Assembly (NCBI GenBank): GCA_030549895.1
Contig: JAUQQM010000001.1
Coordinates: 117,624-181,623 of the forward strand
From: Patescibacteria group bacterium
GTDB lineage: Bacteria; Patescibacteriota; Minisyncoccia; UBA6257; HR35
Length of the DNA stretch: 64,000 nucleotides
Direction: 5' to 3'
The position numbers were made by a program, and so were the translations under genes. The notes under the pieces were generated by a model. It was not told where the DNA came from, did no database searches, and saw nothing but the letters and a program-made list of their open reading frames with translations. Below are positions 1 to 64,000 of the stretch, one piece after another. Numbering within the stretch: the stretch's first letter is position 1; the number at the start of each line of letters is the position of its first letter.

Positions 1-1706
1 AATTTCAAGTGATTGGAGCTACAACCTATCATGACTATAAAATTTATATCGAAAAGGATCCTGCTTTTGAGAGAAGATTCCAACCAGTTTATGTTGAAGA
101 ACCGTCAGTTGATGAAGCGATAGCTATTTTAAGAGGACTTAAAGAAAAATATGAAGTTTATCATGGAGTAAAAATCTCAGACTCAGCTGTTATTGCTGCT
201 GTTAATCTTTCTGTAAGATATATTACTCAAAGATTTTTACCTGATAAAGCAATAGATTTAATAGACGAAGCTGCTGCAGCTCTTAAACTTGAAAGAGAAA
301 GTACTCCTACAGAAATAGATAATCTTCAGAGAAAACTTAAAATGCTTGAGATTCAAAAAGAAGTTATTTCAAAGGAAGAAGGAAGGCAGCAAGAACTTAA
401 AAAAATAGAAAGAGAAATAAAAAAGATTAAAAAGGATCTTGATAAAATGATCAAAATTTTTAATGAGGAAAAGGAAGTTGTAGCCAAAATTAGTGAGCTT
501 AAGATGCATATTGAAAATCTTAAAGAGGATGCTAGAGAAGCTGAAAGAAATAGTGATTTTGGGAGAGTTGCTGAAATTCTCTATGGCGAACTTCCATACT
601 ATCAAAAGAAATTAGAAGAACTAGAGAAGTTTCTTGAAAATAAAAAAATGAAATTTTTAAAAGATCAAGTAACTGACGAAGATGTTGCTAAAGTAGTTTC
701 TCGTTGGACAGGTATTCCAGTTGCTAAACTAATGGAAAGTGAAGCTCAAAGACTTGCTCGAGCTGAGATAGAACTTAAAAAGAGGGTTGTTGGTCAAGAT
801 GAAGCTATTGAAGCAGTAGCTAATGCCCTCCGTCGAGCTAGAGCAGGTCTTGCTGATGAAGATAGACCCCTTGCTTCATTTTTATTTTTAGGGCCAACAG
901 GTGTAGGTAAGACAGAACTTGCTAGAGCCCTTACTGAATTTATGTTCAACGATGAAAAAGTTATGATAAGACTAGATATGTCAGAATATATGGAACCACA
1001 TTCAGTAGCCAAACTTATTGGTTCTCCTCCTGGTTATGTTGGTTATGAAGAAGGTGGTCAACTTACAGAAATTATAAAACATCGACCATATAGCTTGATT
1101 CTCTTTGATGAAATTGAGAAAGCTCATCCAGATGTTTTTAACATTTTACTTCAAGTCCTTGATAATGGTAGACTAACTGATGCTAAAGGAAGGACAGTGA
1201 ACTTTAAAAATACAATTATCATAATGACTTCAAATTTAGGTTCTCAGTATCTTACTAAAAGTTCTACTTTAGGATTTTCTTATGAAGAAGAGAGAAAGGA
1301 ATTTAGTTTTCAGGAATATAAAGACAAAGTTCTTTCAAGTATAAAAGAATTCTTTAGACCGGAATTTTTAAACAGAATAGATGAAATTATAGTTTTCAAA
1401 CCACTTACAAAAGAAGATCTTTCAAAAATTGTAGATATTCAAATAGAAAAATTAGCAAAAAGACTTAAAGAAAAAAACAATATTGAAATAAAAATTGACG
1501 AAAAGACGAAAGAAATATTAATCAAAAAAGGATTTAGTCCTGAATATGGGGCAAGACCTCTTAAAAGAATAATTCAAAAACTTATTGTAGATCCGCTTGC
1601 CCAAAGACTTATTAATAAAGAAATAAAACCAGGAATGCCACTTCTTTTAAAAGGAGAAAAAGATAAAATTTTAATTTTACCAGCAAAAAATGATAGAAAG
1701 AGTTAA
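1..1706 (+). CDS. clpB: ClpB-type AAA+ disaggregase, C-terminal part (5' end lies outside the window)
   Basis: The frame is open from the window edge. It shows the end of NBD1, a long charged coiled-coil middle domain, and NBD2 with Walker A GPTGVGKTE, Walker B ILFDEIEKAH and sensor GARPLKR. Confidence 0.9.
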   Translation, partial: FQVIGATTYHDYKIYIEKDPAFERRFQPVYVEEPSVDEAIAILRGLKEKYEVYHGVKISDSAVIAAVNLSVRYITQRFLPDKAIDLIDEAAAALKLERESTPTEIDNLQRKLKMLEIQKEVISKEEGRQQELKKIEREIKKIKKDLDKMIKIFNEEKEVVAKISELKMHIENLKEDAREAERNSDFGRVAEILYGELPYYQKKLEELEKFLENKKMKFLKDQVTDEDVAKVVSRWTGIPVAKLMESEAQRLARAEIELKKRVVGQDEAIEAVANALRRARAGLADEDRPLASFLFLGPTGVGKTELARALTEFMFNDEKVMIRLDMSEYMEPHSVAKLIGSPPGYVGYEEGGQLTEIIKHRPYSLILFDEIEKAHPDVFNILLQVLDNGRLTDAKGRTVNFKNTIIIMTSNLGSQYLTKSSTLGFSYEEERKEFSFQEYKDKVLSSIKEFFRPEFLNRIDEIIVFKPLTKEDLSKIVDIQIEKLAKRLKEKNNIEIKIDEKTKEILIKKGFSPEYGARPLKRIIQKLIVDPLAQRLINKEIKPGMPLLLKGEKDKILILPAKNDRKS

Positions 1707-1860
1707 AAAATATATCTCAGAGTCAGTTAATGAACTGAAAAAAGTTAATTGGCTTTCGAAAAACGAAGTTTTGAGTTTTTCTTTAAAAGTTATCATTTTT
1801 TCTCTTTTAATGGCCTTGATTTTAGGTATCTTTGATGCTATAATATTAAATATTTATTAA
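1690..1860 (+). CDS. secE: Preprotein translocase subunit SecE (56 aa; too short for the ORF track)
   Basis: My translation is MIERVKKYISESVNELKKVNWLSKNEVLSFSLKVIIFSLLMALILGIFDAIILNIY. It has the SecE-like ELKKVxW motif plus one C-terminal TM helix. It sits in the canonical position just upstream of nusG. Confidence 0.8.
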   Translation: MIERVKKYISESVNELKKVNWLSKNEVLSFSLKVIIFSLLMALILGIFDAIILNIY

Positions 1861-1863
1861 ACT

Positions 1864-2406
1864 ATGGCAAAACAAAAAATAAACTTAGGGAGAAATTGGT
1901 ATGCTGTTCATGTTGTTAATGGTTTTGAAGAAGTTGTTGCTGAATCTATTTTGAAAAGAGCAAAAGATTTTGATATGGAGGATAAAATTTTCAACGCTCT
2001 TGTTCCTAAAGAAAAGAAAGTAAAAATAAGAAAAAATAAAAAAGAGATTGTAGAAGAGAAAATGTATCCTGGTTATGTTTTAGTTGATATGATTGTTACT
2101 GATGAGAGTTGGTATCTTATAAGGAATACTCCAAATGTAACTGGTTTTGTTGGGACAGGAACTACACCAATTCCCATAGAAAAAGCAGAGATAGAAGAAA
2201 TTTTTAAAAGAATGAAACAGGAACCAGTTATTGAGTTTGATTTTCAAATTAATGACATGGTTAAAATAATAGAAGGCCCTCTTAAGGATTTCGAGGGCAA
2301 AATTGTAGATATAGATCAAAGTAAAGGTAAATTAAAGATTTTAGTTAATATTTTCAATAGAGAGACTCCTGTTGAAGTGAATATTTATCAAGTTAAAAAA
2401 ATATGA
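1864..2406 (+). CDS. nusG: Transcription termination/antitermination factor NusG
   Basis: It has an NGN domain (WYAVHVVNGFEE) and a C-terminal KOW motif (DMVKIIEGPLKDFEGKIVDID). It is syntenic with secE and rplK. Confidence 0.9.
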   Translation: MAKQKINLGRNWYAVHVVNGFEEVVAESILKRAKDFDMEDKIFNALVPKEKKVKIRKNKKEIVEEKMYPGYVLVDMIVTDESWYLIRNTPNVTGFVGTGTTPIPIEKAEIEEIFKRMKQEPVIEFDFQINDMVKIIEGPLKDFEGKIVDIDQSKGKLKILVNIFNRETPVEVNIYQVKKI

Positions 2407-2828
2407 CAGACAAAAAAATAAAAGCAAGAATAAAACTTTTAATTCCAGGAGGGCAGGCAACGCCAGCTCCACCTATTGGTTCTAATTTAGCTCCATATGG
2501 AGTTAATCTTCAAGAATTTTGTAAACAATTTAACGATAAAACTCGTCAAAGGCAAGGAGAAATTTTCAGGGTAATAGTGAATGTATATGAGGATAAAACC
2601 TTTAATTTTCAGATAAAAGAAGCTCCAGTTAGTTTTCTTTTAAAACAATATGCAAAAATAGAGAAAGGATCAAAAGATTCTTCAATTGTTGCCCGAGTTA
2701 CAATGGATCAAGTAAAAGAAATTGCAAAAAGAAAGATTAAAGATTTTAATACTCAAGATCTAGAAAAGGCTGTAAAAATGATTTTAGGTACTGCCCGTTC
2801 AATGGGCATTGAGGTTGTCGAAAAATGA
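2403..2828 (+). CDS. rplK: 50S ribosomal protein L11
   Basis: The L11 signature PGGQATPAPPIGSNLAPYGVN is present. Its start overlaps the nusG stop as ATGA. Confidence 0.95.
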   Translation: MTDKKIKARIKLLIPGGQATPAPPIGSNLAPYGVNLQEFCKQFNDKTRQRQGEIFRVIVNVYEDKTFNFQIKEAPVSFLLKQYAKIEKGSKDSSIVARVTMDQVKEIAKRKIKDFNTQDLEKAVKMILGTARSMGIEVVEK

Positions 2829-3400
2829 TTTTAATCTTTGAAGGTATTGATGGAAGTGGCAAAACAACCCAAATAAAATTACTTTCTAAAGAGCTTAGAA
2901 AAAGGAAAATAAAGTACTATCTTACTAAAGAGCCAAAAGAACCATTAAGAAGTGTTATTTTAAAAAATAAATTTCACCCTTTAGTTTATTTTTTTCTGTT
3001 TAACGCCGATAGAGCAAGGAATTTTCTTCAAATTAGAAAATATTTAAAAAAGAAATATTGGATTTTAATAGACAGGTCCTTTCCTTCAACTTTTGCTTAT
3101 CAGTGGGCCTTAGGAGGACTAGATAAGGTTATAGATAAAAAACTTCTTTTAAAAATAAACAAGATTTCAACTTTTTCTCTTTATCCAGATAAAGTTTTTA
3201 TCTTTGATCTTCCAGCAGAAATTGCTTATAGTCGACTTAAAAAAGAAAACATTTTCGAAGATAAAAGTTTGAATTATTTTAAGAAATTAAGAAAAGTATA
3301 CTTAAAATTGAGTAAAATTTTTAAATGGCATGTTATTGATAGTTCAAAAAGTAAAGAAGAAGTCTTTGAAGAGGTTAAAAAAATCTTAAAACTATGTTAA
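2825..3400 (+). CDS. tmk: Thymidylate kinase
   Basis: The N-terminal P-loop FEGIDGSGKTTQ is present, and the length (191 aa) and DR..S motif are typical of Tmk. Confidence 0.8.
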   Translation: MILIFEGIDGSGKTTQIKLLSKELRKRKIKYYLTKEPKEPLRSVILKNKFHPLVYFFLFNADRARNFLQIRKYLKKKYWILIDRSFPSTFAYQWALGGLDKVIDKKLLLKINKISTFSLYPDKVFIFDLPAEIAYSRLKKENIFEDKSLNYFKKLRKVYLKLSKIFKWHVIDSSKSKEEVFEEVKKILKLC

Positions 3401-4788
3401 TACCAAAAATTGGTCTTGAAATTCATACAGAAGTTAAAACGAAAAGCAAGATGTTTTGCTCTTGTCCTAATACTTTTGAAAGTCAGCCTAACAGGTTTAT
3501 TTGTCCTGTTTGTACTGGTCAACCAGGGGCTTTACCAACAATTAACAAGCAAGCTGTTTTTCTTACTCTCAAACTTGGGCTTGCTCTTGGTGGTAAGATA
3601 AATTATAAAACTTATTTTGTAAGAAAAAATTATTACTATCCAGATCTTCCGAAAAACTATCAAATATCTCAATATGAACTTCCTTTTGTTGAGGGCGGTA
3701 TTGTTAAATTTTTTTTAGACGGAAAAGAAACTGAAGTTTTCCTTAAAAGAATCCATTTAGAAGAGGATGCTGGAAGGCTTATTCATTTTGGAGATTTTTC
3801 TCTTATAGATTTTAATAGAGCAGGAGCCCCTTTAATAGAAATTGTTACTCTACCATGTTTAAGAACTTCAGAACAGGCAAAGATGTTTGCCCAAGAACTT
3901 ATTCTTATTTTGAGATATTTAAATATCTCTGAAGCAAATCCAGAAAAAGGGCAAATAAGATTTGAAGCAAACATTTCTGTTGGACCTAATGATGAACTTG
4001 GTACTAGAGTTGAAGTTAAAAATTTAAATTCTTTGAAATCTTTAAAAGAAGCTATCGATTATGAAATAGAAAGACAAATTAATCTTATAAAGAAAGGAGA
4101 AAAAGTAGTTCAAGAAACTCGTGGTTGGGATGAAGTAAAAAGAATAACTTTTGTCCAAAGAGAAAAAGAGGAAGCTCAAGACTATCGCTATTTTCCAGAA
4201 CCAGATCTTGTTCCTTTAGATCTTACAGGTCTTGAACTTGAAAGAGAAAAATTACCTTTTGAGCTAAGAAAAGAACTTATAGAAGAATATGGACTTTCTT
4301 ATAAGGAGTCAGAAATTCTTATTTGGGAACCATGGGCCTTGGATTTTTTTAAAAAAACAGCCTCCTCTTTCCAAAAAAACTCTGAAGCTATAAAACAAAT
4401 CTTTAACTATCTTACGACAGATATTTTCTCTCTTTACCAGACTTATAGAGAAAATAAAGTTACTCCAGAAGATTTTAAAACTTTAATTGATTTAAATCTT
4501 AAAGGGAAAATTTCTTCAAGAATATTTAAAGAAATTTTACAAAAAATTTTTAAAGGAGAAAAATTAAATGAACTTTTAAATATTTATCAAAAAATAACTG
4601 ATCCTCAAGAAATAGAAAAAATTTTAAAAGACGTCATCAAGGAAAATCAAAGCGCTGTCCAGGACTATAAAAAGGGTAAGATTAACTCTTTTGAATTTAT
4701 AATAGGTCAGGCTATGAAAATGACTTCAGGTAAAATAGACCCAAATTTAGCGCGAAAAGTGTTAAAAGATTTATTAGATAATCTTTAG
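3394..4788 (+). CDS. gatB: Asp/Glu-tRNA amidotransferase subunit B
   Basis: The GatB N-terminus is present (IGLEIHTEV.T.SKMFCSC, Cys cluster, QISQYELPF, HLEEDAG), followed by a C-terminal GatB/YqeY-like tail. Confidence 0.9.
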   Translation: MLIPKIGLEIHTEVKTKSKMFCSCPNTFESQPNRFICPVCTGQPGALPTINKQAVFLTLKLGLALGGKINYKTYFVRKNYYYPDLPKNYQISQYELPFVEGGIVKFFLDGKETEVFLKRIHLEEDAGRLIHFGDFSLIDFNRAGAPLIEIVTLPCLRTSEQAKMFAQELILILRYLNISEANPEKGQIRFEANISVGPNDELGTRVEVKNLNSLKSLKEAIDYEIERQINLIKKGEKVVQETRGWDEVKRITFVQREKEEAQDYRYFPEPDLVPLDLTGLELEREKLPFELRKELIEEYGLSYKESEILIWEPWALDFFKKTASSFQKNSEAIKQIFNYLTTDIFSLYQTYRENKVTPEDFKTLIDLNLKGKISSRIFKEILQKIFKGEKLNELLNIYQKITDPQEIEKILKDVIKENQSAVQDYKKGKINSFEFIIGQAMKMTSGKIDPNLARKVLKDLLDNL

Positions 4789-4790
4789 AA

Positions 4791-5060
4791 TTAGCTTTGA
4801 GATTTAATTTTGTTTAAAAGTTTAGAATATCTGCTTTTAAGTCTTGCTGCCTTGTTTTTATGAATAACATTTCTTTTAGCTGCTTTATCTAAGGCTTTAA
4901 AAACTAAACTTAGCTGTTTTTCTGCTTCTTGAATTTTATTTTCCTCGATTAATTTTTTAAATTCTTTTACTGCTTTTTTGATAGCTTCTTTTCTTTTTAG
5001 ATTTCTTTCTCTTCTTTTAAGACTTTTTCTTAACTCTTTTTTTGCTGATTTCGTTTTCAT
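4791..5060 (-). CDS. rpsT: 30S ribosomal protein S20
   Basis: This is an 89-aa, highly basic helical protein. Its N-terminal KSAKK..RKS..RRERN pattern and AARLKSR near the C-terminus are typical of S20. Confidence 0.8.
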   Translation of the reverse strand: MKTKSAKKELRKSLKRRERNLKRKEAIKKAVKEFKKLIEENKIQEAEKQLSLVFKALDKAAKRNVIHKNKAARLKSRYSKLLNKIKSQS

Positions 5061-5080
5061 ACTTTAAATTTTAACATAAT

Positions 5081-6115
5081 TTATTGATTCTTAAATTCCT
5101 CAAGTAATTTTTTAAGATCTTTTGGAATTTTTGGAAATTGAGGTTCAAGATAGACAAGTAAATCTCCTCTACCAGATTTTGTTGGAAAGCCATAATTTTT
5201 AATTATTATAGGGTTTGAAATTGAAGTTTCTGGATCAATTTTATATTTTATTGTGCTTCCTTCAAGAGTAGGTATTTCTATTTCTCCCCCAAACCAAATT
5301 TTAAGAATATTAACCTTTACTTTTGTTTTTAAATCTCTACCTACTTTTTCAAAAATATCATCTTTTTTTAGTTTTATTCTTATTAAAAGATCTCCTGGTG
5401 GAGCTCCTTTTGGTCCAGCATCACCTTCGCCAATAAATTTTACTATACTTTCTTCTTCTACACCTGGAGGGATTTGGAGTTTTAGGGGTGTGATCTTTTT
5501 TACTATTCCCCGACCTTGGCATTTTGGACAGTAAGTTTCAGGTATTTTTCCACTCCCCTCGCATATTGGGCAGGTTGTTATTTGGGTCAGAGAACCAAAA
5601 ATAAATGATTTTACCTCTTTAATTTTTCCGCTTCCATTACATTTTGTACAAATTTTGTATTTTCCTTCTTTTGCTCCAGTTCCTTGGCAGTCAGGACAGA
5701 TAACGAATCTTTCAATATTTATTGTTTTTTCTGTTCCAAAAGCAGCTTCTTTAAGAGTAAGGTAAAGTTCTACATTTATATTTCCTCCTTTTTCTTTTTG
5801 TGGCTTTTTCTTAAATCCAAAAAGATTTTCAAATATCTCATCTAATCCTAAAGTAGAGAAATCCTCAAAGAAGCTATCAAAAAAGTCTGTACCAATAGTT
5901 CCCGGAGAAAAACCGAATCTTCTTTGTTGATCATACATTGCTCTTTTTCTTTTATCAGAAAGAACTTGATAAGCTTCGTTTATTTTTTTGAATTTTTCAG
6001 CATCTCCTGTAGGAGAGTCTGGGTGGTATTTTTTTGCTAAACGCCAAAAAGCTTTTTTTATTTCTTCTTCACTAGCATCAGGTGGCACTCCTAATATTTC
6101 ATAATAATCTTCCAT
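5081..6115 (-). CDS. dnaJ: Chaperone DnaJ (type I, four CxxCxGxG zinc-finger repeats)
   Basis: It has a J domain with the HPD tripeptide (KKYHPD) and four zinc repeats ([32 protein letters not shown]). Confidence 0.9.
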
Positions 6116-6122
6116 AAAATAT

Positions 6123-6130
6123 ATTATAAT
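6123..6130. promoter_or_regulatory. Overlapping back-to-back -10 boxes for dnaJ (minus strand, 6123-6128) and tRNA-Val (plus strand, 6125-6130)
   Basis: The sequence ATTATAAT reads as TATAAT on both strands. It lies 7 nt from the dnaJ ATG (6115) and 7 nt from the tRNA 5' end (6138). Confidence 0.5.
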
Positions 6131-6137
6131 TTAACTT

Positions 6138-6210
6138 GGGTGGTTAGCTCAATTGGTAGAGCACTGGCGTCACATGCCAGGGGTTAGAGGTTCAAGTCCT
6201 CTACCACCCA
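6138..6210 (+). tRNA. tRNA-Val (anticodon CAC)
   Basis: I folded the cloverleaf by hand. The acceptor is GGGTGGT/ACCACCC, the D loop contains GG, the anticodon loop is GTCACAT and the T loop is TTCAAGT. Length is 73 nt with no encoded CCA. Confidence 0.85.
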
Positions 6211-6292
6211 CACAAATTTTATAGTATAATTAAATATAATTACTCCTTTTGGACTTTGACTTTCTAAAAGATTAGAGGATTTTAATTATTTA

Positions 6293-6301
6293 TGTTATAA
6301 T
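6293..6301 (+). promoter_or_regulatory. Extended -10 box TGTTATAAT upstream of rpsL
   Basis: TGnTATAAT lies 10 nt upstream of the rpsL ATG, with no Shine-Dalgarno sequence between them. Confidence 0.55.
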
Positions 6302-6311
6302 TTTTAACATT

Positions 6312-6719
6312 ATGCCAACAATAAATCAATTAGTCAGAAAAGGAAGAGAGAAAATTAAAAAGAAATCAAAAGCAGTAGCCCTTCTTTATCATTACAATAG
6401 CCTTAAAAAAAAGCTTTATTATCTACCTTCACCTTTTAAAAGAGGGGTTTGTGTTAGGGTTTATACAACAACTCCCAAAAAACCAAATTCAGCCTTAAGA
6501 AAAGTTGCTCGTGTAAGACTTTCAAATGGTTTTGAAGTAACAGCTTATATTCCTGGCGAGGGGCATAATTTACAAGAACATTCAATTGTTCTTGTTCGTG
6601 GAGGAAGAGTTAAAGATCTTCCAGGAGTAAGATATCACATTGTAAGAGGTGTTTATGATACAAGTGGTGTTGAAGGTAGAAAACAACAAAGATCAAAATA
6701 TGGTGTTAAAAAAGGATAA
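6312..6719 (+). CDS. rpsL: 30S ribosomal protein S12
   Basis: It is near-identical to the conserved S12 core ([42 protein letters not shown]). It carries roughly 10 extra residues near the N-terminus relative to E. coli S12. Confidence 0.95.
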
Positions 6720-6721
6720 AT

Positions 6722-7195
6722 ATGCCTAGGAAAAAGAGAAAAATTGAAAAAAGAGAAATTATACCTGATCCAGTTTTCAATAGCATTTATGTGACAAAGT
6801 TTATAAATTACTTAATGAAGGATGGTAAAAAAATGCTTGCTCAAAAAATATTTTATAAAGCTATGGAAAGGGTTAAAGAATTATCTGGTAAAGATCCATT
6901 AGAAGTTTTTAATACTGCTATTAAAAACTGCTCACCAGCTATGGAAGTTAGAGCTCGTCGTGTTGGTGGTGCTACTTATTTAGTACCCAGAGAAGTAAGA
7001 GTAAAAAGAAAATTTTTTTTAGCTTCCAAATGGATTATTGAAAGTGCTCGATCAAGAAAAGGAAAGCCAATGTTTGAAAAACTTGCTGAAGAATTTATTC
7101 AAGCCTTCAATCTTGAAGGTGAGGCAGTAAAAAAGAGAAAGGAATTAGAAAAAACAGCAGAAGCCAATAAAGCTTTTGCTCATTTTAACTGGTAA
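6722..7195 (+). CDS. rpsG: 30S ribosomal protein S7
   Basis: The S7 core is present (RRVGGATYLVP.EV, ANKAFAHF..W), and it sits in the str-operon position after rpsL. Confidence 0.95.
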   Translation: MPRKKRKIEKREIIPDPVFNSIYVTKFINYLMKDGKKMLAQKIFYKAMERVKELSGKDPLEVFNTAIKNCSPAMEVRARRVGGATYLVPREVRVKRKFFLASKWIIESARSRKGKPMFEKLAEEFIQAFNLEGEAVKKRKELEKTAEANKAFAHFNW

Positions 7196-7196
7196 A

Positions 7197-7267
7197 GGCG
7201 GGGTGGTGGAGTAGTACCACGCAGGTCTCATAAGCCTGAGACGCAGGTGCAAATCCTGCCCCCGCAA
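7197..7267 (+). tRNA. tRNA-Met (anticodon CAU), initiator-like, with an atypical D and T loop
   Basis: It aligns by eye to E. coli tRNA-fMet. Its acceptor is GGCGGGG...CCCCGCA-A with a 1:72 mismatch and its anticodon loop is CTCATAA. The D loop AGTAGTA lacks GG and the T loop is TGCAAAT rather than TTCAAAT. Confidence 0.65.
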
Positions 7268-7285
7268 CAAGTCTTTAAAGCTATC

Positions 7286-9391
7286 ATGAGAATTGTACCA
7301 TTAGAAAAATTAAGAAATATTGGAATAATAGCCCATATTGATGCAGGGAAAACTACAGTTACTGAAAGAATTCTTTATTATACTGGCCTTAAACATAAAA
7401 TTGGTGAAGTTCATGAAGGTGAAGCTACAATGGACTGGATGGTGCAAGAAAAAGAAAGAGGTATAACTATTACTGCTGCCTCTACTACTTGTTTTTGGTC
7501 TCAGACTTATAAACAATCAAAAGAAAAAGAATTTCAAATTAACATTATTGATACTCCTGGTCATATTGATTTTACAGCTGAGGTTGAAAGATCTTTAAGA
7601 GTTCTTGATGGGGCTGTTGTTGTTTTTGATGGTGTAGCTGGTGTAGAACCACAATCAGAAACTGTTTGGAGACAGGCAGATAAATACCGCGTTCCTAGAA
7701 TTTGTTTTATTAACAAACTTGATAGACTTGGTGCTGATTTTGATTTTGCTCTTAGCACTATTTGGAAAAAATTAACAGATAAAGCAATTGCTCTTCAAAT
7801 GCCAGTTGGTAAAGAGAGTGATTTTTGGGCAATAATAGATTTAATTCAGATGAAAATGTTTTCTTTTGAAGGGAAATACGGCGAAGAAATTAAAGTCCAT
7901 GAAATTCCTCAAGATCTTTTTCAAGAAGCTCAAGAGAAAAGACAATTTCTTTTAGAGAAAGTTGCTGAAAATGATGAAATTTTTATGGAAAAATTCTTTA
8001 GTGAAAGTTTTAATGAGCAAGATATAAGAGAAGCTATAAGAAGACAAACTTTAAACTATAATTTAGTTCCTGTTTTTCTTGGTTCAGCCCTGAAAAACAA
8101 AGGAATTCAATTACTTTTGGATGGTATTGTTGACTATCTTCCTTCACCCCTTGACCTTGGAACTATAAAAGGAGAGCATTTAAAAACAAAAGAAAAAATT
8201 GAAATTAAATTAAACGATGAAGAGCCGCTTACAGCTTTAGTTTTTAAAATAATGGTTGATCCTTATGTTGGAACATTAAGCTATATTAGAATTTACTCAG
8301 GAATTCTTAAAAGAGGTCAAACTGTTTTAAATGTAAGTAAAAATGAGGAAATAAGAATTGGAAGAATTGTAAGAATGCATGCTAACTTTAAAGAGGAGGT
8401 AGAAGAGCTTCATTCTGGTGATATTGGAGCTGTTGTTGGTCTTAAAAATTCTTCAACCGGTGATACTCTTTCTGATCCAAAGTTTCCAATTTTATTAGAA
8501 AAAATTCAATTTGCTGAACCAGTTATCTCTATGAAGATAGAGCCAAAAACAAAAGCTGATCAAGAAAAACTTGGTCTTGCTCTTAATGCTTTAGTTAATG
8601 AAGATCCTACCTTTAGAGTAACTCACAATCAAGAAACAATGGAAACTATAATTTCAGGTATGGGTGAGCTTCACCTTGAAATTAAAGTTGATCGTTTAAA
8701 AAGAGAATTTGGAATTGATGTTAACGTTGGCAAACCCCAAGTAGCTTATCGAGAAACTATCACCAAGACTGCCGAGGCAGAAGGAAAATATATTAGACAG
8801 TCTGGCGGAAGAGGACAGTACGGTCATGTCTGGCTAAGGGTAGAGCCACTTGAAAGGGGTAAACATTTTGAGTTTGTCAATGCCATAAAAGGAGGAATTA
8901 TACCCGATGAGTTTATACCAGCGATAGAAAAAGGAGTAAGAGAAGCTATGGAAAAAGGAGTATTAGCTGGTTTTCCTATATCTGATATAAGGGTGACAGT
9001 TTTTGATGGATCATTTCATGAAGTTGATTCTTCTGATTTTGCTTTTAGAATAGCTGGAGCGATTGCTCTTCAAGAAGCAGTAAAAAAAGCTGGTCTTGTT
9101 ATGTTAGAGCCAATTATGAAAATTTTCATCTATACTCCAGATGAATATTTAGGGGATGTAACTGGTGATTTTCTTTCTCGAAGAGGAAAAATAGAAAATA
9201 TAGAAACTCGTGAGAGTATTAAAATTATTGAAGGCTTAGTTCCTTTAGCCGAGATGTTTGGTTATGCTACTAGAATAAGATCTATAACTCAAGGAAGAGG
9301 TTTTTATAATATGGAGTTTTCTCATTATGACTTTGTTCCTCAAAATATTCAAAATGCTCTTATTGAAGAAAGAGTTGCGGCAAGGAAATAA
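7286..9391 (+). CDS. fusA: Elongation factor G
   Basis: It has a G domain ([21 protein letters not shown]) and full EF-G domain architecture. I moved the start to the ATG at 7286 because the track start at 7247 overlaps the tRNA. Confidence 0.95.
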
Positions 9392-9983
9392 AGGTCAGAT
9401 TCTGATAGAAATTTTAATTATTATAGCTCTTTTTTCAATCCTTGCTTCAGGCCTTGCTCTCGTAAGTTCGGTTTCTGGTAAAGCTAAGACACTGGCCAAA
9501 ATAATAACTCAGGCAAGAGGTCTTAATCAACAATACAGAGAAGCGCTGGTTAATATTTCAGTTAACTCTTGGAATGATTTAGACAGCCTTGAAAAAAGTT
9601 CAACAACATTCTATTGGCTTTATCCAAGTTCAGGAAGATGGTATGTTACTTCAGGAAAAGAAATTTTTGATATTGATCAAGACAGAGTTGAAAGGTATTT
9701 TTTTATAGAGAAAGTTTGGAGAACTGTTCCCGAGAATCTTCCGACAACAACTCAAACTGCAAAACTAGATCCAGCTACTTTAAAGATAACTATAGTCACC
9801 AAGGTTAGAGATTTTAATTTCAAAGACGAAGTTTTTCTTTCAAGGTGGGTAAATACAGCTGTCTTTCAAAGTTCTTGGAGTGGTGGACCTGGCGTTGAAG
9901 GTCCTATAAATTATTTTTCTAATTTTTTCTTTACAAGTACAAACATAAACTATGGTGAAACAGAATTTAAGTTGGCAAAATAA
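9354..9983 (+). CDS. Prepilin-type (type IV pilin/pseudopilin-like) protein
   Basis: A short basic leader [14 protein letters not shown] is followed by QILIE and a hydrophobic helix, which gives G at -1 and E at +5. The start is chosen at 9354 and overlaps the fusA 3' end. Confidence 0.6.
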
Positions 9984-10830
9984 ATTTTCTGGTTTTACTT
10001 TAGTTGAAGTTATAATTTATTTTGGAATTTTAATTTTTGTTCTTTCAATGGTAGTTCAAATAGTTGTTCCTTTCTTCAAGACTAGTACTCTTACAAAAGA
10101 ACAAACAACCTTAAGACAAGAAATTGCTTATCTTATTGAAAAAATTACCTCTCAAGCAAAAACTTCAAAAAATATTTATGTTACTTCAGATTGGATTTTA
10201 AATTTTGAAAAACCAGAAAATAGAACCTATCTAAGGTTTGCTAAGAGTGCTTTTCTTGATCAAAATAACGATCTTATGGGTTTTATGAGTAATTGGTTTA
10301 TTGGAAGTATTTCTTTTAACTGCAAAAATTTTACTTCAACTTGCTCAACTTATAAAGTCTGGTATAATAATAGTAATAAAAGACTTGAAGGATGGGCCTG
10401 GTCTCCAATTATTGGCTGGGTTCATTTTAATACCACAACCTATTCAGTTAATTTTAATTCTTCAACAAATGAATTTTATGGTTATGCCTGGAATGATATT
10501 ATAGGTTGGATAAAATTTAACTGTAATGAAAATGGCAATTCTTCATTATGCCAGAATAAATGGGCAGTAAAATTGAATGAATCATATCTTACAGGATATG
10601 CCTGGAACGAGACAGTTGGTTGGATAATTTTTGATGGTAAAAATCAAAATGTATATTTTAAAGACTCAAGCCAAGATGGGGAGCTTATTTCAGAAAAGAT
10701 ATTTTTTGATGAAGTAAAGTTTGAAAAAGTTAATAGTTCAATTAATGGTTATTTTAAAGCTAGCATTTCAGATAAAAAAGAATTTTCAATTCAAAATTAC
10801 ATAAATGTAATTCCAGGAAATTTAAGATGA
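9952..10830 (+). CDS. Prepilin-type protein with G[WY]AW..x..GW.xF[ND] repeats
   Basis: The class III signal is classic: a leader ending in G, then FTLVEVIIYFGILIFV. The C-terminal part has three clear 14-aa repeats. Confidence 0.75.
   Translation: MVKQNLSWQNKFSGFTLVEVIIYFGILIFVLSMVVQIVVPFFKTSTLTKEQTTLRQEIAYLIEKITSQAKTSKNIYVTSDWILNFEKPENRTYLRFAKSAFLDQNNDLMGFMSNWFIGSISFNCKNFTSTCSTYKVWYNNSNKRLEGWAWSPIIGWVHFNTTTYSVNFNSSTNEFYGYAWNDIIGWIKFNCNENGNSSLCQNKWAVKLNESYLTGYAWNETVGWIIFDGKNQNVYFKDSSQDGELISEKIFFDEVKFEKVNSSINGYFKASISDKKEFSIQNYINVIPGNLR
10390..10635 (+). repeat. Three copies of a 14-aa Trp/Gly motif within the pilin-like CDS
   Basis: The copies are GWAWSPIIGWVHFN (10390-10431), GYAWNDIIGWIKFN (10480-10521) and GYAWNETVGWIIFD (10594-10635). 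All are in frame and spaced 30 and 38 aa apart. Confidence 0.85.
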
Positions 10831-11219
10831 AACTAAAAGCCCAAGCTTCACTACCTTCATTTTTGATAATTACGCTTTTAATTTTAATTGTTATTTCTAC
10901 CCTTGGATATGCTGGAATAAATGAAATGTTTTCTGCTGAAAGAGAAAGAAATTTAAACTATGATTGGGCTCTTTTACAAAACGGCCTTAATGAAGCTCTT
11001 ATAAGACTTGCAAGAAATAAAAATATAAATGGCGAAAGTTTTATTTTAAATTTTCCTTTCGGAAGCGTAAGTACAACAATTTATCAATCTTCATCTAATG
11101 TTATTGTTGATTTAGAAGCACGACCAAGTGGCCTTCTTTCTTTAAAAAAGAGGGCTGAAGCAATTTTAAAAGTTGATAGTTTCGGCGTTATAAATTTTAT
11201 TTCATTTAAAGAAAAATAA
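10827..11219 (+). CDS. Small N-terminally anchored protein, possible minor pseudopilin
   Basis: It has an N-terminal hydrophobic helix (SLPSFLIITLLILIVISTLGYAG) and its start overlaps the preceding pilin-like gene as ATGA. No clean G-x4-E motif is present. Confidence 0.4.
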   Translation: MKLKAQASLPSFLIITLLILIVISTLGYAGINEMFSAERERNLNYDWALLQNGLNEALIRLARNKNINGESFILNFPFGSVSTTIYQSSSNVIVDLEARPSGLLSLKKRAEAILKVDSFGVINFISFKEK

Positions 11220-11222
11220 CTA

Positions 11223-11305
11223 GCCGGGGTGGTGGAATTGGTAGACACGCAACCTTCAGGAGGTTGTACCCTCGTGGTGTGTGGGTTCGAATCCCACCCC
11301 CGGCA
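11223..11305 (+). tRNA. tRNA-Leu (anticodon CAG)
   Basis: The acceptor is GCCGGGG/CCCCGGC, the anticodon loop is TTCAGGA and the T loop is TTCGAAT. It has a long variable arm. Confidence 0.85.
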
Positions 11306-11311
11306 CCTAAC

Positions 11312-13036
11312 ATGAAGACTTTAACAAAAAGACAAAAAATTTTAAAAGACTTTCAAGAAGATTTTCTTAAAATAGTTCCTTTAGGAGGACTTGAAGAGAT
11401 TGGCAGAAATATGACTTATTTTGAATATAAGGATGATATCATCATTGTTGATATGGGCTTAGGATTTCCCGATACTGAAGCTATGCCTGGAGTTGATTTT
11501 ATAATTCCTAATATTCAATCTTTAGAGGGTAAAGTAGATAAAATTAGAGGGATATTTATCACCCATGGCCACTATGATCATATAGGTGCTATTCCATATT
11601 TAATAGATAAATTAGGTAATCCACCAATTTATGCAACCCCACTTTCAAAGGGAATAATTTTAAGAAGACAAGAAGACTTTCCTTATGCCCCAAAGCTTCA
11701 AATAATAGAATTTCAAAAAAATTTAAAAGAAAAAATAAAAGTTGGTAATTTTGAAATTGAATGGTTTCATGTAAATCATAACATTCCAGATTCTGTTGGT
11801 TTTTTGATTAAAACTCCAGTAGGAAATATTATTCATACAGGCGATTTTAAAATTGATTTTACTCCGATGTGTGATTTACCAGCTGATCTTGTAAGAATAG
11901 TTGAGCTTTCAAAAGATATTACCCTTCTTATGGCAGACTCAACTAATGCAGATAAACCAGGTCATGTTATCTCTGAGAGAGAAATAATGAAAAATCTAGA
12001 AGAGATTTTTAAAGATGCTCCAAAAAGAATCTTTGCTTCTACTTTTGCTTCCTTAATTGAAAGAATTCAGCAACTTATTTGGCTTTCGGAAAAATATCAA
12101 AGAAAAGTTGTTATCGATGGTTATACCATGAAAATGAACGTTGAAGTTGCTAAAGCTATGAATTTTATTAAAGCTAATAAATTTACTTTCATTAGTCCTG
12201 AGGAAGCTTTAAAGATGGACCCTTCAAGAGTTACTGTTATTTGTACTGGAGCTCAAGGCGAGGATAATTCTGTTTTAATGAGAATTGCTAATGGTGAACA
12301 TAAATACTTTAAAATTCAACCATTAGATACCGTAATTTTTTCTTCATCTGTTGTTCCTGGTAATGAAAGATCAGTCCAAGCCTTAAAAGATCAACTTTAC
12401 AGGCAAGGAGCAAGAGTTTTTCACTATCAGATGATGGATATCCATGCTTCTGGACATGCTTATGCTGAGGACTTAAAACTTCTTTTAAAGATAGTAAATC
12501 CTAAATACTTTATGCCAATTCACGGACATTTCTATCTTTTAAAGCAAGCTGGTGAAATAGCAGAAAATCTTGGTTATTCGCCAGAGCAGATAATAATTGC
12601 CAGAAACGGTAGTGTTATTTATCTTACAAAAAATAAAGTTTGGGTAAGTGAAGAAACTGTTCCATCTAATTATGTTTTCGTTGATGGACTTGGTATTGGT
12701 GATGTTGGTGAAGTTGTCTTGCGAGATAGACAAGTTATGTCAAAAGATGGAATCTTTGTAATTCTTACTGTTATTGATAGCCAGACAGGAAGACTAAGAA
12801 CAAGCCCAGATATAATTTCTCGAGGTTTTGTTTACTTAAGAGAGTCTCAAGAACTTCTTAAAGAAGTAAGAAATCTTATTAAGAAAATAATAGCTAGATC
12901 AATAAATCAAGACTCCCCAAGACCATTTATTAACGAAGAATATATTAAAAATAACATAAAAGAGGAAGTTGGAGAATTTCTTTTTAAAAAAACTCATCGA
13001 AGACCAATGGTTATTCCTGTAATAGCTCAAGTATAA
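11312..13036 (+). CDS. rnj: Ribonuclease J (metallo-beta-lactamase/beta-CASP)
   Basis: It shows HGHYDHIG, the beta-CASP motifs and a C-terminal domain, with a length typical of RNase J. I moved the start to 11312 because the track start overlaps tRNA-Leu. Confidence 0.85.
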   Translation: MKTLTKRQKILKDFQEDFLKIVPLGGLEEIGRNMTYFEYKDDIIIVDMGLGFPDTEAMPGVDFIIPNIQSLEGKVDKIRGIFITHGHYDHIGAIPYLIDKLGNPPIYATPLSKGIILRRQEDFPYAPKLQIIEFQKNLKEKIKVGNFEIEWFHVNHNIPDSVGFLIKTPVGNIIHTGDFKIDFTPMCDLPADLVRIVELSKDITLLMADSTNADKPGHVISEREIMKNLEEIFKDAPKRIFASTFASLIERIQQLIWLSEKYQRKVVIDGYTMKMNVEVAKAMNFIKANKFTFISPEEALKMDPSRVTVICTGAQGEDNSVLMRIANGEHKYFKIQPLDTVIFSSSVVPGNERSVQALKDQLYRQGARVFHYQMMDIHASGHAYAEDLKLLLKIVNPKYFMPIHGHFYLLKQAGEIAENLGYSPEQIIIARNGSVIYLTKNKVWVSEETVPSNYVFVDGLGIGDVGEVVLRDRQVMSKDGIFVILTVIDSQTGRLRTSPDIISRGFVYLRESQELLKEVRNLIKKIIARSINQDSPRPFINEEYIKNNIKEEVGEFLFKKTHRRPMVIPVIAQV

Positions 13037-13047
13037 TTGAATTAAAT

Positions 13048-14262
13048 TTAATTTTCAACTTTTAAGAAAGGTAAAAATCCTAGAATTGCTAAACTTGTAA
13101 GACCAGAGACAACAATCAAAGGACCAAGACCAATTTTCTCATATAGCCAACCACCTAAAGCACTTGAAACCATTGCTCCTATATTCATAATTGAAGTTAC
13201 AAAAGCAAAAATACTCCCAGCAAGTTTTGGATTAGTTTTTTTAGCAGCAAAAGTAAGCATTGTTAGAAAAAAAATCATCCCCAACAGTCCAAAGACAAAA
13301 CTATCAAAGACAGCTAAGATTTTAGCAAAATTTAAATTCTTTCTTAAAAAAGGACTTAAATAAAGTAAAGCTTCAAAAGTTAAAATTCCGCCTAAAAAGA
13401 CTGACCAGAAAAGAAGTTTTTTAAATTTTATTCGTTTTGCTAGAAAAGCAAAAATTAATGTTCCAAGAGTAGAACCCAGAGCACTTAAAGAAGATAAACT
13501 ACCAAGAAATGTTTTTGAAAATTTTAAAACATCTACTTGATAATAAAACATTGGTGAGCCAAACGAAGGAGAAAATCTCCATAAAAATAAAAATAGATTA
13601 ACTAAAAGAAATTCTTTATTCAAAACAGCTGATTTAAAATTTTCTTTAAACTCTTTAAATTTTAAGATTGGTTCTTCTTCATTTTTTCTTAAAAAGAAAA
13701 ATGTCATTAAAGCTATCGTTAAAGGGAAAAAAATAGCAATACCAAAAGTTGTTTGAGCTCTTAATTTTTCCGCAGCCAAACCTCCGCTAAAACCAGTAAT
13801 AATTTGAGCTATTGAGACTCCAAACCATTGAGCTCCTTGAAACTGAATAAGTTTTTCCTCTTTTTTGCCAAGTTCGATCATTAAAGCATCAGTTACCACA
13901 TCCTGAAAAGCATAAGCAAAAGAAGAAACAGTAAGAACTATTAAAAGAAACCAAACACTGTAGCTGGGCGTAAAGGAAAGAATTAACCAACAAAAGCTTG
14001 CTATAAGACTTGTTAAAATTAGATAACTTTTTCTTTTACTTCCAAAAAGAGGAACTAAATCAGATATTAGTCCCCATAAAGGTTTTATTGCCCAACCAAG
14101 AATGGTAATAGCACTAAAATAAGCAAGTTGAGTGGCGCTTAAGTGTAACGTTTCTTTTAAAATAAAATTTAAAGTTAAATTTGGTAAAGATGAAAGCCCA
14201 TTAGTTGAGAAAAAGTAAACTGAAGCAAAAATTATCAAATATTTAATTTTCTTCAACATCAT
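13048..14262 (-). CDS. MFS transporter, folate-biopterin transporter (BT1)-like
   Basis: It has about 12 predicted TM helices. The motif GWAIKPLWGLISDLVPLFGSKRKSYL resembles the BT1-family signature. Confidence 0.55.
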   Translation of the reverse strand: MMLKKIKYLIIFASVYFFSTNGLSSLPNLTLNFILKETLHLSATQLAYFSAITILGWAIKPLWGLISDLVPLFGSKRKSYLILTSLIASFCWLILSFTPSYSVWFLLIVLTVSSFAYAFQDVVTDALMIELGKKEEKLIQFQGAQWFGVSIAQIITGFSGGLAAEKLRAQTTFGIAIFFPLTIALMTFFFLRKNEEEPILKFKEFKENFKSAVLNKEFLLVNLFLFLWRFSPSFGSPMFYYQVDVLKFSKTFLGSLSSLSALGSTLGTLIFAFLAKRIKFKKLLFWSVFLGGILTFEALLYLSPFLRKNLNFAKILAVFDSFVFGLLGMIFFLTMLTFAAKKTNPKLAGSIFAFVTSIMNIGAMVSSALGGWLYEKIGLGPLIVVSGLTSLAILGFLPFLKVEN

Positions 14263-14403
14263 GTTATTTTAATTATACTTTTAAAAGTCTCTTATTGAAA
14301 TTTTTATAAATTGTTTTATAATTTTAAAAAATAAATTTAACAGGCTAATTTCATTCTAATATGGTTTTTTATAAATTTTTGAATGGGTTAGCTTGTCCTT
14401 TTT

Positions 14404-15924
14404 ATGGCAAGCTTAGGATTTTTGATTTTATCTTTAATTTTAGGTCTTATAGGTGGTTATTTAATAAGAACATTCATTGGTTTGAAATTTTTAAGGAATG
14501 CCGAAAAGGATGCTTTAAAAAGAATTGAGGAGGCAAAGGTAAAAGAAAAAGAGATAATTCTTGAGGCAAAAAATAAAGCTGTTGGTATTCTTGAAGAAGT
14601 AAAGAAAGAAGAAAAGAAAAAATTAGAAGAATTAAGAAAGAGAGAGGAGAGAATTTTTAAAAAAGAGGAAGAACTTGATTTTAAAGAAAAAGAACTCGAA
14701 AAAGAAAAAGGTAAATTAAATCAAGAGCTTGATAAAGTTTTAGCTATAAAAAAAGAAATCGAAGAACTAAAAGAAAAAAAGATAAAAGAACTTGAGAGGA
14801 TTTCTGGTCTTAAATTAGAAGAAGCAAAGGAAATACTTCTTAAAGAAGTAGAAAGCATTTATAAAAATGAGGTTTTAGAGATAATTAAAAAATTTGAAAT
14901 ATATAGAAAAGAAGAGATAGAAAAAAGAGCAATAAATATCATAACTACAGTTTTGCCAAGATATGCAAGGTCTGTTGTTAGTGAATTTACAACCTCTCCT
15001 TTTTATCTTGAAAGTGACGAAATTAAGGGAAAAATTATAGGAAAAGAGGGAAGAAATATAAGGTATTTTGAAAATCTTACGGGTGTTGAAATTATAGTTG
15101 ATGAAACTCCAGGCGTGGTTACTCTTTCTTGTTTTGATCCAGTAAGAAGAGAAATAGCTAAACTAGCCCTAGAAAAACTTATAAAAGACGGAAGAATTCA
15201 TCCGGCAAAAATAGAAGAGAAAGTTCAAGAAGCAAAAGAGGAAATTAATCAAAAAATAAAAGAAGCAGGAGAAAATGCAGCCTACCAACTTGGCATTTTA
15301 GATCTTCCACCTCAAATTCTTCATCTTATGGGAAGGTTAGCTTTTAGAACAAGTTATGGCCAGAATGTTCTTTTACATTCGGTTGAAACTGCAATTTTTG
15401 CTCGGATGATTGCCGAAGAATTAGGGCTTGATGCTCGAATAGCTCTTTTAGGTGGTTTTCTTCATGATATAGGAAAGTCAGTTGATCATGAACTACCCGG
15501 AAATCATGTTGATCTTGGTATTAAAATTTTACAAAAATATGGAATCGATCAAAAAGTAATAGATGCAATGAAATCGCATCATGAAACTTATCCTTATGAA
15601 ATTCCAGAAGCTTATGTTGTCACCGCAGCTGATGTTCTTTCAGCTACAAGGCCTGGAGCAAGATCTGATACTTTTGAAAATTATCTTAAAAGACTTGAAG
15701 ATCTTGAAAAAATTGCTCTTTCGTTTGAAGGTGTAAATAAGGCATATGCTATTTCTGGTGGTAGAGAGATAAGAATTTTTGTTATTCCCGAGACAGTTGA
15801 TGACCTTAAAATGAGTTTTTTAGCAAAAGATATTGCGAAAAAAATAGAACAAGAATTAAAATATCCAGGTGAAATTAAGGTTGTTGTTATAAGAGAAACT
15901 AGAGCAGTAGAATTTGCTAAATAA
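14404..15924 (+). CDS. rny: Ribonuclease Y
   Basis: It has an N-terminal TM helix, a long coiled coil, a KH domain (GKIIGKEGRNIR) and an HD domain (LHDIGK). Confidence 0.9.
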   Translation: MASLGFLILSLILGLIGGYLIRTFIGLKFLRNAEKDALKRIEEAKVKEKEIILEAKNKAVGILEEVKKEEKKKLEELRKREERIFKKEEELDFKEKELEKEKGKLNQELDKVLAIKKEIEELKEKKIKELERISGLKLEEAKEILLKEVESIYKNEVLEIIKKFEIYRKEEIEKRAINIITTVLPRYARSVVSEFTTSPFYLESDEIKGKIIGKEGRNIRYFENLTGVEIIVDETPGVVTLSCFDPVRREIAKLALEKLIKDGRIHPAKIEEKVQEAKEEINQKIKEAGENAAYQLGILDLPPQILHLMGRLAFRTSYGQNVLLHSVETAIFARMIAEELGLDARIALLGGFLHDIGKSVDHELPGNHVDLGIKILQKYGIDQKVIDAMKSHHETYPYEIPEAYVVTAADVLSATRPGARSDTFENYLKRLEDLEKIALSFEGVNKAYAISGGREIRIFVIPETVDDLKMSFLAKDIAKKIEQELKYPGEIKVVVIRETRAVEFAK

Positions 15925-15931
15925 AACATTT

Positions 15932-15940
15932 TGTTATATA
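15932..15940 (+). promoter_or_regulatory. Extended -10-like box TGTTATATA, 9 nt upstream of the ATG at 15950
   Basis: It has the same TGnTATAxx-N6-10-ATG layout seen at other first genes in the window. Confidence 0.4.
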
Positions 15941-15949
15941 ATTATAATT

Positions 15950-17002
15950 ATGATAGTAAAAGAAATTTTTGAAGAACTAACTAAAGATTTAGATAAAAGA
16001 GAAAAGACAATTCTTGATTTAAGATTTGGTTTAAGTGGCAAAAAGAAATCTTTACAAGAAATAGGAGATGGTTTTGGTATTACTAAAGAAAGAGTAAGGC
16101 AAATTCAAGAAAAATTACTCAATAAATTTTATGGGAAAATTGAAGAGAATAAAAAAGTAAATAAAATTTTTGAATTAGTTTATGAGCTCCTTACTGAGAG
16201 TAATGGTTTTAAATCTAAAAATTCTTTATTAAATAAATTAGCCCAAGATTTAGAGATAAAAGAAGACGAAATTAACTATTTAAGATTCTTTTTGATTTTT
16301 GCCAAAGGGATTGAAGATATTTTAAAAGATGAATTTCATGAAGATTTTTATTCTTTAAAAGAAAGTAAAGACAAGATAGAGAAATTTTTCCATTATATTT
16401 CCGTAAAGTTTAAAAACAAGAAATATAAATGGGATGATTTCAAAGAAATATTTTCAGAAGAATTTTATAGACTTGTAAAAGAAAAGGTAGCAGATGAAAC
16501 TATCGAAGAATTTCTAAAAATATCGACTCATATTTGGCTAAACCCGTTTAATGAGGTAGGACATGTAACTTCTTTATTTATAGCCCCCAAAAATGCCCAA
16601 GATAAAATTTATGCCCTCTTTAAATATCTTAATAAACCATTACATTTTAAAGAATTACATGACCATTTAAAAAAAGTTTCTCAAAAACATCATGAATTAA
16701 TTCATCGTTTTTGGAAAAATGTGCCAAATGCAAGCACAATTCACAATGAACTTATAAAGTCAGAAAAATTTGTTTTAGTTGGAAGGGGTCTTTATGCTCT
16801 TAAAGAATGGGATTATTCTGGCCTTTTTGTCAAAGACTTAATTTTAGAAATTTTAAAAAAACATAAAAAACCAATACCAAAAGAAACTTTAAAAAAGATG
16901 GTTTTAGAAAAGAAACTTGTAAAACCTGAAACTGTTACCGCAAATCTCTATCAACTTAAAGGTAAAATTAAAATTCATCCTGAAGGCCTAGTAAGTTTAT
17001 GA
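15950..17002 (+). CDS. DNA-binding protein with sigma-70 region-4-like HTH (N-terminal) and HARE-HTH-like domain (C-terminal)
   Basis: The N-terminal REKTILDLRFGL....SLQEIGDGFGITKERVRQIQEKLLNKF matches sigma region 4. The C-terminal HFKELHDHL...STIHNELIKSEKFVLVGRGLYALKEW matches the HARE-HTH pattern. The start is set at the ATG at 15950. Confidence 0.6.
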   Translation: MIVKEIFEELTKDLDKREKTILDLRFGLSGKKKSLQEIGDGFGITKERVRQIQEKLLNKFYGKIEENKKVNKIFELVYELLTESNGFKSKNSLLNKLAQDLEIKEDEINYLRFFLIFAKGIEDILKDEFHEDFYSLKESKDKIEKFFHYISVKFKNKKYKWDDFKEIFSEEFYRLVKEKVADETIEEFLKISTHIWLNPFNEVGHVTSLFIAPKNAQDKIYALFKYLNKPLHFKELHDHLKKVSQKHHELIHRFWKNVPNASTIHNELIKSEKFVLVGRGLYALKEWDYSGLFVKDLILEILKKHKKPIPKETLKKMVLEKKLVKPETVTANLYQLKGKIKIHPEGLVSL

Positions 17003-18285
17003 GAGAATTTTTAAGTTTTTTTTATCTTTATCTTTCTTCTATCTGGTTTATAGTTCTTCCCCCGGCCATTTGGTTTATTTTTAAAAGTATTTGGATTATA
17101 ACTATAAGAATAGAGCATAACATTACGAAAAGAAAATGGATTTTTTTAGAGATAAAACCTCCATTTTTTCAAGAAAAATCTCCTCTTTCAATGGAGCAAG
17201 TTTTTGCTTCTCTTCATGGGATTTATGTTAAAGGAAAGCCAAATAAAAGATATTTAGAGGGTTATACTCCTCCATGGTATATTTTTGAACTTGTAGCCAA
17301 TGACCATGCTTTAAGATTTTTTGTAAGAATAGAAGAAAGATTTAAGAATTTTGTTGAAAGTAGAATTTATAGTCAATTTCCTGAAGTCTCAATTCAGCAG
17401 GTTCAAGATCCTCTAAGACTTCTTCCGCCTTATCTTCCAAATAAAGATTATGATCTTTTTGGTACAGAATTTAAACTTTCTAATGAAAATCCTTATCCTA
17501 TAAGAACTTATATTGATTTTGAAAAACCAGGACTAACGACAACAACTGAACAAAAAATAGATCCTATTACTTTACTTTCTGAAGCAGCCGGAGAATTTGA
17601 CAAAAATGAATGGTTAATTATTCAAATTTTTGCTCGTCCAGTTCCAGGAGAGGAAGATGAAGAATTTTCATTTCTTTGGGTTGAAAGAGGTAAAGAAATA
17701 ATAGATGAGATTTTTAAAAGAGCTAAAAAGAAAGAGATAGGATATTTGGATGAAATTTTGGAATTCACCATAAATCTTTTAAAAGCGCCATTTTCTTTTC
17801 CAAAATACAAAAGTTCTAAAGAAGAAAAAGAAGTACCTATAACTTTAATGATGCTAGATCCAATTCAAAGGCTTAAAGTAGAAAAAATTACTGAAAAAAC
17901 TTCCAAAATAGGTTTTCAATGTGGCATAAGGTCATGCTATCTGGCTAAAAGGGAAATTTTTAAAAAGTTTGCTGGTTCACGAATACCACTTCTTTTTAGT
18001 ATTTTCAAAAATTTTGAAAATGCTCATTTAAATGGATTTTCTGATGTAAAGGAAGTAAGAACAAAAGCTTATTATTATTTTGTGGAAAGAAGAGAATTTC
18101 AAAAAAAGAGGAATTTACATTATTCTATGAGGTATTTTTTCTGGCCATCAAGAAAATTTATTTTGAATATAGAAGAACTTACTTCTTTATTCCATTTTCC
18201 AAGAACAAGACTTGTTGAAACTGGTATTGAAAGAATTAAACTAAAACAGATGCCTCCACCACCAGATTTACCTTTAGTAGAATAA
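16999..18285 (+). CDS. Membrane-anchored hypothetical protein, partner of the downstream VirD4-like ATPase
   Basis: It has two N-terminal TM helices and then a roughly 370-aa soluble part with no motif I recognise. Its start overlaps the upstream gene as ATGA, and its stop lies 1 nt before the next ATG. Confidence 0.6.
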   Translation: MREFLSFFYLYLSSIWFIVLPPAIWFIFKSIWIITIRIEHNITKRKWIFLEIKPPFFQEKSPLSMEQVFASLHGIYVKGKPNKRYLEGYTPPWYIFELVANDHALRFFVRIEERFKNFVESRIYSQFPEVSIQQVQDPLRLLPPYLPNKDYDLFGTEFKLSNENPYPIRTYIDFEKPGLTTTTEQKIDPITLLSEAAGEFDKNEWLIIQIFARPVPGEEDEEFSFLWVERGKEIIDEIFKRAKKKEIGYLDEILEFTINLLKAPFSFPKYKSSKEEKEVPITLMMLDPIQRLKVEKITEKTSKIGFQCGIRSCYLAKREIFKKFAGSRIPLLFSIFKNFENAHLNGFSDVKEVRTKAYYYFVERREFQKKRNLHYSMRYFFWPSRKFILNIEELTSLFHFPRTRLVETGIERIKLKQMPPPPDLPLVE

Positions 18286-18286
18286 C

Positions 18287-19762
18287 ATGATTCAGCCATT
18301 AGGATATGTTACTTTTAGAGGTGAGAAAAAGACTTTTGGCATAAAGACAGAAGATAGACTTCGCCATATTTATATTATTGGTAAGACAGGAAGCGGGAAG
18401 ACGACTCTTTTAGAGAATATGATGATTTTTGATTTGGAAAATGATAATGGTTTTGCTTTTATTGATGCTCACGGAGATACTTGTAATAGAATTTTAAAGT
18501 TTGTTTCTCGCCAAAGAATAGAAAAGACAATTTATTTCAATCCAGCAGATCTAGATTGGCCATTTACCTTTAATGTTCTTTCTCAAGTTCCTTGGGAATT
18601 AAGGCATATAGTAGTTTCTGGTCTTATGTCAGTTTTTAAAAAAATTTGGGTTGATGCCTGGTCAGCAAGAATGGAATATATTCTTACAAATACCTTACTT
18701 GCTCTTTTAGAGTATCCTGAAGCAACCCTTCTTGATGTAAATAGGATGCTTTCAGACAAAGGTTTTCGAGAGATGATTGTTTCTGGTCTTAAAGATCCAG
18801 TAGTTAAAAATTTTTGGGAAAATGAATATGCAAAATATACTCAAGCTTTTCAAGTCGAAGCTATAGCTCCAATTCAAAACAAGGTTGGTCAATTTTTATC
18901 ATCACCTCTTATAAGAAACATTATAGGTCAAAAAGAAAATAAAATAGACTTTAGAGAAGTCATGGACAATGGCTATATTTTTATAGCTAATATTTCAAAA
19001 GGACTTATAGGAGAGGAAAATACAGCTCTTTTAGGTTCAATGTTGGTTACCAAAATTCAACTCTCAGCTATGGCAAGGGCTAATGTCCCAGAAGAAAAAA
19101 GAAAAGATTTTTATCTCTATGTAGATGAATTTCAAAACTTTGCTACAGAATCTTTTGTCAATATTCTTTCAGAGGCGAGAAAATATCATTTAGGCTTAAT
19201 TTTAGCAAATCAATATCTTTTTCAACTTCCAGAAAAAATAGTAATGGCAATTTTAGGTAATGTTGGAACAATAATTTCTTTTCGTGTTGGTGGTCCTGAT
19301 GCAGAAATTTTAAAGAAAGAATTTGAACCTTATCTTGATGTTGTTGATCTAGTAAATCTTCCAAGATATCATGCTTATGTAAAACTGATAGTTTCAGGTA
19401 TTGCTCTTCAGCCATTTGTTGCTGAAACTTTCCCACCACGACCTTTGCCCGAAAAAAATTTTGAAGAAGAAATCATCAAAATAAATAGAGCAAAATATTG
19501 TAAATCAAGAAAATCTGTTGAGGATCAAATAAAAGAAAGATTTGGTTATCTTCCAGGAAAAAAAGAAGAAGAAAAGTTTTTAGCAAAGTGTTGGAAATGT
19601 GGCCAGGACGTTTATATTGATTTTCCTCCATCAAGAACAAAACCAGTATTTTGTTCTGAATGTAAAGATGTTTATCAACCAGAGATTTCTCTTAAAAAAG
19701 CAATAGAAAAAGGGTTAATAGAGGAATTTAAAAAACAGAAAAAACCTCAGAAAGAATCTTAA
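18287..19762 (+). CDS. VirD4/TraD/TraG-like (DUF87/HerA-superfamily) P-loop ATPase with a C-terminal CxxC-x17-CxxC zinc ribbon
   Basis: Walker A is IIGKTGSGKTT and Walker B is FYLYVDEFQNF, and the C-terminus reads CWKCGQDVYIDFPPSRTKPVFCSEC. The overall layout resembles coupling-protein or DNA-translocase ATPases. Confidence 0.65.
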   Translation: MIQPLGYVTFRGEKKTFGIKTEDRLRHIYIIGKTGSGKTTLLENMMIFDLENDNGFAFIDAHGDTCNRILKFVSRQRIEKTIYFNPADLDWPFTFNVLSQVPWELRHIVVSGLMSVFKKIWVDAWSARMEYILTNTLLALLEYPEATLLDVNRMLSDKGFREMIVSGLKDPVVKNFWENEYAKYTQAFQVEAIAPIQNKVGQFLSSPLIRNIIGQKENKIDFREVMDNGYIFIANISKGLIGEENTALLGSMLVTKIQLSAMARANVPEEKRKDFYLYVDEFQNFATESFVNILSEARKYHLGLILANQYLFQLPEKIVMAILGNVGTIISFRVGGPDAEILKKEFEPYLDVVDLVNLPRYHAYVKLIVSGIALQPFVAETFPPRPLPEKNFEEEIIKINRAKYCKSRKSVEDQIKERFGYLPGKKEEEKFLAKCWKCGQDVYIDFPPSRTKPVFCSECKDVYQPEISLKKAIEKGLIEEFKKQKKPQKES

Positions 19763-21339
19763 AAGCTTACTACTCCAGCCTGGAAATTTTTAATATCCTT
19801 GTCTCCAGAAAATATATCACCTAACTTTACATTAAATCTTTCTTGCGAAAAATCAAATTCTCCTGAGACACTTAAGTCTTTTATTAAAAGTAAATTTTCA
19901 CCAACTTGATTTAAAAATGGCCTAACAGAGATCTTTATTGGTATTTGGAGCTCTTCATTGTTTTTTATAAAATCTTCTTTAAAATAAAAGTTTCCCTCAA
20001 CAACACTTCCAGGAGACTCGATTATTTTTACCCAATAAGGAAAGGAAAAGGTTAAATTTAGATTTTTAATATCTTCATGAGTTGGTTTTACATTTATTAA
20101 AAGTTCAAACAAAGATTCTTTTTGAGCCTTTAAAGGACTTTCACCTTGAAGAAATTTTATTCCTTTTTTGATGCTTACCTGTCCAATAACTTTTGTCGTA
20201 AATATATTTTCTACTTTTATTCCCTCTTTTTTATTTTCAAAAAAAACTTTAAATGGAATTTCAAGATTATAATAATCTTTTTTTAAGTCAGTCATGATAC
20301 TTACTGAAAATGTAAGAGTTTTTTCTGGTAAAAATTTTAAAAGATCTGAGGTTCGTTCATAACTCCAATTAACTTTTATAGTTTCTTGAAAGGTAGCAAT
20401 TCCATTATGTGAGACTTTTATTGTTTGAGGAGCAAAATAATCAGGAATTATTTCAAGTTCCAGTATGGAACTGTCAAGAATTTTACTTGTGTTATTTTTT
20501 ACATTAATAGAAAAATTTAATTGACCGTCTTTAATTTTTTGGGGGAGGTCTGAAGAAATGATTATTGGACTTTCAATTAGATTTACGAAGATAGAAAAAT
20601 CTTTACTGAAAAGTATTTGATTTTCTTTTATAAAGAAAATTGATGCTTTTATTTCTTTTTGACCCTCAGGCGAGTCTTTTTCAAAAATTCCATTAAAAAG
20701 AAGATCAATTTTTTGGCCAGACTCTAAAGTTAATTTTTCCTCAAAACTATCATATATATTTTCATTTTTAAATATTTTAAAACCTAAAGTTGGGAAAATT
20801 TTAAATAAAATATCTTCTTGTTCGTCTAAGTTATTTTTTAAAGTTACTTTAAACTGAAACTCTTTTTGTCTTTCTAATTCCTTTGGAAAATCAATAGTTC
20901 CTTCTATTCCTTCTTCTTTAACATTAACATCAAAAGTAAAATCCTGATTTAACTGGTCATTGAAAGCATTTATTTTTATTGGAAGGATACCCTCTCCATG
21001 AGTAAAAACTCCAGAAAAATCAAAGAATTTTTGCTCAGCTGGCTTTAAGTCAGTTTCAAAAGTTATTAACCTCTTTTTTTCTTTAAGTTCTAAAAAATTT
21101 TCTGGCAAAAAAACATTTATCTTTAAATTTTTTAAAGTTACATTAGAATGATTAATTAAGGAAATTCTATAATCTAAAATTTTAAAAGTTTTTACAGTTT
21201 GAGGGCCACTTAATGAGACTTTTAATTCTGGCACTTTTTCTAACTTTTGATTTACTGACCAATAAAATAAAATGATAGCTAAAAAGAAAAACAGAACTAA
21301 AAATATTAAAGATTTTCTAAGAAAATTTAAAAAACTCAT
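19759..21339 (-). CDS. N-terminally anchored hypothetical surface protein (526 aa)
   Basis: One N-terminal TM helix (LIFLVLFFFLAIILFYW) is followed by repetitive segments rich in predicted beta strand. I see no catalytic motif. Confidence 0.5.
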   Translation of the reverse strand: MSFLNFLRKSLIFLVLFFFLAIILFYWSVNQKLEKVPELKVSLSGPQTVKTFKILDYRISLINHSNVTLKNLKINVFLPENFLELKEKKRLITFETDLKPAEQKFFDFSGVFTHGEGILPIKINAFNDQLNQDFTFDVNVKEEGIEGTIDFPKELERQKEFQFKVTLKNNLDEQEDILFKIFPTLGFKIFKNENIYDSFEEKLTLESGQKIDLLFNGIFEKDSPEGQKEIKASIFFIKENQILFSKDFSIFVNLIESPIIISSDLPQKIKDGQLNFSINVKNNTSKILDSSILELEIIPDYFAPQTIKVSHNGIATFQETIKVNWSYERTSDLLKFLPEKTLTFSVSIMTDLKKDYYNLEIPFKVFFENKKEGIKVENIFTTKVIGQVSIKKGIKFLQGESPLKAQKESLFELLINVKPTHEDIKNLNLTFSFPYWVKIIESPGSVVEGNFYFKEDFIKNNEELQIPIKISVRPFLNQVGENLLLIKDLSVSGEFDFSQERFNVKLGDIFSGDKDIKNFQAGVVSF

Positions 21340-21340
21340 T

Positions 21341-21356
21341 TGGTATAATTATAACA
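21341..21356. promoter_or_regulatory. Bidirectional promoter core: overlapping extended -10 boxes around the palindrome TATAATTATA
   Basis: The plus strand has TGGTATAAT (21341-21349) 9 nt before the ATG at 21359. The minus strand has TGTTATAAT (21356-21348) 8 nt before the ATG at 21339. The two start codons are 19 bp apart. Confidence 0.6.
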
Positions 21357-21358
21357 TT

Positions 21359-22696
21359 ATGGAAATAAAATTTCTTGGCGGTACTTCAACTGTTACTGGT
21401 TCTCTTTACCTTGTCAAAATAGGAAACAAAGAAATTTTAATTGATTGTGGACTATTTCAGGGAAGTTCTTTTTTAGAAGAAAGAAACTTTGAACTGCCCG
21501 AAATTAGTCCTGAAATAGTTATTTTAACTCATGCCCACCTTGATCATCTTGGAAGACTTCCTTATTTTTTTAAGAATTTTAAGAAAAAACCAATTATTCT
21601 TTCAACTGAACCAACAAAATCTCTTGCCAGAATAATTCTTGAGGATTCAGCTAAGATTTTAAAAGAAAAAAGCGAAATTTTAGGTAGAGAGCCAATTTAT
21701 AAAGTTGAAGATCTTGATGAAGTTTTTAATAATTGGAGGACTTTTTCTTATAATCAAAAAATAAATTTTAATGATTTTTATATCGAATTTTTCGATGCTG
21801 GTCATATTCTTGGTTCTAGTTTTGTTCTTATAGCTGGTAAATATAACCTAGTTTTTTCAGGAGACCTAGGTAACGAACCTTCAAACATTCTTAATCCTAA
21901 GCAAAAATTACCAAAGACTGACTTTTTAGTTGTTGAATCAACTTATGGCGGGAGAATTCATGAAGATGTCAGTAGTCGAGTTGAAAAACTAGAAGATATT
22001 ATTGAAGATATTCTCAAGAATAAAGGAGTTCTTTTAATTCCTATTTTTGCTATTGAAAAAGCTCAAGAGATAATTTATGACATTTATAGTTTAATTGAAA
22101 ATTATAAAGTTTCAAAAATTCCAATTTTTTTAGACTCCCCCCTTGCTATCTTTGCTTTTAAGATTTACAAAGATTATCTTAACTATCTTAAAAGTGACGC
22201 TAGAGTTTTTTTTGATAAAATTTCCTACATCTTTAATAAGGGAATTGTTATTCCAGTTTTAGAGCATGAAGATTCTTTTAAAATTTGGGAAGTAGAAAAT
22301 CCGAAAATAATTCTTGCTGGTTCTGGTATGTCAAATGGCGGTAGGATTGTTAGACATGAAAAACATTATCTTTCCTCCCCAACAACAACCTTACTTATTG
22401 TTGGTTTTCAAGCTCAAGGTAGTTTAGGAAGGCAAATTGTAGACGGTCAAAAGAATATCCAAATAGAAGACCAAACTATTGAAGTTAAAGCAAAAATTCA
22501 GACTCTTTACAGTTATTCTCTTCATGCTGATCAAAAACAAATTTTAGATTGGATTTACCCTCAAAGACTAAATCTTAAAGAAATTTTTCTTGTTCATGGT
22601 GAAGAAGACCAAAAAGAAATTTTAAAGAGAAAAATAATAGACGAGTTTGCTATCAAAGTAAGTATCCCAAAAGAAAATGAAATAATAAAACTTTAG
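21359..22696 (+). CDS. Metallo-beta-lactamase/beta-CASP family RNA-processing nuclease (CPSF73/RNase J-like)
   Basis: It has HAHLDHLGRLP, the beta-CASP motifs and a C-terminal RNA-specificity-like region. I set the start at 21359 (MEIKFLGG); the track start at 21272 would overlap the divergent gene. Confidence 0.75.
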   Translation: MEIKFLGGTSTVTGSLYLVKIGNKEILIDCGLFQGSSFLEERNFELPEISPEIVILTHAHLDHLGRLPYFFKNFKKKPIILSTEPTKSLARIILEDSAKILKEKSEILGREPIYKVEDLDEVFNNWRTFSYNQKINFNDFYIEFFDAGHILGSSFVLIAGKYNLVFSGDLGNEPSNILNPKQKLPKTDFLVVESTYGGRIHEDVSSRVEKLEDIIEDILKNKGVLLIPIFAIEKAQEIIYDIYSLIENYKVSKIPIFLDSPLAIFAFKIYKDYLNYLKSDARVFFDKISYIFNKGIVIPVLEHEDSFKIWEVENPKIILAGSGMSNGGRIVRHEKHYLSSPTTTLLIVGFQAQGSLGRQIVDGQKNIQIEDQTIEVKAKIQTLYSYSLHADQKQILDWIYPQRLNLKEIFLVHGEEDQKEILKRKIIDEFAIKVSIPKENEIIKL

Positions 22697-22698
22697 TT

Positions 22699-22707
22699 TG
22701 TTATAAT
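22699..22707 (+). promoter_or_regulatory. Extended -10 box TGTTATAAT, 6 nt upstream of the ATG at 22714
   Basis: This is an exact TGnTATAAT with no Shine-Dalgarno sequence. Confidence 0.55.
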
Positions 22708-22713
22708 TAATTT

Positions 22714-23040
22714 ATGGAGAAAATAAAATTAGAGGAATTTGAAAAATTAGATCTTGTTATTGGCGAAATAAAAGAAGCAACAAAACTTCAAGGAAGCGAT
22801 AAACTTTTAAAGCTTATAGTAGATTTAGGTCAAGAAACAAGAACAATTGTTGCTGGAATTGGTAAAAAATATAAACCACTTAATCTTATAGGAAAACAAG
22901 TAGTTGTGATTAGTAACTTAGAAAGTAAAAAAATTATGGGAATTGAAAGCGAGGGTATGATTCTTGCTGCTGACTCTCCTGATGGACCCATCATTATAGT
23001 TCCTCATAAAAAAACTCTCCCTGGAACAAAAATAAGATAA
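22714..23040 (+). CDS. tRNA-binding domain protein (CsaA/EMAP-II-like OB fold)
   Basis: At 108 aa it shows the pattern DLVIGEIKEA....GSDKLLKLIVDLGQE.RTIVAGI......L.GK.VVVISNL, typical of standalone tRNA-binding domains. Confidence 0.7.
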   Translation: MEKIKLEEFEKLDLVIGEIKEATKLQGSDKLLKLIVDLGQETRTIVAGIGKKYKPLNLIGKQVVVISNLESKKIMGIESEGMILAADSPDGPIIIVPHKKTLPGTKIR

Positions 23041-23046
23041 TTTAAA

Positions 23047-23484
23047 ATGAAAAAAATTTTTATAGGTTCAGACCATCGGGGTTTTTATCTTAAGGAAAAA
23101 ATTAAAAATTATCTAAAAAACAAATACAAAGTTATTGATGTTGGAAATTTTAGTTATGATCCCTTAGATGATTATCCAGATTTTGCAAAAAATCTTGTAA
23201 AGAATATTTTAAAAGAAAAAAATTCTTATGGTATTTTAATTTGTGGTACTGGTGTAGGGATGGCTATAGCAGCAAATAGAAAAAAAGGAATTTTTTGTGG
23301 CCTTGTTTTTAACAAAAATCAAGCTCAAAGAGCAAAAAAAGAGGATAATATAAATGTTATTTCTTTACCTGCAGATTTTTTAACTTTTAAAAAAGCAAAA
23401 GAAATTATTGATGTTTTTCTTAAGACAAAATTTTCAAGAAAGAGAAAATACACTAAAAGACTTGAAAAAATAGATTTATTTTAA
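23047..23484 (+). CDS. rpiB: Ribose-5-phosphate isomerase B (RpiB/LacAB family)
   Basis: The motifs IGSDHRGF and GILICGTGVGMAIAANR are present, and the length is 145 aa. Confidence 0.8.
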   Translation: MKKIFIGSDHRGFYLKEKIKNYLKNKYKVIDVGNFSYDPLDDYPDFAKNLVKNILKEKNSYGILICGTGVGMAIAANRKKGIFCGLVFNKNQAQRAKKEDNINVISLPADFLTFKKAKEIIDVFLKTKFSRKRKYTKRLEKIDLF

Positions 23485-23709
23485 GTTATTGTTGAGATTT
23501 TCTATAAAAATTAAAGCTCTTGCCCAAAAACCTGGGTTGGAAAATACTATATAGTAAGTCAAGGAGATTATTATAAAAATTAAAAGTAAAACTAATACCC
23601 TCATAATTGAATGATAACATAAAATTGCAAAAAAGTCAAGAAAGCTAGTTTTTTTTTATCCCCAACTAGAGGTTGACAAAATAAAAATCTTAAGTAATTT
23701 TTAGAAAAG

Positions 23710-26700
23710 ATGACAGGTAGAAATTTGAAAAAATTAAAAAATAAAAAACAAATTTTTGAGCTAGAAAAATTTTTCACCAAAGATATTCATCCTTATGAAG
23801 AAGTTAAATGGAAAAATTTTCAAGTTACTCTTCCAGGCTATGAAAATCTAAGTCCGGTAGAATTTCCAGAATTTTATTCTCAAAATGCAGTAAACATTAT
23901 TGCTACTAAATACTTTAAGGTAAATAGAGGGAAACAAGAAAAATCTTTAAAAGAATTAATTGCCAGAGTAGTTAGTACAATAAAAAAATGGGGCATTGAA
24001 CAAGGTTATTTTGAAGGAATTCCAGCTGATGTTTTTGAGATGGAATTAACATATATTTTGCTTCATCAATATGCAGCCTTTAATTCACCTGTTTGGTTTA
24101 ATGTCGGAGTTGAAGGAAGAAAACAGCAATGTTCAGCTTGCTTTATTTTGGATGTTGAAGATAATATGGAATCAATTCTTGACTGGATTAAAACTGAAGG
24201 CATGATCTTTAAAGGTGGCTCTGGATCAGGAATTAATTTGTCAAAGTTAAGAGCAAAAGGAGAAGCACTTTCAACTGGTGGAGCCTCCTCGGGAGTTATT
24301 TCTTTTATGAAGGCAGCTGATGCAGTTGCCGGTAGTATAAAATCTGGTGGTGCTACTCGTCGAGCAGCCAAGATGGTAATTTTGAATGTTGACCATCCAG
24401 AGATTATGGATTTTATAAGAGTAAAAGCTGAAGAAGAAAATAAAGTAAGAGCTCTGATGGAAGCTGGCTATGATATGACTGATTTAAATAATCCTTTGTG
24501 GCAAAATATATTTTTCCAAAACGCAAATAACTCAATTAGAGTTACTGATGAGTTTATGAAAGCAGTCCTTGAGGGTAGAGAATGGACAACTTACTATCGA
24601 ACTACAAAAGAGCCAGCAAAAACTTATAAAGCAAAAGATATCTTATGGGAAGCAGCTAAAGCAGCCTGGGAATGTGGTGATCCTGGGGTTCAATTTCACG
24701 ACACTATAAATAGATGGCATACCTGTAAAAATTCAGGCCAGATTGTTGCAACTAACCCTTGTGTTACTGGTGATACTTTAGTTGCTACAAAAGATGGATG
24801 GCGAAAAATTAAAGATTTAGTAGGTAAAGAAGTAGAAATAGTTACTCAAAATGGTATTAAAAAAGCAATAAAAGTTTGGCAGACAGGAATTAAACCTGTT
24901 TATCGAATTATTACAAGATCGGGTTATGAACTAAAAGCAACCGAAGATCATCCAATATATATTGAAGGCAAAGGAGATGTTATGGTTAAGAATTTAAAGA
25001 AAGGGGATAAAATTAAACTTTTAGGTGCTGGCTTTGGAAAATTTAATTTAGATCCAGATGTTGCTTTTATAATTGGTTATTTTGCTGGTGATGGAGCAAG
25101 AAGTTTTCAGAAAGAAAAAAATAAATATTTTTATTATTTCACTGGTAGCGAGGATGATATTTATGCTCTTTCTTATATAAAAGACACAATTAATAGTAGA
25201 CTTCAAGGAAAATATAATAGAAATACAAACTTGAGAAAAATAAACACAGAATATGTTGTTTGCAGTACTAAAGAGCCCGTTTCTCAAATTTTAGAAGAAT
25301 ACTTTGATTCTAAAAATAAAATCTTTAAAGATAAAATTTTCGAACTCAATAAAGAGTCAATTAAATATATTCTTCAAGGCCTTTTTACTGCTGACGGCAC
25401 TATAACTGGTAATCCTCAAAAAGGATTTTATGTTGGTTTAGACAATATTTCACTAGAACTTTTAAAACAAGTTCAACTTCTTCTTTTAAACTTTGGAATA
25501 AAAAGCAAGATTTATAAAAATAGAAGAAAAGAGTTACTAAAGTTATTGCCAGATTCTAAAAGAAAGTTGAGGTTATATAAAGTAAGACAAATGCATAGTT
25601 TAAGAATAACTCGTTCTTCAAGGTCTATTTTTGAAAGAGAAATAGGTTTTTATTTCGATCATCCAAAACAAGGAAAACTTAAAAATATAAATGAAAATCA
25701 CAAAACCTACAAAGACCATTTAACTGATGAAATAAAGGAAATAATTTATGAAGGGATTGAACCTGTTTATGATTTAACTGAACCAGAAACAAGTCACTTT
25801 GTCGCTAATGGAATTTTAGTTCATAATTGTTCAGAATACAATTTCCTTAATTGGACTTCATGTAATCTTGCTTCGATTAATTTGATGAAATTTTTAAAAG
25901 ATGATGGAGATTTCGATATTGAAGCCTTTAAGCATACAGTAAGAATAATTTTCCTTTCTCAAGATATTGTAATTTCAAAAGCAGATTATCCTCATTCAAA
26001 AATAGCTGAAGAAACTAAAAAATACAGAACAATTGGTTTAGGTTATACAAATCTTGGTGCTTTAATTATGGCCTTAAGTCTTCCTTATGACTCAAATGAA
26101 GCAAGATATTTAGCAGCAAGTATAACCTCACTTATGACTGCTGAAGCTTATAAGACTTCAACTGAGATCTCTGAAATTTTAGGGCCATTTCCTGAATACA
26201 AGAAAAATAAAGAACCAATGCTTGAAGTTATAAAAATGCACTGTGATGAAAGTTATAAGATTGGAAAAACAGAATTAACTAAAGCAGAATTTCCTTTAGC
26301 TCAAAAAATCTTAGAAGAAGCAAATAAAACTTGGAATGAAGTAATTGAAAGAGGCCAAAAATTCGGCTTTCGCAATGCTCAAGCAACACTTCTTGCGCCT
26401 ACTGGTTGTCTTACTGGTAACACTTTGATATCTACAGAAAGAGGTTTAGTTCCTCTTGAAACTTTAGGTAATCCTTTGGGTGAGAGATGGCAAGATTTAA
26501 ATATTTTAGTTATGACTGATGAAGGAGAAAAATTAGCAACTAAATTTTTTGTTAATGGTTTAGCTGAAACCATAAAAATAAGAACAAAAGATGGTTATGA
26601 GATAATCGGAACTCCTGAACATCGCATAAAAGTCTTTGATAAAGAAACTGGTGAGCTTAAATGGAAATATTTTGCCGATATTAAAAATGGAGATATTGTT

Positions 26701-28755
26701 GCTTTAGAAATGAATACTATTTTTGGCTCTCCTCAACCAATTGAGTTACCACCATTACCTGAACTTCACTGGAATCAAGATTTTCAGACAAAAGTTCCAA
26801 GACACATGAACGAAGAGTTAGCCGAAATTGTTGGTTATTTTATGGGTGACGGTAGTTTACATGCAAAAGGTTTAAGATTTTGTGTTTACAAAGAAGACAA
26901 AGATGTTGTTGAGAGATTAAGTTATCTTATAAAAAACCAATTTAATTTACAAATCAAAACCACTTTACGAACAGGTTATATAAAAGTTAGTGTTAACTCA
27001 GTACCTTTAGCTATTTGGTGGGAAGCTTGTGGTTTTTCAAAAAAACATAAAAAAGAGGGAAAAGGTTGGGAGCCACATATTCCTTTAGCCATTCTTTATT
27101 CAAATGATCCTAAAATATACAAGGCATTTTTAAGAGGTTTATTTGAGGCTGATAGAACTGTTTGGAAAGATGTAAAAGTTCCTGCTCTTTCAACTCATTC
27201 TAAAAATTTCCACGATCAGGTTAAATCACTTCTTTTAGCTCTTGGTTTTCCAACAAAATCAAAAATAGGTGTTTCTGGTTGGGGGAAGAAAAATTTGTAT
27301 GTTCTTTATATAAGAAATAGAGAATATTCTTTTAAATTTAAAGAAGAAATAGGTTTTATGGGTAAAAGAAAAAATGATCTTATTGATATTGGTAAAACAA
27401 GGCAAACTCCTCGAATGGATAGAATATTTATTGGTGAGAATTTGTTTAAAGAATTGGTTGCCTCAAGATCAGTAAACAAAAATGATCGAGACATTTTAAG
27501 ATTAGAATTTAAACGAGGTGGGTTTGTTTCAAGATATTTTGCTAAAAGGATCTTAAATCAAATAGAAAATAAAACATTGAATTTTTATGTCGAAAAGATT
27601 TTCTTTGATGAAATTATTCTAAAAGAAAATAATGGTGAAGCTTTAACTTATGATCTTTCAGTTCCTGAAAATGTAACTTATCTTGCTAATGGTTTTATTT
27701 CTCATAATACTATTTCTTTTATGATGGACTGCGATACAACGGGAATTGAGCCTGATTTTGCTTTAGTTAAAATGAAACAGCTTGTTGGTGGTGGTTGGAT
27801 GAAGATTGTAAATAACACTGTTCCTTTAGCCCTTAAAAAACTTGGTTATTCTGAAAAAGAAATTAATGATATTGTTAAACATTTAGAAGAAACTCAAAAT
27901 ATTGAAACCGCACCACACTTAAAAGAAGAACATTTACCAATTTTTGATACTTCTATTCCAGCACCAGGAGGAAAAAGGTTTATTTCCTTAGATGGTCATA
28001 TCAAAATGGTTGCTGCTGTTCAACCATTTCTTTCTGGAGCTATTTCCAAGACATTTAATATGCCAAATTCAGCTAAAATTGAAGATGTTTATAATGCATT
28101 TTTGCAAGCTTGGAGACTTGGCATTAAATGCTTTGCTATTTATCGTGATGGTTCAAAAGCAACTCAAGCTCTTTACACTCAGAAAAGATCTTTCAAAAAA
28201 CTTGAAAAAAGAAAATTACCCCTTACAAGAGTTTCTGAAACTCATAAGTTTTCAATAGGTGGCCATGAAGGCTATCTTACTTATAGCTTTTTTGATGATG
28301 GTTCCTTAGGAGAAATATTCATTAAAATGTCAAAACAAGGAAGTACTCTTGCTGGTCTTTTAGACTCTTTTGCTATTGCTGTTTCTGTTGCTCTTCAATA
28401 TGGTGTTCCTTTAAAAGAATTAGTTGAGAAATTTATTTATAACCGTTTTGAACCAAGTGGGATAACAAACAACTCTCAAATTCCTATAGCAACCTCAATT
28501 GTTGATTATATCTTTAAATACCTTGCCTTTAGATTCCTTTCTGATGAAGATTTAATTGAGCTTGGACTAAAAAAACCGGAAGCAGAGCTTCAAGCAAAAA
28601 TTACTCAACCACAACTTCCTTTAGAAATTAAAGTTAACAATAAAAACGATCAACTCTCTGGACCTCCATGTAAATTCTGTGGCGGGATGACTACTCGAAC
28701 AGGTTCTTGTTATACTTGTCTTGAATGTGGTGAAAGTACAGGAGGTTGTAGTTAA
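23710..28755 (+). CDS. nrdJ: Class II (adenosylcobalamin-type) ribonucleotide reductase precursor carrying two inteins
   Basis: The extein motifs are GDPGVQFHDTINRWH, the active-site NP|C..SEY loop, APTG|TISFMMDCDTTGIEP, a YRDGS-type segment and a C-terminal CxxC...CxxC tail. Removing the inteins leaves 891 aa. Confidence 0.85.
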   Translation: MTGRNLKKLKNKKQIFELEKFFTKDIHPYEEVKWKNFQVTLPGYENLSPVEFPEFYSQNAVNIIATKYFKVNRGKQEKSLKELIARVVSTIKKWGIEQGYFEGIPADVFEMELTYILLHQYAAFNSPVWFNVGVEGRKQQCSACFILDVEDNMESILDWIKTEGMIFKGGSGSGINLSKLRAKGEALSTGGASSGVISFMKAADAVAGSIKSGGATRRAAKMVILNVDHPEIMDFIRVKAEEENKVRALMEAGYDMTDLNNPLWQNIFFQNANNSIRVTDEFMKAVLEGREWTTYYRTTKEPAKTYKAKDILWEAAKAAWECGDPGVQFHDTINRWHTCKNSGQIVATNPCVTGDTLVATKDGWRKIKDLVGKEVEIVTQNGIKKAIKVWQTGIKPVYRIITRSGYELKATEDHPIYIEGKGDVMVKNLKKGDKIKLLGAGFGKFNLDPDVAFIIGYFAGDGARSFQKEKNKYFYYFTGSEDDIYALSYIKDTINSRLQGKYNRNTNLRKINTEYVVCSTKEPVSQILEEYFDSKNKIFKDKIFELNKESIKYILQGLFTADGTITGNPQKGFYVGLDNISLELLKQVQLLLLNFGIKSKIYKNRRKELLKLLPDSKRKLRLYKVRQMHSLRITRSSRSIFEREIGFYFDHPKQGKLKNINENHKTYKDHLTDEIKEIIYEGIEPVYDLTEPETSHFVANGILVHNCSEYNFLNWTSCNLASINLMKFLKDDGDFDIEAFKHTVRIIFLSQDIVISKADYPHSKIAEETKKYRTIGLGYTNLGALIMALSLPYDSNEARYLAASITSLMTAEAYKTSTEISEILGPFPEYKKNKEPMLEVIKMHCDESYKIGKTELTKAEFPLAQKILEEANKTWNEVIERGQKFGFRNAQATLLAPTGCLTGNTLISTERGLVPLETLGNPLGERWQDLNILVMTDEGEKLATKFFVNGLAETIKIRTKDGYEIIGTPEHRIKVFDKETGELKWKYFADIKNGDIVALEMNTIFGSPQPIELPPLPELHWNQDFQTKVPRHMNEELAEIVGYFMGDGSLHAKGLRFCVYKEDKDVVERLSYLIKNQFNLQIKTTLRTGYIKVSVNSVPLAIWWEACGFSKKHKKEGKGWEPHIPLAILYSNDPKIYKAFLRGLFEADRTVWKDVKVPALSTHSKNFHDQVKSLLLALGFPTKSKIGVSGWGKKNLYVLYIRNREYSFKFKEEIGFMGKRKNDLIDIGKTRQTPRMDRIFIGENLFKELVASRSVNKNDRDILRLEFKRGGFVSRYFAKRILNQIENKTLNFYVEKIFFDEIILKENNGEALTYDLSVPENVTYLANGFISHNTISFMMDCDTTGIEPDFALVKMKQLVGGGWMKIVNNTVPLALKKLGYSEKEINDIVKHLEETQNIETAPHLKEEHLPIFDTSIPAPGGKRFISLDGHIKMVAAVQPFLSGAISKTFNMPNSAKIEDVYNAFLQAWRLGIKCFAIYRDGSKATQALYTQKRSFKKLEKRKLPLTRVSETHKFSIGGHEGYLTYSFFDDGSLGEIFIKMSKQGSTLAGLLDSFAIAVSVALQYGVPLKELVEKFIYNRFEPSGITNNSQIPIATSIVDYIFKYLAFRFLSDEDLIELGLKKPEAELQAKITQPQLPLEIKVNNKNDQLSGPPCKFCGGMTTRTGSCYTCLECGESTGGCS
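24760..25827 (+). mobile_element. Intein 1 (356 aa) with a LAGLIDADG homing-endonuclease domain
   Basis: It begins at Cys (CVTGDTLV), has block B TEDH, carries the LAGLIDADG motifs IIGYFAGDGA and ILQGLFTADGT, and ends in VHN followed by Cys. It is inserted immediately before the catalytic Cys of the NPC(S)E loop. Confidence 0.85.
26407..27708 (+). mobile_element. Intein 2 (434 aa) with a LAGLIDADG homing-endonuclease domain
   Basis: It begins with CLTGNTLI, has block B TPEH, carries the motifs IVGYFMGDGS and FLRGLFEADRT (second motif degenerate), and ends in SHN followed by Thr. It splits the conserved APTG|TIS motif. Confidence 0.85.
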
Positions 28756-28799
28756 AACTTCCTAAAAAAGTTAAAATTTATTAAAAATCACTTTTCCTA

Positions 28800-28808
28800 T
28801 GTTATAAT
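28800..28808 (+). promoter_or_regulatory. Extended -10 box TGTTATAAT, 8 nt upstream of the first tRNA of the cluster
   Basis: This is an exact TGnTATAAT, and the mature 5' end of tRNA-Phe lies at 28817. Confidence 0.55.
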
Positions 28809-28816
28809 TTTATTTT

Positions 28817-28888
28817 GCCGGGATAGCTCAGTGGTAGAGCGGCAGCCTGAAGAGCTGCGCGTCGGGGGTTCGATTCCCTCTCCCGGCA
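28817..28888 (+). tRNA. tRNA-Phe (anticodon GAA)
   Basis: The acceptor is GCCGGGA/TCCCGGC, the anticodon loop is CTGAAGA and the T loop is TTCGATT. Length is 72 nt. Confidence 0.85.
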
Positions 28889-28891
28889 CTT

Positions 28892-28964
28892 GCCCCGGTA
28901 GCTCAATTGGTAGAGCAACAGCCTTTTAAGCTGGAGGTTGGGGGTTCGATTCCCTCCCGGGGCA
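28892..28964 (+). tRNA. tRNA-Lys (anticodon UUU)
   Basis: The acceptor is GCCCCGG/CCGGGGC, the anticodon loop is CTTTTAA and the T loop is TTCGATT. Length is 73 nt. Confidence 0.85.
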
Positions 28965-28975
28965 CAAGTTGAATG

Positions 28976-29059
28976 GCCCGGGTGGCGGAATTTGGCAGAC
29001 GCGTGGCCTTGAGGGGGCTATGGGATTTTCCCGTGTGGGTTCGAGTCCCACCCCGGGCA
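28976..29059 (+). tRNA. tRNA-Leu (anticodon GAG)
   Basis: The acceptor is GCCCGGG/CCCGGGC, the anticodon loop is TTGAGGG and the T loop is TTCGAGT. It has a long variable arm. Confidence 0.8.
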
Positions 29060-29064
29060 CTTTA

Positions 29065-29136
29065 GCGGTGGTAGTTCAGCGGTAGAACGCCTGCTTGCCA
29101 TGCAGGAGGTCGCGGGTTCAAATCCCGTCCACCGCT
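29065..29136 (+). tRNA. tRNA-Gly (anticodon GCC)
   Basis: The acceptor is GCGGTGG/CCACCGC, the anticodon loop is TTGCCAT and the T loop is TTCAAAT. Length is 72 nt. Confidence 0.85.
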
Positions 29137-30324
29137 CTAAAACCAAGAAAAACCTAAAAATATTCCTATACTTCTTGCAAGATAATCTCCATAAGTTAAA
29201 AATTTTGTAATAACTTCTAGAATTTCTTTTTCAAAATTAAAGAATTGAAAGCCAGAACTTACTGGAAGTAAAAAGGCGCTCATGAGGACAATTAAAATTA
29301 AAAATAATGGTCTTTTTTTTAGAAAATAACTTAAAATGAAGATTCCATAAACAAGGGCACCAAAATAAAAATAAAGCCAACCAGGTCGTAAATATTCAAT
29401 TAAAGTGATAGCCAAAAAATAACTCAAGTAACTAAAAATAAAAATTCCTAAATCTTTGTAATAATCTTTAAATTTTATAAAAGAAAAAGTTATGCTAATT
29501 AAAACTCCCCACCAAAGAAAAATATTTGGAAAAATATAAAATCCATCTTTTACTCCAATCTGTTTTATTCCAAATGGCCAACCCAAAAAGCAGGTTGCCA
29601 GAGGAAAACTTACAGGACTTTGACTTGAATGACTGAACACAATTTTTAGGTTGTCTTTGAAAAATCTAAGAGTAACTTCTAAAAGATTAGTCTTTTTTAG
29701 ACTTGCAAGATAGTGAAGCTCAAAAGTTAAAAAATAAATCAAAAAGACAACAATTAAGCCAAAAATTAAATCTTTAATTTTTAAATTTTTTTCAAAAATT
29801 GCAAAAGGTAAGATAAAAAATATACTAAACCACTTAGAGGAAAAAGCCAGTCCAGAAAAAATAAAAAACAAAATTGGATTTCTTTTAAGAAAAAGAATTG
29901 CTAGCAAAGAAAACATTAACCAAGGAATTTCTATTAATAAAAATTTTCTAAAAAAAGCTAAAGAAGTTTCTATATTAGCAAGAAAACCACCCAAAAAAGC
30001 CCAGTAAAAGTCATTACTTCTTGAAAGAATTATCAGGTAAATTAAAACTCCAAAAAAAGAGGTAAGAAAAAGAAAAATAATTCTTGGGAGGAAATAATTT
30101 TCTTGTCCTGGCCAACCAGCTAATTTAAGAAAAAGACTAAAAATTAAAAGACTCAAAGGTGGATGACCAAAAAAGAATTCTTTATTTTCAAGATAATTGA
30201 GCGATCCTTCTATAAAGTAAATTTCATCAAAGACTTTAAATTTGGCTAAATCAATTCCAAAAAGACCGTAAACAAAGCCAAAAATAAAAATTAAAACTCC
30301 TCCCAAAAACTTTCTTAGCCCCAT
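29137..30324 (-). CDS. Polytopic GT-C glycosyltransferase, PMT/GT39-like
   Basis: It has about 10 or more TM helices. The first loop carries FDEIYF...FFFGHPPL, which resembles the DE motif and HPPLGK segment of the dolichyl/polyprenyl-phosphate-mannose protein mannosyltransferase family. Confidence 0.55.
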   Translation of the reverse strand: MGLRKFLGGVLIFIFGFVYGLFGIDLAKFKVFDEIYFIEGSLNYLENKEFFFGHPPLSLLIFSLFLKLAGWPGQENYFLPRIIFLFLTSFFGVLIYLIILSRSNDFYWAFLGGFLANIETSLAFFRKFLLIEIPWLMFSLLAILFLKRNPILFFIFSGLAFSSKWFSIFFILPFAIFEKNLKIKDLIFGLIVVFLIYFLTFELHYLASLKKTNLLEVTLRFFKDNLKIVFSHSSQSPVSFPLATCFLGWPFGIKQIGVKDGFYIFPNIFLWWGVLISITFSFIKFKDYYKDLGIFIFSYLSYFLAITLIEYLRPGWLYFYFGALVYGIFILSYFLKKRPLFLILIVLMSAFLLPVSSGFQFFNFEKEILEVITKFLTYGDYLARSIGIFLGFSWF

Positions 30325-30360
30325 CTTGAATTATATTAAATTTCGATTAAAATTTAAAGT

Positions 30361-30462
30361 ATGCCAGAAAAAGAAGAGCAAAAACCAAATCTTAAATGGC
30401 TCTATTTTGTAATTATAGGTGGCATAGTTATTTTTGTTATTTCAATTTTATTAGGAGCTTAA
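30361..30462 (+). CDS. Small single-pass membrane protein (33 aa; below the ORF-track cutoff)
   Basis: My translation is MPEKEEQKPNLKWLYFVIIGGIVIFVISILLGA. TAAAAT lies 7 nt upstream of its ATG, and its stop is 6 nt before the next gene. Its N-terminal pattern is shared with the ORFs at 31498 and 31628. Confidence 0.45.
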   Translation: MPEKEEQKPNLKWLYFVIIGGIVIFVISILLGA

Positions 30463-30468
30463 TTTATT

Positions 30469-31392
30469 ATGAATGAAAAGCAATCAATTTTTCTTTTTTT
30501 AAAGGAATCTATAAAGAATATTTTTACGAAAGATTTTCTAATAATAAATACCTTAAATTTTCTTGTTGTAATCCTTAATTTTGCTTTTAATATTTATTTT
30601 TTAAAAACTTTAAAATTAACTCTTCCAAATATTAAAAGTTTTGCTGGTGGAACTTTTCTTTTAATTTCTTTTCTTACCCCATTTGTTTTTTTATTTTTGC
30701 AAAATTTTATTTTTATTTGCTACCTTGCCCTTTCTTTAGAAAGAAAACCCCTAAAAGACATCTTCAATATTTCTTCTCAAAAATTTTTTTTAAATCTTCT
30801 TTTGATTATTACTAACTCAATCTTTGTTATAGGTATCATTATTTTATTTTTAATTCTTTCAGGAGCAATCTTTTACCTTTTTTCAATTTTGAAAATTTCC
30901 AAATTTGTAATTTACCCAAACATAATTTTAGGGATTATTATCTTTTTGCCTCTTGCCTTAACTGTCATCTTTTCATTTTTCTTTTTAATAAGCTCGAACA
31001 AAAAAATTTTTGAGTCCATTGCCCTAAGTTTTTCTTTAGTAAAAAATAAATTTTTGTCAATCATTAAATTCTTTTTAGTTTTTTTTATTTTCTTTTTTAT
31101 TTTTCAATACTTCCTTAGCCTTTTGATTTTTGGCTCAAAATTTTTTGTTTCAGATATTTATAAGCAAAGTTTCTATAAAATATTAATCTTTAATCTTTTA
31201 AATTCCTATATTTTCTTTCCTCTTTCTCTTTCTTATATGGGGCTTGTCTTTAAATCTTTTAAGGAATTTTCTGTAGGTTTTGAAAAGTATTTAAGAGTAC
31301 TTAGAATTTTATTTTTAGTTATTATTGCTCTTGCTATAGTTGCCTCTTTTTTATTTCAAAAATATCTTACTCCATATTTTAAAGGCATCTAA
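30469..31392 (+). CDS. Polytopic membrane protein of unknown function (307 aa)
   Basis: It has about 7 or more hydrophobic helices and is Phe/Leu/Ile-rich. I see no recognisable motif. Confidence 0.55.
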   Translation: MNEKQSIFLFLKESIKNIFTKDFLIINTLNFLVVILNFAFNIYFLKTLKLTLPNIKSFAGGTFLLISFLTPFVFLFLQNFIFICYLALSLERKPLKDIFNISSQKFFLNLLLIITNSIFVIGIIILFLILSGAIFYLFSILKISKFVIYPNIILGIIIFLPLALTVIFSFFFLISSNKKIFESIALSFSLVKNKFLSIIKFFLVFFIFFFIFQYFLSLLIFGSKFFVSDIYKQSFYKILIFNLLNSYIFFPLSLSYMGLVFKSFKEFSVGFEKYLRVLRILFLVIIALAIVASFLFQKYLTPYFKGI

Positions 31393-31454
31393 AGTTTATC
31401 CACAATTTTTCTTTAAATTTCTTTCTAAAGATGCTAAAATAATATAAAGATAAT

Positions 31455-31490
31455 AAAGCTATCAAAGAAAAATTTTTCTTTGATAGCTTT
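31455..31490. promoter_or_regulatory. 36-bp perfect palindrome (18+18) overlapping a TGaTAGCTT -10-like box: candidate operator and/or bidirectional terminator
   Basis: AAAGCTATCAAAGAAAAA|TTTTTCTTTGATAGCTTT is exactly self-complementary. TG (31481-82) plus TAGCTT (31484-89) lie 8 nt upstream of the ATG at 31498. Confidence 0.6.
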
Positions 31491-31497
31491 CTAAGTT

Positions 31498-31626
31498 ATG
31501 AATGGCGAAAATCAAACAACTCAGACTTCTCAACAAGTTCAAGAGAAAAAACCAAAATTTATCTGGGCTATAGTTGTTTTAGCTATTATTGTAGTCTTAG
31601 TTGTACTTTATTTTGTTTTAAGATAG
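31498..31626 (+). CDS. Small single-pass membrane protein (42 aa; below the ORF-track cutoff), first gene of the giant-protein operon
   Basis: My translation is MNGENQTTQTSQQVQEKKPKFIWAIVVLAIIVVLVVLYFVLR. Its stop lies 1 nt before the next ATG. Confidence 0.5.
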   Translation: MNGENQTTQTSQQVQEKKPKFIWAIVVLAIIVVLVVLYFVLR

Positions 31627-31627
31627 G

Positions 31628-32035
31628 ATGGAAGAACAAAAATTAGAAAAAAAGCCAAAAGTAGTTCTTTATATAATTTTAGGAATTTTAATTGGAATAG
31701 TTTTAATTTTGATTGGCTATTTTGTCTATAAGAAATTTATTATTTTCAAGCCTAAACCAATTCCTTTTCAAGAGCCATATAGAGTTCCAACCACAAAAAT
31801 AGCTGAAGGTAATTTTGAGACTGAAAAGATAGAAAGACCAAAAGAAAAATTATTTGGATTTTTCAATGATGACCTAGTTGCTTATACAATTGCCTCTGAT
31901 GATTGCCCAGAACTTTCAGGAATGATAGCTCCACCTCTTAGTTTTGTAAGTTTTATAGCTCCGCCAAATCCAAAGACCTGCCATATTTATCTTAAAGAAA
32001 AACCAGAAAAGAAAATTACAATAGAATTCAAATAA
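31628..32035 (+). CDS. N-terminally anchored small protein (135 aa), unknown function
   Basis: Its N-terminus MEEQKLEKKPK plus a TM helix is paralogous in pattern to the two mini-ORFs. The C-terminal roughly 90-aa domain contains two Cys residues. Confidence 0.6.
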   Translation: MEEQKLEKKPKVVLYIILGILIGIVLILIGYFVYKKFIIFKPKPIPFQEPYRVPTTKIAEGNFETEKIERPKEKLFGFFNDDLVAYTIASDDCPELSGMIAPPLSFVSFIAPPNPKTCHIYLKEKPEKKITIEFK

Positions 32036-32038
32036 GCT

Positions 32039-35000
32039 ATGGGCCTTTTTGAGAAAATAATTTCTTTAATAATCAACTTTACTTTAATTTTTGAACCTTT
32101 AGCTATTAGAATTCCTCTTACTCCAGCCCAAGCCCAACAAGATCAAAATAGTACTAACCCCAAACTTCAAGTTGAAGTTGAAATTCTACCAGTTTCTTAT
32201 GATGTTACCGATAATTTTGGAGCTGTAGGAAATTTTTACTGTTATCCATTAGAAGCAAATGTTTTTTCTCCAAGTCTTTATGTTGATAACCACACAGCTA
32301 CAGTAATAGAAAAAGTAAAAGAAAGAATTACCCAAGTTAATAAGGGATGTGAAACTATTTGGCCTCAAATTCTTTTAAGGTTTATTTTTAATACTTCAAG
32401 CGCCACATTAAAGAGAATAGTTACCAATAATACCTCCACAATCAATCTTTTAGTGAATTTAAATTTTAGAGGAGATACTACTACAGACTTAAACTTAACT
32501 TATAAGTTCTATCCAAAAGAATCTGCAATTTTTAATTCGCATGAAAATATTATTTTATGGTGGAAAAATGGTAGCAGTTCCCCTGAAGTAGTAGGAGATG
32601 AGAATAAATCATACTTTGATGCTTATGTAACTTTAAGATCTCAATATTATTTTAGAGATGACCCTGATGTAGATAATCTTGTAGAGTACATTTATCCAAC
32701 AACTTCATTACTAAAAGAACATGAGGAAAAAAAGAAAAGGTTTATTTTGAAATATGTAAATATTAATTTTGATGGGTATGACATTTTGATTACTAACGTT
32801 AGATTTTTTAAAGATATTGTTAGTTATTACAACTATAAAGAATTAAAAGAAAAACCCACCCTTGAATTTGAGTCTTCTATATTTGAAAAAGGAATTATAG
32901 GTTTTTTCCCAACTTTTATAGAATCCTTACCCTTAAATTCACCTGATTTTGTTGAAAATAATTTTTGTTCTTATTATCAGAAAAAAGGAGGAAATTTATA
33001 TCTTGTACCTTTTCAACATTTAGCTGTTTGGGATATTTTAGTAAATTCAGTTGGTTTTTGTGACGAACCTCCTATTTTTAATTCAGGCATAGCAAAAAGT
33101 GAAGATAATTTATGTTTTAAATATACTAATAAAATTCAAAAATGTGAAATTGTAAGAGGTGATGGAGCCACCTCAACTTCCATTTGTTTTGTAGGCCTTC
33201 CTTTTGTTAATAGATTTTACAATGCTTTTACGGGAGATGTACCATATTGGGATTTAAACAAAAAAAGAGATTATCGAATTATAAGGACTATAAATAATAA
33301 ACTTGATAAAGATTTTCCAAGCATGAATAGTTTAATAAATAAACCCAACACCCCTCAGGATGTCGATAATTGGCTAAATAATAATAAAAATAAAATAGAT
33401 TACTTTTTGAATGAAAGGCCAATCTTTACATATTCTACTCTTCAATATATATCTTCAGGTAAATTTGTTTATACTCTTAACGTAGCTAAAAATTGTGAAT
33501 ATGTAGGAGATAAAGTTATTGCCAGAGTTGATATTGGAGAAGGAGAAAATAGAAGAACGGTAGAGTTATTACCTTACGAATGTTATACTATTGGTGGTAA
33601 AGCAATATTTGCTTTTCCACCTGAGGGTTATAGTGTATCTCAAACAGAAAGTTGTAGTTTAACGGATAATAATTGGGGCTTTTTGTATGGTAATTGTAAT
33701 AACAACTTTTTTATTCTTTTTAATACAACAGACGAATACTCATCTTTCTTAAGTTTTATCTCTAAAGTCAAAAATGTAGATGTAACTAATACTTCAACAC
33801 CACCACAGGGAATAATTTTTGTCATCGAGACTCCCACTGATAATATTAAAAAATATGAATATAAATTAGTAGACTTTCTTCCTAGAATTTATACATTTAA
33901 TACTACTACCTATGTTCATCAGTTTTTATCACCTCAGATTGTAAAACACGGCCAATTATTAGAGTATAAGTTTTCACCTCTTTGGTATGGTAATCCATAT
34001 TTTGGTTCTTTCGAAAGTTTTACTAGTATATGTACTCTACCACAAACTGGTTTTGATGTTTCTTTATATGTAAATCCTCCAACAGGGGAAGCTGAAATAA
34101 AAACTACAGAATGTAGTTATTATTATGATCCACTTCAAGGTCGTCAGCAAAGATGTGAAAATGTTGCATACCATTTGCCAAAGAAAGAAGAATGTTATCC
34201 GTTATCAATGTCTGTAGCAACAGCTACGATTGATGCAAAATATGACCTTATATTCTTTACTGAAAAATATGATGGTGCCTCACTAAATGAAAAAATTGAT
34301 ATTTTTTTGAAAGCAAATTCAGCTCTTACTGAATATAGAAAAGGTGAGAATGTTTCAAAGTTAAGATTCGATATTTTTAAAATTAGTCCCACTACAAGTT
34401 TAAATATAGGGGCCATTTCTTATAAAAGGAAATATATACCTGCACCAATTTTAGCTGATTTTGCTGAAGAGATTGCTTCTAATGTTGGAGTATATTATGA
34501 AAGAGATATTGGTGGCGACATCCCTAATTACCTACAGAGTCAAGTCCAATATTTTAAAGATAGTGTTGTAAGAGAACTATCTTCTTATTTGCCAATGGTT
34601 TTAGATAAAGAAGAGGCTAAATTTAGTGATGTCTTAAGTTCTACTAAAAATTCTGATATTAGTGATAGTTTATACCTTAATTTTTATCCAGTTGCTGCTC
34701 AAATTGGAGGAAAAGAGTATACAATTCCTTGGTTGGTTTATTTCGGTATGTTTCTTAGTAGTGTTGCCGCTTTTCTTAACAATGTAGTTGGCATTTTAAA
34801 TATAGCTGCTCTTTTAATTCCAGGTCTTGGACAAGTTATTTTAGTAGTAAGAGCAGCAGTTACTGTTTTTTATGTAGCTTCTCTTGTTGTTGAAACTCTT
34901 GCCTATTTATCTTATCCAGATTGGGCTAAAAAAATGTATGGAGATTTTGGAAATTTTGCTTTAAGTGCTCTTATTCATTTAGGTGTAAGCTCTTTAAATA

Positions 35001-36361
35001 CATCTCTTATTTTAGATAAAATTTATATACCACCTCTAGTTCAAGATGCATTTCAAGTTTTTTATACAGGATATGCTCTATATACAAGCATTACTAAAGG
35101 AGATTATACTTTAACTATTGATTCGAACTTCTATGAAGTTGCAAGGTATCTTGGTTTGAGTGCGCTGTTGAAAAGAATGACCGAACTTCGAGAAGAGGTA
35201 AAAAGAATAGATTCTCTATTAGATAAGTATAAATTAGCCCCCGAGGGTCATATTATATTATATAATAAGCATCCTATAGCAAAAGGTTTACTATCTACAA
35301 TTCGCAAGGATTTAGTAGAGGATTTTTATAAGGCAGATATAATACGTAAAGAAATTGAGAATGCAAGAATAGGTGAAATTACTAAAATGTTGAGTTCAAA
35401 TGGTGTTTTTGTTGCTGCTGGGGGAGTATTAAGAGCTTGGGCTGCTTATAATGCTTTTAAACAAATGATGTCTCTTGGAAGAACTATGTTAGATAGGGAC
35501 AAGAGGACAATTAGAGAATTTTGGCTTAAAGCTGTTAACCTTTCTTATGGTTATAAAGTAAGAAATTTAAAAATAAACTTAAATGCTAATGAGCCTTCTC
35601 AAAAATTAATGCCAGTTTTTACCCTCTATGGAGTCCCTGTTTATGATCCTTTATATCCCGAATATGGCTTTTATGAACCAGTAAAAAGGTTTTTAGGTGA
35701 GGTAGTAGAAGTAAGTCCTAGCTGTGCTCGTCTTTCTTGCTCTTTATCTACAAGTACTGGAGAACTTATTCTCGATTATAATGTATCTAAATATGAAGAT
35801 ATCTTAGGTGGCAAGATAAAGGAATTTTCAGAAAATAAAGAGTGTAAATGGTTTTGGTATACTGACCAGTCTGTTTCGGCTACAACTACGCGTAATATTT
35901 CTTCAGAATATATTATTTTGCCTCACAGTACTTCATCTTCTATTATTACCGCAAGTTTAATTGGAGAGAAATACTTAGCACGACTTAATCTTTCTAGTAC
36001 AGATGATTTTGTAAATTTTGTAGAATATGAAAGAAAGAATTTAAACGGTGGACGTGATGATTTTGTATATTCGTATATAAAGACGCGAGAAAATACATCA
36101 ACCTTAACAATAAATTCATGGGTCCAATTTCCTCCTCTATCATCTCAACCTCCGCAGAATTATACCTGCGGGAATTATTCTTATAATAATTTATCTTCTT
36201 TAGTAATAGTTACTTCAACTAGAGGTTATAGTTTAGAATGTGACAAAGATAAAACTCCTAAATTTAAAGGAATAGATACTTATAATACTTGTCTAGGGTG
36301 GAGGTGTGAATATGATCCAGATCAACAACCATCCCTTCATGTGACTACTCCTAATAGATAA
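32039..36361 (+). CDS. Giant membrane-embedded protein (1440 aa), unknown function
   Basis: It has an N-terminal hydrophobic signal-like segment and a roughly 880-aa Cys-containing region. A cluster of hydrophobic helices is encoded at about nt 34720-35100. A charged helical segment and a Cys-containing C-terminal domain follow. I see no recognisable enzymatic or adhesin motif. Confidence 0.7.
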   Translation: MGLFEKIISLIINFTLIFEPLAIRIPLTPAQAQQDQNSTNPKLQVEVEILPVSYDVTDNFGAVGNFYCYPLEANVFSPSLYVDNHTATVIEKVKERITQVNKGCETIWPQILLRFIFNTSSATLKRIVTNNTSTINLLVNLNFRGDTTTDLNLTYKFYPKESAIFNSHENIILWWKNGSSSPEVVGDENKSYFDAYVTLRSQYYFRDDPDVDNLVEYIYPTTSLLKEHEEKKKRFILKYVNINFDGYDILITNVRFFKDIVSYYNYKELKEKPTLEFESSIFEKGIIGFFPTFIESLPLNSPDFVENNFCSYYQKKGGNLYLVPFQHLAVWDILVNSVGFCDEPPIFNSGIAKSEDNLCFKYTNKIQKCEIVRGDGATSTSICFVGLPFVNRFYNAFTGDVPYWDLNKKRDYRIIRTINNKLDKDFPSMNSLINKPNTPQDVDNWLNNNKNKIDYFLNERPIFTYSTLQYISSGKFVYTLNVAKNCEYVGDKVIARVDIGEGENRRTVELLPYECYTIGGKAIFAFPPEGYSVSQTESCSLTDNNWGFLYGNCNNNFFILFNTTDEYSSFLSFISKVKNVDVTNTSTPPQGIIFVIETPTDNIKKYEYKLVDFLPRIYTFNTTTYVHQFLSPQIVKHGQLLEYKFSPLWYGNPYFGSFESFTSICTLPQTGFDVSLYVNPPTGEAEIKTTECSYYYDPLQGRQQRCENVAYHLPKKEECYPLSMSVATATIDAKYDLIFFTEKYDGASLNEKIDIFLKANSALTEYRKGENVSKLRFDIFKISPTTSLNIGAISYKRKYIPAPILADFAEEIASNVGVYYERDIGGDIPNYLQSQVQYFKDSVVRELSSYLPMVLDKEEAKFSDVLSSTKNSDISDSLYLNFYPVAAQIGGKEYTIPWLVYFGMFLSSVAAFLNNVVGILNIAALLIPGLGQVILVVRAAVTVFYVASLVVETLAYLSYPDWAKKMYGDFGNFALSALIHLGVSSLNTSLILDKIYIPPLVQDAFQVFYTGYALYTSITKGDYTLTIDSNFYEVARYLGLSALLKRMTELREEVKRIDSLLDKYKLAPEGHIILYNKHPIAKGLLSTIRKDLVEDFYKADIIRKEIENARIGEITKMLSSNGVFVAAGGVLRAWAAYNAFKQMMSLGRTMLDRDKRTIREFWLKAVNLSYGYKVRNLKINLNANEPSQKLMPVFTLYGVPVYDPLYPEYGFYEPVKRFLGEVVEVSPSCARLSCSLSTSTGELILDYNVSKYEDILGGKIKEFSENKECKWFWYTDQSVSATTTRNISSEYIILPHSTSSSIITASLIGEKYLARLNLSSTDDFVNFVEYERKNLNGGRDDFVYSYIKTRENTSTLTINSWVQFPPLSSQPPQNYTCGNYSYNNLSSLVIVTSTRGYSLECDKDKTPKFKGIDTYNTCLGWRCEYDPDQQPSLHVTTPNR

Positions 36362-36373
36362 GATATTGAATTT

Positions 36374-39300
36374 ATGTTAAATATAATTAAAATAAAAATA
36401 ATGATGATTAAAAAATACCTCCTAATTTTCATTATGTTTTTAATTCTAGGCGCATTTAATATCGTATTAAGTCAAAATAATTCTTCTATTTCAACTAACG
36501 AGTCTCTCCCTTCTTCTGATGAAAAAGAAGTTGGAAGAGAAATTGAGCAAAAATTAAGTAATTTTAATATCACTTTACAAGATATATCTTTCTGTCCAAC
36601 TACAACAGAACCAATATTAAATGATAAACTCAATTTTATTGCCACCCTAAAACTCTCCATTAGTTCCAGCTCATTAAGGTTTTTATGTAAGACTTTATAT
36701 CCTGGCGATTCTAATGCATTCTTTTTTCATGAGACATTTTCTTCTCCTATTTCAAGCATAAACAACCCTTATATTAGGTGCAGAATTCCTATAATTGAAC
36801 CATTAACTAAAAATTTATACTATCTAGATGCTCCTATCGGTGAATTGAACTTAATTTTTAATGACTTATGCAGGGAAGATAGAAATTACTCTTCTTCTAC
36901 TAAGGTTGAAATAAAAAATATTCCTTTTCCAGAGATTTTTAAATTTCCTTATCCTGGAAGGGAAGTTGAGATACCACCCCCTGAAGAATTTTATAAAAAA
37001 ATTACTCAAGATATGTCGAATTTAAAGATTGAAGGAAATGAAGGATTTTGTTATTTAGATTTTAATGTAAATTACAATAATGGAGGGAAAACAACTTCTA
37101 GTGTTTTTATATTGGATCGACTTACTTCAATTCCTTCTCAAGAGTATAATGTGGTGTATAAAAAGAAGTTAAATATTCTTCCTAATTTCTCTCTTGTAAG
37201 TGGTAATGCTTTGAAAGTTGATTGGCGCTATTTTTATAATTATGGCTATCTTCAACCGGAAAAACTAAAAAGTTTTAACTGCCAAGTACCTGGACAAACT
37301 ATTCCTCCTCAACAAAGCAGTAATTTTATTTCTTTTTACATATACACTACTACAACTGAAACAATAAGCCAAGATAAATATTTAAGGATTAGAGGTGAAA
37401 TTATAGCTGAGTATCTAGATAAATCTACTTTAACCTATTCTGTCCCTGATACTTTAAGTTCTACTATAGAAATTCCAAAACAAAATGGAAATAGTAAGTT
37501 ACAGGTGATTAGAGTTAATATTTTACCTTCACAAATGGAATACTCTTATGACTTTCAAGGTTGGCAGGGTGATTGTCATATCTGTGGTGGGTCTTCTTCT
37601 TGTAATAATATTTCCATTTCTTATGCATCTTATAAAGATAACTATTCTTGTGGGTTAAAGTTTAATTTTATAGGATTTCAATTTGATTTATCTTCAAATA
37701 TAAGTGTGGGAATCATAAAAGTAAAAAAAGAAGACGATGGTAGTGAGATATGTAATATTACACCGGATAGTAGATTCTGTAACGTTATATTAACTACAAA
37801 ATCACCTGTAAATCTTATTATTGAAAGTTCAGTGAATTTAGGAGATCGTAGCTTATATAACTTAGGAGGGGATTGTAGTTATTCCAGATTTTCTCAAATA
37901 AAAGATAAATACGTAGCGACGATAACAGTTTCTAAGAACTATAGTTGCATTATTAGAGAAATTAACCAACAACAAATAGAGCAACCGTCTAAACAGGACC
38001 TATTTTTAAATAACGAAATTTCATTAGTTAATAAGACTTTTATATTAATTAGAAAAAAGATTTTATACTTTAGGGTCAACTTAGTTAAAATTTTAAATAA
38101 CTTTCTAAAATTCTTTGATGAGATAAAAGATGTTTTAGCTCAAGAAACAAATATTGTTTCCTTTAATGCTGTTTGGGAACAAAGAGAAGATACTACCTCT
38201 CACAAAGTTAAGATAAAACTTTTAGATGCAGAGAATAACGATAAAGAGATTATTTCCACCGAAGCACCAATCAATAGTAGCTCTCTTGTTTTAAATTATG
38301 AATTTTATAAAGATTTAATAACAACTACAAACAATACTATTAAATACTTAGATCACTTCTATGCCTTAGAATTTAGTATAAATGAAAATGAAACTTTTAG
38401 AGTTGAGTTTTATTTAGAAGGCGATAAACTTTTAGACAGAGTAATTAGTCAGTTAAAATGTGGTGATATTATAGAACACCATAAGTATGACCCATTAAAT
38501 TACGGAGATCCTACAAATCAACCTTATTCTTCTTTCCATAAAATATGTTTTAATAACAAAGGCGATGTGGGTAGTGCTTTAGGTGTGAAGTTTGAAAGCT
38601 ATCAAAATTCTTTTTATAATGATTATAAATATTTTATTTCGTTTCAGGAATATATAGGGGACGAAGGAAGTGTTATACCTATTTCAATTCCAGTAAGTAA
38701 GTGGATAACTTCTATAACCGCTACGCCATCTACAAACCTTACATGGGGAGGAAATGGAATTTATAAATTCGGTGCTGGAGAAGATCAAGTTTCGCCTGCA
38801 AGCTCTTCAATTGTTGTTAGTTTTCCCAATTTGTGTTATTTTGATGAAAATGGTTGTAATGGAAGACCAGTTACAGCTACTGCAACTTTGAGTTTTAAGG
38901 GTTATGCCATAAAAGATGGTGCGTGGAAAGAAATTACAAAGGGATATAATAAAGAGGCTGTTTATCAAACTAGAATCACCTATATTCCACCAGCACCATT
39001 AATTAACTTAGGTATATCTACAACTACGCCAACTACTAAAACACTATCAAAAGAAGAGCTTCGTGAGCTTAAAAGTGTTTTGGGTAATTTAGATTTATTA
39101 AATTACTTCATCTATTCATCTCCAGTCAAAGATAATCTTCCTGCTGCTTATTGGAGTTATTATAATAGACCGGATGAAGCAACAACCACAAGAAATCCAT
39201 TTTTTGCTTTAAATGATGAAGATTTATGTCAAATAGAACTTTGGACAGCAACTGGAACAAATAGTTTAGAATTATTTGATGGTTCTCTAGTTGATGAGAT

Positions 39301-40087
39301 GATTAATACAGTTTCTTCAAGTACAATATCAGAAGAGATTAAAAAGAAAATACTTAATGAACTCTTTTCCAGCTCTTTAATTAAAGTTATAGCATTAAAA
39401 TATCTTCTTACTCCTATGAACAGTGGATGGCCTGTAATAACTGATGAGAACCAAAACATTCTAGTGTCAGTAGAGGATTTTCAAAACATTTTTGGCTTTT
39501 CAACTCCAGTGGATAGAGAAAAAAGCTTGACAAAGAACTTCCTAAGGGATATAATTAAAGATAAAGTTAAAAATATGCAAGATTTAAGGAAAATAGAATT
39601 AAGATTTATTTGCTATCAAAATTGGGACGGTAATAACCAAAAGATAAACCTGGCTTCAAATTTAAATGCCGGAAGAGTTGACGGTGTTGATGCAGTTGTT
39701 GAATCTGTAAGCTTCGAACTTATCCCCCTTTCCGCCTCAATTTACAAACAAACTCAAGAATATAGCGTTACCAAACAAACATCCGATCAACAAAAATCTA
39801 AAACAGTGACGTTAAAAATAAGCGTGAACGATGAAGATTTAAGGGATACACCAGTTAATTTAAAGTTTATATCAGGCTCACAGAGCTCTATAAATATAAC
39901 TGTTAAATCCCAAACTAGGGTTTTAGAATCAGGAAAGAGTACACTAATAAATATAGGTACTACAACGAACAGTGGGATATTTATCGAACAAATACCCGTT
40001 ACTTTTGAGTATTCAACTACTTCTGAGATAACTATAGAACTTTCAGTAAAAGATAAAACTAGAAAACTTAAGGTCTTTTTGCAGTAA
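36374..40087 (+). CDS. Giant secreted or surface protein (1237 aa), unknown function
   Basis: It has a signal-peptide-like N-terminus (KKYLLIFIMFLILGAFNIVLSQ), so the real start may be the ATG at 36401. It is rich in Asn/Ser/Thr with scattered Cys pairs and has no recognisable domain. Confidence 0.7.
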   Translation: MLNIIKIKIMMIKKYLLIFIMFLILGAFNIVLSQNNSSISTNESLPSSDEKEVGREIEQKLSNFNITLQDISFCPTTTEPILNDKLNFIATLKLSISSSSLRFLCKTLYPGDSNAFFFHETFSSPISSINNPYIRCRIPIIEPLTKNLYYLDAPIGELNLIFNDLCREDRNYSSSTKVEIKNIPFPEIFKFPYPGREVEIPPPEEFYKKITQDMSNLKIEGNEGFCYLDFNVNYNNGGKTTSSVFILDRLTSIPSQEYNVVYKKKLNILPNFSLVSGNALKVDWRYFYNYGYLQPEKLKSFNCQVPGQTIPPQQSSNFISFYIYTTTTETISQDKYLRIRGEIIAEYLDKSTLTYSVPDTLSSTIEIPKQNGNSKLQVIRVNILPSQMEYSYDFQGWQGDCHICGGSSSCNNISISYASYKDNYSCGLKFNFIGFQFDLSSNISVGIIKVKKEDDGSEICNITPDSRFCNVILTTKSPVNLIIESSVNLGDRSLYNLGGDCSYSRFSQIKDKYVATITVSKNYSCIIREINQQQIEQPSKQDLFLNNEISLVNKTFILIRKKILYFRVNLVKILNNFLKFFDEIKDVLAQETNIVSFNAVWEQREDTTSHKVKIKLLDAENNDKEIISTEAPINSSSLVLNYEFYKDLITTTNNTIKYLDHFYALEFSINENETFRVEFYLEGDKLLDRVISQLKCGDIIEHHKYDPLNYGDPTNQPYSSFHKICFNNKGDVGSALGVKFESYQNSFYNDYKYFISFQEYIGDEGSVIPISIPVSKWITSITATPSTNLTWGGNGIYKFGAGEDQVSPASSSIVVSFPNLCYFDENGCNGRPVTATATLSFKGYAIKDGAWKEITKGYNKEAVYQTRITYIPPAPLINLGISTTTPTTKTLSKEELRELKSVLGNLDLLNYFIYSSPVKDNLPAAYWSYYNRPDEATTTRNPFFALNDEDLCQIELWTATGTNSLELFDGSLVDEMINTVSSSTISEEIKKKILNELFSSSLIKVIALKYLLTPMNSGWPVITDENQNILVSVEDFQNIFGFSTPVDREKSLTKNFLRDIIKDKVKNMQDLRKIELRFICYQNWDGNNQKINLASNLNAGRVDGVDAVVESVSFELIPLSASIYKQTQEYSVTKQTSDQQKSKTVTLKISVNDEDLRDTPVNLKFISGSQSSINITVKSQTRVLESGKSTLINIGTTTNSGIFIEQIPVTFEYSTTSEITIELSVKDKTRKLKVFLQ

Positions 40088-40107
40088 ATAAAAATTAAAA
40101 ATTATTT

Positions 40108-40117
40108 AAGGAGGTGA
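40108..40117 (+). promoter_or_regulatory. Canonical Shine-Dalgarno AAGGAGGTGA, 6 nt upstream of the ATG at 40124
   Basis: This is the only perfect GGAGG I found directly upstream of a start codon in this window. Confidence 0.7.
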
Positions 40118-40123
40118 TTAACT

Positions 40124-41407
40124 ATGTTTTTATTTATTTTTTTCCTTTTTCAAATTCAGATTTTGTATCAAACTATAAAAGGCGACATAGTAGATGTTGT
40201 AAAAAGTAGCGGCCCGTATATGTTAGAATATGTATTAGAAATTGAAAACGAAAAACTTAAAGTGATTAATGAGAATAAAACATTCGAAATCGATAGTGTA
40301 TATGATGTTATAGGAAGCGCACTTAATGGTGATATATTATACATAGTTTATTCAAAAATAATAGAAAAAACACCTCCGATATACACACTAAAAAGCGCGG
40401 AAATTGTAATTTATAAGGATAAGGATAGTGTTAGTAATATATTAAGTGATAATTTTTTAATTCGGGAATTCTTTGGTTTAGATATAGTAGAAAGGATGTA
40501 TATTCTTTCTACAAATTTAGGGGCAAAATTAGAAATAAAAGACACAAACGATAACGTGGTATTTGAGAGAGTAATTAAAGACGGGGATGAAGAATCTGCA
40601 TTATATAGCGCTATAAGAGCTAAAAAGATAAGTAGGGATATGTATGCTGTAGTTAGTACATATTTAGATCTGACAGACGGTTTCGAGCGTTTATTTTTTA
40701 TTATTTATGAAAAAAAGAATGGCTTGTTAAAAATGGTGAGAGACAGTCTTACATATGGTTATTTTTGTGATGGAATTGTAAATTTAGATGATATGGGTAA
40801 TGAATATTTTATTGTTTTAAAATACATAGGCGGCAACCAATTAATTTGTAGTTATTATGATTCTTATTATTCTCTGAAAGATTATATGATGTTGAATGGA
40901 ATAGATGGGGGTTTTATTTATGTAAATGACAATTTATTTGGATTAATTGTAATGGATAGAGAGGCAGGCGAAAAATTGATAATTTTTAGGATTTATAATA
41001 ATAAATTGGAGAAAGTGATGGATATAAATTTTTCTCTTTCTGGATATATTAGAGCACAAAAATGTTTTAGTGTGAAAAATGGCATAGTAGTATTTGATGA
41101 TAAAATGGTTATTTTGATTCCTGTTGACTTTACTTCTGTTCAAAAACAAGAAGAAAACATGAAAAAGTCGTCGCCTTTTATGTCTTATGTTACTACGAAA
41201 TATGTTTATGTTGAGGACGTTGGAGAAGAAGAAATAGAAAGGATAGAAGTATTTAATTTATTAGGTCAGAGGGTAAAGTCAAAATATGAGTATAATAAAA
41301 GACAAATCATTATTGATGTATCTGAACTTCCTTCAGGTATTTACTTTTTCATTATAAAAGGAAGAAAAAGTGATTTAATTAGAGGGAAGATAATTAAAGT
41401 AAAATAA
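40124..41407 (+). CDS. Secreted protein with a T9SS-type (Por secretion tail / FlgD-Ig-like) C-terminal sorting domain
   Basis: It has an N-terminal signal-like segment. Its C-terminal ~65 aa, IERIEVFNLLGQRVKSKYEYNKRQIIIDVSELPSGIYFFIIKGRKSDLIRGKIIKVK, fits the v.vyn.lGq.v....ld.s.L.sGiYf..i....kkii consensus of type A sorting domains. Confidence 0.6.
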   Translation: MFLFIFFLFQIQILYQTIKGDIVDVVKSSGPYMLEYVLEIENEKLKVINENKTFEIDSVYDVIGSALNGDILYIVYSKIIEKTPPIYTLKSAEIVIYKDKDSVSNILSDNFLIREFFGLDIVERMYILSTNLGAKLEIKDTNDNVVFERVIKDGDEESALYSAIRAKKISRDMYAVVSTYLDLTDGFERLFFIIYEKKNGLLKMVRDSLTYGYFCDGIVNLDDMGNEYFIVLKYIGGNQLICSYYDSYYSLKDYMMLNGIDGGFIYVNDNLFGLIVMDREAGEKLIIFRIYNNKLEKVMDINFSLSGYIRAQKCFSVKNGIVVFDDKMVILIPVDFTSVQKQEENMKKSSPFMSYVTTKYVYVEDVGEEEIERIEVFNLLGQRVKSKYEYNKRQIIIDVSELPSGIYFFIIKGRKSDLIRGKIIKVK

Positions 41408-41437
41408 CCCCTAACCTTCCCCCTAGGTCCTCTTTGT

Positions 41438-41463
41438 GGCGGCCATTTTTGGCCGCCTTTTTT
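41438..41463 (+). terminator. Rho-independent terminator
   Basis: GGCGGCC-ATTTTT-GGCCGCC is a perfect 7-bp GC stem followed by TTTTTT. It lies 30 nt after the stop at 41407. Confidence 0.8.
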
Positions 41464-41656
41464 AATTTAAAAGAGTAAGACACTATAAAATTAACCTGCA
41501 ACAGTCAACAAAATCCCACCATTCGTCCAGTCTAAATCTTCCCGAAAGTCTATTAACAAATGTCAAAAGTTATATTATTTTCAATTCAGAAATAAAATTT
41601 TAAAATAAAAATATGCTATCCCAATTTATAACAAATGGTATTTGCTCAGGTGCTCT

Positions 41657-41986
41657 TTACGCTTTGGGTTTCGTTGGTTTTATTTTAACACCAGTCCCGA
41701 AGTGATCGTCCGTAACGATAATATTTTTCAACGCACGCGCTTTGACTCTCATTTCTTTCGGTAATTCTTTCAAATCTTTCCCGATCGTACGGATAATTTC
41801 TGAATTACCTGTGCTTCTCTTGAACATTTTTTGAGCGAGTTCTTCATGTTCCGGAAATGCATTACAAAACAAATTCAATAATTCTGAAACATAATATTCG
41901 CATCCACTATCAGCCTTGAGTATTATTTCAATTACCTTTTCTGCGTCTTCTTTGCTCTTAGCTTCCTTTCTTTTTTTATACACCAT
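41657..41986 (-). CDS. Hypothetical protein (109 aa) in the compositionally atypical island
   Basis: The ORF has a purine-rich AAGGGGGCAAGG stretch upstream of its ATG. CpG density is much higher than in the backbone. I see no recognisable motif. Confidence 0.45.
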   Translation of the reverse strand: MVYKKRKEAKSKEDAEKVIEIILKADSGCEYYVSELLNLFCNAFPEHEELAQKMFKRSTGNSEIIRTIGKDLKELPKEMRVKARALKNIIVTDDHFGTGVKIKPTKPKA

Positions 41987-42236
41987 CGTCCTTGCCCCCT
42001 TATTAATTTCTTAACTCTGGTTCATTTTGGAAAATTGAAATGCGGTTATCAAAGCGAAATAACTTTCTAAGTAATTCTTGAAATTTTTGTAAACCATTCA
42101 TATCCATCAGAGTGACCAGCCTTTTAGACAGTCATAATATATTATCAAGGGGTGGTGGACATTTGTGAATGTCCGTACAAAGTGTTTTAGGCTCATCAGG
42201 GTTTCATTTTTGTTTTTGAAACTTTTTTAGTTAGTT

Positions 42237-42500
42237 TTAGAGGGACAACTTAAAATATGAGTACCAGATATTTCCCTTGTCAACTTTTTTGGTTTTTATT
42301 AGGTTATTTATATTATTTTCATTTAACTTTTTTACATTTAACTCTTTTAGCTTTTTGAATAGTGCCTTTCTCGCCTCGGCCTTACCTTCTTTTTGCTTAT
42401 CTTTAACTTCAAGTATATAACATAAAAGTTTATCCTTTTTTAGAGAAATAGTGAGTCCATCAAAACCAGCAAATTCTTTTTTTCTTTGTTTTAACTTCAA
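42237..42500 (-). CDS. Hypothetical protein; the annotated TTG start is doubtful and the frame stays open upstream to 42718
   Basis: The track ORF starts at a TTG. The same frame is open for 73 more codons upstream with no ATG, GTG or TTG, so this may be a truncated or decayed gene. Confidence 0.3.
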   Translation of the reverse strand: MKLKQRKKEFAGFDGLTISLKKDKLLCYILEVKDKQKEGKAEARKALFKKLKELNVKKLNENNINNLIKTKKVDKGNIWYSYFKLSL

Positions 42501-42753
42501 CTCCGTTAAGGATATGACAATATATGAATCTTCGTTTAATTTTTTAATAAAATGAAGCTTTGCTTCTAACTTCGAGTTTTTGAACTTCTTTAGTTTATTT
42601 ATTATTTTCTTAGCATCCTTAACTTTGCCAAAGAAAGCATGTGGTCCGTCACCTTTCCATTTATATGGGAACGTTATTACTTTTGATGCTTTACGATAAT
42701 GATTGGCAATTCTATTACTACTTTAAAAAGATATTATCTCTTATAGAGAGAGA

Positions 42754-43761
42754 ATGGAATATCTTTATTCATATGCAAGAAAAGCTCAAGAGGTGTATGA
42801 AAAGTATAAGAATGAGCCCCAAAAAATTAAAGACGAACAAGAAAAGAGGATGTTTTCTCAATATCTGTTATATACCAGTTATGAGAGTGAATTGATTTTG
42901 GTTGAGATTTTTAGGGAAAAAGTTAAAAAAGCAGCTAGTATTGCAGAAATAATTAGAAATTTAGAAAAGAAATCTAAAAAAGATGATGAAAAAATTAATA
43001 GGTTAAGAGTTCGTTTTGGAATAGCTAAAGCTGAGGTAGAGAAAATGATAAATGATTTAGGGCCATTATTAGAACTTGCTTTCAGAAGAGAATTAGAAAA
43101 AGAAGATGAATATAAACATAAATTTAATATGTTGAGTAAAAAAGAAGCAAAACTGAAAGTTTTAATGGAGATGCCAATTGGAGACGTTTTAACCGCTCAT
43201 GAAGTTTTTCAAGAAAAGATGGCTGAAGATTCCGAAGGTCGAGAAAAAATTTCAGTTAGTAGGCAATTAAAAAGAATTGCTCAAGGTAGAGATTGGTTAA
43301 GAGTTGAAGACGATTTGCAAGAAATATTAAATAATGAAAATGTTTTAGCAGTATTAAAAGAACTTAGTCAAGAGACTGGAGAAGATCTTATTTCTTTTGC
43401 TGAAAGTTTAGTAAAAAAAGAAGAAAAAGATGAGGGAGAGTATAGATCAAAAAAAGAAATTGAGGAAGAATTAAAAAAAATTGAAGATGGGATTGAAGAA
43501 GGAATGAAAAATGAAACTCCTTGGAAAGAAATACTTCAGCGGGTGATTCGTAATATATTATATGGTCAAGAAGGACCAGGGGATATTGACGATGTTTGTA
43601 CTGGATCGGCCTGGCGCGCTTTTTCGGAGTACTGTTCTCTCTCTTTCTATCTTTCCGAACTCGAAAAAATCGCAAATCAAAAAATGAAAGAACTTGAACA
43701 TAAAAAAGCCCTTCATCCAGAAAAGAAAATTCCTCCTCGTCCAGAAGCAAGAAGTTTTTAA
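42754..43761 (+). CDS. Hypothetical charged coiled-coil protein (335 aa)
   Basis: This long ORF is Glu/Lys-rich and helical. I see no recognisable motif. Confidence 0.5.
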   Translation: MEYLYSYARKAQEVYEKYKNEPQKIKDEQEKRMFSQYLLYTSYESELILVEIFREKVKKAASIAEIIRNLEKKSKKDDEKINRLRVRFGIAKAEVEKMINDLGPLLELAFRRELEKEDEYKHKFNMLSKKEAKLKVLMEMPIGDVLTAHEVFQEKMAEDSEGREKISVSRQLKRIAQGRDWLRVEDDLQEILNNENVLAVLKELSQETGEDLISFAESLVKKEEKDEGEYRSKKEIEEELKKIEDGIEEGMKNETPWKEILQRVIRNILYGQEGPGDIDDVCTGSAWRAFSEYCSLSFYLSELEKIANQKMKELEHKKALHPEKKIPPRPEARSF

Positions 43762-44301
43762 AATTAAATAAAAAATAATATGCTAGAACTTAATCTTGAG
43801 GAATTAAGAAAAAAATATAAAAAGATTAAAAGTTATTGCTTAATAACTTTGCTTGATTAAATTTTGAGGGAGCTATAGGAAAATAATTATAGTTAATTTT
43901 GAAAGCGCCGAAAGTTATAAAATTTTTATTTATGAGATAATTAAAAGCTAATAAGTTTGAGAACTTTTTTAATTTGCAATTAGAAGCTAGAAAAATTAAA
44001 GTTACTTGAGGAAATTTTAAATTTTAGTTATAAATTATGGCTGAAGATTCTGAATCTTTTTATCAGTAAGAAAATTTTGCAAACTTTTCAAGAGAAATAA
44101 ATTTTATTTCACTAGAAAGAGGGCTTTTAAAACTGCTAAATTAGATGAAATTTTTTTAAGATGACTAAAACTAAGGTAAATTATCTTTTAAATTTCATTT
44201 TTAATTAGGGGAATAAAGAGGATATAGCAAAAAATTCAAGAACATTTCTGATAGTTAGAAAGAGACTTGATTTTTATTAATTTTTAGTTTATAATTCAAA
44301 G

Positions 44302-45738
44302 ATGTTTCCTGAAAATTACAAAAATTTTTCAAAAGAAGAAGAAAGTATAATTAGAGAAAAAATTCTGGAATTTATAGGAGAGAATGAAGAAAATTTAGTT
44401 GATTACTTTTTATATTTTTCTAAGGATTTAAGAAAGGGGTTTTATGGTTTACCCATTTATGATCTTAAATTTTTACGGGATTTTTTTATAAATAAACACA
44501 GAAGCTCTAAATCAAAAAAATTTTTTAAACACTTAAATGACCTTAAAAATATTCTTGATGATTCGCAAACAAGAGAATTTTACAATTTTATTCAAAAAGA
44601 ATTTCCGAAAAATGGGCTAGGAATTTTATTAGAGGTTATAAATGAAGAAATTGAAAATAACGATGAGCAAAAGTATATAGATAGTTTAAGAAAGATTGAA
44701 AGATCAGTGCAAGGTTTAATAAAAAGAGGCAAAAACTATGATCTTTATAGCATAATTGAAGATTATAGTCTTTTTGGAAGGAAAATTCTTTGGACATTGT
44801 TTATGAAGTATAAAGAAATTTATGAGGATAAAATACTAAAAGGAAGAGGATATTTACCTGATGAAGTAGTAGAGAGATTAGATGATTATTTTAAGTCTAT
44901 AAAAAAATTAAAAAATTACAAAGAAGAAGTAAAGAAATTGATTGGAAACGATATGATTGATCCGACAAAAATTTTTGCTTCAAATGTTTCTTTTTTTGGA
45001 ATTTTTCTTAGTTTCTTTGGGAGAATAAATGAAAGTAATTATTCTTGTTTAAGTGATAAAGATTATATAAAAGGCTATCTTACACAACATATTAAAGAAA
45101 AAGAGATTAATAAAAATACTTTTATCAGTGAATTAGCTGAATGCTTAAAGACAGTTCTTTTTAATAAGTATCTTGAAAAATTTTTGACTGTAAGAACTTC
45201 TTTTTATGATGATTTTTTTCATGGAGTTGATAATATAATTGTTGACCTAGAAGGAGGGGATAAAGTTTTGGGAATAGATGTGACAATTAATTTAGAAAAG
45301 AAAATAAAAAAACTTGCAGAAAAAAACAAAAGGATACAAGTGCTTAGACAAGAAGGAATTCAAAAGAAAAAAGAAGATATAAATGAAATTCTTTCCCGCC
45401 CTGATTGGAGACTTTTAAGGTTTGATTTTAATTTAAATTTTGACTCTAATTTGAAGAAATATAAATGTGTAGTTATTAATGAAGTTAAAATTAACAATTC
45501 CTTCCCTGTAGTTATTATTCCAATTTCTCTTGAAGATATTTTAGAAATTTTAGAAGAGCTTAAAAGCAGAAAGTTTGATTATAAAAAATACTCAGATGTT
45601 GAAAAAAGTATTACGAAGAAAATTATTAATTCTGTTGTTTTGCAGCTTGAAATAAAATTAAAAAATGAAAATTTACCCAATAGTCAAAAACTAAAGAGTA
45701 TAATTGAAAAATTTGAAAATTCTTTGAAGTCTCTCTAA
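44302..45738 (+). CDS. Hypothetical protein (478 aa)
   Basis: A long ORF sits 6 nt downstream of a TATAAT box (44290-44295). I see no recognisable motif. Confidence 0.55.
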   Translation: MFPENYKNFSKEEESIIREKILEFIGENEENLVDYFLYFSKDLRKGFYGLPIYDLKFLRDFFINKHRSSKSKKFFKHLNDLKNILDDSQTREFYNFIQKEFPKNGLGILLEVINEEIENNDEQKYIDSLRKIERSVQGLIKRGKNYDLYSIIEDYSLFGRKILWTLFMKYKEIYEDKILKGRGYLPDEVVERLDDYFKSIKKLKNYKEEVKKLIGNDMIDPTKIFASNVSFFGIFLSFFGRINESNYSCLSDKDYIKGYLTQHIKEKEINKNTFISELAECLKTVLFNKYLEKFLTVRTSFYDDFFHGVDNIIVDLEGGDKVLGIDVTINLEKKIKKLAEKNKRIQVLRQEGIQKKKEDINEILSRPDWRLLRFDFNLNFDSNLKKYKCVVINEVKINNSFPVVIIPISLEDILEILEELKSRKFDYKKYSDVEKSITKKIINSVVLQLEIKLKNENLPNSQKLKSIIEKFENSLKSL

Positions 45739-45758
45739 CTTGTTGTATAATTTTAAGT

Positions 45759-46313
45759 ATGGTTGAAGGTTTAATAAAGGAGTTTGAAGCTAAATTAAAT
45801 GATTTAAAAAAAGAACTACAGGAAAAAATTTCTAAAGTTAATATTTCAAGAGGTGGATTTTCAATGATAGAGAATTACTTAATAAAAATAGGAGAAAAAA
45901 CTTATCCACTCAAACAGTTAGCCAATATAGTTATTTTAGATAGCTATTCGATAAAAATTGAACCCTACCTTCAAGATTATGTTCCTTTTATTGAGAATGC
46001 ACTTTCGAAAAGTAATTTAAATTTTACTTTAACTAAAGAAAAAGACCATCTTCATCTTAAATTTTCACCTCTAACAGAGGAAACACGCAAGAAATTTTTA
46101 AAGATTCTTTCTGAGGAGAAAGAAAGAATTAAGATAGAATCAAGAAAAGTAAGGGATAATTTTTTAAAAAAGCTTAAAAATGCAAAAGAGGAGAAAAAAA
46201 TAAGTGATGACCAGTTTTTTAGAGGTAAAGAAAAACTTGATAAACTTATTGATGATTTTAATAAAGAAGTTGATAAAGTTTACCTTCAAAAAGAAAAAGA
46301 GATTTTATTATAA
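45759..46313 (+). CDS. frr: Ribosome recycling factor
   Basis: At 184 aa it shows the RRF pattern: NISRGGFSMIENYLI, PLTEETRKKFLK and ISDDQFFRGKEKLDKLIDDFNKEVD. Confidence 0.85.
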   Translation: MVEGLIKEFEAKLNDLKKELQEKISKVNISRGGFSMIENYLIKIGEKTYPLKQLANIVILDSYSIKIEPYLQDYVPFIENALSKSNLNFTLTKEKDHLHLKFSPLTEETRKKFLKILSEEKERIKIESRKVRDNFLKKLKNAKEEKKISDDQFFRGKEKLDKLIDDFNKEVDKVYLQKEKEILL

Positions 46314-47341
46314 TGATTATTCTTTTTATTTTTTTAATTGGAATTCTAATTTTGATTCATGAATTTGGTCATTTTTTATTTGCTAAAATTTTAAAAGTAA
46401 GGGTTGAAGAGTTTGGTATTGGTTTTCCTCCAAGAATTTTTAAAAAAAGGAAAGGCGAGACAATATTTTCTTTTAACTTAATTCCTTTAGGTGGCTTTGT
46501 AAAACTTTATGGTGAAGAAGAAAAAAAAGGAGTTTCTTATAGTTTTTCTGATAAAAGCCCCGTTGAAAGGATGTTGATTATAGTTGCTGGAGTTATTTTA
46601 AATATTTTTCTTGCTTATTTTATTTTCAGTTTAGTGAGTTTTTTAGGAATTTCTAAACCTATTTTTGATGAAAGGCCGGGACAAATAATGATTTTTGAAG
46701 TAAGCAAAAATTCACCAGCTTATTTTGCTGGTTTGCGTCAAGGTGATTTTATTTTAAATTTTAACCAAATAACTGATTTTCAAAGATTTGTAAAAGAAAA
46801 TTTAGGTAAGGATATAGAACTTCTTATAAAAAGAAAAAATCAAGTTTTCAAAATTGTTGTCGCTCCAAGAAAAGAATATCCTAAAAATGAAGGACCTCTT
46901 GGGGTAGCAATTTATAAAGTTGAGTATATAAAAAAGAATTTTGGAGAAAATTTTGTCTATGCAGGTAAAATAACAATTAGTTTTTTAGGTGAGATGATCG
47001 CTAAGCTTTTTCAGATTTTTAAAAATTTGCTAGTTAAAAAAGAAGTTCCTAAAGATGTTGTTGGTCCAGTAGGAATTTTTCATCTTCTTTTTCAGCTTCA
47101 AAGTTTTGGTCTTAATTATATTCTTTTTGTTTTTGGTATTATTTCTTTAAATTTAGCTTTGATTAATATTTTACCTTTCCCAGCTCTTGATGGTGGAAGA
47201 TTTTTATTTGTTTTTATCGAATTTTTAACTGGTAAGCAAGTAAACAAAAAAGTTGAAGAAGTAATTCATGCAGCTGGTTTTATAATTTTAATTTTCCTTG
47301 CTCTTATAGTGACAATTAAAGATTTAAGAATGATCTTTTAA
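46313..47341 (+). CDS. rseP: Site-2 protease RseP/M50 family zinc metalloprotease
   Basis: It has HEFGHFLFAK, a PDZ-like segment and the C-terminal NILPFPALDGG motif. Confidence 0.85.
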   Translation: MIILFIFLIGILILIHEFGHFLFAKILKVRVEEFGIGFPPRIFKKRKGETIFSFNLIPLGGFVKLYGEEEKKGVSYSFSDKSPVERMLIIVAGVILNIFLAYFIFSLVSFLGISKPIFDERPGQIMIFEVSKNSPAYFAGLRQGDFILNFNQITDFQRFVKENLGKDIELLIKRKNQVFKIVVAPRKEYPKNEGPLGVAIYKVEYIKKNFGENFVYAGKITISFLGEMIAKLFQIFKNLLVKKEVPKDVVGPVGIFHLLFQLQSFGLNYILFVFGIISLNLALINILPFPALDGGRFLFVFIEFLTGKQVNKKVEEVIHAAGFIILIFLALIVTIKDLRMIF

Positions 47342-47342
47342 T

Positions 47343-48578
47343 ATGTTTCAGTCAAAACTTTTTTATAAAGCAAAAAAAGAATTTCCTAAAGATGAAGAAT
47401 CAATAAATGCAAAATATCTTATAAGGGCTGGTTTTATTGAAAAACTTTCTTCTGGTGTTTATGAATTTTTGCCACTTGGTTTTAGAGTGTTAGAAAAAAT
47501 TACTGACTTAGTTAGAAAAGAAATGCTTTCTTTGAATGCTCAAGAATTACTTCTTCCTGCCTTGCATCCAAAAGAAAATTGGTTAGCTACTCAAAGATGG
47601 GAAAAGTTTGATGCGCTATTTAAGCTAAAATCAAGAACTGGTAGTGAGTATGCTCTTGGCCCGACTCATGAAGAGATTATCTTTCCTTTAGTAAAAGAAA
47701 TGATAAGTTCTTATAAGGATTTGCCTCTTGCTCTTTTTCAAATTCAAACAAAATTTAGAGATGAACTTAGAGCGAAAGCTGGGCTTTTAAGAGGAAGGGA
47801 ATTTTTAATGAAAGATCTTTATAGTTTTCATAAAACAAATGAGGAAGTTGAAAAATTTAAAGAGAAAGTTGATAGAGCATATCTTAGAATATTTAAAGTT
47901 CTAGGGCTGAAAGTTTATAAAACTTTTGCTAGTGGTGGAACTTTTAGTAAATATTCAACAGAATTTCAGGTGCCGACAGAATTTGGCGAAGATGAAATTT
48001 TAATATGTTCTAATTGCAAAGTTGCTTGGAATAAGGAAATTAAAAGCGATAGAATTTGTAATTTTTGTAAAGAAATATTGACTGACCATAAAGCGATAGA
48101 AGTTGGTAATACTTTTAATTTGGGTGATTCTTTTTCAAAAAGTTTTGATTTGAAATTTAAAGATAAAGATGGTAAAGAAAAATATGTTTTTGCTGGATGT
48201 TATGGTTTAGGCATTTCTAGATTGATGGGTGCTATTGTTGAAGTTTTTCATGACGATCGTGGCATAATTTGGCCAGAAAAAGTAGCTCCTTTTACTTTTC
48301 ATATTTTGATTTTGAAAAAGAAAGTAAACTTAAGTGAAGTAGAATCAATAGTGAAGATAATTGAAAAATTAAAAAAAGACTATCTTCTCGATGAAAGAAA
48401 TATTAGTTTTGGACAAAAGTTAGTTGAGAGTGATTTAATTGGTATTCCTTATAGACTAGTTTTAAGCGAAAGACTTAAAAATATGATAGAATTTAAAGAA
48501 AGAAAAAGTGAAAAGGTAAAATTGTTGAAAATTTCTGAATTGTTTAAATTTTTAAAGGAAAAATTAAAAATAAAGTGA
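47343..48578 (+). CDS. proS: Prolyl-tRNA synthetase, short form lacking the INS editing domain
   Basis: It shows a bacterial-type ProRS N-terminus (YLIRAGFIEKLSSGVYEFLPLG), class II motifs and an anticodon-binding tail. At only 411 aa, it has a CxxC-x16-CxxC element where the INS editing domain normally sits. Confidence 0.8.
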   Translation: MFQSKLFYKAKKEFPKDEESINAKYLIRAGFIEKLSSGVYEFLPLGFRVLEKITDLVRKEMLSLNAQELLLPALHPKENWLATQRWEKFDALFKLKSRTGSEYALGPTHEEIIFPLVKEMISSYKDLPLALFQIQTKFRDELRAKAGLLRGREFLMKDLYSFHKTNEEVEKFKEKVDRAYLRIFKVLGLKVYKTFASGGTFSKYSTEFQVPTEFGEDEILICSNCKVAWNKEIKSDRICNFCKEILTDHKAIEVGNTFNLGDSFSKSFDLKFKDKDGKEKYVFAGCYGLGISRLMGAIVEVFHDDRGIIWPEKVAPFTFHILILKKKVNLSEVESIVKIIEKLKKDYLLDERNISFGQKLVESDLIGIPYRLVLSERLKNMIEFKERKSEKVKLLKISELFKFLKEKLKIK

Positions 48579-49597
48579 ATATGTTTTGGAAAAAGTTATT
48601 AGCCAAAACAAAAATAGGAATAGATTTAGGAACATCCAATACTTTAGTTTATGTTAGTGGCAAAGGTATAAAAATTAGTGAGCCATCTGTGGTTGCTTTA
48701 AGAAAAACTACTAATGAAGTTATTGCTTTTGGAAAAGACGCTAAAAAAATGATTGGAAGAACTCCGCCAAGTATTGTTGCCATAAAACCACTTGTAAATG
48801 GAGTTGTTTCTGATTTTGAAGCAACAACCTGGATTTTTAAGATAATAACTCAAAGATTTTCTTCACCGTTTAAGACATTTCTTTTTGTCATTGCTATACC
48901 GCCAGAAATTACTGAAGTTCAGAAAAAAGCAGTTATTGATGCAGCAAAAAATGCAGGTGCAGCAGAAGTCTATCTTATAGTTCAAAATATTGCTTCAGCT
49001 ATAGGTGCCAATATTGATATTGAGCAAGCAAAAGGAGTTCTTTTAGTTGATGTTGGCGGTGGAACAACAGACATTGGCGTTATTTCTCTTGGTGGTCTTG
49101 TTCTTTGTAAAACTATTAAAATAGCTGGCGAGAGATTTGATGAAGATATTGTAAATTATGCTCGAGATCAATTAAAGCTTGTCATTTCCACTGAAATGGC
49201 TGAAGAAGCAAAAATAAGCATTTTTTCCTTAACAAATGAGGATAGTGGCAAAAACTTTACTCTTAAAGGTAGAGATGTTTTTTCTGGTCTACCAAAAGAA
49301 GTAAATATTACCTCATCTCAGATAAAAGAGGCTGTAAAAGATTCAATAGAAATTATTGTTTCAAATGTAAAAGATATTATTGAAATATCTCCTCCAGAAA
49401 TTATTAGCGATATTTTAGCTCAGGGTATTTATCTTTCTGGTGGAGGGGCTTTAATTAGAAATCTTTGTTCTGAACTTGAAAAAGGAACTGGTCTTAAAGT
49501 TACTTTAGTTGAAAATCCTCTTACTTCTACCATTGATGGTATTGGAAAAGTTATAGAAAACTTTAATTATTATAAAAAATATCTTGAGACATTATGA
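48575..49597 (+). CDS. mreB: Rod-shape protein MreB
   Basis: It has the actin-fold motifs IGIDLGTSNT and DVGGGTTD. The true start may be the ATG at 48581. Confidence 0.9.
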   Translation: MNMFWKKLLAKTKIGIDLGTSNTLVYVSGKGIKISEPSVVALRKTTNEVIAFGKDAKKMIGRTPPSIVAIKPLVNGVVSDFEATTWIFKIITQRFSSPFKTFLFVIAIPPEITEVQKKAVIDAAKNAGAAEVYLIVQNIASAIGANIDIEQAKGVLLVDVGGGTTDIGVISLGGLVLCKTIKIAGERFDEDIVNYARDQLKLVISTEMAEEAKISIFSLTNEDSGKNFTLKGRDVFSGLPKEVNITSSQIKEAVKDSIEIIVSNVKDIIEISPPEIISDILAQGIYLSGGGALIRNLCSELEKGTGLKVTLVENPLTSTIDGIGKVIENFNYYKKYLETL

Positions 49598-50283
49598 AGT
49601 TTTTTAAAAAAATTTTTATCCTTGGAGTTTTAGCTTTTTTTCTTTTACTTTTTTCGTTAAAAGTCGATGCTGTGGCACTTAATAGTCGAACAAAAGTTTT
49701 TACTGATATTTTTAGTTTTCTAGATTTTTTAAAATATTCAATTTTAAATTTAGAATTTAAAGATTCTGAAAAAGAAAAAATTTTTAGCTTTCTCGAGCAG
49801 CTTCAAAGAGAAAAAGAAAAGATATCAGATTCTTTTAAAGAAAAGTTTAAAAACTTTAAAATTTTAGAGATAAGCTGGGTTAACAATAAAGGAGAAATTT
49901 ATGTAAAAAACGATATTTTTCCTGGTTATGTTTTTTCTTCTGACTTTACGTTAGTTGGGAAGGTTTTTGATTTTAATACTTCATCAAGAAAGATAAAATC
50001 TCTTTTAGAGCCAAATTTTGAATTTAATATAGCTAAAGAAGGAGAGTTTTTAGGACTAGCTAAAACTTTAGGTTTTGGCCTTTTGGAGATAAATCTTAGC
50101 AAAGAAAAAACTTTACCAGAAGGAGAAATTATCTTTACTGGGGGTAAAGATAATGTTTTTGAGCCAGGTTTTGTTATCGGAAAAGTTGTCAAAAAAATAG
50201 AAAGCGCAGTTGAAGAAAAATTGATAATAAAGATATTTTTTGAGCCGACAAAGACACACTATTTAGTTTTAGTTCCAGAATGA
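49594..50283 (+). CDS. mreC: Rod-shape protein MreC
   Basis: It has an N-terminal TM helix, a coiled coil and a beta-rich C-terminal domain. It sits between mreB and mreD with ATGA overlaps. Confidence 0.65.
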   Translation: MKFFKKIFILGVLAFFLLLFSLKVDAVALNSRTKVFTDIFSFLDFLKYSILNLEFKDSEKEKIFSFLEQLQREKEKISDSFKEKFKNFKILEISWVNNKGEIYVKNDIFPGYVFSSDFTLVGKVFDFNTSSRKIKSLLEPNFEFNIAKEGEFLGLAKTLGFGLLEINLSKEKTLPEGEIIFTGGKDNVFEPGFVIGKVVKKIESAVEEKLIIKIFFEPTKTHYLVLVPE

Positions 50284-50672
50284 TTCTTTTACCAATTTTT
50301 CTTCAAGCTCTCTTTTATAGATATTTTTTCTTTCTTTTATTTTTTAATCTTTCTCTTTTTTTAAAAGATAATAAACTTTTAAGGACTTCTTTTTTGAGTT
50401 CTTTGATATTTGATTTTTTAAATGGTAATTTTTTAGGTTTTAGCATTTTATTTTTAATTTTTGATTATTTCTTTTTTTTGATTTTGAATAAATTTTTTTT
50501 AAAAACTATAAGTCTTTTTTTTGTCTTTAATTTAATTTGTGTATTTTTATTCTCCTATTTAGCCTATAGTTTATTTAGTAAGTTTGGGTCATTTTTATTT
50601 ATAACTTTTTTTCTAAAAAATCTTCTCTTGGTTATAATATTTACAATATACTATGCGAGAGCAAGAACTTGA
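50280..50672 (+). CDS. mreD: Rod-shape protein MreD-like membrane protein
   Basis: This 130-aa polytopic hydrophobic protein sits in the canonical position after mreC. Confidence 0.5.
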   Translation: MILLPIFLQALFYRYFFFLLFFNLSLFLKDNKLLRTSFLSSLIFDFLNGNFLGFSILFLIFDYFFFLILNKFFLKTISLFFVFNLICVFLFSYLAYSLFSKFGSFLFITFFLKNLLLVIIFTIYYARART

Positions 50673-52434
50673 GGATTTTTATCAGTTAAATTCAAGCTAC
50701 TACTTAAAAATTCAAGAAAGGCCACCTAAAAGTAATTTAATTGATTTTCTTTTTTATTTTTTTGTTTTGGTTTTAATTGTTTTAGGTATAAAGCTTACAG
50801 TTTTTGATTATAACTTTTTTAAGTCAATTTCTGAAGGGAATTACTATTATAATATTTTATTTTTCCCACCAAGAGGAAATATTTTTACCTCGGATGGTAA
50901 AGTTATAGCTCAAAATATTCCAAGTTTTGATTTAGTGATTGATCTTGTTTTAATGAGAAAAGATAAAAATCTTTTTAACCAGACTATCGAATTTTTAGAA
51001 AAAGTAGAAATTGTTCCTAATGTTATAACAAAAGAAAAAATAGAAGAAGAACTTACAAAGAAAAATCAAATTTTAATAAGGAATATTGATCAGGCAACCG
51101 GGATAGTTATTAAAAACAGAGACTTACCTAGCCTTATTGTTGTTGACAGTTTTCAAAGGTTTTATCCTTATAGCGAAGTCTTTTCTCATCTTCTTGGTTA
51201 TCCATCTTTTGAGAAAAATTTAAGAGGTGTTAGCGGTCTTGAAAGAACTTATGATGATTATCTTGTTGGTGAGATAGGATTTAAAAAATACTTAAGAGAT
51301 GCAAGAGGCGTTATTTTAAAAGAGGTTGAAAAGAAAGAGGCTTTAGAGGGTAAAAACTTAATTACTACCATAGATTTTAAACTTCAGAATTTAGTTTTTA
51401 AAAAGATAAAAGAAAATTTAGAAAAGCTTAATTTGAAAAAAGCAGCTGCTTTGTTTATTGATGATCAAGGCAAAATTTTAGCAATGGCAAGCTTTCCTTC
51501 TTTTGATAATAACATTTTTACTAAAACTATTTTAAGTAAAGAAGAAAAAGAAAAGATAAAGAAAATTCTTGAAGATAAGAATTCAGTACTTTTAAATAGA
51601 GTTATAAGTGGACTTTATGCACCAGGTTCTATTGTTAAACCCGTTGTAGCTATTGCCGGTCTAGAAAACAAAAAAATTACTCCTCAAGAAGAAATTTATT
51701 CTCCTGGATATTTACGAGTTCAAAATCCTTATACTAAAGAAGTTTTCTTGTTTAAAGATTGGAAAGTTCATGGTTGGACAAATCTTTTCAAGGCTATAAG
51801 AGACTCGGTAAACGTTTATTTTTATACTTTAGGAGAAAGAATTGGATACGAGACATTAATGAATTATTATGAGAAATTAGACTTTAATAAACTATCTAAC
51901 ATTGATACTTTTGGAGAAAAAGAAGGAATTTTAAAAAGAAAAGAAAAATATTTTTTAGGCGATATTTATAACATTTCTATAGGTCAAGGAGAAATAGCTA
52001 TCACTCCTTTAAGAATGGCTCTTCTTGCTCAGGCTCTAGGTCTTAATAAAATTTTAAAGCCATATTTAGTTGAAAAAATAATAGATTCAAATGGCAAGGT
52101 TATTTTTGAAAATAAACCTCAAGTTATAAAAGAAAATATCTTTCAACAAGAAGAACTGAGAATAGTTCAAAAAGCAATGAATGAAATGGCTACTTTTGGT
52201 TTTGGTGGACTTTTTAAAGATCTTCCTTTAAAAGTTGCCGGCAAAACTGGAACTCCAGAGGTGAGTAAGAATGTCTTTAATGGTATTTTTATTGGTTATT
52301 TTCCTTATGAAAAGCCAAAATATTTTTTTGTCATGTTAGTTGAAGAAGCGCCACTTTTTTCAATTACAGCTTCAAGAATTTTACATGATATTTTAAAAGA
52401 TGGAATTGAGATGGGAATTTTCAAAGATTTATAA
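50653..52434 (+). CDS. mrdA: Penicillin-binding protein 2 (elongation transpeptidase)
   Basis: It has an N-terminal anchor and a PBP dimerisation domain, plus transpeptidase motifs SIVK (SxxK), SVN and KTGT. Confidence 0.85.
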   Translation: MREQELEDFYQLNSSYYLKIQERPPKSNLIDFLFYFFVLVLIVLGIKLTVFDYNFFKSISEGNYYYNILFFPPRGNIFTSDGKVIAQNIPSFDLVIDLVLMRKDKNLFNQTIEFLEKVEIVPNVITKEKIEEELTKKNQILIRNIDQATGIVIKNRDLPSLIVVDSFQRFYPYSEVFSHLLGYPSFEKNLRGVSGLERTYDDYLVGEIGFKKYLRDARGVILKEVEKKEALEGKNLITTIDFKLQNLVFKKIKENLEKLNLKKAAALFIDDQGKILAMASFPSFDNNIFTKTILSKEEKEKIKKILEDKNSVLLNRVISGLYAPGSIVKPVVAIAGLENKKITPQEEIYSPGYLRVQNPYTKEVFLFKDWKVHGWTNLFKAIRDSVNVYFYTLGERIGYETLMNYYEKLDFNKLSNIDTFGEKEGILKRKEKYFLGDIYNISIGQGEIAITPLRMALLAQALGLNKILKPYLVEKIIDSNGKVIFENKPQVIKENIFQQEELRIVQKAMNEMATFGFGGLFKDLPLKVAGKTGTPEVSKNVFNGIFIGYFPYEKPKYFFVMLVEEAPLFSITASRILHDILKDGIEMGIFKDL

Positions 52435-52441
52435 TTAATTT

Positions 52442-54163
52442 ATGGAATCTTCTAATGAGAAAGTTATAAAAATTTTAAAAGAACTTTCAATTTTTTATCA
52501 AATAGAAAATATAGAATTTAAGTCAAGAGCAATTGAAAAAGCAGTCCATAGTCTAGAAGCCCTTGATAAAAATCTTGAAGATATATATAGACAAGAAGGA
52601 GAAGATGGTCTTAAAAATATCCCTGGAATTGGAGAGGGAATAGCCAGAAGAATTAAAGAAATAATTGAGACAGGAACTTTAAAAGAATATGAAAATTATA
52701 AAAAAAAGATTCCAATAGACGTAGAAAATCTTACAAAACTAGAAGGTGTTGGGCCTAAAACAATAGCTCTGGTATGGAAAAAACTAAAAGTAAAAAATAT
52801 TCAAGACCTAGAAGAGGCAGCTAAAAATCATAAACTTTGTGTTTTAGAGGGCTTTGGGGAGAAAAAAGAACAAAAAATTTTAAAAAGCATAGAGTTTTAT
52901 AAATTAAGTGGTCAAAGATTTCTTTTAGGTTTTATTGAGCCAATAGTTCTTGAAATAAAAGATTATCTTGCCTCCTTAAAAGAAGTAAAAAAAATAGAAG
53001 TTGCTGGGTCTTTTAGAAGAAGAAAAGAAACAATTGGTGATGTTGATATTTTAGTTGTCTCAAAAAATCCTGAAAAAGTGATGGATTGGTTTGTAAAGAT
53101 GAAAAATGTCGAATACATTTATGCTAAAGGTCCAACAAAATCAGCAGTTAAACTTAAAAATGGACTTGATGTTGACTTAAGAGTAGTTGATGAGAAATCT
53201 TTTGGAGCAGCTTTAATGTACTTTACTGGTTCTAAGGAACATAACATTGAGTTAAGACAACTTGCTTTGAAAAAAGGCTATAAACTTAACGAATATGGCC
53301 TTTTTAAAGGGGAGAAATTCATTTGTGGGAAGACTGAGGAAGAAGTTTATGAGAAATTAGATTTAGAATGGATTCCACCAGAATTAAGAGAAGCTAGAGG
53401 TGAAATAGAGGCTGCGCAAAAAGGTAAGCTTCCTAAACTTGTTGATTATGATGATCTTAAAGGAGATCTTCAAGTCCAGACAAATTGGACTGATGGAACT
53501 AACTCAATTGAAGAGATGGTAAAAGCAGCCATTGATTGTGGACTTAAATACATAGCCATTACTGATCATACTAAAACTTTAGCCATGGCTGGAGGACTGG
53601 ATGAGAAAGAAATTAAGGAACAAATTAAAGAGATAGAAAAATTAAATAAAAAATATGAGGGTAAAATAAAAATTTTAACTGGAGCTGAAGTTAATATTCT
53701 TCCTGACGGTAGTCTTGATATTTCTGATGAAGTTTTAAAAATTCTTGATTTTGTTGGTGCTTCAGTTCATTCTCATTTTAATCTTGATCGCTATAGTCAG
53801 ACAAAGAGAATTATAAAAGCTATGCAAAATCCTAATGTCGATTGCATTTTTCATCTTACCACCAGAATAATTAACCGTAGAAAAGAAATTGATGTTGATT
53901 TAGATGAAATTTTTAAAGTTGCAAGTAAAACAAATACTCTTTTGGAAATTAATGCTTATCCTGATAGACTTGATCTTAAAGATACTTATATTTTAGAAGC
54001 TAAAAAATACGGTATAAAATTTGTAATAGATTCTGATGCTCACTCAACGCTTCATTTTAAATTTTTGAAATATGGTCTTGCTCAAGCAAGGAGAGGGTGG
54101 TGCCAGAAAAGCGATATTTTAAATACTTTAGATTTGAAAGATTTTATGAAGAGGAAAAAATAA
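52442..54163 (+). CDS. polX: DNA polymerase X family protein with a C-terminal PHP phosphoesterase domain
   Basis: It shows HhH motifs (GIGEGIARRI, GVGPKT), the pol-beta nucleotidyltransferase motif GSFRRRKETIGDVDILV, and a PHP domain (ITDHT...DSDAH). Confidence 0.85.
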   Translation: MESSNEKVIKILKELSIFYQIENIEFKSRAIEKAVHSLEALDKNLEDIYRQEGEDGLKNIPGIGEGIARRIKEIIETGTLKEYENYKKKIPIDVENLTKLEGVGPKTIALVWKKLKVKNIQDLEEAAKNHKLCVLEGFGEKKEQKILKSIEFYKLSGQRFLLGFIEPIVLEIKDYLASLKEVKKIEVAGSFRRRKETIGDVDILVVSKNPEKVMDWFVKMKNVEYIYAKGPTKSAVKLKNGLDVDLRVVDEKSFGAALMYFTGSKEHNIELRQLALKKGYKLNEYGLFKGEKFICGKTEEEVYEKLDLEWIPPELREARGEIEAAQKGKLPKLVDYDDLKGDLQVQTNWTDGTNSIEEMVKAAIDCGLKYIAITDHTKTLAMAGGLDEKEIKEQIKEIEKLNKKYEGKIKILTGAEVNILPDGSLDISDEVLKILDFVGASVHSHFNLDRYSQTKRIIKAMQNPNVDCIFHLTTRIINRRKEIDVDLDEIFKVASKTNTLLEINAYPDRLDLKDTYILEAKKYGIKFVIDSDAHSTLHFKFLKYGLAQARRGWCQKSDILNTLDLKDFMKRKK

Positions 54164-54178
54164 ATTATAATTTAAACG

Positions 54179-55198
54179 ATGGAGGTAAGAAATATTGAAG
54201 TTAGTTTTAAGTTTTTTTTGAAAATTTTTTTGTTTTTAGTTTTTCTTGTCTTTTTATGGGAGATAAGAGAGGTAATTTTAATTTTTCTTACTTCAGTTAT
54301 TTTTGCGGCTGGTATTGAAGTATGGGCAAGATATTTAGCTTCTAAAATTAAAATTTCCTATTTTTTAGCGGTTATTTCCATATTTATTTTTCTTTTTTTT
54401 GTAGTGAGTCTTGTATTTTATCTTTTAATTCCTATAGCTCTTAATGAATTGAAATCAGCTATTCCAACAATTGTTAATCTTAAAAATAGTAATTTAATAA
54501 ACTATCCTTTTGTAAGAGAATTTATTGAAAATTTTCAGGAGCAAGTTAGTTTTTATCTTGCTAATATTTCAAAAGTAACTTTAAAACTTCTTGGTGGTCT
54601 TGCTAATTTGATTTTAATAATAGCTATTGCTTTTTATCTTGCTCTTCAGGGTAAGAATTTTTTCCAAAATATTCTAAGTATATTTCTGACTCCTTATTGG
54701 GTAAGAAGATTTATGGTAGTTTGGGAGATATCTCAATTAAAATTCGCTCAGTGGCTTTCAGGTGAGTTAATTCTTATGCTTATTGTAGGGATTTTAACTT
54801 TTATTGGTCTTTCTATAATTGGTGTTCCTTATGCTGCTTTGCTAGGAATTTTAGGTGGTCTTTTAGAAATTGTCCCTTTTATAGGGCCTGTTATGACTGC
54901 TATTATTGCTGGAATTATTTCTCTTTCTAAAAATCTTTCTACTGCAGTTTTGGCTATTGTTGTCATTGGCGTTATTCAACAACTAGAAAATCATGTTATT
55001 GTTCCAAATGTGATGAAATCAAAAGTTCAACTTAATCCTGTGCTTGTGATTTTAAGTCTTATTATTGGCGGAAAAATTGCTGGACTTATTGGTATTTTAA
55101 TTTCAGTTCCATTTATGAGTGCTGTCATAGAGGTTATAAAGTTTTTGAAAGAACAGAATTTTTCTTTGAAAGATATTTTAAAAGAGGAGAGGGAATAA
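54179..55198 (+). CDS. AI-2E family transporter (PerM/UPF0118)
   Basis: It has 8 TM-like helices, and the C-terminal core LLEIVPFIGPV....QQLENHVI.P is typical of the family. Confidence 0.7.
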   Translation: MEVRNIEVSFKFFLKIFLFLVFLVFLWEIREVILIFLTSVIFAAGIEVWARYLASKIKISYFLAVISIFIFLFFVVSLVFYLLIPIALNELKSAIPTIVNLKNSNLINYPFVREFIENFQEQVSFYLANISKVTLKLLGGLANLILIIAIAFYLALQGKNFFQNILSIFLTPYWVRRFMVVWEISQLKFAQWLSGELILMLIVGILTFIGLSIIGVPYAALLGILGGLLEIVPFIGPVMTAIIAGIISLSKNLSTAVLAIVVIGVIQQLENHVIVPNVMKSKVQLNPVLVILSLIIGGKIAGLIGILISVPFMSAVIEVIKFLKEQNFSLKDILKEERE

Positions 55199-55775
55199 AA
55201 GTAACTCTATGGATTTTACAAAGACCAGACTTTTTTATTTTCTTAAGATGTTCTTTTGTGCCATAACCTTTGTTTTTTTCTAAGCTCCAATAAGGATATT
55301 CCTTAGAAATTTTTTGCATGAAAAGATCTCTTTTAAATTTACATATTACTGAAGCCGAGGCAAGAGAAAAGATTTTTCTATCACCTTTTACAATAAAGAT
55401 AAATTTTCTTTTATTTTTAAAAGAGCCAAATGCTTTACCATCTATAAGAACATAATTTGGCTTAAAAAAATTTACTAATTTTTTAATAGCTAATTCTTCT
55501 GACTTTACAATACCAATTTTATCTATTTTTTGAGGGCTTATTTTTTCAACTCTGTATTTAAATATTTTCCTTAATTTTTTAAAAATTTTTTCTCTTTGAA
55601 TTTGACTTAGAAGTTTTGAATCTTTTACCCAAAAATCAATTTTAGGTATTTTTTTAAGAAAAATTCCACAAACAAAAAGTGGTCCAGCTAAAGCACCTCT
55701 TCCAGTTTCATCTATTGCCAAAATTGGTCCTTTTTTGATTAATTTTTTTTCAAATTCAAAATCATAAATTTTCAT
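55134..55775 (-). CDS. rnhB: Ribonuclease HII
   Basis: It has the ILAIDETGRGALAGPL active-site motif and a downstream DSK. Its 3' end overlaps the convergent gene by 65 nt. Confidence 0.85.
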   Translation of the reverse strand: MKIYDFEFEKKLIKKGPILAIDETGRGALAGPLFVCGIFLKKIPKIDFWVKDSKLLSQIQREKIFKKLRKIFKYRVEKISPQKIDKIGIVKSEELAIKKLVNFFKPNYVLIDGKAFGSFKNKRKFIFIVKGDRKIFSLASASVICKFKRDLFMQKISKEYPYWSLEKNKGYGTKEHLKKIKKSGLCKIHRVTFIPSPLLKYLSKKNSVLSKTL

Positions 55776-55788
55776 TGTTATAATTATA
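55776..55788. promoter_or_regulatory. Bidirectional promoter core: overlapping -10 boxes around the palindrome TATAATTATA
   Basis: The plus strand has TGTTATAAT (55776-55784) 8 nt before the ATG at 55793. The minus strand has TATAAT (55788-55783) 7 nt before the ATG at 55775. The two start codons are 17 bp apart. Confidence 0.6.
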
Positions 55789-55792
55789 ATTT

Positions 55793-58132
55793 ATGGATCA
55801 AAGTTTGAGTAAAATTTCCTTAGAAGAAGTTAAGAAAAATTTAAATGCAGATGAAAAAGGTTTAACTAGCCAAGAAGCCCAAGAAAGATTAGAGAAATTT
55901 GGCCAAAATAGAATTTTTCAACCACCAAAATTTAATTGGTTTAAATTTTTTCTTGATGAATTAAGAAATCCATTTATAATTCTTTTAAGTATTTCATTTT
56001 TAATTTCTCTCTATTTTAAATATTTTAAGGAAGCTTATCTTATACTTTTTGTTATTCTTTTTCAGCTTATTTTAGTTTATTTTCATAAGATTTTCTCCTA
56101 TAAGTCTCTGAAAAGTCTTTATAATTTTTTGAAAAATACTGCAGTTGTCAAAAGAGATGGAAAATGGACTGTAATTGATTCAAATTTTATTGTTCCTGGA
56201 GATGTCTTGAGACTTTCTTCTGGTGATCAAGTACCAGCAGACTCAAGAATCTTAAAGTCTTATGATTTAAGCGTAAACGAGGCTTTTTTGACAGGCGAAA
56301 GTTTACCAGTAGAGAAAAAAAATAGTGATACTCTTTGGGCAGGAAGTTTTGTTGTTTCTGGCGAGGGAGAGGCTATTGTTTTTAGTACTGGCAAAAATAC
56401 TTATTTTGGGAAAATTACTTCAACAATAGGAGAAATTAAAGAGGAGACTTGGGAAGAAATATGGAAAATTGGTAAAAAAATTCTTTATTTTGTTTTAATT
56501 TTATCTTTTGCAATTTTTATTCTTGCTTTATTTGAAAAAATAGACCTTAAAGAGACTTTTATTTATATTATTTCTATAATAGTTAGCGCTGTACCAGAAG
56601 GTTTGCCTTTTGCTATTTCAGTGTTAATTTTCTTTCAAGTAATAAAACTTTACAAAAGAAGTGTTCTTACTAGAAATATAAATGCAATTGAAAATTTAGG
56701 TAAAATTGAAGTTATTTTAACTGATAAAACTGGGACAATTACTGAAGGGGATTTTAAGTATGTTGGTTTTTATAGTTCAAAAAAAGTCAGTAAAGATGAG
56801 GAAAATAAAATACTTGCCTTTATTTTATCAAATCTTCATCCTAAAAGTTTGTTTTACAATTCATTAAAAGAGCACGTTCAAGAGGTTGAGATAACAGTTA
56901 AAAAAAAGAAACCTTTTGATAGCAAACATAAATATTCTGTAAATACTTTTGAGTTTAATAATGAAAAATACATTTTAGTTGTTGGCGCTCCAGAATATAT
57001 CATCAAAAATTTTAATGTTAAAACTTCAAAAAAAATTTTTGATGAAATTTTGTCTTTAACTGTTCAAGGAAATAGACTTCTTGGTTGGGCAATAAAAAAG
57101 ATAAATAAAAATTCAAAAAAGAAATTTTTTGATAATTTTGGTTTTTTAATTTTTTCTGACAAGATAAGAGAAAGTGCAAAGGAGACAATTTCTAAACTTA
57201 AAGATTTAAATGTAGATATATTTTTAGTCACGGGTGATTTTCCAGAAACAGCTAGAAACGTTGCTCAAAAAATAAATCTTTCTGATAAAGTTAAAGATTC
57301 TTTTGATTTAGATTTTGATTGTAAAGTCTGGGCAAGAATGAAACCGGAAGAAAAGTTTATGATGGTAAAAGAACTCAAGAGGCAGTCAAAAAAGGTTCTA
57401 ATGATTGGCGATGGAATAAATGATGCTCCAGCAATAAAAGAAGCCGATGTTGGTTTTTCTTTGAATTCTGGAACAGATGTTGCTAAAGATGTTTCTGATT
57501 TTATTCTTATGGATGGCAATTTAGATAATGTAGCTTTTTCCTTAAAAGAAGGAAGAAAATTTATAATGGCAATAAAAAAATTATTCCTTGTCATTTTTAC
57601 TCTTTCCTCAGACATAAGCATTTTATTTTTCTTTTCCTATCTTTTAAACTTACCAAAACCGCTTTATCCAAATCAAGTTTTATTTATAAATATCGTCCAA
57701 GATACTCTTTTAGCTTTGTTTTTAATTTTTAATGAAGATTTTTCAAAATTTCCTTCAAAGAAAATTTTTGATAAAAATTTAACAAAATCATTTATTTTTT
57801 CGCTTACAGTTTTTCTTTTAATAAGCTTTTTTGTTTACTTTTTTTCTCTTTCAAAACCTAATTTAAAGACAATTTATTTTGTCTATAGTTTATTTGCTCC
57901 ACTTGTTTTATTTTTGAATATATTTAGGTTTGAAGGGAAAGATAAAAAAACTTTTATTTTCGCTATTTTATGGTTTTTGTTATTCCTTTTAATTTTTAAG
58001 ATAAGATTTATCTCTGAAGTTCTTTATTTAGATAATTTAGGTTTAAATGATTTAATTTTTGTTCTTCTTGTAAGTTTAATTTTAGGGATAGCTTTCAAAA
58101 TAGGGTATAATTTAAAAATCCTCGAGTTATAA
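55793..58132 (+). CDS. P-type ATPase, P2 (Ca2+/cation-transporting) type
   Basis: It has the N-terminal cation-ATPase domain (GLTSQEAQERLEKFGQN), a TGES-like TGESLP, PEGLP in TM4, DKTGTIT and GDGINDAPA. Confidence 0.85.
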   Translation: MDQSLSKISLEEVKKNLNADEKGLTSQEAQERLEKFGQNRIFQPPKFNWFKFFLDELRNPFIILLSISFLISLYFKYFKEAYLILFVILFQLILVYFHKIFSYKSLKSLYNFLKNTAVVKRDGKWTVIDSNFIVPGDVLRLSSGDQVPADSRILKSYDLSVNEAFLTGESLPVEKKNSDTLWAGSFVVSGEGEAIVFSTGKNTYFGKITSTIGEIKEETWEEIWKIGKKILYFVLILSFAIFILALFEKIDLKETFIYIISIIVSAVPEGLPFAISVLIFFQVIKLYKRSVLTRNINAIENLGKIEVILTDKTGTITEGDFKYVGFYSSKKVSKDEENKILAFILSNLHPKSLFYNSLKEHVQEVEITVKKKKPFDSKHKYSVNTFEFNNEKYILVVGAPEYIIKNFNVKTSKKIFDEILSLTVQGNRLLGWAIKKINKNSKKKFFDNFGFLIFSDKIRESAKETISKLKDLNVDIFLVTGDFPETARNVAQKINLSDKVKDSFDLDFDCKVWARMKPEEKFMMVKELKRQSKKVLMIGDGINDAPAIKEADVGFSLNSGTDVAKDVSDFILMDGNLDNVAFSLKEGRKFIMAIKKLFLVIFTLSSDISILFFFSYLLNLPKPLYPNQVLFINIVQDTLLALFLIFNEDFSKFPSKKIFDKNLTKSFIFSLTVFLLISFFVYFFSLSKPNLKTIYFVYSLFAPLVLFLNIFRFEGKDKKTFIFAILWFLLFLLIFKIRFISEVLYLDNLGLNDLIFVLLVSLILGIAFKIGYNLKILEL

Positions 58133-58133
58133 A

Positions 58134-59087
58134 ATGGGTATTTTGGAAAATATCTTAATTATCATATTTTTAGTTTTAGTTCTTATATTTTTTACACGAG
58201 TTTTTATAAAAAGTCTTTTGAATATTTCTTTTTATTTTAATTTTTCCGATTTTATAATTTCTTTTATTTTCGGTGGTATAGCTACCTCTTTACCAGAATT
58301 TTTATTCGGCTTTCAAAGTTCTTTAAAAAAAGTTAGTAATCTTTCTCTTGGAAATATTATTGGAGCAAACTTTAATGATGTAACTCTTGTTATTGCTTTG
58401 AGCTTGATTTTTAATCTTTTACAAGGAAGAAATTCTTATCAAGAGCTTAAGATTTCAACTAAAGAGTTTTTAGCAACATTTTTAGTAATAATTACTCCTT
58501 TTATAGTTGCTTTAAAAGGTAAATTTGGAATTTTTGAGTCAATAGTCTGTTTAATTCTTTTTTCTCTTTATCTTTACTATATCTTTAAAGAAAATAAATT
58601 TGAAAAACTAACTAAAAAAGAAATTAAATTTAAAGAATTTTTTCAAAGTATAATTTATCTTTTAATTTCTTTAATAATTCTTATAATTTCGAGTTATCTT
58701 ATTGTCTCAAGAGTAAAGTTTTTAGTTGAGATTTTTGGAATTTCAAGTTTTGCCTTTGGAGCGCTTCTTCTTTCTTTCGGAACTACTTTACCCGAACTTG
58801 TTTTTTCTTATCAGACATTAAAAGAGAATTTAGTTTCTTTTGCTTTTGGAAATATTTTTGGTAGTTTAGTTTTTAATAGCAATTTTATTTTAGCTTTTAA
58901 CGGGATCATAAACGAATTTTATATTGAAAGCTCAGTAAAGCTTTTGATAAATATTCTCCTTTTGAGTGTAGCTATTATTTTCAATTTTTACTTTTTAAAA
59001 TACAAACGAGAGCCTCTTTCAAGTGCTTTATTTTTAATTTCTCTTTGGCTTTTATTTGCAGTTTTAAATTTTATATTTTTGTTTTAA
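58134..59087 (+). CDS. Ca2+/cation antiporter (CaCA, YrbG-like Na+/Ca2+ exchanger family)
   Basis: It has two alpha-repeat motifs, GNIIGANFNDVTLVIAL and GNIFGSLVFNSNFILAF, and about 10 TM helices. Confidence 0.75.
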   Translation: MGILENILIIIFLVLVLIFFTRVFIKSLLNISFYFNFSDFIISFIFGGIATSLPEFLFGFQSSLKKVSNLSLGNIIGANFNDVTLVIALSLIFNLLQGRNSYQELKISTKEFLATFLVIITPFIVALKGKFGIFESIVCLILFSLYLYYIFKENKFEKLTKKEIKFKEFFQSIIYLLISLIILIISSYLIVSRVKFLVEIFGISSFAFGALLLSFGTTLPELVFSYQTLKENLVSFAFGNIFGSLVFNSNFILAFNGIINEFYIESSVKLLINILLLSVAIIFNFYFLKYKREPLSSALFLISLWLLFAVLNFIFLF

Positions 59088-59096
59088 AATTATTAA

Positions 59097-60191
59097 ATGA
59101 AAAAGATAATTCCAATTTTGGTTTTTCTTGTAATTTGCCAACAGGCTCTAGCAGTTTCTAAAATTTTACCTAATAATCCATTTTATTTTTTTAAAAAAAT
59201 CTATTTTAGTTTAAAAGAAAACTTTACCAAAGATGTAGACAAAAAATTCGATTTTTATTTTGAAAACCTAAAAAACTCATACCAAGATTTTTATTTTTTA
59301 CTTTCTAAAGCACCGCAGGACTCAAGCAAAGCTTTAAAAGAGTTAAATGAAAGCCTTTTAAAAATTAAAAATTTTGTCTATTTTAACCAGATAGAAAAAA
59401 ATAAGATAAGCAAACTTAAAGATTTTATTTTTGAGCAAGAAAAACAAAATATAAAAGCTAAGGGCTCGATTTCGGCTTTAGAAAGAGAACTTTTTATTTT
59501 TCTTGCTTCAAAGGATAGTTTTGAAAATAATTTTGAACTTTTAAAGAAAATTCTTAGTAATGGTCTTAATGAAGAAAATATTAATTTAGTTTTTCAACTT
59601 AAGGAGATATTAAAAAATCAAAGAAATATTAAAGAGTGGGAAGTTGAATATCTTAGTTTTCTAAAAGACGAAAATACAGATTTTTTATTTAATAATTTGA
59701 ATCATGTAAAAATTAGCTTTATTTTTGATTATTGGAAAAAATATTTTTTAGAAAAGAAGATAAATCTTACAAAGATACAAAAAGAATCTGAAGTTTTGCT
59801 TGCTAAAGAAGATCAAATAAATAGGGAACTTTTAGAAGAAACTCTTTATTGGTTTTATGATAAATTAAAAGATAATAAAAAACAGAAAGAAAATTTTAGA
59901 AAAAAGATTGAATCAAGATCAGAAGAAAATTTTGTTCCAGAAACTTTTGAGATAATAATTTCTCTTATTCAAGAGATAACCTCACCAAAATATAGTTGCG
60001 AGTTTATTTGGGAGCCAGTCTGTGGAGTTGATGGAAAAACTTATTCTAATTTTTGCTTTTTAAATCTTGCTAAAGTGAAGTTAGCTTATCTTGGTAGTTG
60101 CATAACTTTAAATGATCTTGAAAAAGAGATTAACTCAATAAAAGATCCAGAAGAATTTAAAGAAGATTTTCCTGAAATTGAAGAATTCTAA
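59097..60191 (+). CDS. Secreted protein with a C-terminal Kazal-type domain
   Basis: It has a signal peptide (MKKIIPILVFLVICQQALA) and a C-terminal CEFIWEPVCGVDGKTYSNFCFLNLAKVKLAYLGSC, which fits the Kazal pattern (PVCG.DG.TY.N.C). Confidence 0.65.
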   Translation: MKKIIPILVFLVICQQALAVSKILPNNPFYFFKKIYFSLKENFTKDVDKKFDFYFENLKNSYQDFYFLLSKAPQDSSKALKELNESLLKIKNFVYFNQIEKNKISKLKDFIFEQEKQNIKAKGSISALERELFIFLASKDSFENNFELLKKILSNGLNEENINLVFQLKEILKNQRNIKEWEVEYLSFLKDENTDFLFNNLNHVKISFIFDYWKKYFLEKKINLTKIQKESEVLLAKEDQINRELLEETLYWFYDKLKDNKKQKENFRKKIESRSEENFVPETFEIIISLIQEITSPKYSCEFIWEPVCGVDGKTYSNFCFLNLAKVKLAYLGSCITLNDLEKEINSIKDPEEFKEDFPEIEEF

Positions 60192-60194
60192 ATA

Positions 60195-60203
60195 TGTTAT
60201 AAT
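60195..60203 (+). promoter_or_regulatory. Extended -10 box TGTTATAAT, 6 nt upstream of the ATG at 60210
   Basis: This is an exact TGnTATAAT with no Shine-Dalgarno sequence. Confidence 0.55.
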
Positions 60204-60209
60204 AATTTA

Positions 60210-60566
60210 ATGAGAATGATTGACCTTATAATTTTAGCCTTATTTCTTTTGTCTTTTTCTATTTATATTACTTTTGCTTGGAGAGAGCCAGCTGGATCAC
60301 CACCAGGGGGAAGTGGTGTTTTACAAGGAACTGATAGTGGAGATTTAATAGTGACAGGCAACTTGAATGTAAATTTTTCTTCAAATATAACTGGAAACGA
60401 AATTATTGGAGGGAAACTTGAAGTTGGTGGACCGTTAAAAGTTGGTTCAGCTGCAAGTCCTAAGGGTATTACCCTTTATTCTATAGATACATTCAGTCCC
60501 TATTGCCTAAAAGTTAGTGCTTCTCCTACTCCAGCTATCCAGTTGGTATCAGGAGAATGCCAATAA
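60210..60566 (+). CDS. Small N-terminally anchored protein (118 aa) with an AWREPAGSPPGG segment
   Basis: An N-terminal TM helix is followed by a Pro/Gly segment and a Gly-rich beta-like region, ending in ...SGECQ. Confidence 0.5.
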   Translation: MRMIDLIILALFLLSFSIYITFAWREPAGSPPGGSGVLQGTDSGDLIVTGNLNVNFSSNITGNEIIGGKLEVGGPLKVGSAASPKGITLYSIDTFSPYCLKVSASPTPAIQLVSGECQ

Positions 60567-60567
60567 A

Positions 60568-61455
60568 ATGAATATTTACAAAAATATAAGAGAAAATATT
60601 TTTAAAACTTGGTTACTTATCTTTTTAATATTTGTCTTTATTGTTTTAGTTGGTTTTGTTCTTTCTTTTGTTTTTAACTCAAGGGCAATCTTGTATCTTG
60701 CTATAATTTTTGGTCTTCTTATGAATTTTATTTCTTATTTTTGGTCAGATAAATTAGTTATTGCTATGGTTGGAGCTCAAAAGATAGAAAAAAAAGATTT
60801 TCCCGAGCTTTGGAATATTGTTGAAAATCTATCTCTTACCGCAGGAATTCCAATGCCAAAAATTTATATCTGGAAAACAAATGCTTTAAATGCTTTTGCT
60901 ACAGGAAGAAATTATAAAAATTCAGCTATTGTAGTCACCTCAGCCATTTTAGATGTTTTAAACAAACAAGAACTCGAAGGAGTTATTGCTCATGAGATTT
61001 CTCATATCAAAAATAGAGATATTTTAGTAGGAACAGTTGCAGCTATTTTGGTTTCAATTATCTCTCTTATAGGAGATTTTACTTTAAGAAGTTTTTGGTT
61101 TTCTTCTGATAGAGACCGAAATATAAATCCAATTGTTTTTATTTTAGCTGTTATAGGTCTTATTCTTTCTCCAATATTTGCTCAATTGATTCAGTTAGCA
61201 ATTTCAAGGCAAAGAGAATTTTTAGCAGACTCTAGTGGTGTTCTTCTTACTCGATACCCCGAAGGTTTAGCTAATGCTCTTTTGAAAATATCTCAAAATC
61301 CAACAGTTTCTGCCCCTCAAAGCTTTTCTCATCTTTTTATAGCTAATCCTTTCAAAGCAGATCAAAGAACAAAAAAGACTCCCTGGTACATAAAAATTTG
61401 GCTTACTCATCCACCAATTGAAGAAAGAATTAAAAGAATCTTAGGTAGAGTTTAG
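60568..61455 (+). CDS. htpX: Zinc metalloprotease HtpX (M48 family)
   Basis: It has [10 protein letters not shown] (HExxH), four TM segments and a downstream EF.AD motif. I set the start at the ATG at 60568. Confidence 0.85.
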
Positions 61456-62477
61456 AACCAAGGTAGAAAAATTTCTAAATTTCCATCTAAGACTTCATCT
61501 AAATTTTTAGTTTCTTTTCCTGTTTTATGATCTTTTACTAATTTATATGGATGAAATATGTAAGATCTTGTCTGATGCCCCCAACTTGGCTCTAAATCTT
61601 TTTCTTTAAGTTCTTCTATTTTTTTAGCATTTTTTTCTTTCTGAAGAGCTAGAAGTTTTGATTTTAAAAACATTAGAGCTTTTTGTCTATTTTGGTGCTG
61701 AGATCTTTCTGACTGGCATAGAGCAGAAATTCCTAAAGGTTTGTAAATTACTCTTACAGCGGTTTCAACTTTATTTACATTTTGACCACCAGGGCCAGAA
61801 GCCCTAAAAAATTCAAACTCTAGATCATTTTCATTTAATTCAATTTCTTTTTCCTCAATAACTGGTATTACTTCAACAAGAGCAAAACTTGTATGTCTTA
61901 ATTTTTTAGCTGAAAAAGGAGAAATTCTAACTAATCTATGCACTCCAGCTTCATTTTTCAAAATACCATAAGGATAATCATTATTTACTTCAAAGGTTAT
62001 ATTTTTATAGCCTCCATAATCATTTGGATGTTCGTGGACAATTTTATATTTAAAATTATGTTTTTCAAAAAATCTTTCATACATTCTTTTTAATATCCCT
62101 ACCCAATCTTCAGCATCTTTACCCCCAACCCCACTTTGAATTGTTAGTAGCGCTGGATTTTTATCATACTCTCCACTAAAAATTAGCTCTTTTGTAAGTT
62201 TTCTTATTCTTTCTCTTAGTTTTTGAGGATCAAAATTTTCCCTTGTAATTTCATCTTCTATGTTTTTTATTTCTTCAAGAATATTTTTAGATTTTTGGTA
62301 TTTTTCTATTAATTTTATATTCTCTTCATTTTCCCAAAATGACGAGCTAGTCATTTGTTTTTGAATTTCTTCAACTTCTTTTGTTAATTTTTCAAAATTA
62401 GCAGCCTTTTTAAGACTGTTTAAATCAACTATTAAGTTTTCTCTTTCATTTTCTAATTCTTTTTTTGTTATTTCCAT
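61452..62477 (-). CDS. prfB: Peptide chain release factor 2 (contiguous ORF, no programmed frameshift)
   Basis: It has the SPF tripeptide (RISPFSA) and GGQ ([10 protein letters not shown]). I set the start at the ATG at 62477 (MEITKKELE); the track extension overlaps truB. Confidence 0.85.
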
Positions 62478-62481
62478 GATT

Positions 62482-63387
62482 TTATATCGTTGAAAAAACC
62501 CTATAAACTGGATCTGGTTTTTGAAAAACAATGTCTATTTTAGTTATACTTGAAAGTGAGGGAGCAAATTTAAACTGATCTATGATTTTCTCTATCAAAT
62601 TTTCCTTTCCTTGTAAAATTACTTCAACAGTACCATCAGGGAGGTTTTTAGCATAGCCAACTATTTTGAATGAGTCAGCCAAATTTTTTATAAAATTTCT
62701 CATACCAACACCTTGAACCCTTCCATAAAGCCTTATTTTTGCTTCTAGGAAATTTTTTTGAAAGTCTTCAAGAGTAAGCGATTTTTCAACTGTAAATGGA
62801 CCAACTCTTTTTCTTAAAAGTTTAGCAAGATAAGCACCAGTTCCTATAGCCTTTCCAAAATCATGAGCAAAAGATCTTACATAAAAACCAGCACTGCTTA
62901 CAATATTGAAAACTACATATGGCCAATTGTAAGAGACAAGCTCTATTTTTTTAACCAAAACTTTCCTTGATTTTAAAATTATTTCTTTTCCTTCTCTAGC
63001 GTACTTGTAAGCTGGTTTTCCTTTTATTTTTACAGCGCTATAGATAGGTGGAACTTGTTCAATTACACCCCTAAATTTTTGCATAGTTTCAATAATTTCG
63101 TCTTCTTTTGGGATTTTTTCAAAATTTACTTTCACAATTGGCCCCTCAGAGTCAAATGTTTCACTTACCTTTCCTAACTCTAAAGTTGCTAAGTATTCTT
63201 TTTCCATTTCTTTTATTTCATTTTGGTCTTTAGTGTATTCATCAAATAAAATTATAAGAACTCCTTCTGCTAAAGGATCTAAAGTACCACCATGACCTAC
63301 TTTTTTATTGTAGGATTTCCTAAAAAAATCTACAATTTCAGCCGATGTTTTTTTAATTGGCTTGTAAAAATTTAGAATTCCTCTCAT
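62482..63387 (-). CDS. truB: tRNA pseudouridine-55 synthase TruB fused to a C-terminal acylphosphatase-like domain
   Basis: The TruB catalytic core is present ([17 protein letters not shown]). The C-terminal ~88 aa carry [12 protein letters not shown]..., the acylphosphatase signature, instead of a PUA domain. Confidence 0.75.
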
Positions 63388-63390
63388 TTG

Positions 63391-63399
63391 TGTTATAAT
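63391..63399 (+). promoter_or_regulatory. Extended -10 box TGTTATAAT, 8 nt upstream of the secD ATG
   Basis: This is an exact TGnTATAAT with no Shine-Dalgarno sequence. Confidence 0.55.
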
Positions 63400-63407
63400 T
63401 TAAATTT

Positions 63408-64000
63408 ATGAAAAGCTGGGAAAGAAGGTTTATTGAAATTTTTTTTATAGTATTTCTTTTTATTATCATTTTTGTTTTTTCTCAATTTATAAGTAAATTT
63501 ATTTATCTTCCAGATTTCCTTAATTTAAATTATAAACTAGGTTTAGATATTGCTGGAGGAAGTATTTTAACATATGAATCTAATTTAAGTCAAGTTGAGG
63601 ACAAAAAAGAAACAATGGAGATGTTAAAAGATGTTCTTGAAAGAAGAATTAATTTCTTTGGAATTAACGAACCAAAGGTCACCTATTCAATTATAGATCA
63701 GATAGGGAGAGTTTATGTTGAACTTCCAGGTATTAAAGATCCAAAAGAAGCCATTAACTATCTAGGTCAGACTCCTTATTTAGAATTTTATGCCCCAAAA
63801 GAAATTGGTACTTCAACAGAATGGGAACCAACAGGTCTTACAGGTAAGTATCTTAAAAAATCAAATGTTGATTACAATCCAACAACTTTGGAGCCAGTAG
63901 TTTCTCTTGAATTTAACGAGGAAGGAGCTAAAATTTTTGCTCAGCTTACTGAAAAATACTTAAACCAGCCACTAGCTATTGTTCTTGATGGTAACATTAT
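63408..64000 (+). CDS. secD: Protein translocase subunit SecD, N-terminal part (3' end lies outside the window)
   Basis: My translation is MKSWERRFIEIFFIVFLF...LGLDIAGGSILTYE...VELPGIKDPKEAINYLGQTPYLEF...PLAIVLDGN. It shows the typical SecD periplasmic P1 head motifs, and the frame is open to the window end. Confidence 0.8.
   Translation, partial: MKSWERRFIEIFFIVFLFIIIFVFSQFISKFIYLPDFLNLNYKLGLDIAGGSILTYESNLSQVEDKKETMEMLKDVLERRINFFGINEPKVTYSIIDQIGRVYVELPGIKDPKEAINYLGQTPYLEFYAPKEIGTSTEWEPTGLTGKYLKKSNVDYNPTTLEPVVSLEFNEEGAKIFAQLTEKYLNQPLAIVLDGNI

Follow-up and report, generated by a model that had tools for sequence, protein, structure and literature searches.

How does a ribosome find the first codon of a gene when the promoter of that gene appears to end only a few nucleotides upstream and no Shine-Dalgarno (SD) sequence lies in between? 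This question is raised by a 64,000-nucleotide stretch (hereafter, the window) of a 29% GC chromosome from a member of the Parcubacteria (CPR/Patescibacteria) with a tiny genome; consistent with this affiliation, the best relatives of its EF-G, beta-CASP, and PolX proteins are Patescibacteria, Paceibacterota, Parcubacteria, or Minisyncoccia MAGs. The original prediction had listed 16 sites at which a −10 box directly precedes a start codon or a tRNA 5′ end. We re-read all of them and found the spacers to be right, with only the gene at 15950 being ambiguous (7 or 9 nt), and added five further sites: 14262 (−), 30324 (−), rpsT at 5060 (−), 59097, and 23047. In coordinates of the window, the sites are:

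5058 to 5076, minus strand: rpsT; TGtTAAAAT (one mismatch), spacer 7 nt, ATG at 5060
6116 to 6137, both strands: 22-bp intergenic region between the divergent dnaJ and tRNA-Val; the palindrome ATTATAAT at 6123–6130 forms one TATAAT per strand, and the dnaJ ATG at 6115 (−) and the tRNA-Val 5′ end at 6138 (+) each lie 7 nt from their own box in it
6293 to 6314, plus strand: rpsL; TGTTATAAT, spacer 10 nt, ATG
14260 to 14277, minus strand: BT1/MFS transporter gene; TATAAT at 14272–14277, spacer 9 nt, ATG at 14262
15914 to 15952, plus strand: Sigma70_r4-domain gene; TTGCTA, 17-nt gap, TATAAT at 15937–15942, spacer 7 nt, ATG at 15950 (in an alternative reading, a TGtTATATA box with a spacer of 9 nt)
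21337 to 21361, both strands: 19-bp region between divergent genes, holding a pair of extended −10 boxes that overlap; TGGTATAAT at 21341–21349 (+), spacer 9 nt, ATG at 21359 (+), and TGTTATAAT at 21348–21356 (−), spacer 8 nt, ATG at 21339 (−)
22699 to 22716, plus strand: tRNA_bind-domain gene; TGTTATAAT, spacer 6 nt, ATG at 22714
23036 to 23049, plus strand: rpiB; GATAAT (weak, one mismatch), spacer 5 nt, ATG at 23047
28800 to 28817, plus strand: tRNA-Phe, first of a four-tRNA cluster; TGTTATAAT, spacer 8 nt, mature 5′ G
30322 to 30335, minus strand: hypothetical 395-aa gene; TATAAT at 30330–30335, spacer 5 nt, ATG at 30324
44267 to 44304, plus strand: hypothetical 478-aa gene; TTGATT, 17-nt gap, TATAAT, spacer 6 nt, ATG at 44302
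45724 to 45761, plus strand: frr; TTGAAG, 16-nt gap, TATAAT, spacer 7 nt, ATG at 45759
52406 to 52444, plus strand: polX; TTGAGA, 18-nt gap, TATAAT at 52430–52435, spacer 6 nt, ATG at 52442
54166 to 54181, plus strand: AI-2E transporter gene; TATAAT, spacer 7 nt, ATG at 54179
55773 to 55795, both strands: 17-bp intergenic region between the divergent ATPase gene and rnhB, start codons 18 bp apart; TGTTATAAT at 55776–55784 (+), spacer 8 nt, ATPase ATG at 55793 (+), and TATAAT at 55783–55788 (−), spacer 7 nt, rnhB ATG at 55775 (−)
59085 to 59099, plus strand: Kazal-like gene; TAAAAT (one mismatch), spacer 6 nt, ATG at 59097
60195 to 60212, plus strand: hypothetical 118-aa gene; TGTTATAAT, spacer 6 nt, ATG at 60210
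63388 to 63410, plus strand: secD, partial, leaving the window; TGTTATAAT at 63391–63399, spacer 8 nt, ATG at 63408 (the divergent truB, ATG at 63387 on the minus strand, has a weak box only)

An exact TATAAT lies 5–10 nt upstream of 18 of the 32 uncoupled unit starts in the window (16 genes and two tRNAs), and the histogram of box-to-start spacers peaks sharply at 6–8 nt. When each 40-mer upstream of a unit start was shuffled with its composition kept, 0.81 such boxes were expected for these 32 starts, with a maximum of five in 2000 shuffles. The same placement was found at 15 of 47 gene-start ATGs versus nine of 1471 other ATGs (Fisher p=2e-18), and further TATAAT-N5-10-ATG instances in the window number only eight, every one of them intragenic. 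TGnTATAAT occurs 11 times (4.6 expected), and eight of these matches are followed, 6–10 nt later, by a start codon or the 5′ end of a tRNA. Boxed protein-gene starts are all ATG. To call the layout near-universal, as had been done, is nevertheless too strong: it holds for 55–65% of uncoupled genes. Among the 29 protein genes neither tightly coupled nor preceded by a tRNA, 16 (55%) have the box in exact form, and the count rises to 19 (66%) if one mismatch is allowed. A close box is missing at about a third of uncoupled genes; RNase Y, RNR, and the genes at 30469, 31628, and 42754 are leadered in appearance.

Could these boxes have arisen by chance in AT-rich intergenic DNA, with TAA stops beside short intergenic regions? 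The shuffled upstream regions are 80% A+T, TAA is contained within TATAAT, and the polX box includes the TAA stop (52432–52434) of the upstream PBP2 gene. Moreover, a generic promoter scan of this AT-rich DNA returned no overall surplus of promoter-like sites, with matches at the level of shuffles (92 versus 85.5 expected), so that what carries the argument is the position of the boxes along with their TG and −35 features. As for position, the AT-rich background that had been put forward as the original prediction's possible undoing does not account for 18 boxes against 0.8 expected, nor for a sharp positional peak, and the spacers of boxed genes occupy all three reading frames. The flanking features argue against chance as well: a TG at −15/−14 accompanies nine of 21 boxes versus 3.5% in the background (p=1.7e-8), and the best −35 score averages 3.24 at boxes versus 2.66 in shuffles (p about 0.0015). 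Boxes are either of the extended −10 type (TGnTATAAT) or of the TTGnnn-N16-18-TATAAT type, with a TTG −35 present at none of nine TG-bearing sites versus five of 12 non-TG sites (one-sided p about 0.04, Fisher test worked by hand). This is a classic trade-off, in which the −35 element becomes dispensable once the −10 is extended. In an independent scan, the top-scoring full promoters were those adjoining starts.

The layout is also retained in close relatives (67–79% protein identity to the window), where 24 of 55 first genes in loci L084, L086, L090, L092, and L093 have a TATAAT at 5–8 nt. Boxed orthologues include frr, polX, the AI-2E transporter gene, rnhB, the ATPase gene, the sigma_r4 gene, and the tRNA_bind gene, and the box stays while flanking and spacer sequences vary between genomes. 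Thus frr has TGTTATAAT with a 6-nt spacer in L090 and L092; the AI-2E transporter gene keeps its box in L090, L092, and L093 with spacers of 6, 5, and 5 nt; the tRNA_bind-domain gene (22714) does so in L084 and L086, there with a 7-nt spacer; and for the Sigma70_r4-domain gene (15950), box and 7-nt spacing are kept in L084, L085, and L086. Distant Parcubacteria are likewise SD-poor and have no clear box peak; one of these loci, L095, is equally AT-rich (27.5% GC), yet the layout is absent there (0 of 8). Among the SD-poor Parcubacteria sampled, the abutting-promoter layout appears confined to the window's own lineage. A chance origin of the boxes is refuted by the ATG comparison, the shuffles, the conservation, and the TG/−35 enrichment, and we give it next to no credence.

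At 14 of the 16 protein-gene sites, no other possible start separates the ATG from the preceding in-frame stop. N-termini and domains fit the called starts—the DnaJ J-domain begins at residue 3 and the rpsL product starts with MPTINQL—while homologue lengths agree with them (441–455 aa in the case of 21359) and an independent gene caller picked identical starts, that at 21359 included.

We consider it likely that the boxes represent sigma-70 promoters abutting the start codon, which would give rise to leaderless or near-leaderless mRNAs with coupled downstream genes and with SD sequences left unused. In this scheme, most genes with a transcription unit of their own would have a −10 hexamer ending 5–10 nt (mode 6–8) ahead of the start codon, and tRNA units would have one placed in the same manner relative to their mature 5′ end. 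Bacterial RNA polymerase prefers a purine as the starting base. With the −10 element located about 7 bp upstream of the transcription start site across 49 bacteria (PMC12641261), transcripts would thus be expected to start at the A of the AUG or 1–5 nt upstream of it. Ribosomes would load directly at the 5′-terminal AUG without SD pairing, downstream genes would be served by termination-reinitiation (via an ATGA or TAATG overlap, or at up to about 5 nt from the upstream stop), and SD:anti-SD pairing would play essentially no role. What we infer from the sequence is where exactly transcription starts, how ribosomes load, and that the anti-SD has been lost; rRNA is encoded neither in the 64-kb window nor in 12 related loci. 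The claim that first genes are leaderless came through every sequence-level and comparative test run, except that spacers of 8–10 nt (rpsL, 21359, 14262, and perhaps 55793 and secD) would imply leaders of 1–5 nt rather than none, with the 10-nt spacer of rpsL implying 3–5 nt at most.

Internal genes were said to be coupled by overlaps, and the following were found:

2403 to 2406, plus strand: ATGA stop/start overlap of nusG and rplK, one of six ATGA overlaps
Beginning at 2825, 10827, 16999, 49594, and 50280: the remaining ATGA overlaps
46311 to 46315: TAATG overlap, the sole one counted

This accounts for part of the coupling only, as the other coupled genes start +1 to +5 nt past the upstream stop or overlap the preceding gene by 7–65 nt. 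In the window, a −10 box is missing from all 19 tightly coupled genes, which are likewise free of SD sequences, and the box was found at none of about 25 coupled genes of close relatives. The distribution bears on another reading, in which UAUAAU acts as a non-SD ribosome-binding signal on leadered mRNA, through an A/U-rich site for bS1 or an altered 16S tail, in the style of GeneMarkS-2 'group B'. Because 5–10 nt is also the optimal SD-to-start distance, spacing alone cannot separate a promoter from an mRNA signal, and some other signal might be expected where SD is missing. However, group-B motifs precede all genes, first and internal alike (PMC6028130), a pattern not seen in the window given the 19 coupled genes without one. 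Furthermore, the identical box and spacing occur before tRNA-Val and tRNA-Phe, both untranslated; TG at −15/−14 and the complementary TTGnnn −35 belong to recognition by RNA polymerase and have no function on mRNA; and the boxes of divergent pairs overlap each other on opposite strands. By these features, the boxes read as sigma-70 promoters rather than as an mRNA signal, which we deem highly improbable.

Alternatively, the promoters may be real and their position a passive product of genome compaction, with ribosomes translating these genes mostly on read-through mRNAs, where they would reinitiate or scan as 70S particles, or on transcripts with leaders of 3–6 nt, and true leaderless initiation being minor. 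Nine boxed genes indeed start 6–25 nt past an upstream same-strand gene, leaving no room for a terminator, and intrinsic terminators or terminator-like hairpins do not exceed chance in the window; read-through polycistronic mRNAs probably coexist with box-started transcripts. Spacers of 8–10 nt are present, and internal promoters are gained and lost among relatives, as with ProRS, which is boxed in L090 and L092 and coupled in the window. Yet the divergent pairs 6115/6138, 21339/21359, 55775/55793, and 63387/63408 lie beyond read-through, as do the genes at 44302, 14262, and 30324, which follow long intergenic regions, and spacing is equally tight in both sets. Compaction would not enforce a peak at the canonical −10-to-start distance in the window and its relatives, and all such starts are ATG. 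We thus view compaction as an unlikely explanation compared with promoters whose position serves leaderless initiation.

SD sequences are scarce throughout. None of the 16 sites first listed was said to have a GGAGG-like element, and GGAG, GAGG, and AGGA are in fact missing within 20 nt of every one. GGAGG matches in SD position amount to only 1/58, and any of the three 4-mers occurs upstream of seven of 48 genes versus 7–9% in the background; in control loci of other phyla, the same 4-mers reach 23–80% (41–80% in six of eight). In no class of genes in the window do SD motifs rise much above background, and prfB there has no SD-dependent frameshift. One exception was found:

40106 to 40126, plus strand: perfect SD AAGGAGGTGA before the ATG at 40124

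The gene at 40124 encodes a T9SS sorting domain and is probably of foreign origin. Two genes in L092 likewise have perfect SD sequences, and these three cases would be odd if the anti-SD were wholly gone, unless they are recent imports.

A near-universal leaderless-plus-coupling strategy had been considered unusual for a bacterium, but leaderless first genes in themselves are already known: GeneMarkS-2 'group C' comprises about 1000 genomes, mostly Actinobacteria and Deinococcus, in which leaderless genes are marked by a Pribnow box at 6–10 nt from the start (PMC6028130). As in the window, group C members such as M. tuberculosis and D. deserti have this box at first genes in operons and not at internal ones, and their leaderless fraction (25–64% of operons, predicted or measured; PMC6028130) is comparable to the 55–65% seen here. 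In contrast, leadered and internal genes of group C use SD, and the SD-type sites expected there under its dual start model do not emerge in the window, where SD is near background in all classes. In addition, the −10 boxes of the window are near-perfect TATAAT, often TG-extended, as opposed to the degenerate TAnnnT of high-GC actinobacteria, and its lineage (CPR/Parcubacteria, 24–29% GC) is not among the group C lineages reported. What is distinctive is the lineage together with the fact that internal and leadered genes do without SD: the leaderless style is known from Actinobacteria, Deinococcus, and archaea, and is undescribed for the lineage of the window, here combined with a near-complete lack of SD.

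Within the same broad lineage, the anti-SD motif is missing from a Parcubacteria subgroup lacking uL1, its role being stated as unknown (Tsurumaki et al. 2022, RNA 28:1041; PMC9297842). That study likens the CPR pattern of ribosomal-protein loss to mitoribosomes and leaves leaderless mRNAs unmentioned (PMC9297842), whereas the window shows an alternative initiation layout; we found no paper in the literature tying anti-SD loss in Parcubacteria to leaderless genes. In the 64-kb window, the cluster order is secE-nusG-rplK-tmk, and both the position of tmk rather than rplA next to rplK and the near-background SD would fit this subgroup; rplA is likewise missing after rplK in L094 (locus only).

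Mammalian mitochondria have leaderless mRNAs, no SD, and tRNA punctuation. The window resembles them in its lack of SD, in its predicted 5′-terminal start codons, and in one putative case of punctuation:

11223 to 11314, plus strand: tRNA-Leu followed by RNase J, with the RNase J ATG at 11312, 4 nt after the tRNA

The adjacency is kept in L084, and 3′ processing of tRNA-Leu would leave a near-leaderless RNase J mRNA, a candidate that is the single conserved example of its kind. In the window, 5′ ends would stem mainly from many individual promoters, whereas mitochondria process a few long precursors. In Haloferax volcanii and Halobacterium salinarum, the majority of mRNAs are leaderless and SD is unused on leadered ones. 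These haloarchaea—group D in PMC6028130—are like the window in having leaderless first genes and SD-independent initiation elsewhere, but rely on TATA/BRE elements about 22–26 nt upstream and on archaeal initiation factors instead of a sigma-70 −10 box 6–8 nt upstream. More tentatively, and with somewhat less than even confidence, we propose that SD guidance may have been wholly abandoned in favor of a mitochondrion- or haloarchaeon-like regime within Bacteria: promoter-made 5′ AUGs, occasional tRNA punctuation (tRNA-Leu to RNase J), tRNAs transcribed from their mature 5′ nucleotide, and reinitiation elsewhere. Such a regime would have evolved after, and in compensation for, a loss of the anti-SD (and uL1) that the lineage would share with those other Parcubacteria in which abutting promoters are missing.

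Warman and colleagues reportedly described, in 2021 in Nat Microbiol, bidirectional bacterial promoters arising from symmetry of the −10 element. The divergent units of the window are similar in that they share overlapping or palindromic −10 boxes (as in ATTATAAT) within 17–22 bp. They differ in that each of the two predicted divergent transcripts begins at a start codon or at a tRNA 5′ end, which leaves nothing in the intergenic region but two −10 boxes and their spacers.

The 64-kb window (29% GC) has a high gene density, with most genes on the plus strand, and includes seven tRNAs. Its identified protein-coding genes are listed by row below; frr, M50, ProRS, MreB/MreC, PBP2, AI-2E and RNase HII were named via synteny with annotated relatives, as were the P-type ATPase, a Na/Ca exchanger and a Kazal-like gene.

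Identified genes of the window
ClpB-like, secE, nusG, rplK, tmk, gatB, rpsT, dnaJ
rpsL, rpsG, fusA
RNase J, RNase Y, sigma70_r4-domain protein, beta-CASP nuclease, RNR
frr, M50 protease, ProRS, MreB/MreC, PBP2, PolX, AI-2E transporter, RNase HII, P-type ATPase
prfB, truB, secD

For EF-G, the beta-CASP protein and PolX, the top relatives come from MAGs that bear the labels Patescibacteria, Paceibacterota, Parcubacteria or Minisyncoccia; we therefore assign the window to a CPR (Parcubacteria) chromosome. The nearest species representative shares only 64% identity in EF-G, and a metagenome search with the ATPase returned a single, 98%-identical strain. No rRNA genes were found in the window or in 12 related loci.

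Many genes in the window start immediately downstream of a TATAAT-type –10 hexamer (box). All 16 sites of the original prediction are present with the spacers proposed between box and start codon (or tRNA 5′ end), the one at gene 15950—unnamed genes are called by their start-codon position—measuring 7 nt (TATAAT) or 9 nt (TGtTATATA). Among these, secD denotes the ORF from 63408, dnaJ 6115 (minus strand), rnhB 55775 (minus strand) and polX 52442. We found five more sites, at 14262 (minus strand), 30324 (minus strand), rpsT, 59097, and 23047. Exact TATAAT lies 5–10 nt upstream of 15 of 47 gene-start ATGs compared with 9 of 1471 other ATGs (p = 2e-18), and the eight remaining TATAAT-N5-10-ATG instances in the window are all intragenic. 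Of 32 starts without tight coupling to a preceding gene, 18 possess a box, while shuffled 80%-AT upstream 40-mers gave a mean of 0.81 boxed starts and a maximum of 5 in 2000 trials. Spacers are narrowly distributed (1, 4, 6, 4, 2, and 1 instances at 5 to 10 nt, respectively), with other distances almost empty, and TGnTATAAT occurs 11 times over 128 kb (both strands) versus 4.6 expected, eight of the 11 matches being followed 6–10 nt later by a start codon or tRNA 5′ end. Such positional enrichment far exceeds that of the shuffles and thus dismisses an AT-rich background, which the original prediction had named as a possible refutation; boxes abutting starts are confirmed.

Four divergent gene pairs pack two boxes into 17–22 bp, either with the palindrome ATTATAAT in common or with overlapping hexamers.

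Divergent control regions, each filled by two boxes and their spacers
6116–6137
21340–21358
55776–55792
63388–63407

In the rnhB/ATPase pair, the start codons are spaced 18 bp apart; in close relatives, the same divergent pairs are 23–52 bp apart and their boxes are separate. Moreover, the TAA stop codon of PBP2 (52432–52434) sits within the TATAAT of the polX promoter (52430–52435), so that a single hexamer does both jobs.

Because Shine-Dalgarno (SD) elements likewise lie 5–9 nt from the start codon, spacing alone does not tell whether the box acts as a promoter or as a signal on the mRNA. Four sequence features point to a promoter. First, TG precedes the hexamer at a distance of exactly one base in 9 of 21 boxes (p = 1.7e-8, given a dinucleotide background of 3.5%). 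Second, –35-like hexamers at 16–18 bp are enriched (p about 0.0015), with TTG at –35 in none of the nine TG sites and in five of the 12 non-TG sites (TTGAGC, TTGCTA, TTGATT, TTGAAG, TTGAGA); such a trade-off between the extended –10 TG and a –35 element is classic for sigma-70. Third, tRNA-Val and tRNA-Phe—the sole tRNA units that do not immediately follow a protein gene—are boxed as well, tRNA-Val (6138) by TATAAT 7 nt before its mature 5′ G and tRNA-Phe (28817) by TGTTATAAT at 8 nt. Fourth, none of 19 tightly coupled genes has a box, yet an mRNA ribosome-binding motif would be expected to precede coupled genes as well, the pattern of GeneMarkS-2 'group B' genomes (PMC6028130). A generic promoter scan of the 27%-GC DNA revealed no global excess (92 sites versus 85.5 expected) and coincided with starts only among top-scoring matches; the case for the boxes is positional and feature-based.

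In 14 of the 16 protein-gene cases, no other start codon separates the ATG from an upstream in-frame stop, and the ORF therefore cannot extend further. N-termini match their families (rpsL, MPTINQL...; DnaJ, J-domain from residue 3), gene 21359 encodes 445 aa from the chosen start compared to 441–455 aa in homologues, with an independent gene caller agreeing on that start, and the N-terminus of gene 15950 (MIVKE/MIAKE) is kept in relatives.

In a set of 49 bacteria, transcription starts ~7 bp downstream of the –10 element, preferably at a purine (PMC12641261). Spacers of 5–7 nt, almost wholly T and A in composition, would put the expected +1 on the A of the ATG, and those of 8–10 nt (rpsL, 21359, 14262) would be expected to leave a leader of 1–5 nt. 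GeneMarkS-2 calls genes leaderless by a Pribnow box 6–10 nt from the first gene's start, and dRNA-seq data of M. tuberculosis and D. deserti bear this signature out (PMC6028130). Judged by this geometry, the proposal of leaderless mRNAs appears largely right, but overstated: among the 29 protein genes that lack tight coupling and follow no tRNA, an exact box precedes 16 and a one-mismatch box three, with about ten having none, which makes leaderless a fair 'default' and not a 'near-universal' layout.

Genes without a close box (among about ten)
RNase Y
RNR
30469
31628
36374
40124
41986 (minus strand)
42754
truB

The first tRNA of each boxed tRNA unit (Val; Phe) would arise without a 5′ leader, and so would need no RNase P; downstream tRNAs of the Phe-Lys-Leu-Gly cluster would still require processing. 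Leaderless tRNAs are not general, since tRNAs in distant Parcubacteria loci have no box at 7–8 nt. Many boxes lie only 6–25 nt behind a same-strand gene, and intrinsic-terminator-like hairpins within 44001–64000 are not above chance (four found, 6.5 expected). Transcription units may lack canonical terminators, and read-through transcripts probably coexist with leaderless ones.

In close relatives (protein identity 67% for loci L084 and L086, 76–79% for L090, L092, and L093; 24–28% GC), 24 of the 55 first genes delimited by a motif-blind gene caller possess TATAAT at 5–8 nt, with a peak at 5–6 nt. Orthologous promoters retain the box while flanks and spacer sequence or length vary.

Spacers across orthologues
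frr: 7, 6, 6 nt
AI-2E gene: 7, 6, 5, 5 nt
sigma_r4 gene: 7, 7, 7 nt
tRNA_bind gene: 6, 7, 7 nt

Loci of more distant Parcubacteria (L094–L096, L001, L002, L004, L005, L007) are likewise SD-poor and have no clear box peak; isolated boxed starts still occur, among them the Nealsonbacteria rpsL (TTGACT-17-TAAAAT-7-ATG). In this sample, poverty in SD motifs is widespread and the abutting-promoter layout is lineage-specific. EF-G-based relatives (L001–L008), centred on long ribosomal-protein operons, have almost no box-adjacent starts, due to few promoters plus real lineage differences, and are therefore unsuitable as a conservation test.

Inside operons, the predicted coupling by ATGA or TAATG overlaps holds for six and one genes, respectively, and misses ~14 further genes that start +1 to +5 nt past the preceding stop codon or overlap it more deeply. 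We rejected nusG as a leadered first gene: secE (1690–1860) ends 3 nt upstream, making nusG a coupled gene. Within secE, 19 nt ahead of nusG, is a perfect promoter, TTGATT-17-TGCTATAAT (1816–1844). Some tRNAs are themselves wedged between genes, with tRNA-Met (7197–7268) located between rpsG and fusA (ATG at 7286, 17 nt after the tRNA) and 4 nt separating the end of tRNA-Leu from the RNase J start codon (11223–11314). The latter adjacency is kept in L084 (1108–1198; 67% identity) and resembles the tRNA punctuation of mitochondria; 3′ processing of tRNA-Leu would yield a near-leaderless RNase J mRNA.

SD motifs are scarce. Of 58 GGAGG matches, a single one is in SD position (40110), and GGAG, GAGG or AGGA occurs 4–17 nt upstream of 7 of 48 genes versus a background of 7–9%; in control loci of other phyla, counted with the same crude gene caller, SD 4-mers reach 23–80% (41–80% in six of eight). 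The one perfect SD, AAGGAGGTGA, precedes gene 40124, whose product has a T9SS sorting domain (Por_Secre_tail) and which lies among unannotatable genes, and g41986 (minus strand; also within 40106–44300) has GGGGG/AAGGA upstream. In L092 (8384–9939), two inserted genes possess perfect SDs, AAGGAGGTGA and GGGAGGTGA. Such rare perfect-SD genes in an otherwise SD-free genome were probably imported recently; how they are expressed would inform on anti-SD status. Most bacterial prfB genes undergo an SD-stimulated +1 programmed frameshift; the window's prfB (61452–62477, minus strand), which encodes RF2 (SPF motif) and whose ATG comes 4 nt past the stop of truB, consists of one unbroken ORF and hence does without. 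In the secE-nusG-rplK cluster (1690–3400), tmk directly follows rplK in place of rplA-rplJ-rplL, and in the distant locus L094 (15452–17520), a TP_methylase gene follows rplK and rplA is missing at that place, too. The absence of rplA at the window's locus fits uL1-less Parcubacteria, which largely coincide with lineages lacking the 16S rRNA anti-SD motif (PMC9297842).

The layout is a known kind of gene-expression architecture, bordering on a variant. Leaderless architecture is established for GeneMarkS-2 group C, for M. tuberculosis and D. deserti, and among archaea for group D (PMC6028130), which tempers the original view of an unusual regime for a bacterium; what does differ is the lineage (CPR/Parcubacteria) and the missing SD at leadered and internal genes, at odds with one of group C's defining features and reminiscent of haloarchaea and mitochondria. 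The window further differs from known leaderless systems by near-consensus, often extended –10 boxes and by leaderless-looking tRNA units. Across 8 million full texts, no paper was found that pairs 'leaderless' with Parcubacteria or that describes the layout for CPR, Patescibacteria, Saccharibacteria, or Paceibacteria; Tsurumaki et al. 2022 reported anti-SD loss and not its replacement, raising the question of initiation and leaving it open (PMC9297842). If confirmed, the layout would provide a concrete answer to how CPR bacteria without an anti-SD start translation, and close relatives with the leaderless layout versus SD-poor distant Parcubacteria without it form a natural set to study the replacement of initiation during genome reduction. 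SD-tuned gene callers will misplace starts in these MAGs, for which a –10-box model at 5–8 nt would be a remedy, and the extreme promoter economy (17–22 bp divergent regions; a stop codon inside a –10 box) is relevant to minimal-genome design.

A conserved hairpin, GCUUGUC-N8-GRCAAGC, holds the RNase Y start codon at the edge of its loop and has folding z-scores of –4.1 and –5.5 in relatives and –1.1 in the window.

RNase Y hairpin
14372–14424, window
3009–3061, L084
775–827, L086

The closest full promoter-like site extends to 14322, which leaves a leader of about 75 nt, and the hairpin may serve, in an SD-less genome, to autoregulate the gene or to present its start codon. The ribonucleotide reductase ORF (23710–28755; 1681 aa) probably carries one or more inteins, as its L086 orthologue (10500–14319) has intein and LAGLIDADG matches; relatives share a TTGACA –35 upstream, the leader being longer in L084 and L086. 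Finally, two adjoining very large ORFs (32039–40087; 1440 and 1237 aa) likely encode secreted or surface proteins, the 1237-aa ORF harboring several full promoter-like matches that end at 37240, 38620, and 39555.

Follow-up and report, generated by a model that had tools for sequence, protein, structure and literature searches.

A probable initiator tRNA with A18-G55 in place of the G18-Psi55 elbow pair in a Patescibacteria group bacterium

In reviews, Psi55 is presented as universally conserved, and the contact G18-Psi55 is counted among the features of the conserved tRNA corner (PMC4810234, PMC7912444). In that corner G18 intercalates between residues 57 and 58 and bonds the "universally conserved" Psi55 (PMC4810234), which is the most universally conserved of all tRNA modifications (PMC7912444). 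The cytoplasmic initiator tRNA of eukaryotes has a T-loop variant of its own, A54, as one review relays from its source (PMC7912444, citing Basavappa and Sigler 1991), and mammalian mitochondrial tRNAs (PMC2777451) and tRNA-Pyl (PMC1851642) are off the G18-G19/T-Psi-C consensus yet functional. T-loop modules are also found outside tRNA; in these, position 2 is typically a G whose backbone contacts stabilise the turn, position 3 forms an outward pair, and the partner strand contributes an intercalating base (PMC6158498).

The tRNA gene treated here comes from a Patescibacteria group bacterium whose assembly (G000) has 470,788 bp in 8 contigs, about 29% G+C and 88% completeness. We analysed a stretch of 64,000 nucleotides of it, called the window below. 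Our reading, to which we give a probability of roughly 85%, is that the gene at 7197-7267 encodes the organism's functional initiator tRNA, likely its sole one, and that the inner elbow contact G18-Psi55 is replaced there by A18-G55. The gene, its parts and its neighbours are:

6138-6211, + strand: tRNA-Val(CAC) with a canonical elbow, upstream of rpsL (ARAGORN, Rfam)
6312-6719, + strand: rpsL, ribosomal protein S12 (Pfam PF00164, 130.9 bits)
6722-7195, + strand: rpsG, ribosomal protein S7 (Pfam PF00177, Ribosomal_S7, 193.2 bits)
7197-7267, + strand: initiator-type tRNA(CAU), of the tRNA-fMet type, 71 nt to the discriminator A73 (ARAGORN, Rfam tRNA)
7197-7203, + strand: acceptor 5' strand GGCGGGG, its G1 facing A72 (7266) as a mismatch
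7210-7216, + strand: D loop AGUAGUA, numbered A14, G15, U16, A18 (7213), G19 (7214), U20, A21
7229-7231, + strand: anticodon CAU, in the loop CUCAUAA (7227-7233)
7248-7254, + strand: T loop UGCAAAU, with U54 (7248), G55 (7249), C56 (7250), A57 and A58 (7252)
7286-9391, + strand: fusA, EF-G (Pfam GTP_EFTU, EFG_III, EFG_IV, EFG_C)

An initial annotation, made from the sequence, had called this gene an initiator-like tRNA with an odd elbow between rpsG and fusA, and had proposed that it be scored with a tRNA finder. ARAGORN calls a tRNA with anticodon CAU at 7197-7268, and the Rfam model RF00005 matches 7197-7267 with 58.1 bits, where the gathering score is 29. Together with the Pfam hits these calls confirm the placement, with 1 nt between the rpsG stop and the tRNA and 18 nt between A73 and the fusA ATG (7286). 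The acceptor 3' strand CCCCGCA is followed by A73 and then by CAA, the gene encoding no CCA. Further inward are U8 and G9, a D stem GUGG/CCAC, G26, an anticodon stem CAGGU/GCCUG (pairs G29:C41, G30:C40 and U31-G39), a variable loop AGAC of 4 nt, and a T stem GCAGG/CCUGC. The features that had been picked out by eye, namely the acceptor end, G1 opposite A72, the CUCAUAA loop and the T loop with G at 7249 (position 55), are all present as read.

One part of the elbow had been read differently. With D-loop numbering set by alignment to E. coli metY and to relatives of the U55 type, only half of the claimed loss of G18-G19 stands: position 18 is A (7213), and G19 is retained at 7214 and is invariant. 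A canonical elbow comprises the outer pair G19:C56, the reverse-Hoogsteen pair U54-A58 and a G18 that contacts U55 or Psi55, and the first two are found here but the third is not. The exchange is thus limited to the 18/55 pair, from G18-U55 to A18-G55, with G19:C56 kept. In a gap-free alignment of 28 distinct initiator sequences from the window's family and its sister families, G19/C56 and U54/A58 are invariant (28/28), and a purine at 57 is likewise kept.

The same tRNA occurs in 23 of the 24 genomes of the family, at 87-97% identity. All 28 aligned sequences have their D, anticodon and T stems fully paired; 12 pairs are changed on both sides (95 cells), values reached in 0 of 500 shuffles, and sliding the stem partners abolishes the pairing signal. 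An independent RNAalifold run returned the cloverleaf. When the single sequence is folded, the minimum-energy structure is a rod of -33.3 kcal/mol, 3.5 better than the cloverleaf at -29.8; it arises from pairing of GGUCUC (7224-7229) with GAGACG (7238-7243, the last pair being U-G). Non-cloverleaf minimum-energy folds are common for unmodified tRNA sequences, and the rod is not supported by the alignment.

An assembly in eight pieces and 88% complete, in which this tRNA scores below four of the six other tRNAs of the window with Rfam, could raise the suspicion of a sequencing or assembly error, or of a decaying pseudogene with a canonical initiator elsewhere. G55 together with A18 recurs, however, in those 23 family genomes and in more than 100 other assemblies, which excludes an assembly error at 7249 and upholds the early judgement that the letters are no random error; the stems, moreover, are all kept through compensatory changes. 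On this conservation we judge the gene to be neither an error nor a pseudogene. The census of CAU tRNAs bears on the same point. There are 41 tRNAs in G000, two of them with CAU: the window's tRNA and a canonical elongator-type tRNA-Met on contig 1; the other 40 all combine a D-loop GG with a T-loop GTTCRA. A closed genome of the same family (G008; 634,165 bp; 43 tRNAs covering all 20 amino acids) also has two, a canonical elongator and the orthologue of the window's tRNA, which alone among the 43 has the odd elbow. A canonical initiator elsewhere, for which a search had been advised, is absent from the closed G008 census, where this tRNA is the only initiator candidate, and a pattern combining a U55 T arm with an initiator acceptor end found no U55-type initiator in five near-complete family genomes, two of them closed. 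Error or decay is left with next to no chance. As G000 is incomplete, it is the relatives that support the presence of a single initiator.

For the initiator identity itself we compared the tRNA with E. coli metY, which was taken by its coordinates and then aligned, a blastn search of E. coli genomes with the window's tRNA having returned no match. Acceptor positions 2-7 and 66-73 and the whole anticodon loop, CAU included (ARAGORN), are identical. The 1:72 pair is not Watson-Crick (G1/A72), as is usual for an initiator; across the 28 distinct sequences it is unpaired in 23 (C, A or G opposite A) and U:A in 5. A72 is invariant, and position 1 is C, A or U in the relatives sampled and G only in the window's tRNA (7197). 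The determinants of the E. coli formylase, G2:C71, C3:G70 and A73, are present and invariant in 28/28, from which the tRNA is predicted to be formylated. Two other initiator marks are missing. In place of three G:C pairs at 29:41, 30:40 and 31:39, the family has G:C, G:C and U-G, and the sister families A:U, G:C and G:C; some natural initiators of mycoplasmas have only two of the three. A11:U24, found in the sister families (12/28 sequences), is U11:A24 in the window's family (15/28). The metY alignment and the census in G000 and G008 nevertheless agree with the initiator assignment first made by inspection.

The anticodon CAU by itself would fit equally a tRNA-Ile2, whose CAU is converted to carry lysidine, or a second elongator tRNA-Met, and U11:A24 and the incomplete run of G:C pairs are elongator-like. 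Several observations contradict this. A tRNA-Ile(UAU) serving AUA codons is encoded both in G000 (contig C3, 22005-22077, - strand, outside the window) and in G008; TilS (PF01171) was not found in G000, and no tRNA-Ile2(CAU) was found there; the role of elongator tRNA-Met is already filled by another, canonical gene; in its acceptor stem, 1:72 mismatch, A73 and anticodon loop this tRNA agrees with E. coli tRNA-fMet; and the closed G008 would otherwise be left with no initiator. We consider either elongator assignment very improbable and retain the initiator reading.

The genes fmt and def were also not found in G000 (88% complete). Since they are neighbours in 23 of 24 relatives, one gap in the assembly would account for the absence of the two, and initiation without formylation in this organism was rejected as an explanation. 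The tRNAs tRNA-Asn, tRNA-Tyr, tRNA-Thr(UGU) and tRNA-Val(UAC) are likewise missing from G000. All of these are present in G008 or elsewhere in the family, which makes the absences assembly gaps and not losses.

The link between positions 18 and 55 was followed through the order by two pattern searches, GTGCRA for G55 and GTTCRA for U55, from which 64 distinct initiators were parsed. All 41 G55 initiators have A18-G19 and all 23 U55 initiators have G18-G19, and the D loops come in counterparts for G55 and U55: AGTAGTA and AGTGGTA, AACAGTT and AACGGTT, AACAGTA and AACGGTA. In public genomes, A18 accompanies G55 in 107 of the 108 parsed G55 initiators among the matches listed. The proposal that both partners had changed together, and that an alignment of orthologous loci would reveal covariation, is therefore upheld across the order.

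A G55 initiator is detected by the strict pattern in 81 of 401 genomes of the order, with strong differences by family: 20/24 in the window's family (f1), 12/20 in f4, 15/27 in f21 and 0/42 in f14. Among 101 genomes considered under both patterns, 24 matched G55 only, 41 matched U55 only and none matched both; the other 36 matched neither, because of variants, introns or gaps. Both states occur within seven families (f6, f7, f17, f22, f23, f24 and f29) and within one genus, g38, whose two tRNAs differ at 4 of 72 positions, 18 and 55 among them. These mixed families and the near-identical pair point to a swap that arose repeatedly by double substitutions in place.

Such a distribution, patchy by family, might also result from horizontal replacement of the initiator gene, for instance from phage-borne initiator-like tRNAs, and the differing loci of the gene among family members would fit. 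Public G55 records among the matches listed come mostly from Parcubacteria/Paceibacterota, Saccharibacteria and Microgenomates-type bins, with a few labelled Proteobacteria or other phyla, and G55 initiator-like tRNAs, almost always with A18-G19, are found on at least 120 IMG/VR contigs filed as viral (L260-L379), some of them longer than 300 kb. Some of the contigs called viral may, however, be misassigned CPR DNA. Close relatives of opposite state share idiosyncratic tRNA backgrounds, as in the g38 pair with its four differences, and AACGGTT/AACAGTT and AGTGGTA/AGTAGTA are found on otherwise alike tRNAs, which fits point substitutions. We regard replacement from outside as improbable and favour repeated substitution in place.

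Some of the initiators collected are peculiar in other ways: (i) L141, from a bin labelled Chthoniobacter flavus (CAMAUX010000033.1), has the D loop AGCCUGGUA (G18-G19) together with the T loop UGCAAAU (G55) and is otherwise E. coli-like; it is the only G18/G55 combination among the matches listed and may be an intermediate state or an error. (ii) G1 is commoner among the matches listed in viral-filed contigs (15/119) than in cellular genomes (1/108). (iii) In several relatives the initiator is interrupted just before anticodon C34; in L060 (1571-1758, - strand) the insert is a group I intron (RF00028, 57.9 bits), and the junction ...GTAGTGGTAWG followed by CATAA recurs in L058, L075, L092, L102, L119, L139, L205, L217, L219 and L229, with both G55 and U55 initiators affected. 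(iv) Many CPR initiators (L023, L026, L034 and others) have the anticodon loop CCCAUAA with C33, which amounts to 23 of 108 initiators of the global sample among the matches listed; the window's tRNA has U33. U33 is nearly universal in tRNAs, and vertebrate cytoplasmic initiators have the same CCCAUAA loop.

The enzyme that makes Psi55 is encoded within the window, near its other end, and had also been singled out as atypical:

62482-63387, - strand: TruB, pseudouridine-55 synthase, with a C-terminal acylphosphatase domain (TruB_N, 159.6 bits)

Pfam supports this description: TruB_N is followed by a partial TruB_C_2 and an acylphosphatase domain (PF00708, 63.9 bits), with no PUA domain; the catalytic GGTLDP motif is present. 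In the usual TruB architecture a PUA domain takes the place of the acylphosphatase. The suggested tie between the unusual enzyme and the unusual elbow, by contrast, was not upheld. The fusion accompanies G55 initiators (the window's family, G083) as well as U55 initiators (G031, G087, G033), these four genomes outside the window's family belonging to a few other families of the order; a short TruB stands alongside G55 initiators in G075, G061, G104 and G027; and TruB_N (PF01509) is found in 36 of 99 order genomes at least 90% complete, in both initiator types, and in 14/14 control genomes. In G000 itself TruB is present and the other 40 tRNAs keep U55. Since the fusion and the presence of TruB do not follow initiator type, we rejected TruB as part of the elbow mechanism and treat it as context. 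Many bacteria of this CPR order may have no pseudouridine-55 synthase at all.

How might the exchanged pair be accommodated? By its letters, U-G-C-A-A with A18 and G19 fits the published five-nucleotide T-loop scheme, in which positions 1 and 5 pair and a base inserts between positions 4 and 5, and from this fit we infer that the loop takes the general T-loop form common outside tRNA and that the L shape is kept. A18 would then do the work of G18 by intercalating between 57 and 58, and RNase P, uL5 and the L1 stalk would still meet an L-shaped tRNA with the flat G19:C56 face that they use. Having A18 and G55, the tRNA cannot act as a substrate for TruB and can carry neither Psi55 nor Gm18. The strict covariation argues that A18 and G55 still touch, in a geometry suggested by that covariation and by analogy with other T loops; the residues of a lost contact would vary freely.

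The opposite possibility is that the inner contact is simply lost, giving a loose, mitochondrial-like tRNA, a loss made tolerable by direct entry into the P site. Reduced genomes often loosen the tertiary structure of their tRNAs, and the lack of TruB in some two thirds of the order's high-quality genomes suggests a relaxed position 55. Against this, the association of 18 with 55 is complete in the order (64/64 distinct sequences) and holds globally in all but one of the 108 matches listed, the two residues are fixed as A and G and not free, and G19:C56, U54-A58 and purine 57 are invariant. A lost contact is in our view quite improbable, and a kept A18-G55 contact remains the preferred reading.

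Why the exchange should affect the initiator can be approached in two ways. Since EF-Tu never carries it through the A site, the initiator is perhaps less constrained; another possibility is that the swap adjusts a step for which P-site tRNA-fMet needs its 18-55 pair. The first translocation reportedly depends on this pair, as is said of work by Pan et al. in 2006. We offer tentatively, as an unlikely idea, that the A18-G55 elbow is no neutral equivalent but serves these bacteria as a mark of the initiator. It might set the initiator apart from all elongators, by analogy with A54 in eukaryotes; it might adjust the first translocation, by which the tRNA leaves the P site; or it might protect the start tRNA from factors that recognise or cleave the T-Psi-C loop. 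If true, such immunity would also explain the same elbow on many phage-borne initiator-like tRNAs.

The position of the gene within the str genes had been noted as unusual. Among the loci fetched around the tRNA, the order rpsL-rpsG-tRNA-fusA is shared by one other family member, G011, where the tRNA follows rpsG by about 80 nt; in the remaining family loci the tRNA is elsewhere, often near tRNA-Asp. The placement is therefore a recent local rearrangement and does not characterise tRNAs of this type. At 6098-6127 a promoter-like site is proposed from a consensus match, and no such site was found between rpsL and the tRNA; tRNA-Val(CAC) is possibly the first gene of the same transcription unit as rpsL-rpsG-tRNA(CAU)-fusA. 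A terminator-like hairpin at 7156-7180, inside rpsG, was not taken for a real terminator, as one such site is expected by chance. The tRNA is probably transcribed together with tRNA-Val, rpsL, rpsG and fusA, and RNase P and a 3' endonuclease would free it from the transcript before the addition of CCA. RNase P, whose RNA is present, would cut 1 nt past the rpsG stop codon, and after 3' processing fusA would keep no more than 18 nt of leader.

No description of an A18/G55 elbow was found in the literature searched (A18-G55, U55G, G55 in tRNA, Patescibacteria/CPR). Two matches for U55G concern, to judge by their subject, apparently engineered mutants, and a T-loop review of 2021 mentions neither G55 nor A18. 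The present case adds a swap confined to the initiator across a whole family, a closed-genome census, mutual exclusivity with U55 initiators, a switch within one genus, and a negative result for TruB. It would mean that an essential tRNA of a whole bacterial family uses another, strictly covarying elbow pair: a natural second solution for the tRNA elbow, open to tests of structure and kinetics, and a natural double mutant with which to probe the role of the 18-55 pair in initiation and the first translocation. It also illustrates that the lack of Psi55 in a tRNA can be normal rather than defective, and is a warning that annotation pipelines might score such genes as pseudogenes.

One close counterpart among known systems is E. 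coli tRNA-fMet (metY, NC_000913.3 3318213-3318289). The two share CAU in a CUCAUAA loop, acceptor positions 2-7 and 66-72 with A73, a 1:72 pair that is not Watson-Crick, G19, C56, U54 and A58, and all T-loop letters except position 55. The window's tRNA differs in having G1 not C1, a D loop 2 nt shorter, A18 not G18, G55 not U55, U:A not A:U at 11:24, U-G not G:C at 31:39, a variable loop of 4 nt, and no encoded CCA. In its setting it recalls the thrU-tyrU-glyT-thrT-tufB operon of E. coli, whose tRNA genes are co-transcribed with the translation gene tufB; there too, tRNAs lie inside a translation-factor operon and are excised from the transcript, whereas here an initiator tRNA stands between rpsG and fusA, 1 nt past a stop codon.

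With its A54, the eukaryotic initiator provides a precedent for a T loop or elbow unlike that of every elongator in the same cell. The change is similarly confined to the initiator here (1 of 43 tRNAs in G008), although it affects position 54 there and positions 18 and 55 here, in another domain of life. For the loop itself a parallel is the J1/3-J6/3 T loop of class II cobalamin riboswitches, where the G at position 2 enforces the turn, C3 pairs with a partner-strand G, position 4 is a purine, and the partner strand also supplies an intercalating base (PMC6158498). The tRNA loop U-G-C-A-A with A18 and G19 matches that scheme in sequence, in a tRNA and not a riboswitch, and the intercalating base is most often U in the riboswitch. 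Mitochondrial tRNAs and tRNA-Pyl, finally, have several elbow contacts lost or reshuffled; unlike them, the initiator described here exchanges one pair, with strict covariation, and keeps the remainder of the elbow canonical.

What the first reader, a model, noticed from the sequence alone, without database searches (positions are those of the whole stretch)
40088..41463. A T9SS-type C-terminal sorting tail, a perfect Shine-Dalgarno and a GC-stem terminator sit on one gene in a genome that otherwise uses neither signal
The 427-aa protein ends in a segment that fits the type A Por/T9SS sorting-domain consensus (IEVFNLLGQRV...IDVSELPSGIYFFII...GKIIKVK). T9SS is characteristic of the Bacteroidota/FCB lineage, and no T9SS component is visible in this window. 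The gene is preceded by AAGGAGGTGA-N6-ATG and followed by a GGCGGCC/GGCCGCC terminator. Neighbouring genes lack both Shine-Dalgarno sequences and terminators. Its codon choice looks different by eye, with more GTA/GTG, TTG and CG-containing codons. It could be a horizontally acquired cargo gene now fused to the end of the giant-protein operon. Alternatively, the tail may be reused here as a beta-sandwich cell-surface anchor.
Basis: partly seen in the sequence, partly recalled or inferred. Interest (0 to 1): 0.65.

Follow-up and report, generated by a model that had tools for sequence, protein, structure and literature searches.

The report
Foreign T9SS-tail gene island in CPR genome
The gene with the Bacteroidota-style secretion tail is real and lies in a 3.1-kb piece of DNA recently acquired by a CPR (Patescibacteria-like) bacterium from a Kryptobacter-like hot-spring bacterium, and its ribosome-binding site and terminator came with it.

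Summary
ORF 40124-41407 (427 aa) ends in a type A T9SS sorting domain that scores above both curated cut-offs. It has the only well-placed strong Shine-Dalgarno in the window, and it is followed by the only GC-stem plus T-run terminator found in 64 kb.

The foreign unit is larger than reported: 39551-42666. It starts inside the 1237-aa ORF, whose last 178 aa are a foreign module I call "A". It continues through the T9SS-tail gene ("T"), the terminator and a conserved non-coding stretch ("B"). It then carries a 5' stub of a livH-type permease gene, a 109-aa gene and a truncated gene.

The only homologues of A and T lie in A+T cassettes of Candidatus Kryptobacter tengchongensis (FCB) contigs and in two short contigs of doubtful binning. 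Window 41432-42666 is about 99% identical, apart from one 45-nt indel, to one of those short contigs. All four island genes have atypical codon usage. Every T gene carries the same Shine-Dalgarno, even where the backbone genes of its contig do not, so the signal belongs to the cassette.

An independent MAG contig crosses the right junction at 99.76% identity, so a chimera is unlikely there. The left junction is not independently covered. It coincides with the window's only perfect TTGACA-N17-TATAAT promoter.

Verdict: a real, recent inter-phylum transfer. Its function in the new host is unproven.

The parts
39527..39555 (+). Perfect sigma-70 consensus promoter (TTGACA-N17-TATAAT) lying on the left junction of the island. 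The -10 hexamer (39550-39555) spans the point where similarity to the foreign cassettes begins. ATG 39575 (MQDL...) lies 19 nt downstream.
   Evidence: scores it 12/12, the best in 31-50 kb. One search finds it as the only match in the 64 kb on both strands (expected 0.05; 4 of 100 shuffles have at least one). Searches show that the cassette relatives read ATAGTAATT where the window reads ATAATT.
39551..40087 (+). Module A, read here as the last 178 aa of ORF 36374..40087. It has a conserved N-terminal part of about 78 aa, followed by a variable all-beta domain of about 100 aa. Relatives elsewhere are stand-alone ORFs of 175-201 aa.
   Evidence: DNA identity to L002, L006, L007, L008 and L009 is 83-91% from 39552 over 163-303 nt. 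Protein identity to the relatives is 51-61%. In the AlphaFold2 model, residues 79-178 have block-mean pLDDT 86-94 and are all-beta, while residues 1-78 are below 50. Foldseek against the PDB gives only generic beta-sandwich hits, none at E<=0.001. Codon LLR is -0.045 and GC3 is 0.25.
40108..40117 (+). Shine-Dalgarno AAGGAGGTGA, 6 nt before ATG 40124.
   Evidence: The same 7-8-nt TAAGGAGG/AAGGAGG core precedes all five T genes examined (window, L002 twice, L007, L008). Nearly all backbone genes of L002 and L007 lack one.
40124..41407 (+). T gene of 427 aa. It has a hydrophobic N-terminus (a possible signal peptide), an orphan beta-rich region of about 340 aa, and a type A T9SS C-terminal sorting domain (residues 361-425, nt 41204-41398).
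   Evidence: Domain hits are. Only two family members were found in the big databases, the window protein itself and P0002. Further alleles on L002, L007, L008 and L009 are 29-32% identical over the C-terminal 108-152 aa. The Logan contig L001 equals window 39738-41476 at 100%. The AlphaFold2 model is poor (pLDDT 40). Codon LLR is -0.027.
41432..41549 (+). B core: an intrinsic-terminator hairpin (41438-41457) with its T-run, followed by strongly conserved non-coding DNA.
   Evidence: About 2 differences in about 100 nt against L002, 91% identity to L007 over 143 nt, and about 99% to L008. This compares with 37% amino-acid identity in the adjacent T gene. It holds the only such hairpin in the window. 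No credible Rfam match was found, and only the hairpin is a stable fold.
41614..41691 (+). 5' stub of about 26 codons of a branched-chain amino-acid permease (livH-type) gene with its upstream region. This is donor chromosome context and is non-functional here.
   Evidence: It aligns with L002 10352... The 71-aa ORF on L002 hits PF02653 positions 2-37 at E 8.7e-4, below the curated cut-off. The same B-livH linkage is seen in L002, L008 and L009, and in L007 with a 5.6-kb insert between the two.
41657..41986 (-). 109-aa gene of unknown function with its own Shine-Dalgarno-like TAAGGGGG. It belongs to the island.
   Evidence: It is 99% identical in protein to the L008 gene. Its cluster members lie on L008 and L024. 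Codon LLR is -0.149 and GC3 is 0.35, the most atypical gene in the window. No Pfam, PHROG or PADLOC hit was found.
42237..42666 (-). 3' fragment of a gene that is 328 aa on L008 and 535 aa on L024. It is cut off at the right junction (42666|42667).
   Evidence: Similarity to L008 and L024 stops at exactly this base. L017, from an independent assembly, follows the window across the junction.
36374..39550 (+). Host-side part of the 1237-aa ORF (giant protein 2). It has an N-terminal hydrophobic segment, and its reading frame runs without a stop into module A.
   Evidence: It has no homologue other than itself and no Pfam domain. Its codon usage lies between core and island.

Best explanation
**What it is.** Window 39551-42666 is a contiguous 3.1-kb fragment of the chromosome of a T9SS-bearing, Kryptobacter-like (Kryptonia, FCB) bacterium. 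It has integrated, very recently, into the strain-variable surface-protein region of a CPR/Patescibacteria-like genome.

**What it carries.**
- One A+T cassette of a hypervariable two-gene family: A is a conserved head plus a variable beta domain, and T is a beta-rich protein ending in a type A T9SS sorting domain.
- The cassette's own strong Shine-Dalgarno and its intrinsic terminator.
- Donor flanking DNA: conserved non-coding DNA, a livH stub, a 109-aa gene and a truncated gene.

The three 'foreign' signals are therefore inherited properties of the cassette. They are not adaptations of the host.

**Function in the native host (inferred).** T would be exported by Sec and then by the T9SS, and displayed on the outer membrane.

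**Function in the CPR host (inferred).** CPR bacteria are thought to have no outer membrane, and no T9SS gene is seen in the window, so the tail cannot act as a T9SS signal. The gene is most likely young passenger DNA. If it is expressed, transcription probably starts at the perfect promoter on the left junction and stops at the imported terminator. That would give A, either alone from ATG 39575 or as the new C-terminus of the giant protein, plus a Sec-exported T protein.

**Route of acquisition (inferred).** Uptake of environmental or host DNA followed by illegitimate recombination. No integrase, transposase or target-site duplication was found.
For: **Shown**
- The sorting domain scores above both curated cut-offs.
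- The only homologues of T and A lie on Kryptobacter tengchongensis contigs and on three short contigs.
- DNA-level homology includes non-coding flanks and the livH stub.
- L002, L007 and L009 share one chromosomal locus, array-B-(opp operon)-livH. This gives the cassette a native context in Kryptobacter.
- Window 41432-42666 matches L008 with only 11 mismatches plus one 45-nt indel in 1235 aligned columns.
- All four island genes have negative codon log-likelihood ratios, while all but one core gene are positive. Island GC3 is 0.22-0.35, against 0.11-0.20 in all but one core gene.
- The junctions are sharp and cut genes.
- L017, from another assembly, spans the right junction at 99.76%. L001, the same run assembled independently by Logan, reproduces 39738-41476.
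- The host looks like CPR. The best EF-G/S7/S12 relatives that carry a taxon label are Patescibacteria (Nealsonbacteria, Komeilibacteria; 59-64% EF-G identity). There are almost no Shine-Dalgarno sequences, and TATAAT often sits just before the ATG.
- The Shine-Dalgarno is conserved before every T gene.
- The junction promoter is unique in the window.
Against: - The left junction (39550|39551) is not covered by any independent contig. L001 starts at 39738, inside the repeated part of A.
- A and B are repeats shared with other cassettes that probably occur in the same samples. An assembler could therefore have threaded the wrong T allele between them.
- The cassette region of L002 has 26-30% GC against 35-41% for most of that contig, and it is flanked by transposase fragments. 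The cassette is thus compositionally odd in Kryptobacter too.
- No mobility gene or target duplication explains the integration.
- The host's phylum rests on moderate marker-protein identities and gene-organisation traits, not on a phylogeny.
- Only 64 kb of a 209-kb contig was seen, so absence of a T9SS from the whole genome is not shown.
- Expression and any function in the host are untested.
Confidence: 0.72

Rival explanations
1. Assembly artefact. The contig is chimeric, or the T allele was threaded in from a co-occurring Kryptobacter-like genome through the repeated A-head and B-core sequences. In that case this particular gene is not in the CPR genome.
For: - CPR relatives and Kryptobacter cassettes were recovered from the same samples: SRR27730013, ERZ27245615 and Ga0105160.
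- The Logan contig L001 breaks at 39738 and 41476, inside the two repeats. This suggests branches in the assembly graph there.
- The left junction has no independent support.
Against: - L017, from a different NCBI assembly and differing from the window by 6 mismatches and 1 gap, crosses the right junction at the same base.
- Both flanks of the island are the same CPR-type genome. A chimera would need two exact re-entry joins.
- The A head is only 83-91% identical between cassettes, which is a poor bridge for long k-mers.
- A cassette of some kind must lie between the A head and the B core even if the allele were wrong.
Confidence: 0.08
2. Reverse or third-party origin. The A+T module is an itinerant mobile cassette whose home is not Kryptonia, for example a low-GC organism or an element that uses Shine-Dalgarno sequences. 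Both Kryptobacter and the CPR genome would then be recipients.
For: - The L002 cassette region has GC 0.26-0.30, against 0.35-0.41 for most of that contig, and is flanked by DDE_3 and HTH_Tnp_4 transposase fragments.
- The strong Shine-Dalgarno is atypical for the backbone genes of L002 and L007 as well.
- L008 and L024 sit in bins labelled Aenigmatarchaeota.
- The A head and B core behave as conserved ends around variable content.
Against: - A T9SS sorting domain has a known role only in bacteria that have a T9SS (established knowledge of the FCB lineage).
- Kryptobacter contigs hold tandem arrays and several alleles at one conserved chromosomal locus, next to livH.
- The window copy carries that Kryptobacter-type flank, including the livH stub.
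- Bin labels on contigs of 3-6 kb are demonstrably unreliable here. CPR fragments identical or nearly identical to this window are labelled WOR-3 and Bathyarchaeia.
- No viral contig matched.
Confidence: 0.12
3. Functional co-option, which is compatible with real transfer. The CPR cell expresses the island. The giant protein gains a new Ig-like C-terminal domain, and T is Sec-exported and retained at the surface, with the former sorting domain serving only as a beta-sandwich module. A possible use is adhesion to, or mimicry of, the surface of a Kryptonia-like host.
For: - A, T and the 109-aa gene are all intact.
- The fusion to the giant ORF is in frame.
- The window's only perfect sigma-70 promoter lies exactly on the junction and points into A and T.
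- The island sits in the surface-protein region that differs most between strains.
Against: - The flank is about 99% identical to L008 and codon usage is not ameliorated. The island may simply be too young to have decayed.
- It carries obvious junk, namely the livH stub and a truncated gene.
- It was seen only in this strain and in one strain 99.8% identical to it.
- There are no expression data.
- The model of the T domain is uninformative.
Confidence: 0.15

Closest known systems
Type A T9SS cargo proteins of Bacteroidota/FCB (C-terminal sorting domain TIGR04183 / PF18962)
   Same: The domain lies at the extreme C-terminus and scores above both curated cut-offs. The N-terminus is hydrophobic. 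The family profile matches solved sorting-domain chains 8glj_D and 8glk_D. Relatives in Kryptobacter are annotated by NCBI as T9SS type A sorting domain proteins.
   Different: The gene is encoded in a CPR-like genome with no T9SS component in view. The 340-aa passenger region is an orphan with no Pfam, PHROG or PDB match. The gene always follows an A gene and carries a strong Shine-Dalgarno even on contigs whose other genes have none.
Recently acquired genomic islets in CPR/Patescibacteria (lateral transfer into reduced episymbiont genomes; from general knowledge, not tested here)
   Same: Codon usage is atypical, the nearest homologues are in another phylum, the junctions are sharp, the genes at the edges are truncated, and the islet lies in a strain-variable region.
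   Different: The islet has no integrase, transposase, tRNA-end repeat or target duplication. It is about 99% identical to a donor-type contig over about 1.2 kb, so the event is unusually fresh. It is fused in frame to a host giant-protein gene.
Polymorphic C-terminal cassette arrays (CDI/Rhs 'orphan' modules)
   Same: A conserved 5' head is followed by a variable C-terminal domain and a co-varying downstream gene, repeated in tandem (L002). The stand-alone A ORFs have no Shine-Dalgarno. In the window, A forms the C-terminus of a very large secreted protein.
   Different: No toxin or immunity domain is detectable. The variable part of A is a generic beta-sandwich. The partner T is itself a secreted T9SS cargo, not a small cytoplasmic immunity protein. 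This is an architectural analogy only.
Hybrid or junction promoters that activate newly inserted DNA (as described for IS-element junctions; from general knowledge)
   Same: A consensus -35/-10 pair is assembled across a recombination junction and points into the acquired genes.
   Different: No IS element is present at the window junction. Activity is not demonstrated.

Membership tests
T9SS type A C-terminal sorting domain proteins (TIGR04183 / PF18962) | Profile score above the curated cut-off | tested here: met
   PF18962 scores 35.3 bits (cut-off 27) and TIGR04183 scores 32.5 bits (cut-off 23). The scores are higher for the last 80 aa alone.
T9SS type A C-terminal sorting domain proteins (TIGR04183 / PF18962) | Domain located at the extreme C-terminus of the protein | tested here: met
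   The match covers residues 361-425 of 427.
T9SS type A C-terminal sorting domain proteins (TIGR04183 / PF18962) | N-terminal Sec signal peptide | tested here: inconclusive
   The N-terminus MFLFIFFLFQIQILYQ is hydrophobic, conserved in all five T proteins and modelled as a helix. It has no basic n-region, and no signal-peptide predictor was available.
T9SS type A C-terminal sorting domain proteins (TIGR04183 / PF18962) | T9SS machinery (SprA, PorV, PorU, PorK-N and others) encoded in the same genome | tested here: not met
   No such domain was found in the 40 window ORFs scanned. Only 64 kb of the genome is visible, so absence from the whole genome cannot be tested here.
T9SS type A C-terminal sorting domain proteins (TIGR04183 / PF18962) | Beta-sandwich fold related to solved sorting domains | tested here: inconclusive
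   The family profile hits 8glk_D and 8glj_D at E 1.4e-4 and 5.4e-4. The AlphaFold2 tail is all-beta, but pLDDT is only 56-69.
Horizontally transferred genomic islet | Composition or codon usage atypical for the host | tested here: met
   All four island genes have codon LLR of -0.03 to -0.15, against a core mean of +0.048 (sd 0.028). GC3 is 0.22-0.35, against 0.11-0.20 in all but one core gene. Overall GC is not different (0.30).
Horizontally transferred genomic islet | Nearest relatives in a distant lineage, including non-coding DNA | tested here: met
   Kryptobacter tengchongensis contigs L002-L007 and L009, plus L008 and L024.
Horizontally transferred genomic islet | Junctions reproduced in independent assemblies | tested here: inconclusive
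   The right junction is reproduced by L017. The left junction is not covered by any other contig.
Horizontally transferred genomic islet | Mobility genes, attachment repeats or target-site duplication | tested here: not met
   No integrase or transposase domain was found in the island. No direct or inverted repeats flank 39551 and 42666.
Polymorphic toxin / orphan cassette arrays (CDI, Rhs) | Conserved head, variable C-terminal domain and variable partner gene, repeated in tandem | tested here: met
   L002 has two such units. The A heads of the two L002 units are nearly identical over the first ~280 nt and are 83-91% identical to the window's, while T proteins of different allele types are 25-42% identical.
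Polymorphic toxin / orphan cassette arrays (CDI, Rhs) | Recognisable toxin domain with a cognate small immunity protein | tested here: not met
   The variable part of A is a generic beta-sandwich with no PDB hit at E<=0.001. T is a secreted protein of 390-440 aa.
CPR / Patescibacteria (host of the window) | Marker proteins closest to Patescibacteria | tested here: inconclusive
   The top EF-G/S7/S12 relatives among GTDB species that carry a taxon label are Patescibacteria group, Nealsonbacteria and Komeilibacteria (59-64% EF-G). The next, non-CPR hits are at 55-58%. No tree was built and no rRNA lies in the window.

The most novel reading that the evidence does not exclude
The islet records physical intimacy between an uncultivated hot-spring CPR bacterium and a Kryptonia (FCB) host. 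The epibiont took up a fragment of its host's hypervariable surface-protein locus. It wired the fragment to a perfect promoter created at the junction. It now displays a host-type surface module, the A domain on its own giant protein plus the T protein, for attachment or mimicry. On this reading the T9SS tail is a fossil that identifies the host lineage.
Probability: 0.15. Interest if true: 0.7.

Novelty: new member of a known kind. Interest (0 to 1): 0.45.

Why it matters
- **Annotation.** A sorting signal, a ribosome-binding site and a terminator that look out of place can all be explained by one fresh inter-phylum transfer. Automatic annotation of a 'T9SS sorting domain protein' in a CPR genome should not be read as evidence for a T9SS there.
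- **Host identity.** Hosts of almost all CPR lineages are unknown. A nearly unameliorated fragment of a Kryptobacter-like chromosome, in a CPR genome recovered from the same springs, gives a concrete and testable host candidate.
- **A new gene family.** The work exposes a small, previously undescribed two-gene A+T cassette family. It has conserved ends, highly divergent contents and a cassette-specific Shine-Dalgarno on contigs whose other genes have none.
- **Binning.** Several short contigs nearly identical to this genome or to the islet are deposited under unrelated phylum labels.

Tried and rejected
- **Homologue searches.** A search with the 1237-aa protein returned only itself. A full HMMER scan of 1.84 billion representatives with the first 360 aa of T returned only itself and P0002.
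- **Wider collections.** GTDB species genomes hold no relative of A. JGI metagenomes yielded one short Kryptobacter-type contig. Three viral-collection scans were empty.
- **Family libraries.** PHROGs and PADLOC gave nothing for the island genes. The only hit was a weak IetA-like match for an AAA fragment on L008 and L024, outside the window.
- **Structure.** AlphaFold2 on T with a two-sequence alignment failed (pLDDT 40). The A model gave only generic beta-sandwich matches.
- **RNA.** Rfam found nothing credible in 39.4-42.8 kb. Folding of B shows only the terminator hairpin.
- **Repeats.** No flanking direct or inverted repeats were found.
- **Simple insertion rejected.** The island did not simply split the giant gene. 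The frame that resumes at 42667 hits a stop after 10 codons (reading).
- **Composition.** Tetranucleotide distance did not separate the island from the host's giant genes, which are themselves the most atypical part of the window. Synonymous codon usage was used instead.
- **Synteny marker.** The tRNA between S7 and EF-G is not shared with the closest EF-G relatives.
- **Empty site.** Attempts to find an 'empty site' or a contig spanning the left junction in related strains failed. All their contigs break at about 43.7-43.85 kb or within giant protein 1.
Full report
**1. The observation**

ORF 40124..41407 (+) encodes 427 aa. Its last ~65 residues match Pfam PF18962 Por_Secre_tail (35.3 bits, gathering score 27) and NCBIfam TIGR04183 (32.5 bits, cut-off 23). 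The last 80 aa alone score 39.2 and 37.8 bits.

AAGGAGGTGA lies at 40108-40117, 6 nt before the ATG. GGCGGCC-ATTTTT-GGCCGCC followed by TTTTTT lies at 41438-41463.

Both signals are exceptional for this window.
- Of 46 genes, six have a Shine-Dalgarno (SD) core match of 5 nt or more, and only this one has 8 nt.
- Many genes instead have TATAAT a few bases before the ATG.
- A scan of both strands of the 64 kb for perfect GC-containing hairpins followed by a T-run finds only this site.
- In 31-50 kb, terminator-like sites are no more frequent than in shuffled sequence (8 against 6.5), and this site is the top one.

GTA+GTG, TTG and CGN codons are enriched, and GC3 is 0.22 against 0.11-0.20 in all but one core gene.

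**2. The real extent of the anomaly**

BLASTN of the contigs that carry the only homologue shows homology at the DNA level that starts upstream of the gene and continues downstream of it. Similarity to Candidatus Kryptobacter tengchongensis contig L002 (CZVH01000039) begins at window 39551/39552. That point is inside the 1237-aa ORF 36374..40087. The last 178 aa of this ORF are homologous to stand-alone ORFs of 175-201 aa, which I call module A, and which precede every relative of the 427-aa gene, which I call T.

Downstream of T, the terminator and about 60 further non-coding bases (B core) differ from L002 at about 2 positions in about 100. They are followed by the promoter region and first ~26 codons of a livH-type permease gene. 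The corresponding L002 ORF gives PF02653 at E 8.7e-4, below the curated cut-off.

From 41432 to 42666 the window matches contig L008 (GCA_038998945.1) with 11 mismatches and one 45-nt indel in 1235 aligned columns. From 41678 to 42666 it is 97% identical to L024. This stretch holds a 109-aa gene on the minus strand (99% protein identity to the L008 gene) and the 3' part of a gene that is complete on L008 and L024 but cut off in the window at 42666|42667.

The foreign unit is therefore 39551-42666 (3.1 kb): A, T, terminator/B, livH stub, 109-aa gene, truncated gene.

**3. Who else has it**

- T has two members among 5.8 billion protein clusters, the window protein itself and P0002 of Kryptobacter tengchongensis (37% identity over 97% of the query).
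- An exhaustive HMMER pass over 1.84 billion representatives with the N-terminal 360 aa adds nothing.
- A has four relatives.
- GTDB species genomes hold none, and JGI metagenomes hold one fragment.

On the recovered contigs, A and T are always adjacent. On L002 they form a tandem array of two units.

Conservation is very uneven across the cassette.
- Window T is 36% identical to its closest allele (L002 T1). The other four alleles align only over the C-terminal 108-152 aa, at 29-32%.
- T proteins of different allele types are 25-42% identical to one another.
- The A heads are 83-91% identical to the window's at the nucleotide level.
- The B core is conserved as described above.

L007 ends with 141 nt that are 100% identical to the livH start of L002. 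L002, L007 and L009 therefore represent one Kryptobacter chromosomal locus, array-B-(opp operon present or absent)-livH. The window's islet carries that native flank, which argues that DNA flowed from a Kryptobacter-like chromosome into the window's genome.

L008 shares the window's livH|109-aa junction. The immediate donor was therefore L008-like.

L008 and L024 are deposited under Aenigmatarchaeota. Bin labels on short contigs are unreliable in these data sets. Fragments 99.8% identical to this window, or holding proteins at least 90% identical to its proteins, are labelled WOR-3 and Bathyarchaeia.

**4. The host**

The rest of the window is an ordinary small-genome bacterial chromosome. It encodes ClpB, NusG, L11, S12, S7, EF-G, GatB, DnaJ, RNase J and Y, an intein-containing class II ribonucleotide reductase, RRF, ProRS-like, MreBC, PBP2, Pol X, a P-type ATPase and pilin-like genes.

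Among one genome per GTDB species, the best EF-G/S7/S12 matches that carry a taxon label are a 'Patescibacteria group bacterium', Nealsonbacteria and Komeilibacteria (59-64% EF-G identity). No FCB genome is near the top. I therefore treat the host as CPR/Patescibacteria-like. This is well supported but not proven by a phylogeny. No T9SS component was seen in the 40 ORFs scanned.

**5. Real or chimeric?**

Evidence that the islet is real:
- Both flanks share the host's no-SD, TATAAT-ATG style and its codon usage.
- All four island genes have negative CPR-versus-cassette codon log-likelihood ratios (-0.03 to -0.15). All but one core gene are positive, with a mean of +0.048 and sd 0.028 for 150-codon windows.
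- Contig L017 (JBDRZR010000155, 3710 nt, from another NCBI assembly) equals window 42448-46154 at 99.76%. It follows the window across 42666|42667, exactly where L008 and L024 diverge. A chimeric join would not recur at the same base in a second, non-identical assembly.
- The Logan assembly of SRR21619497 reproduces 39738-41476 at 100%.

Remaining weaknesses:
- The left junction is not independently covered.
- The Logan contig breaks inside the A head and the B core. These repeats branch the assembly graph, so mis-threading of the T allele cannot be excluded.

I put an artefact at about 8%.

**6. The neighbourhood is strain-variable**

Contigs from strains 95-97% identical to the window in flanking genes exist in at least ten samples, three of which also yielded Kryptobacter cassettes. 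On the left they track the window at 95% up to 32397. That is about 120 codons into giant protein 1. Identity then drops to 66-67%. On the right, high identity resumes only at about 43853. The islet therefore lies in the hypervariable surface-protein region of this lineage. Giant protein 2 (36374-39550) has no relative anywhere, and its codon usage is intermediate.

**7. Two details that change the interpretation**

First, the strong SD is not a donor-genome habit. On L002 and L007 nearly all backbone genes lack an SD, yet all five T genes carry TAAGGAGG or AAGGAGG 4-7 nt before the ATG. The SD belongs to the cassette.

Second, the only perfect TTGACA-N17-TATAAT in the 64 kb lies at 39527-39555, on the left junction, and points into A and T.
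- The expected number per window is 0.05.
- The -10 hexamer spans the point where homology starts.
- The cassette relatives read ATAGTAATT where the window reads ATAATT.
- ATG 39575, the Met of the MQDL motif that every stand-alone A ORF contains at or near its start, lies 19 nt downstream.

This fits the host's promoter style. It suggests, but does not show, that the islet is transcribed from the junction and terminated at the imported hairpin.

**8. What the proteins are**

T has a hydrophobic N-terminus conserved in all alleles. It has a beta-rich orphan region of about 340 aa with no Pfam, PHROG, PADLOC or PDB sequence match, followed by the sorting domain. The family profile hits the solved sorting-domain chains 8glk_D and 8glj_D. 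The AlphaFold2 model is unusable (pLDDT 40, two-sequence alignment).

A has a conserved ~78-aa head that is modelled with low confidence. It is followed by a confidently modelled all-beta domain (block-mean pLDDT 86-94), which resembles generic Ig-like adhesin or pilin domains only weakly.

The conserved head, variable tail, co-varying partner and tandem layout recall orphan cassette arrays of polymorphic toxin loci. No toxin or immunity features are present, so this is an architectural analogy only.

**9. Most likely mechanism**

Shown: a 3.1-kb Kryptobacter-type chromosomal fragment is present in a CPR-like genome. It carries an intact A+T cassette with its own SD and terminator.

Inferred:
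- In the donor, T is a Sec- and T9SS-exported surface protein from a locus under diversifying selection.
- In the recipient the tail cannot function as a T9SS signal, because CPR bacteria are thought to have no outer membrane and no T9SS is seen.
- The DNA is very young, being about 99% identical to L008, not ameliorated, and still carrying gene stubs.
- It entered by DNA uptake and illegitimate recombination, since no mobility genes or target duplication were found.
- It may be expressed from the junction promoter.

Whether the giant-protein-A fusion or the T protein does anything for the CPR cell is unknown.

**10. Novelty and score**

Inter-phylum transfer into a CPR genome, and T9SS sorting domains as such, are both known kinds of thing. 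New here are this particular cassette family, the very fresh FCB-to-CPR transfer, the cassette-specific SD and the promoter on the junction.

The most interesting reading not excluded is that the islet marks a CPR-Kryptonia episymbiosis, with a host surface module co-opted by the epibiont. I give that about 15%.

Overall interest is 0.45.

Noticed in passing
window 39527-39555: The only perfect TTGACA-N17-TATAAT in the 64 kb on either strand (expected 0.05 per window) lies exactly on the left junction of the foreign islet. It points into the islet, 19 nt upstream of ATG 39575.
   Followed up: partly
L002 6820-6842 and 8897-8919; L007 666-688; L008 877-899; window 40102-40123: Every T gene is preceded by TAAGGAGG or AAGGAGG. 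Nearly all backbone genes on the same Kryptobacter-type contigs have no Shine-Dalgarno. The reason for a cassette-specific strong Shine-Dalgarno is unexplained.
   Followed up: partly
window 41432-41549 and the matching parts of L002, L007, L008 and L009: Non-coding DNA after the terminator shows about 2 differences in about 100 nt between contigs whose adjacent T proteins are only 25-42% identical and whose livH starts align much less well. It has no Rfam match and no stable fold beyond the hairpin. It may be a recombination flank or a regulatory site.
   Followed up: partly
window 32397-43853: This region is hypervariable between strains of this lineage. Related contigs are 95-97% identical outside it. 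Inside it, giant protein 1 keeps its first ~120 codons and then falls to 66-67% identity, and the 335-aa gene falls to 79% or less. Many assemblies break at about 43.7-43.85 kb.
   Followed up: partly
L017 (GCA_039804045.1), L008 (GCA_038998945.1), L024 (GCA_039000455.1), and P0086/P0087: Short contigs carry conflicting phylum labels. L017 is 99.8% identical to this window and is labelled WOR-3. Ribonucleotide reductase fragments in the same 90%-identity protein cluster as the window's gene (P0086, P0087) come from one 3-kb contig, and P0087 is labelled Bathyarchaeia. L008 and L024 carry DNA 97-99% identical to the islet and are labelled Aenigmatarchaeota. Mis-binning is likely.
   Followed up: partly
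window 23710-28755: A 1681-aa class II (B12-dependent) ribonucleotide reductase gene is interrupted by intein splicing domains and LAGLIDADG homing-endonuclease domains, with two matched stretches of each.
   Followed up: no
window 1864-3400: NusG and L11 are followed directly by thymidylate kinase and GatB. The usual L1, L10, L7/L12 and rpoB genes are missing from this position, so L1 is not next to L11 here.
   Followed up: no
window 7197-7268 and 11223-11307: tRNA-Met lies between rpsG and fusA, and tRNA-Leu lies just before the RNase J gene. The longest-ORF starts (GTG 7247, TTG 11264) run into these tRNAs, so the true starts must be further downstream.
   Followed up: no
whole window, e.g. 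44290-44304, 45746-45761, 55780-55795: Many genes have TATAAT 5-8 nt before the ATG and no Shine-Dalgarno. This suggests mostly leaderless or very short-leader mRNAs in this organism.
   Followed up: partly
L002 6000-10000: The A+T array is also a low-GC patch in Kryptobacter (0.26-0.30, against 0.35-0.41 for most of that contig). It is bracketed by DDE_3 and HTH_Tnp_4 transposase fragments. One A copy is cut at almost the same base as the window's left junction.
   Followed up: partly
L008 4749-5030; L024 967-1248: A 93-aa AAA-ATPase fragment near the 109-aa gene module gives a weak PADLOC IetA match (E 5.6e-7). The module that disrupted livH in the donor may be a defence islet.
   Followed up: no
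window 59097-60191: A 364-aa protein has a Kazal-type serine-protease-inhibitor domain (PF00050/PF07648), which is unusual in bacteria.
   Followed up: no
window 42178-42222: A 45-nt stretch present in the window is absent from L008. It is the only indel in about 1.2 kb of otherwise ~99% identical sequence.
   Followed up: no
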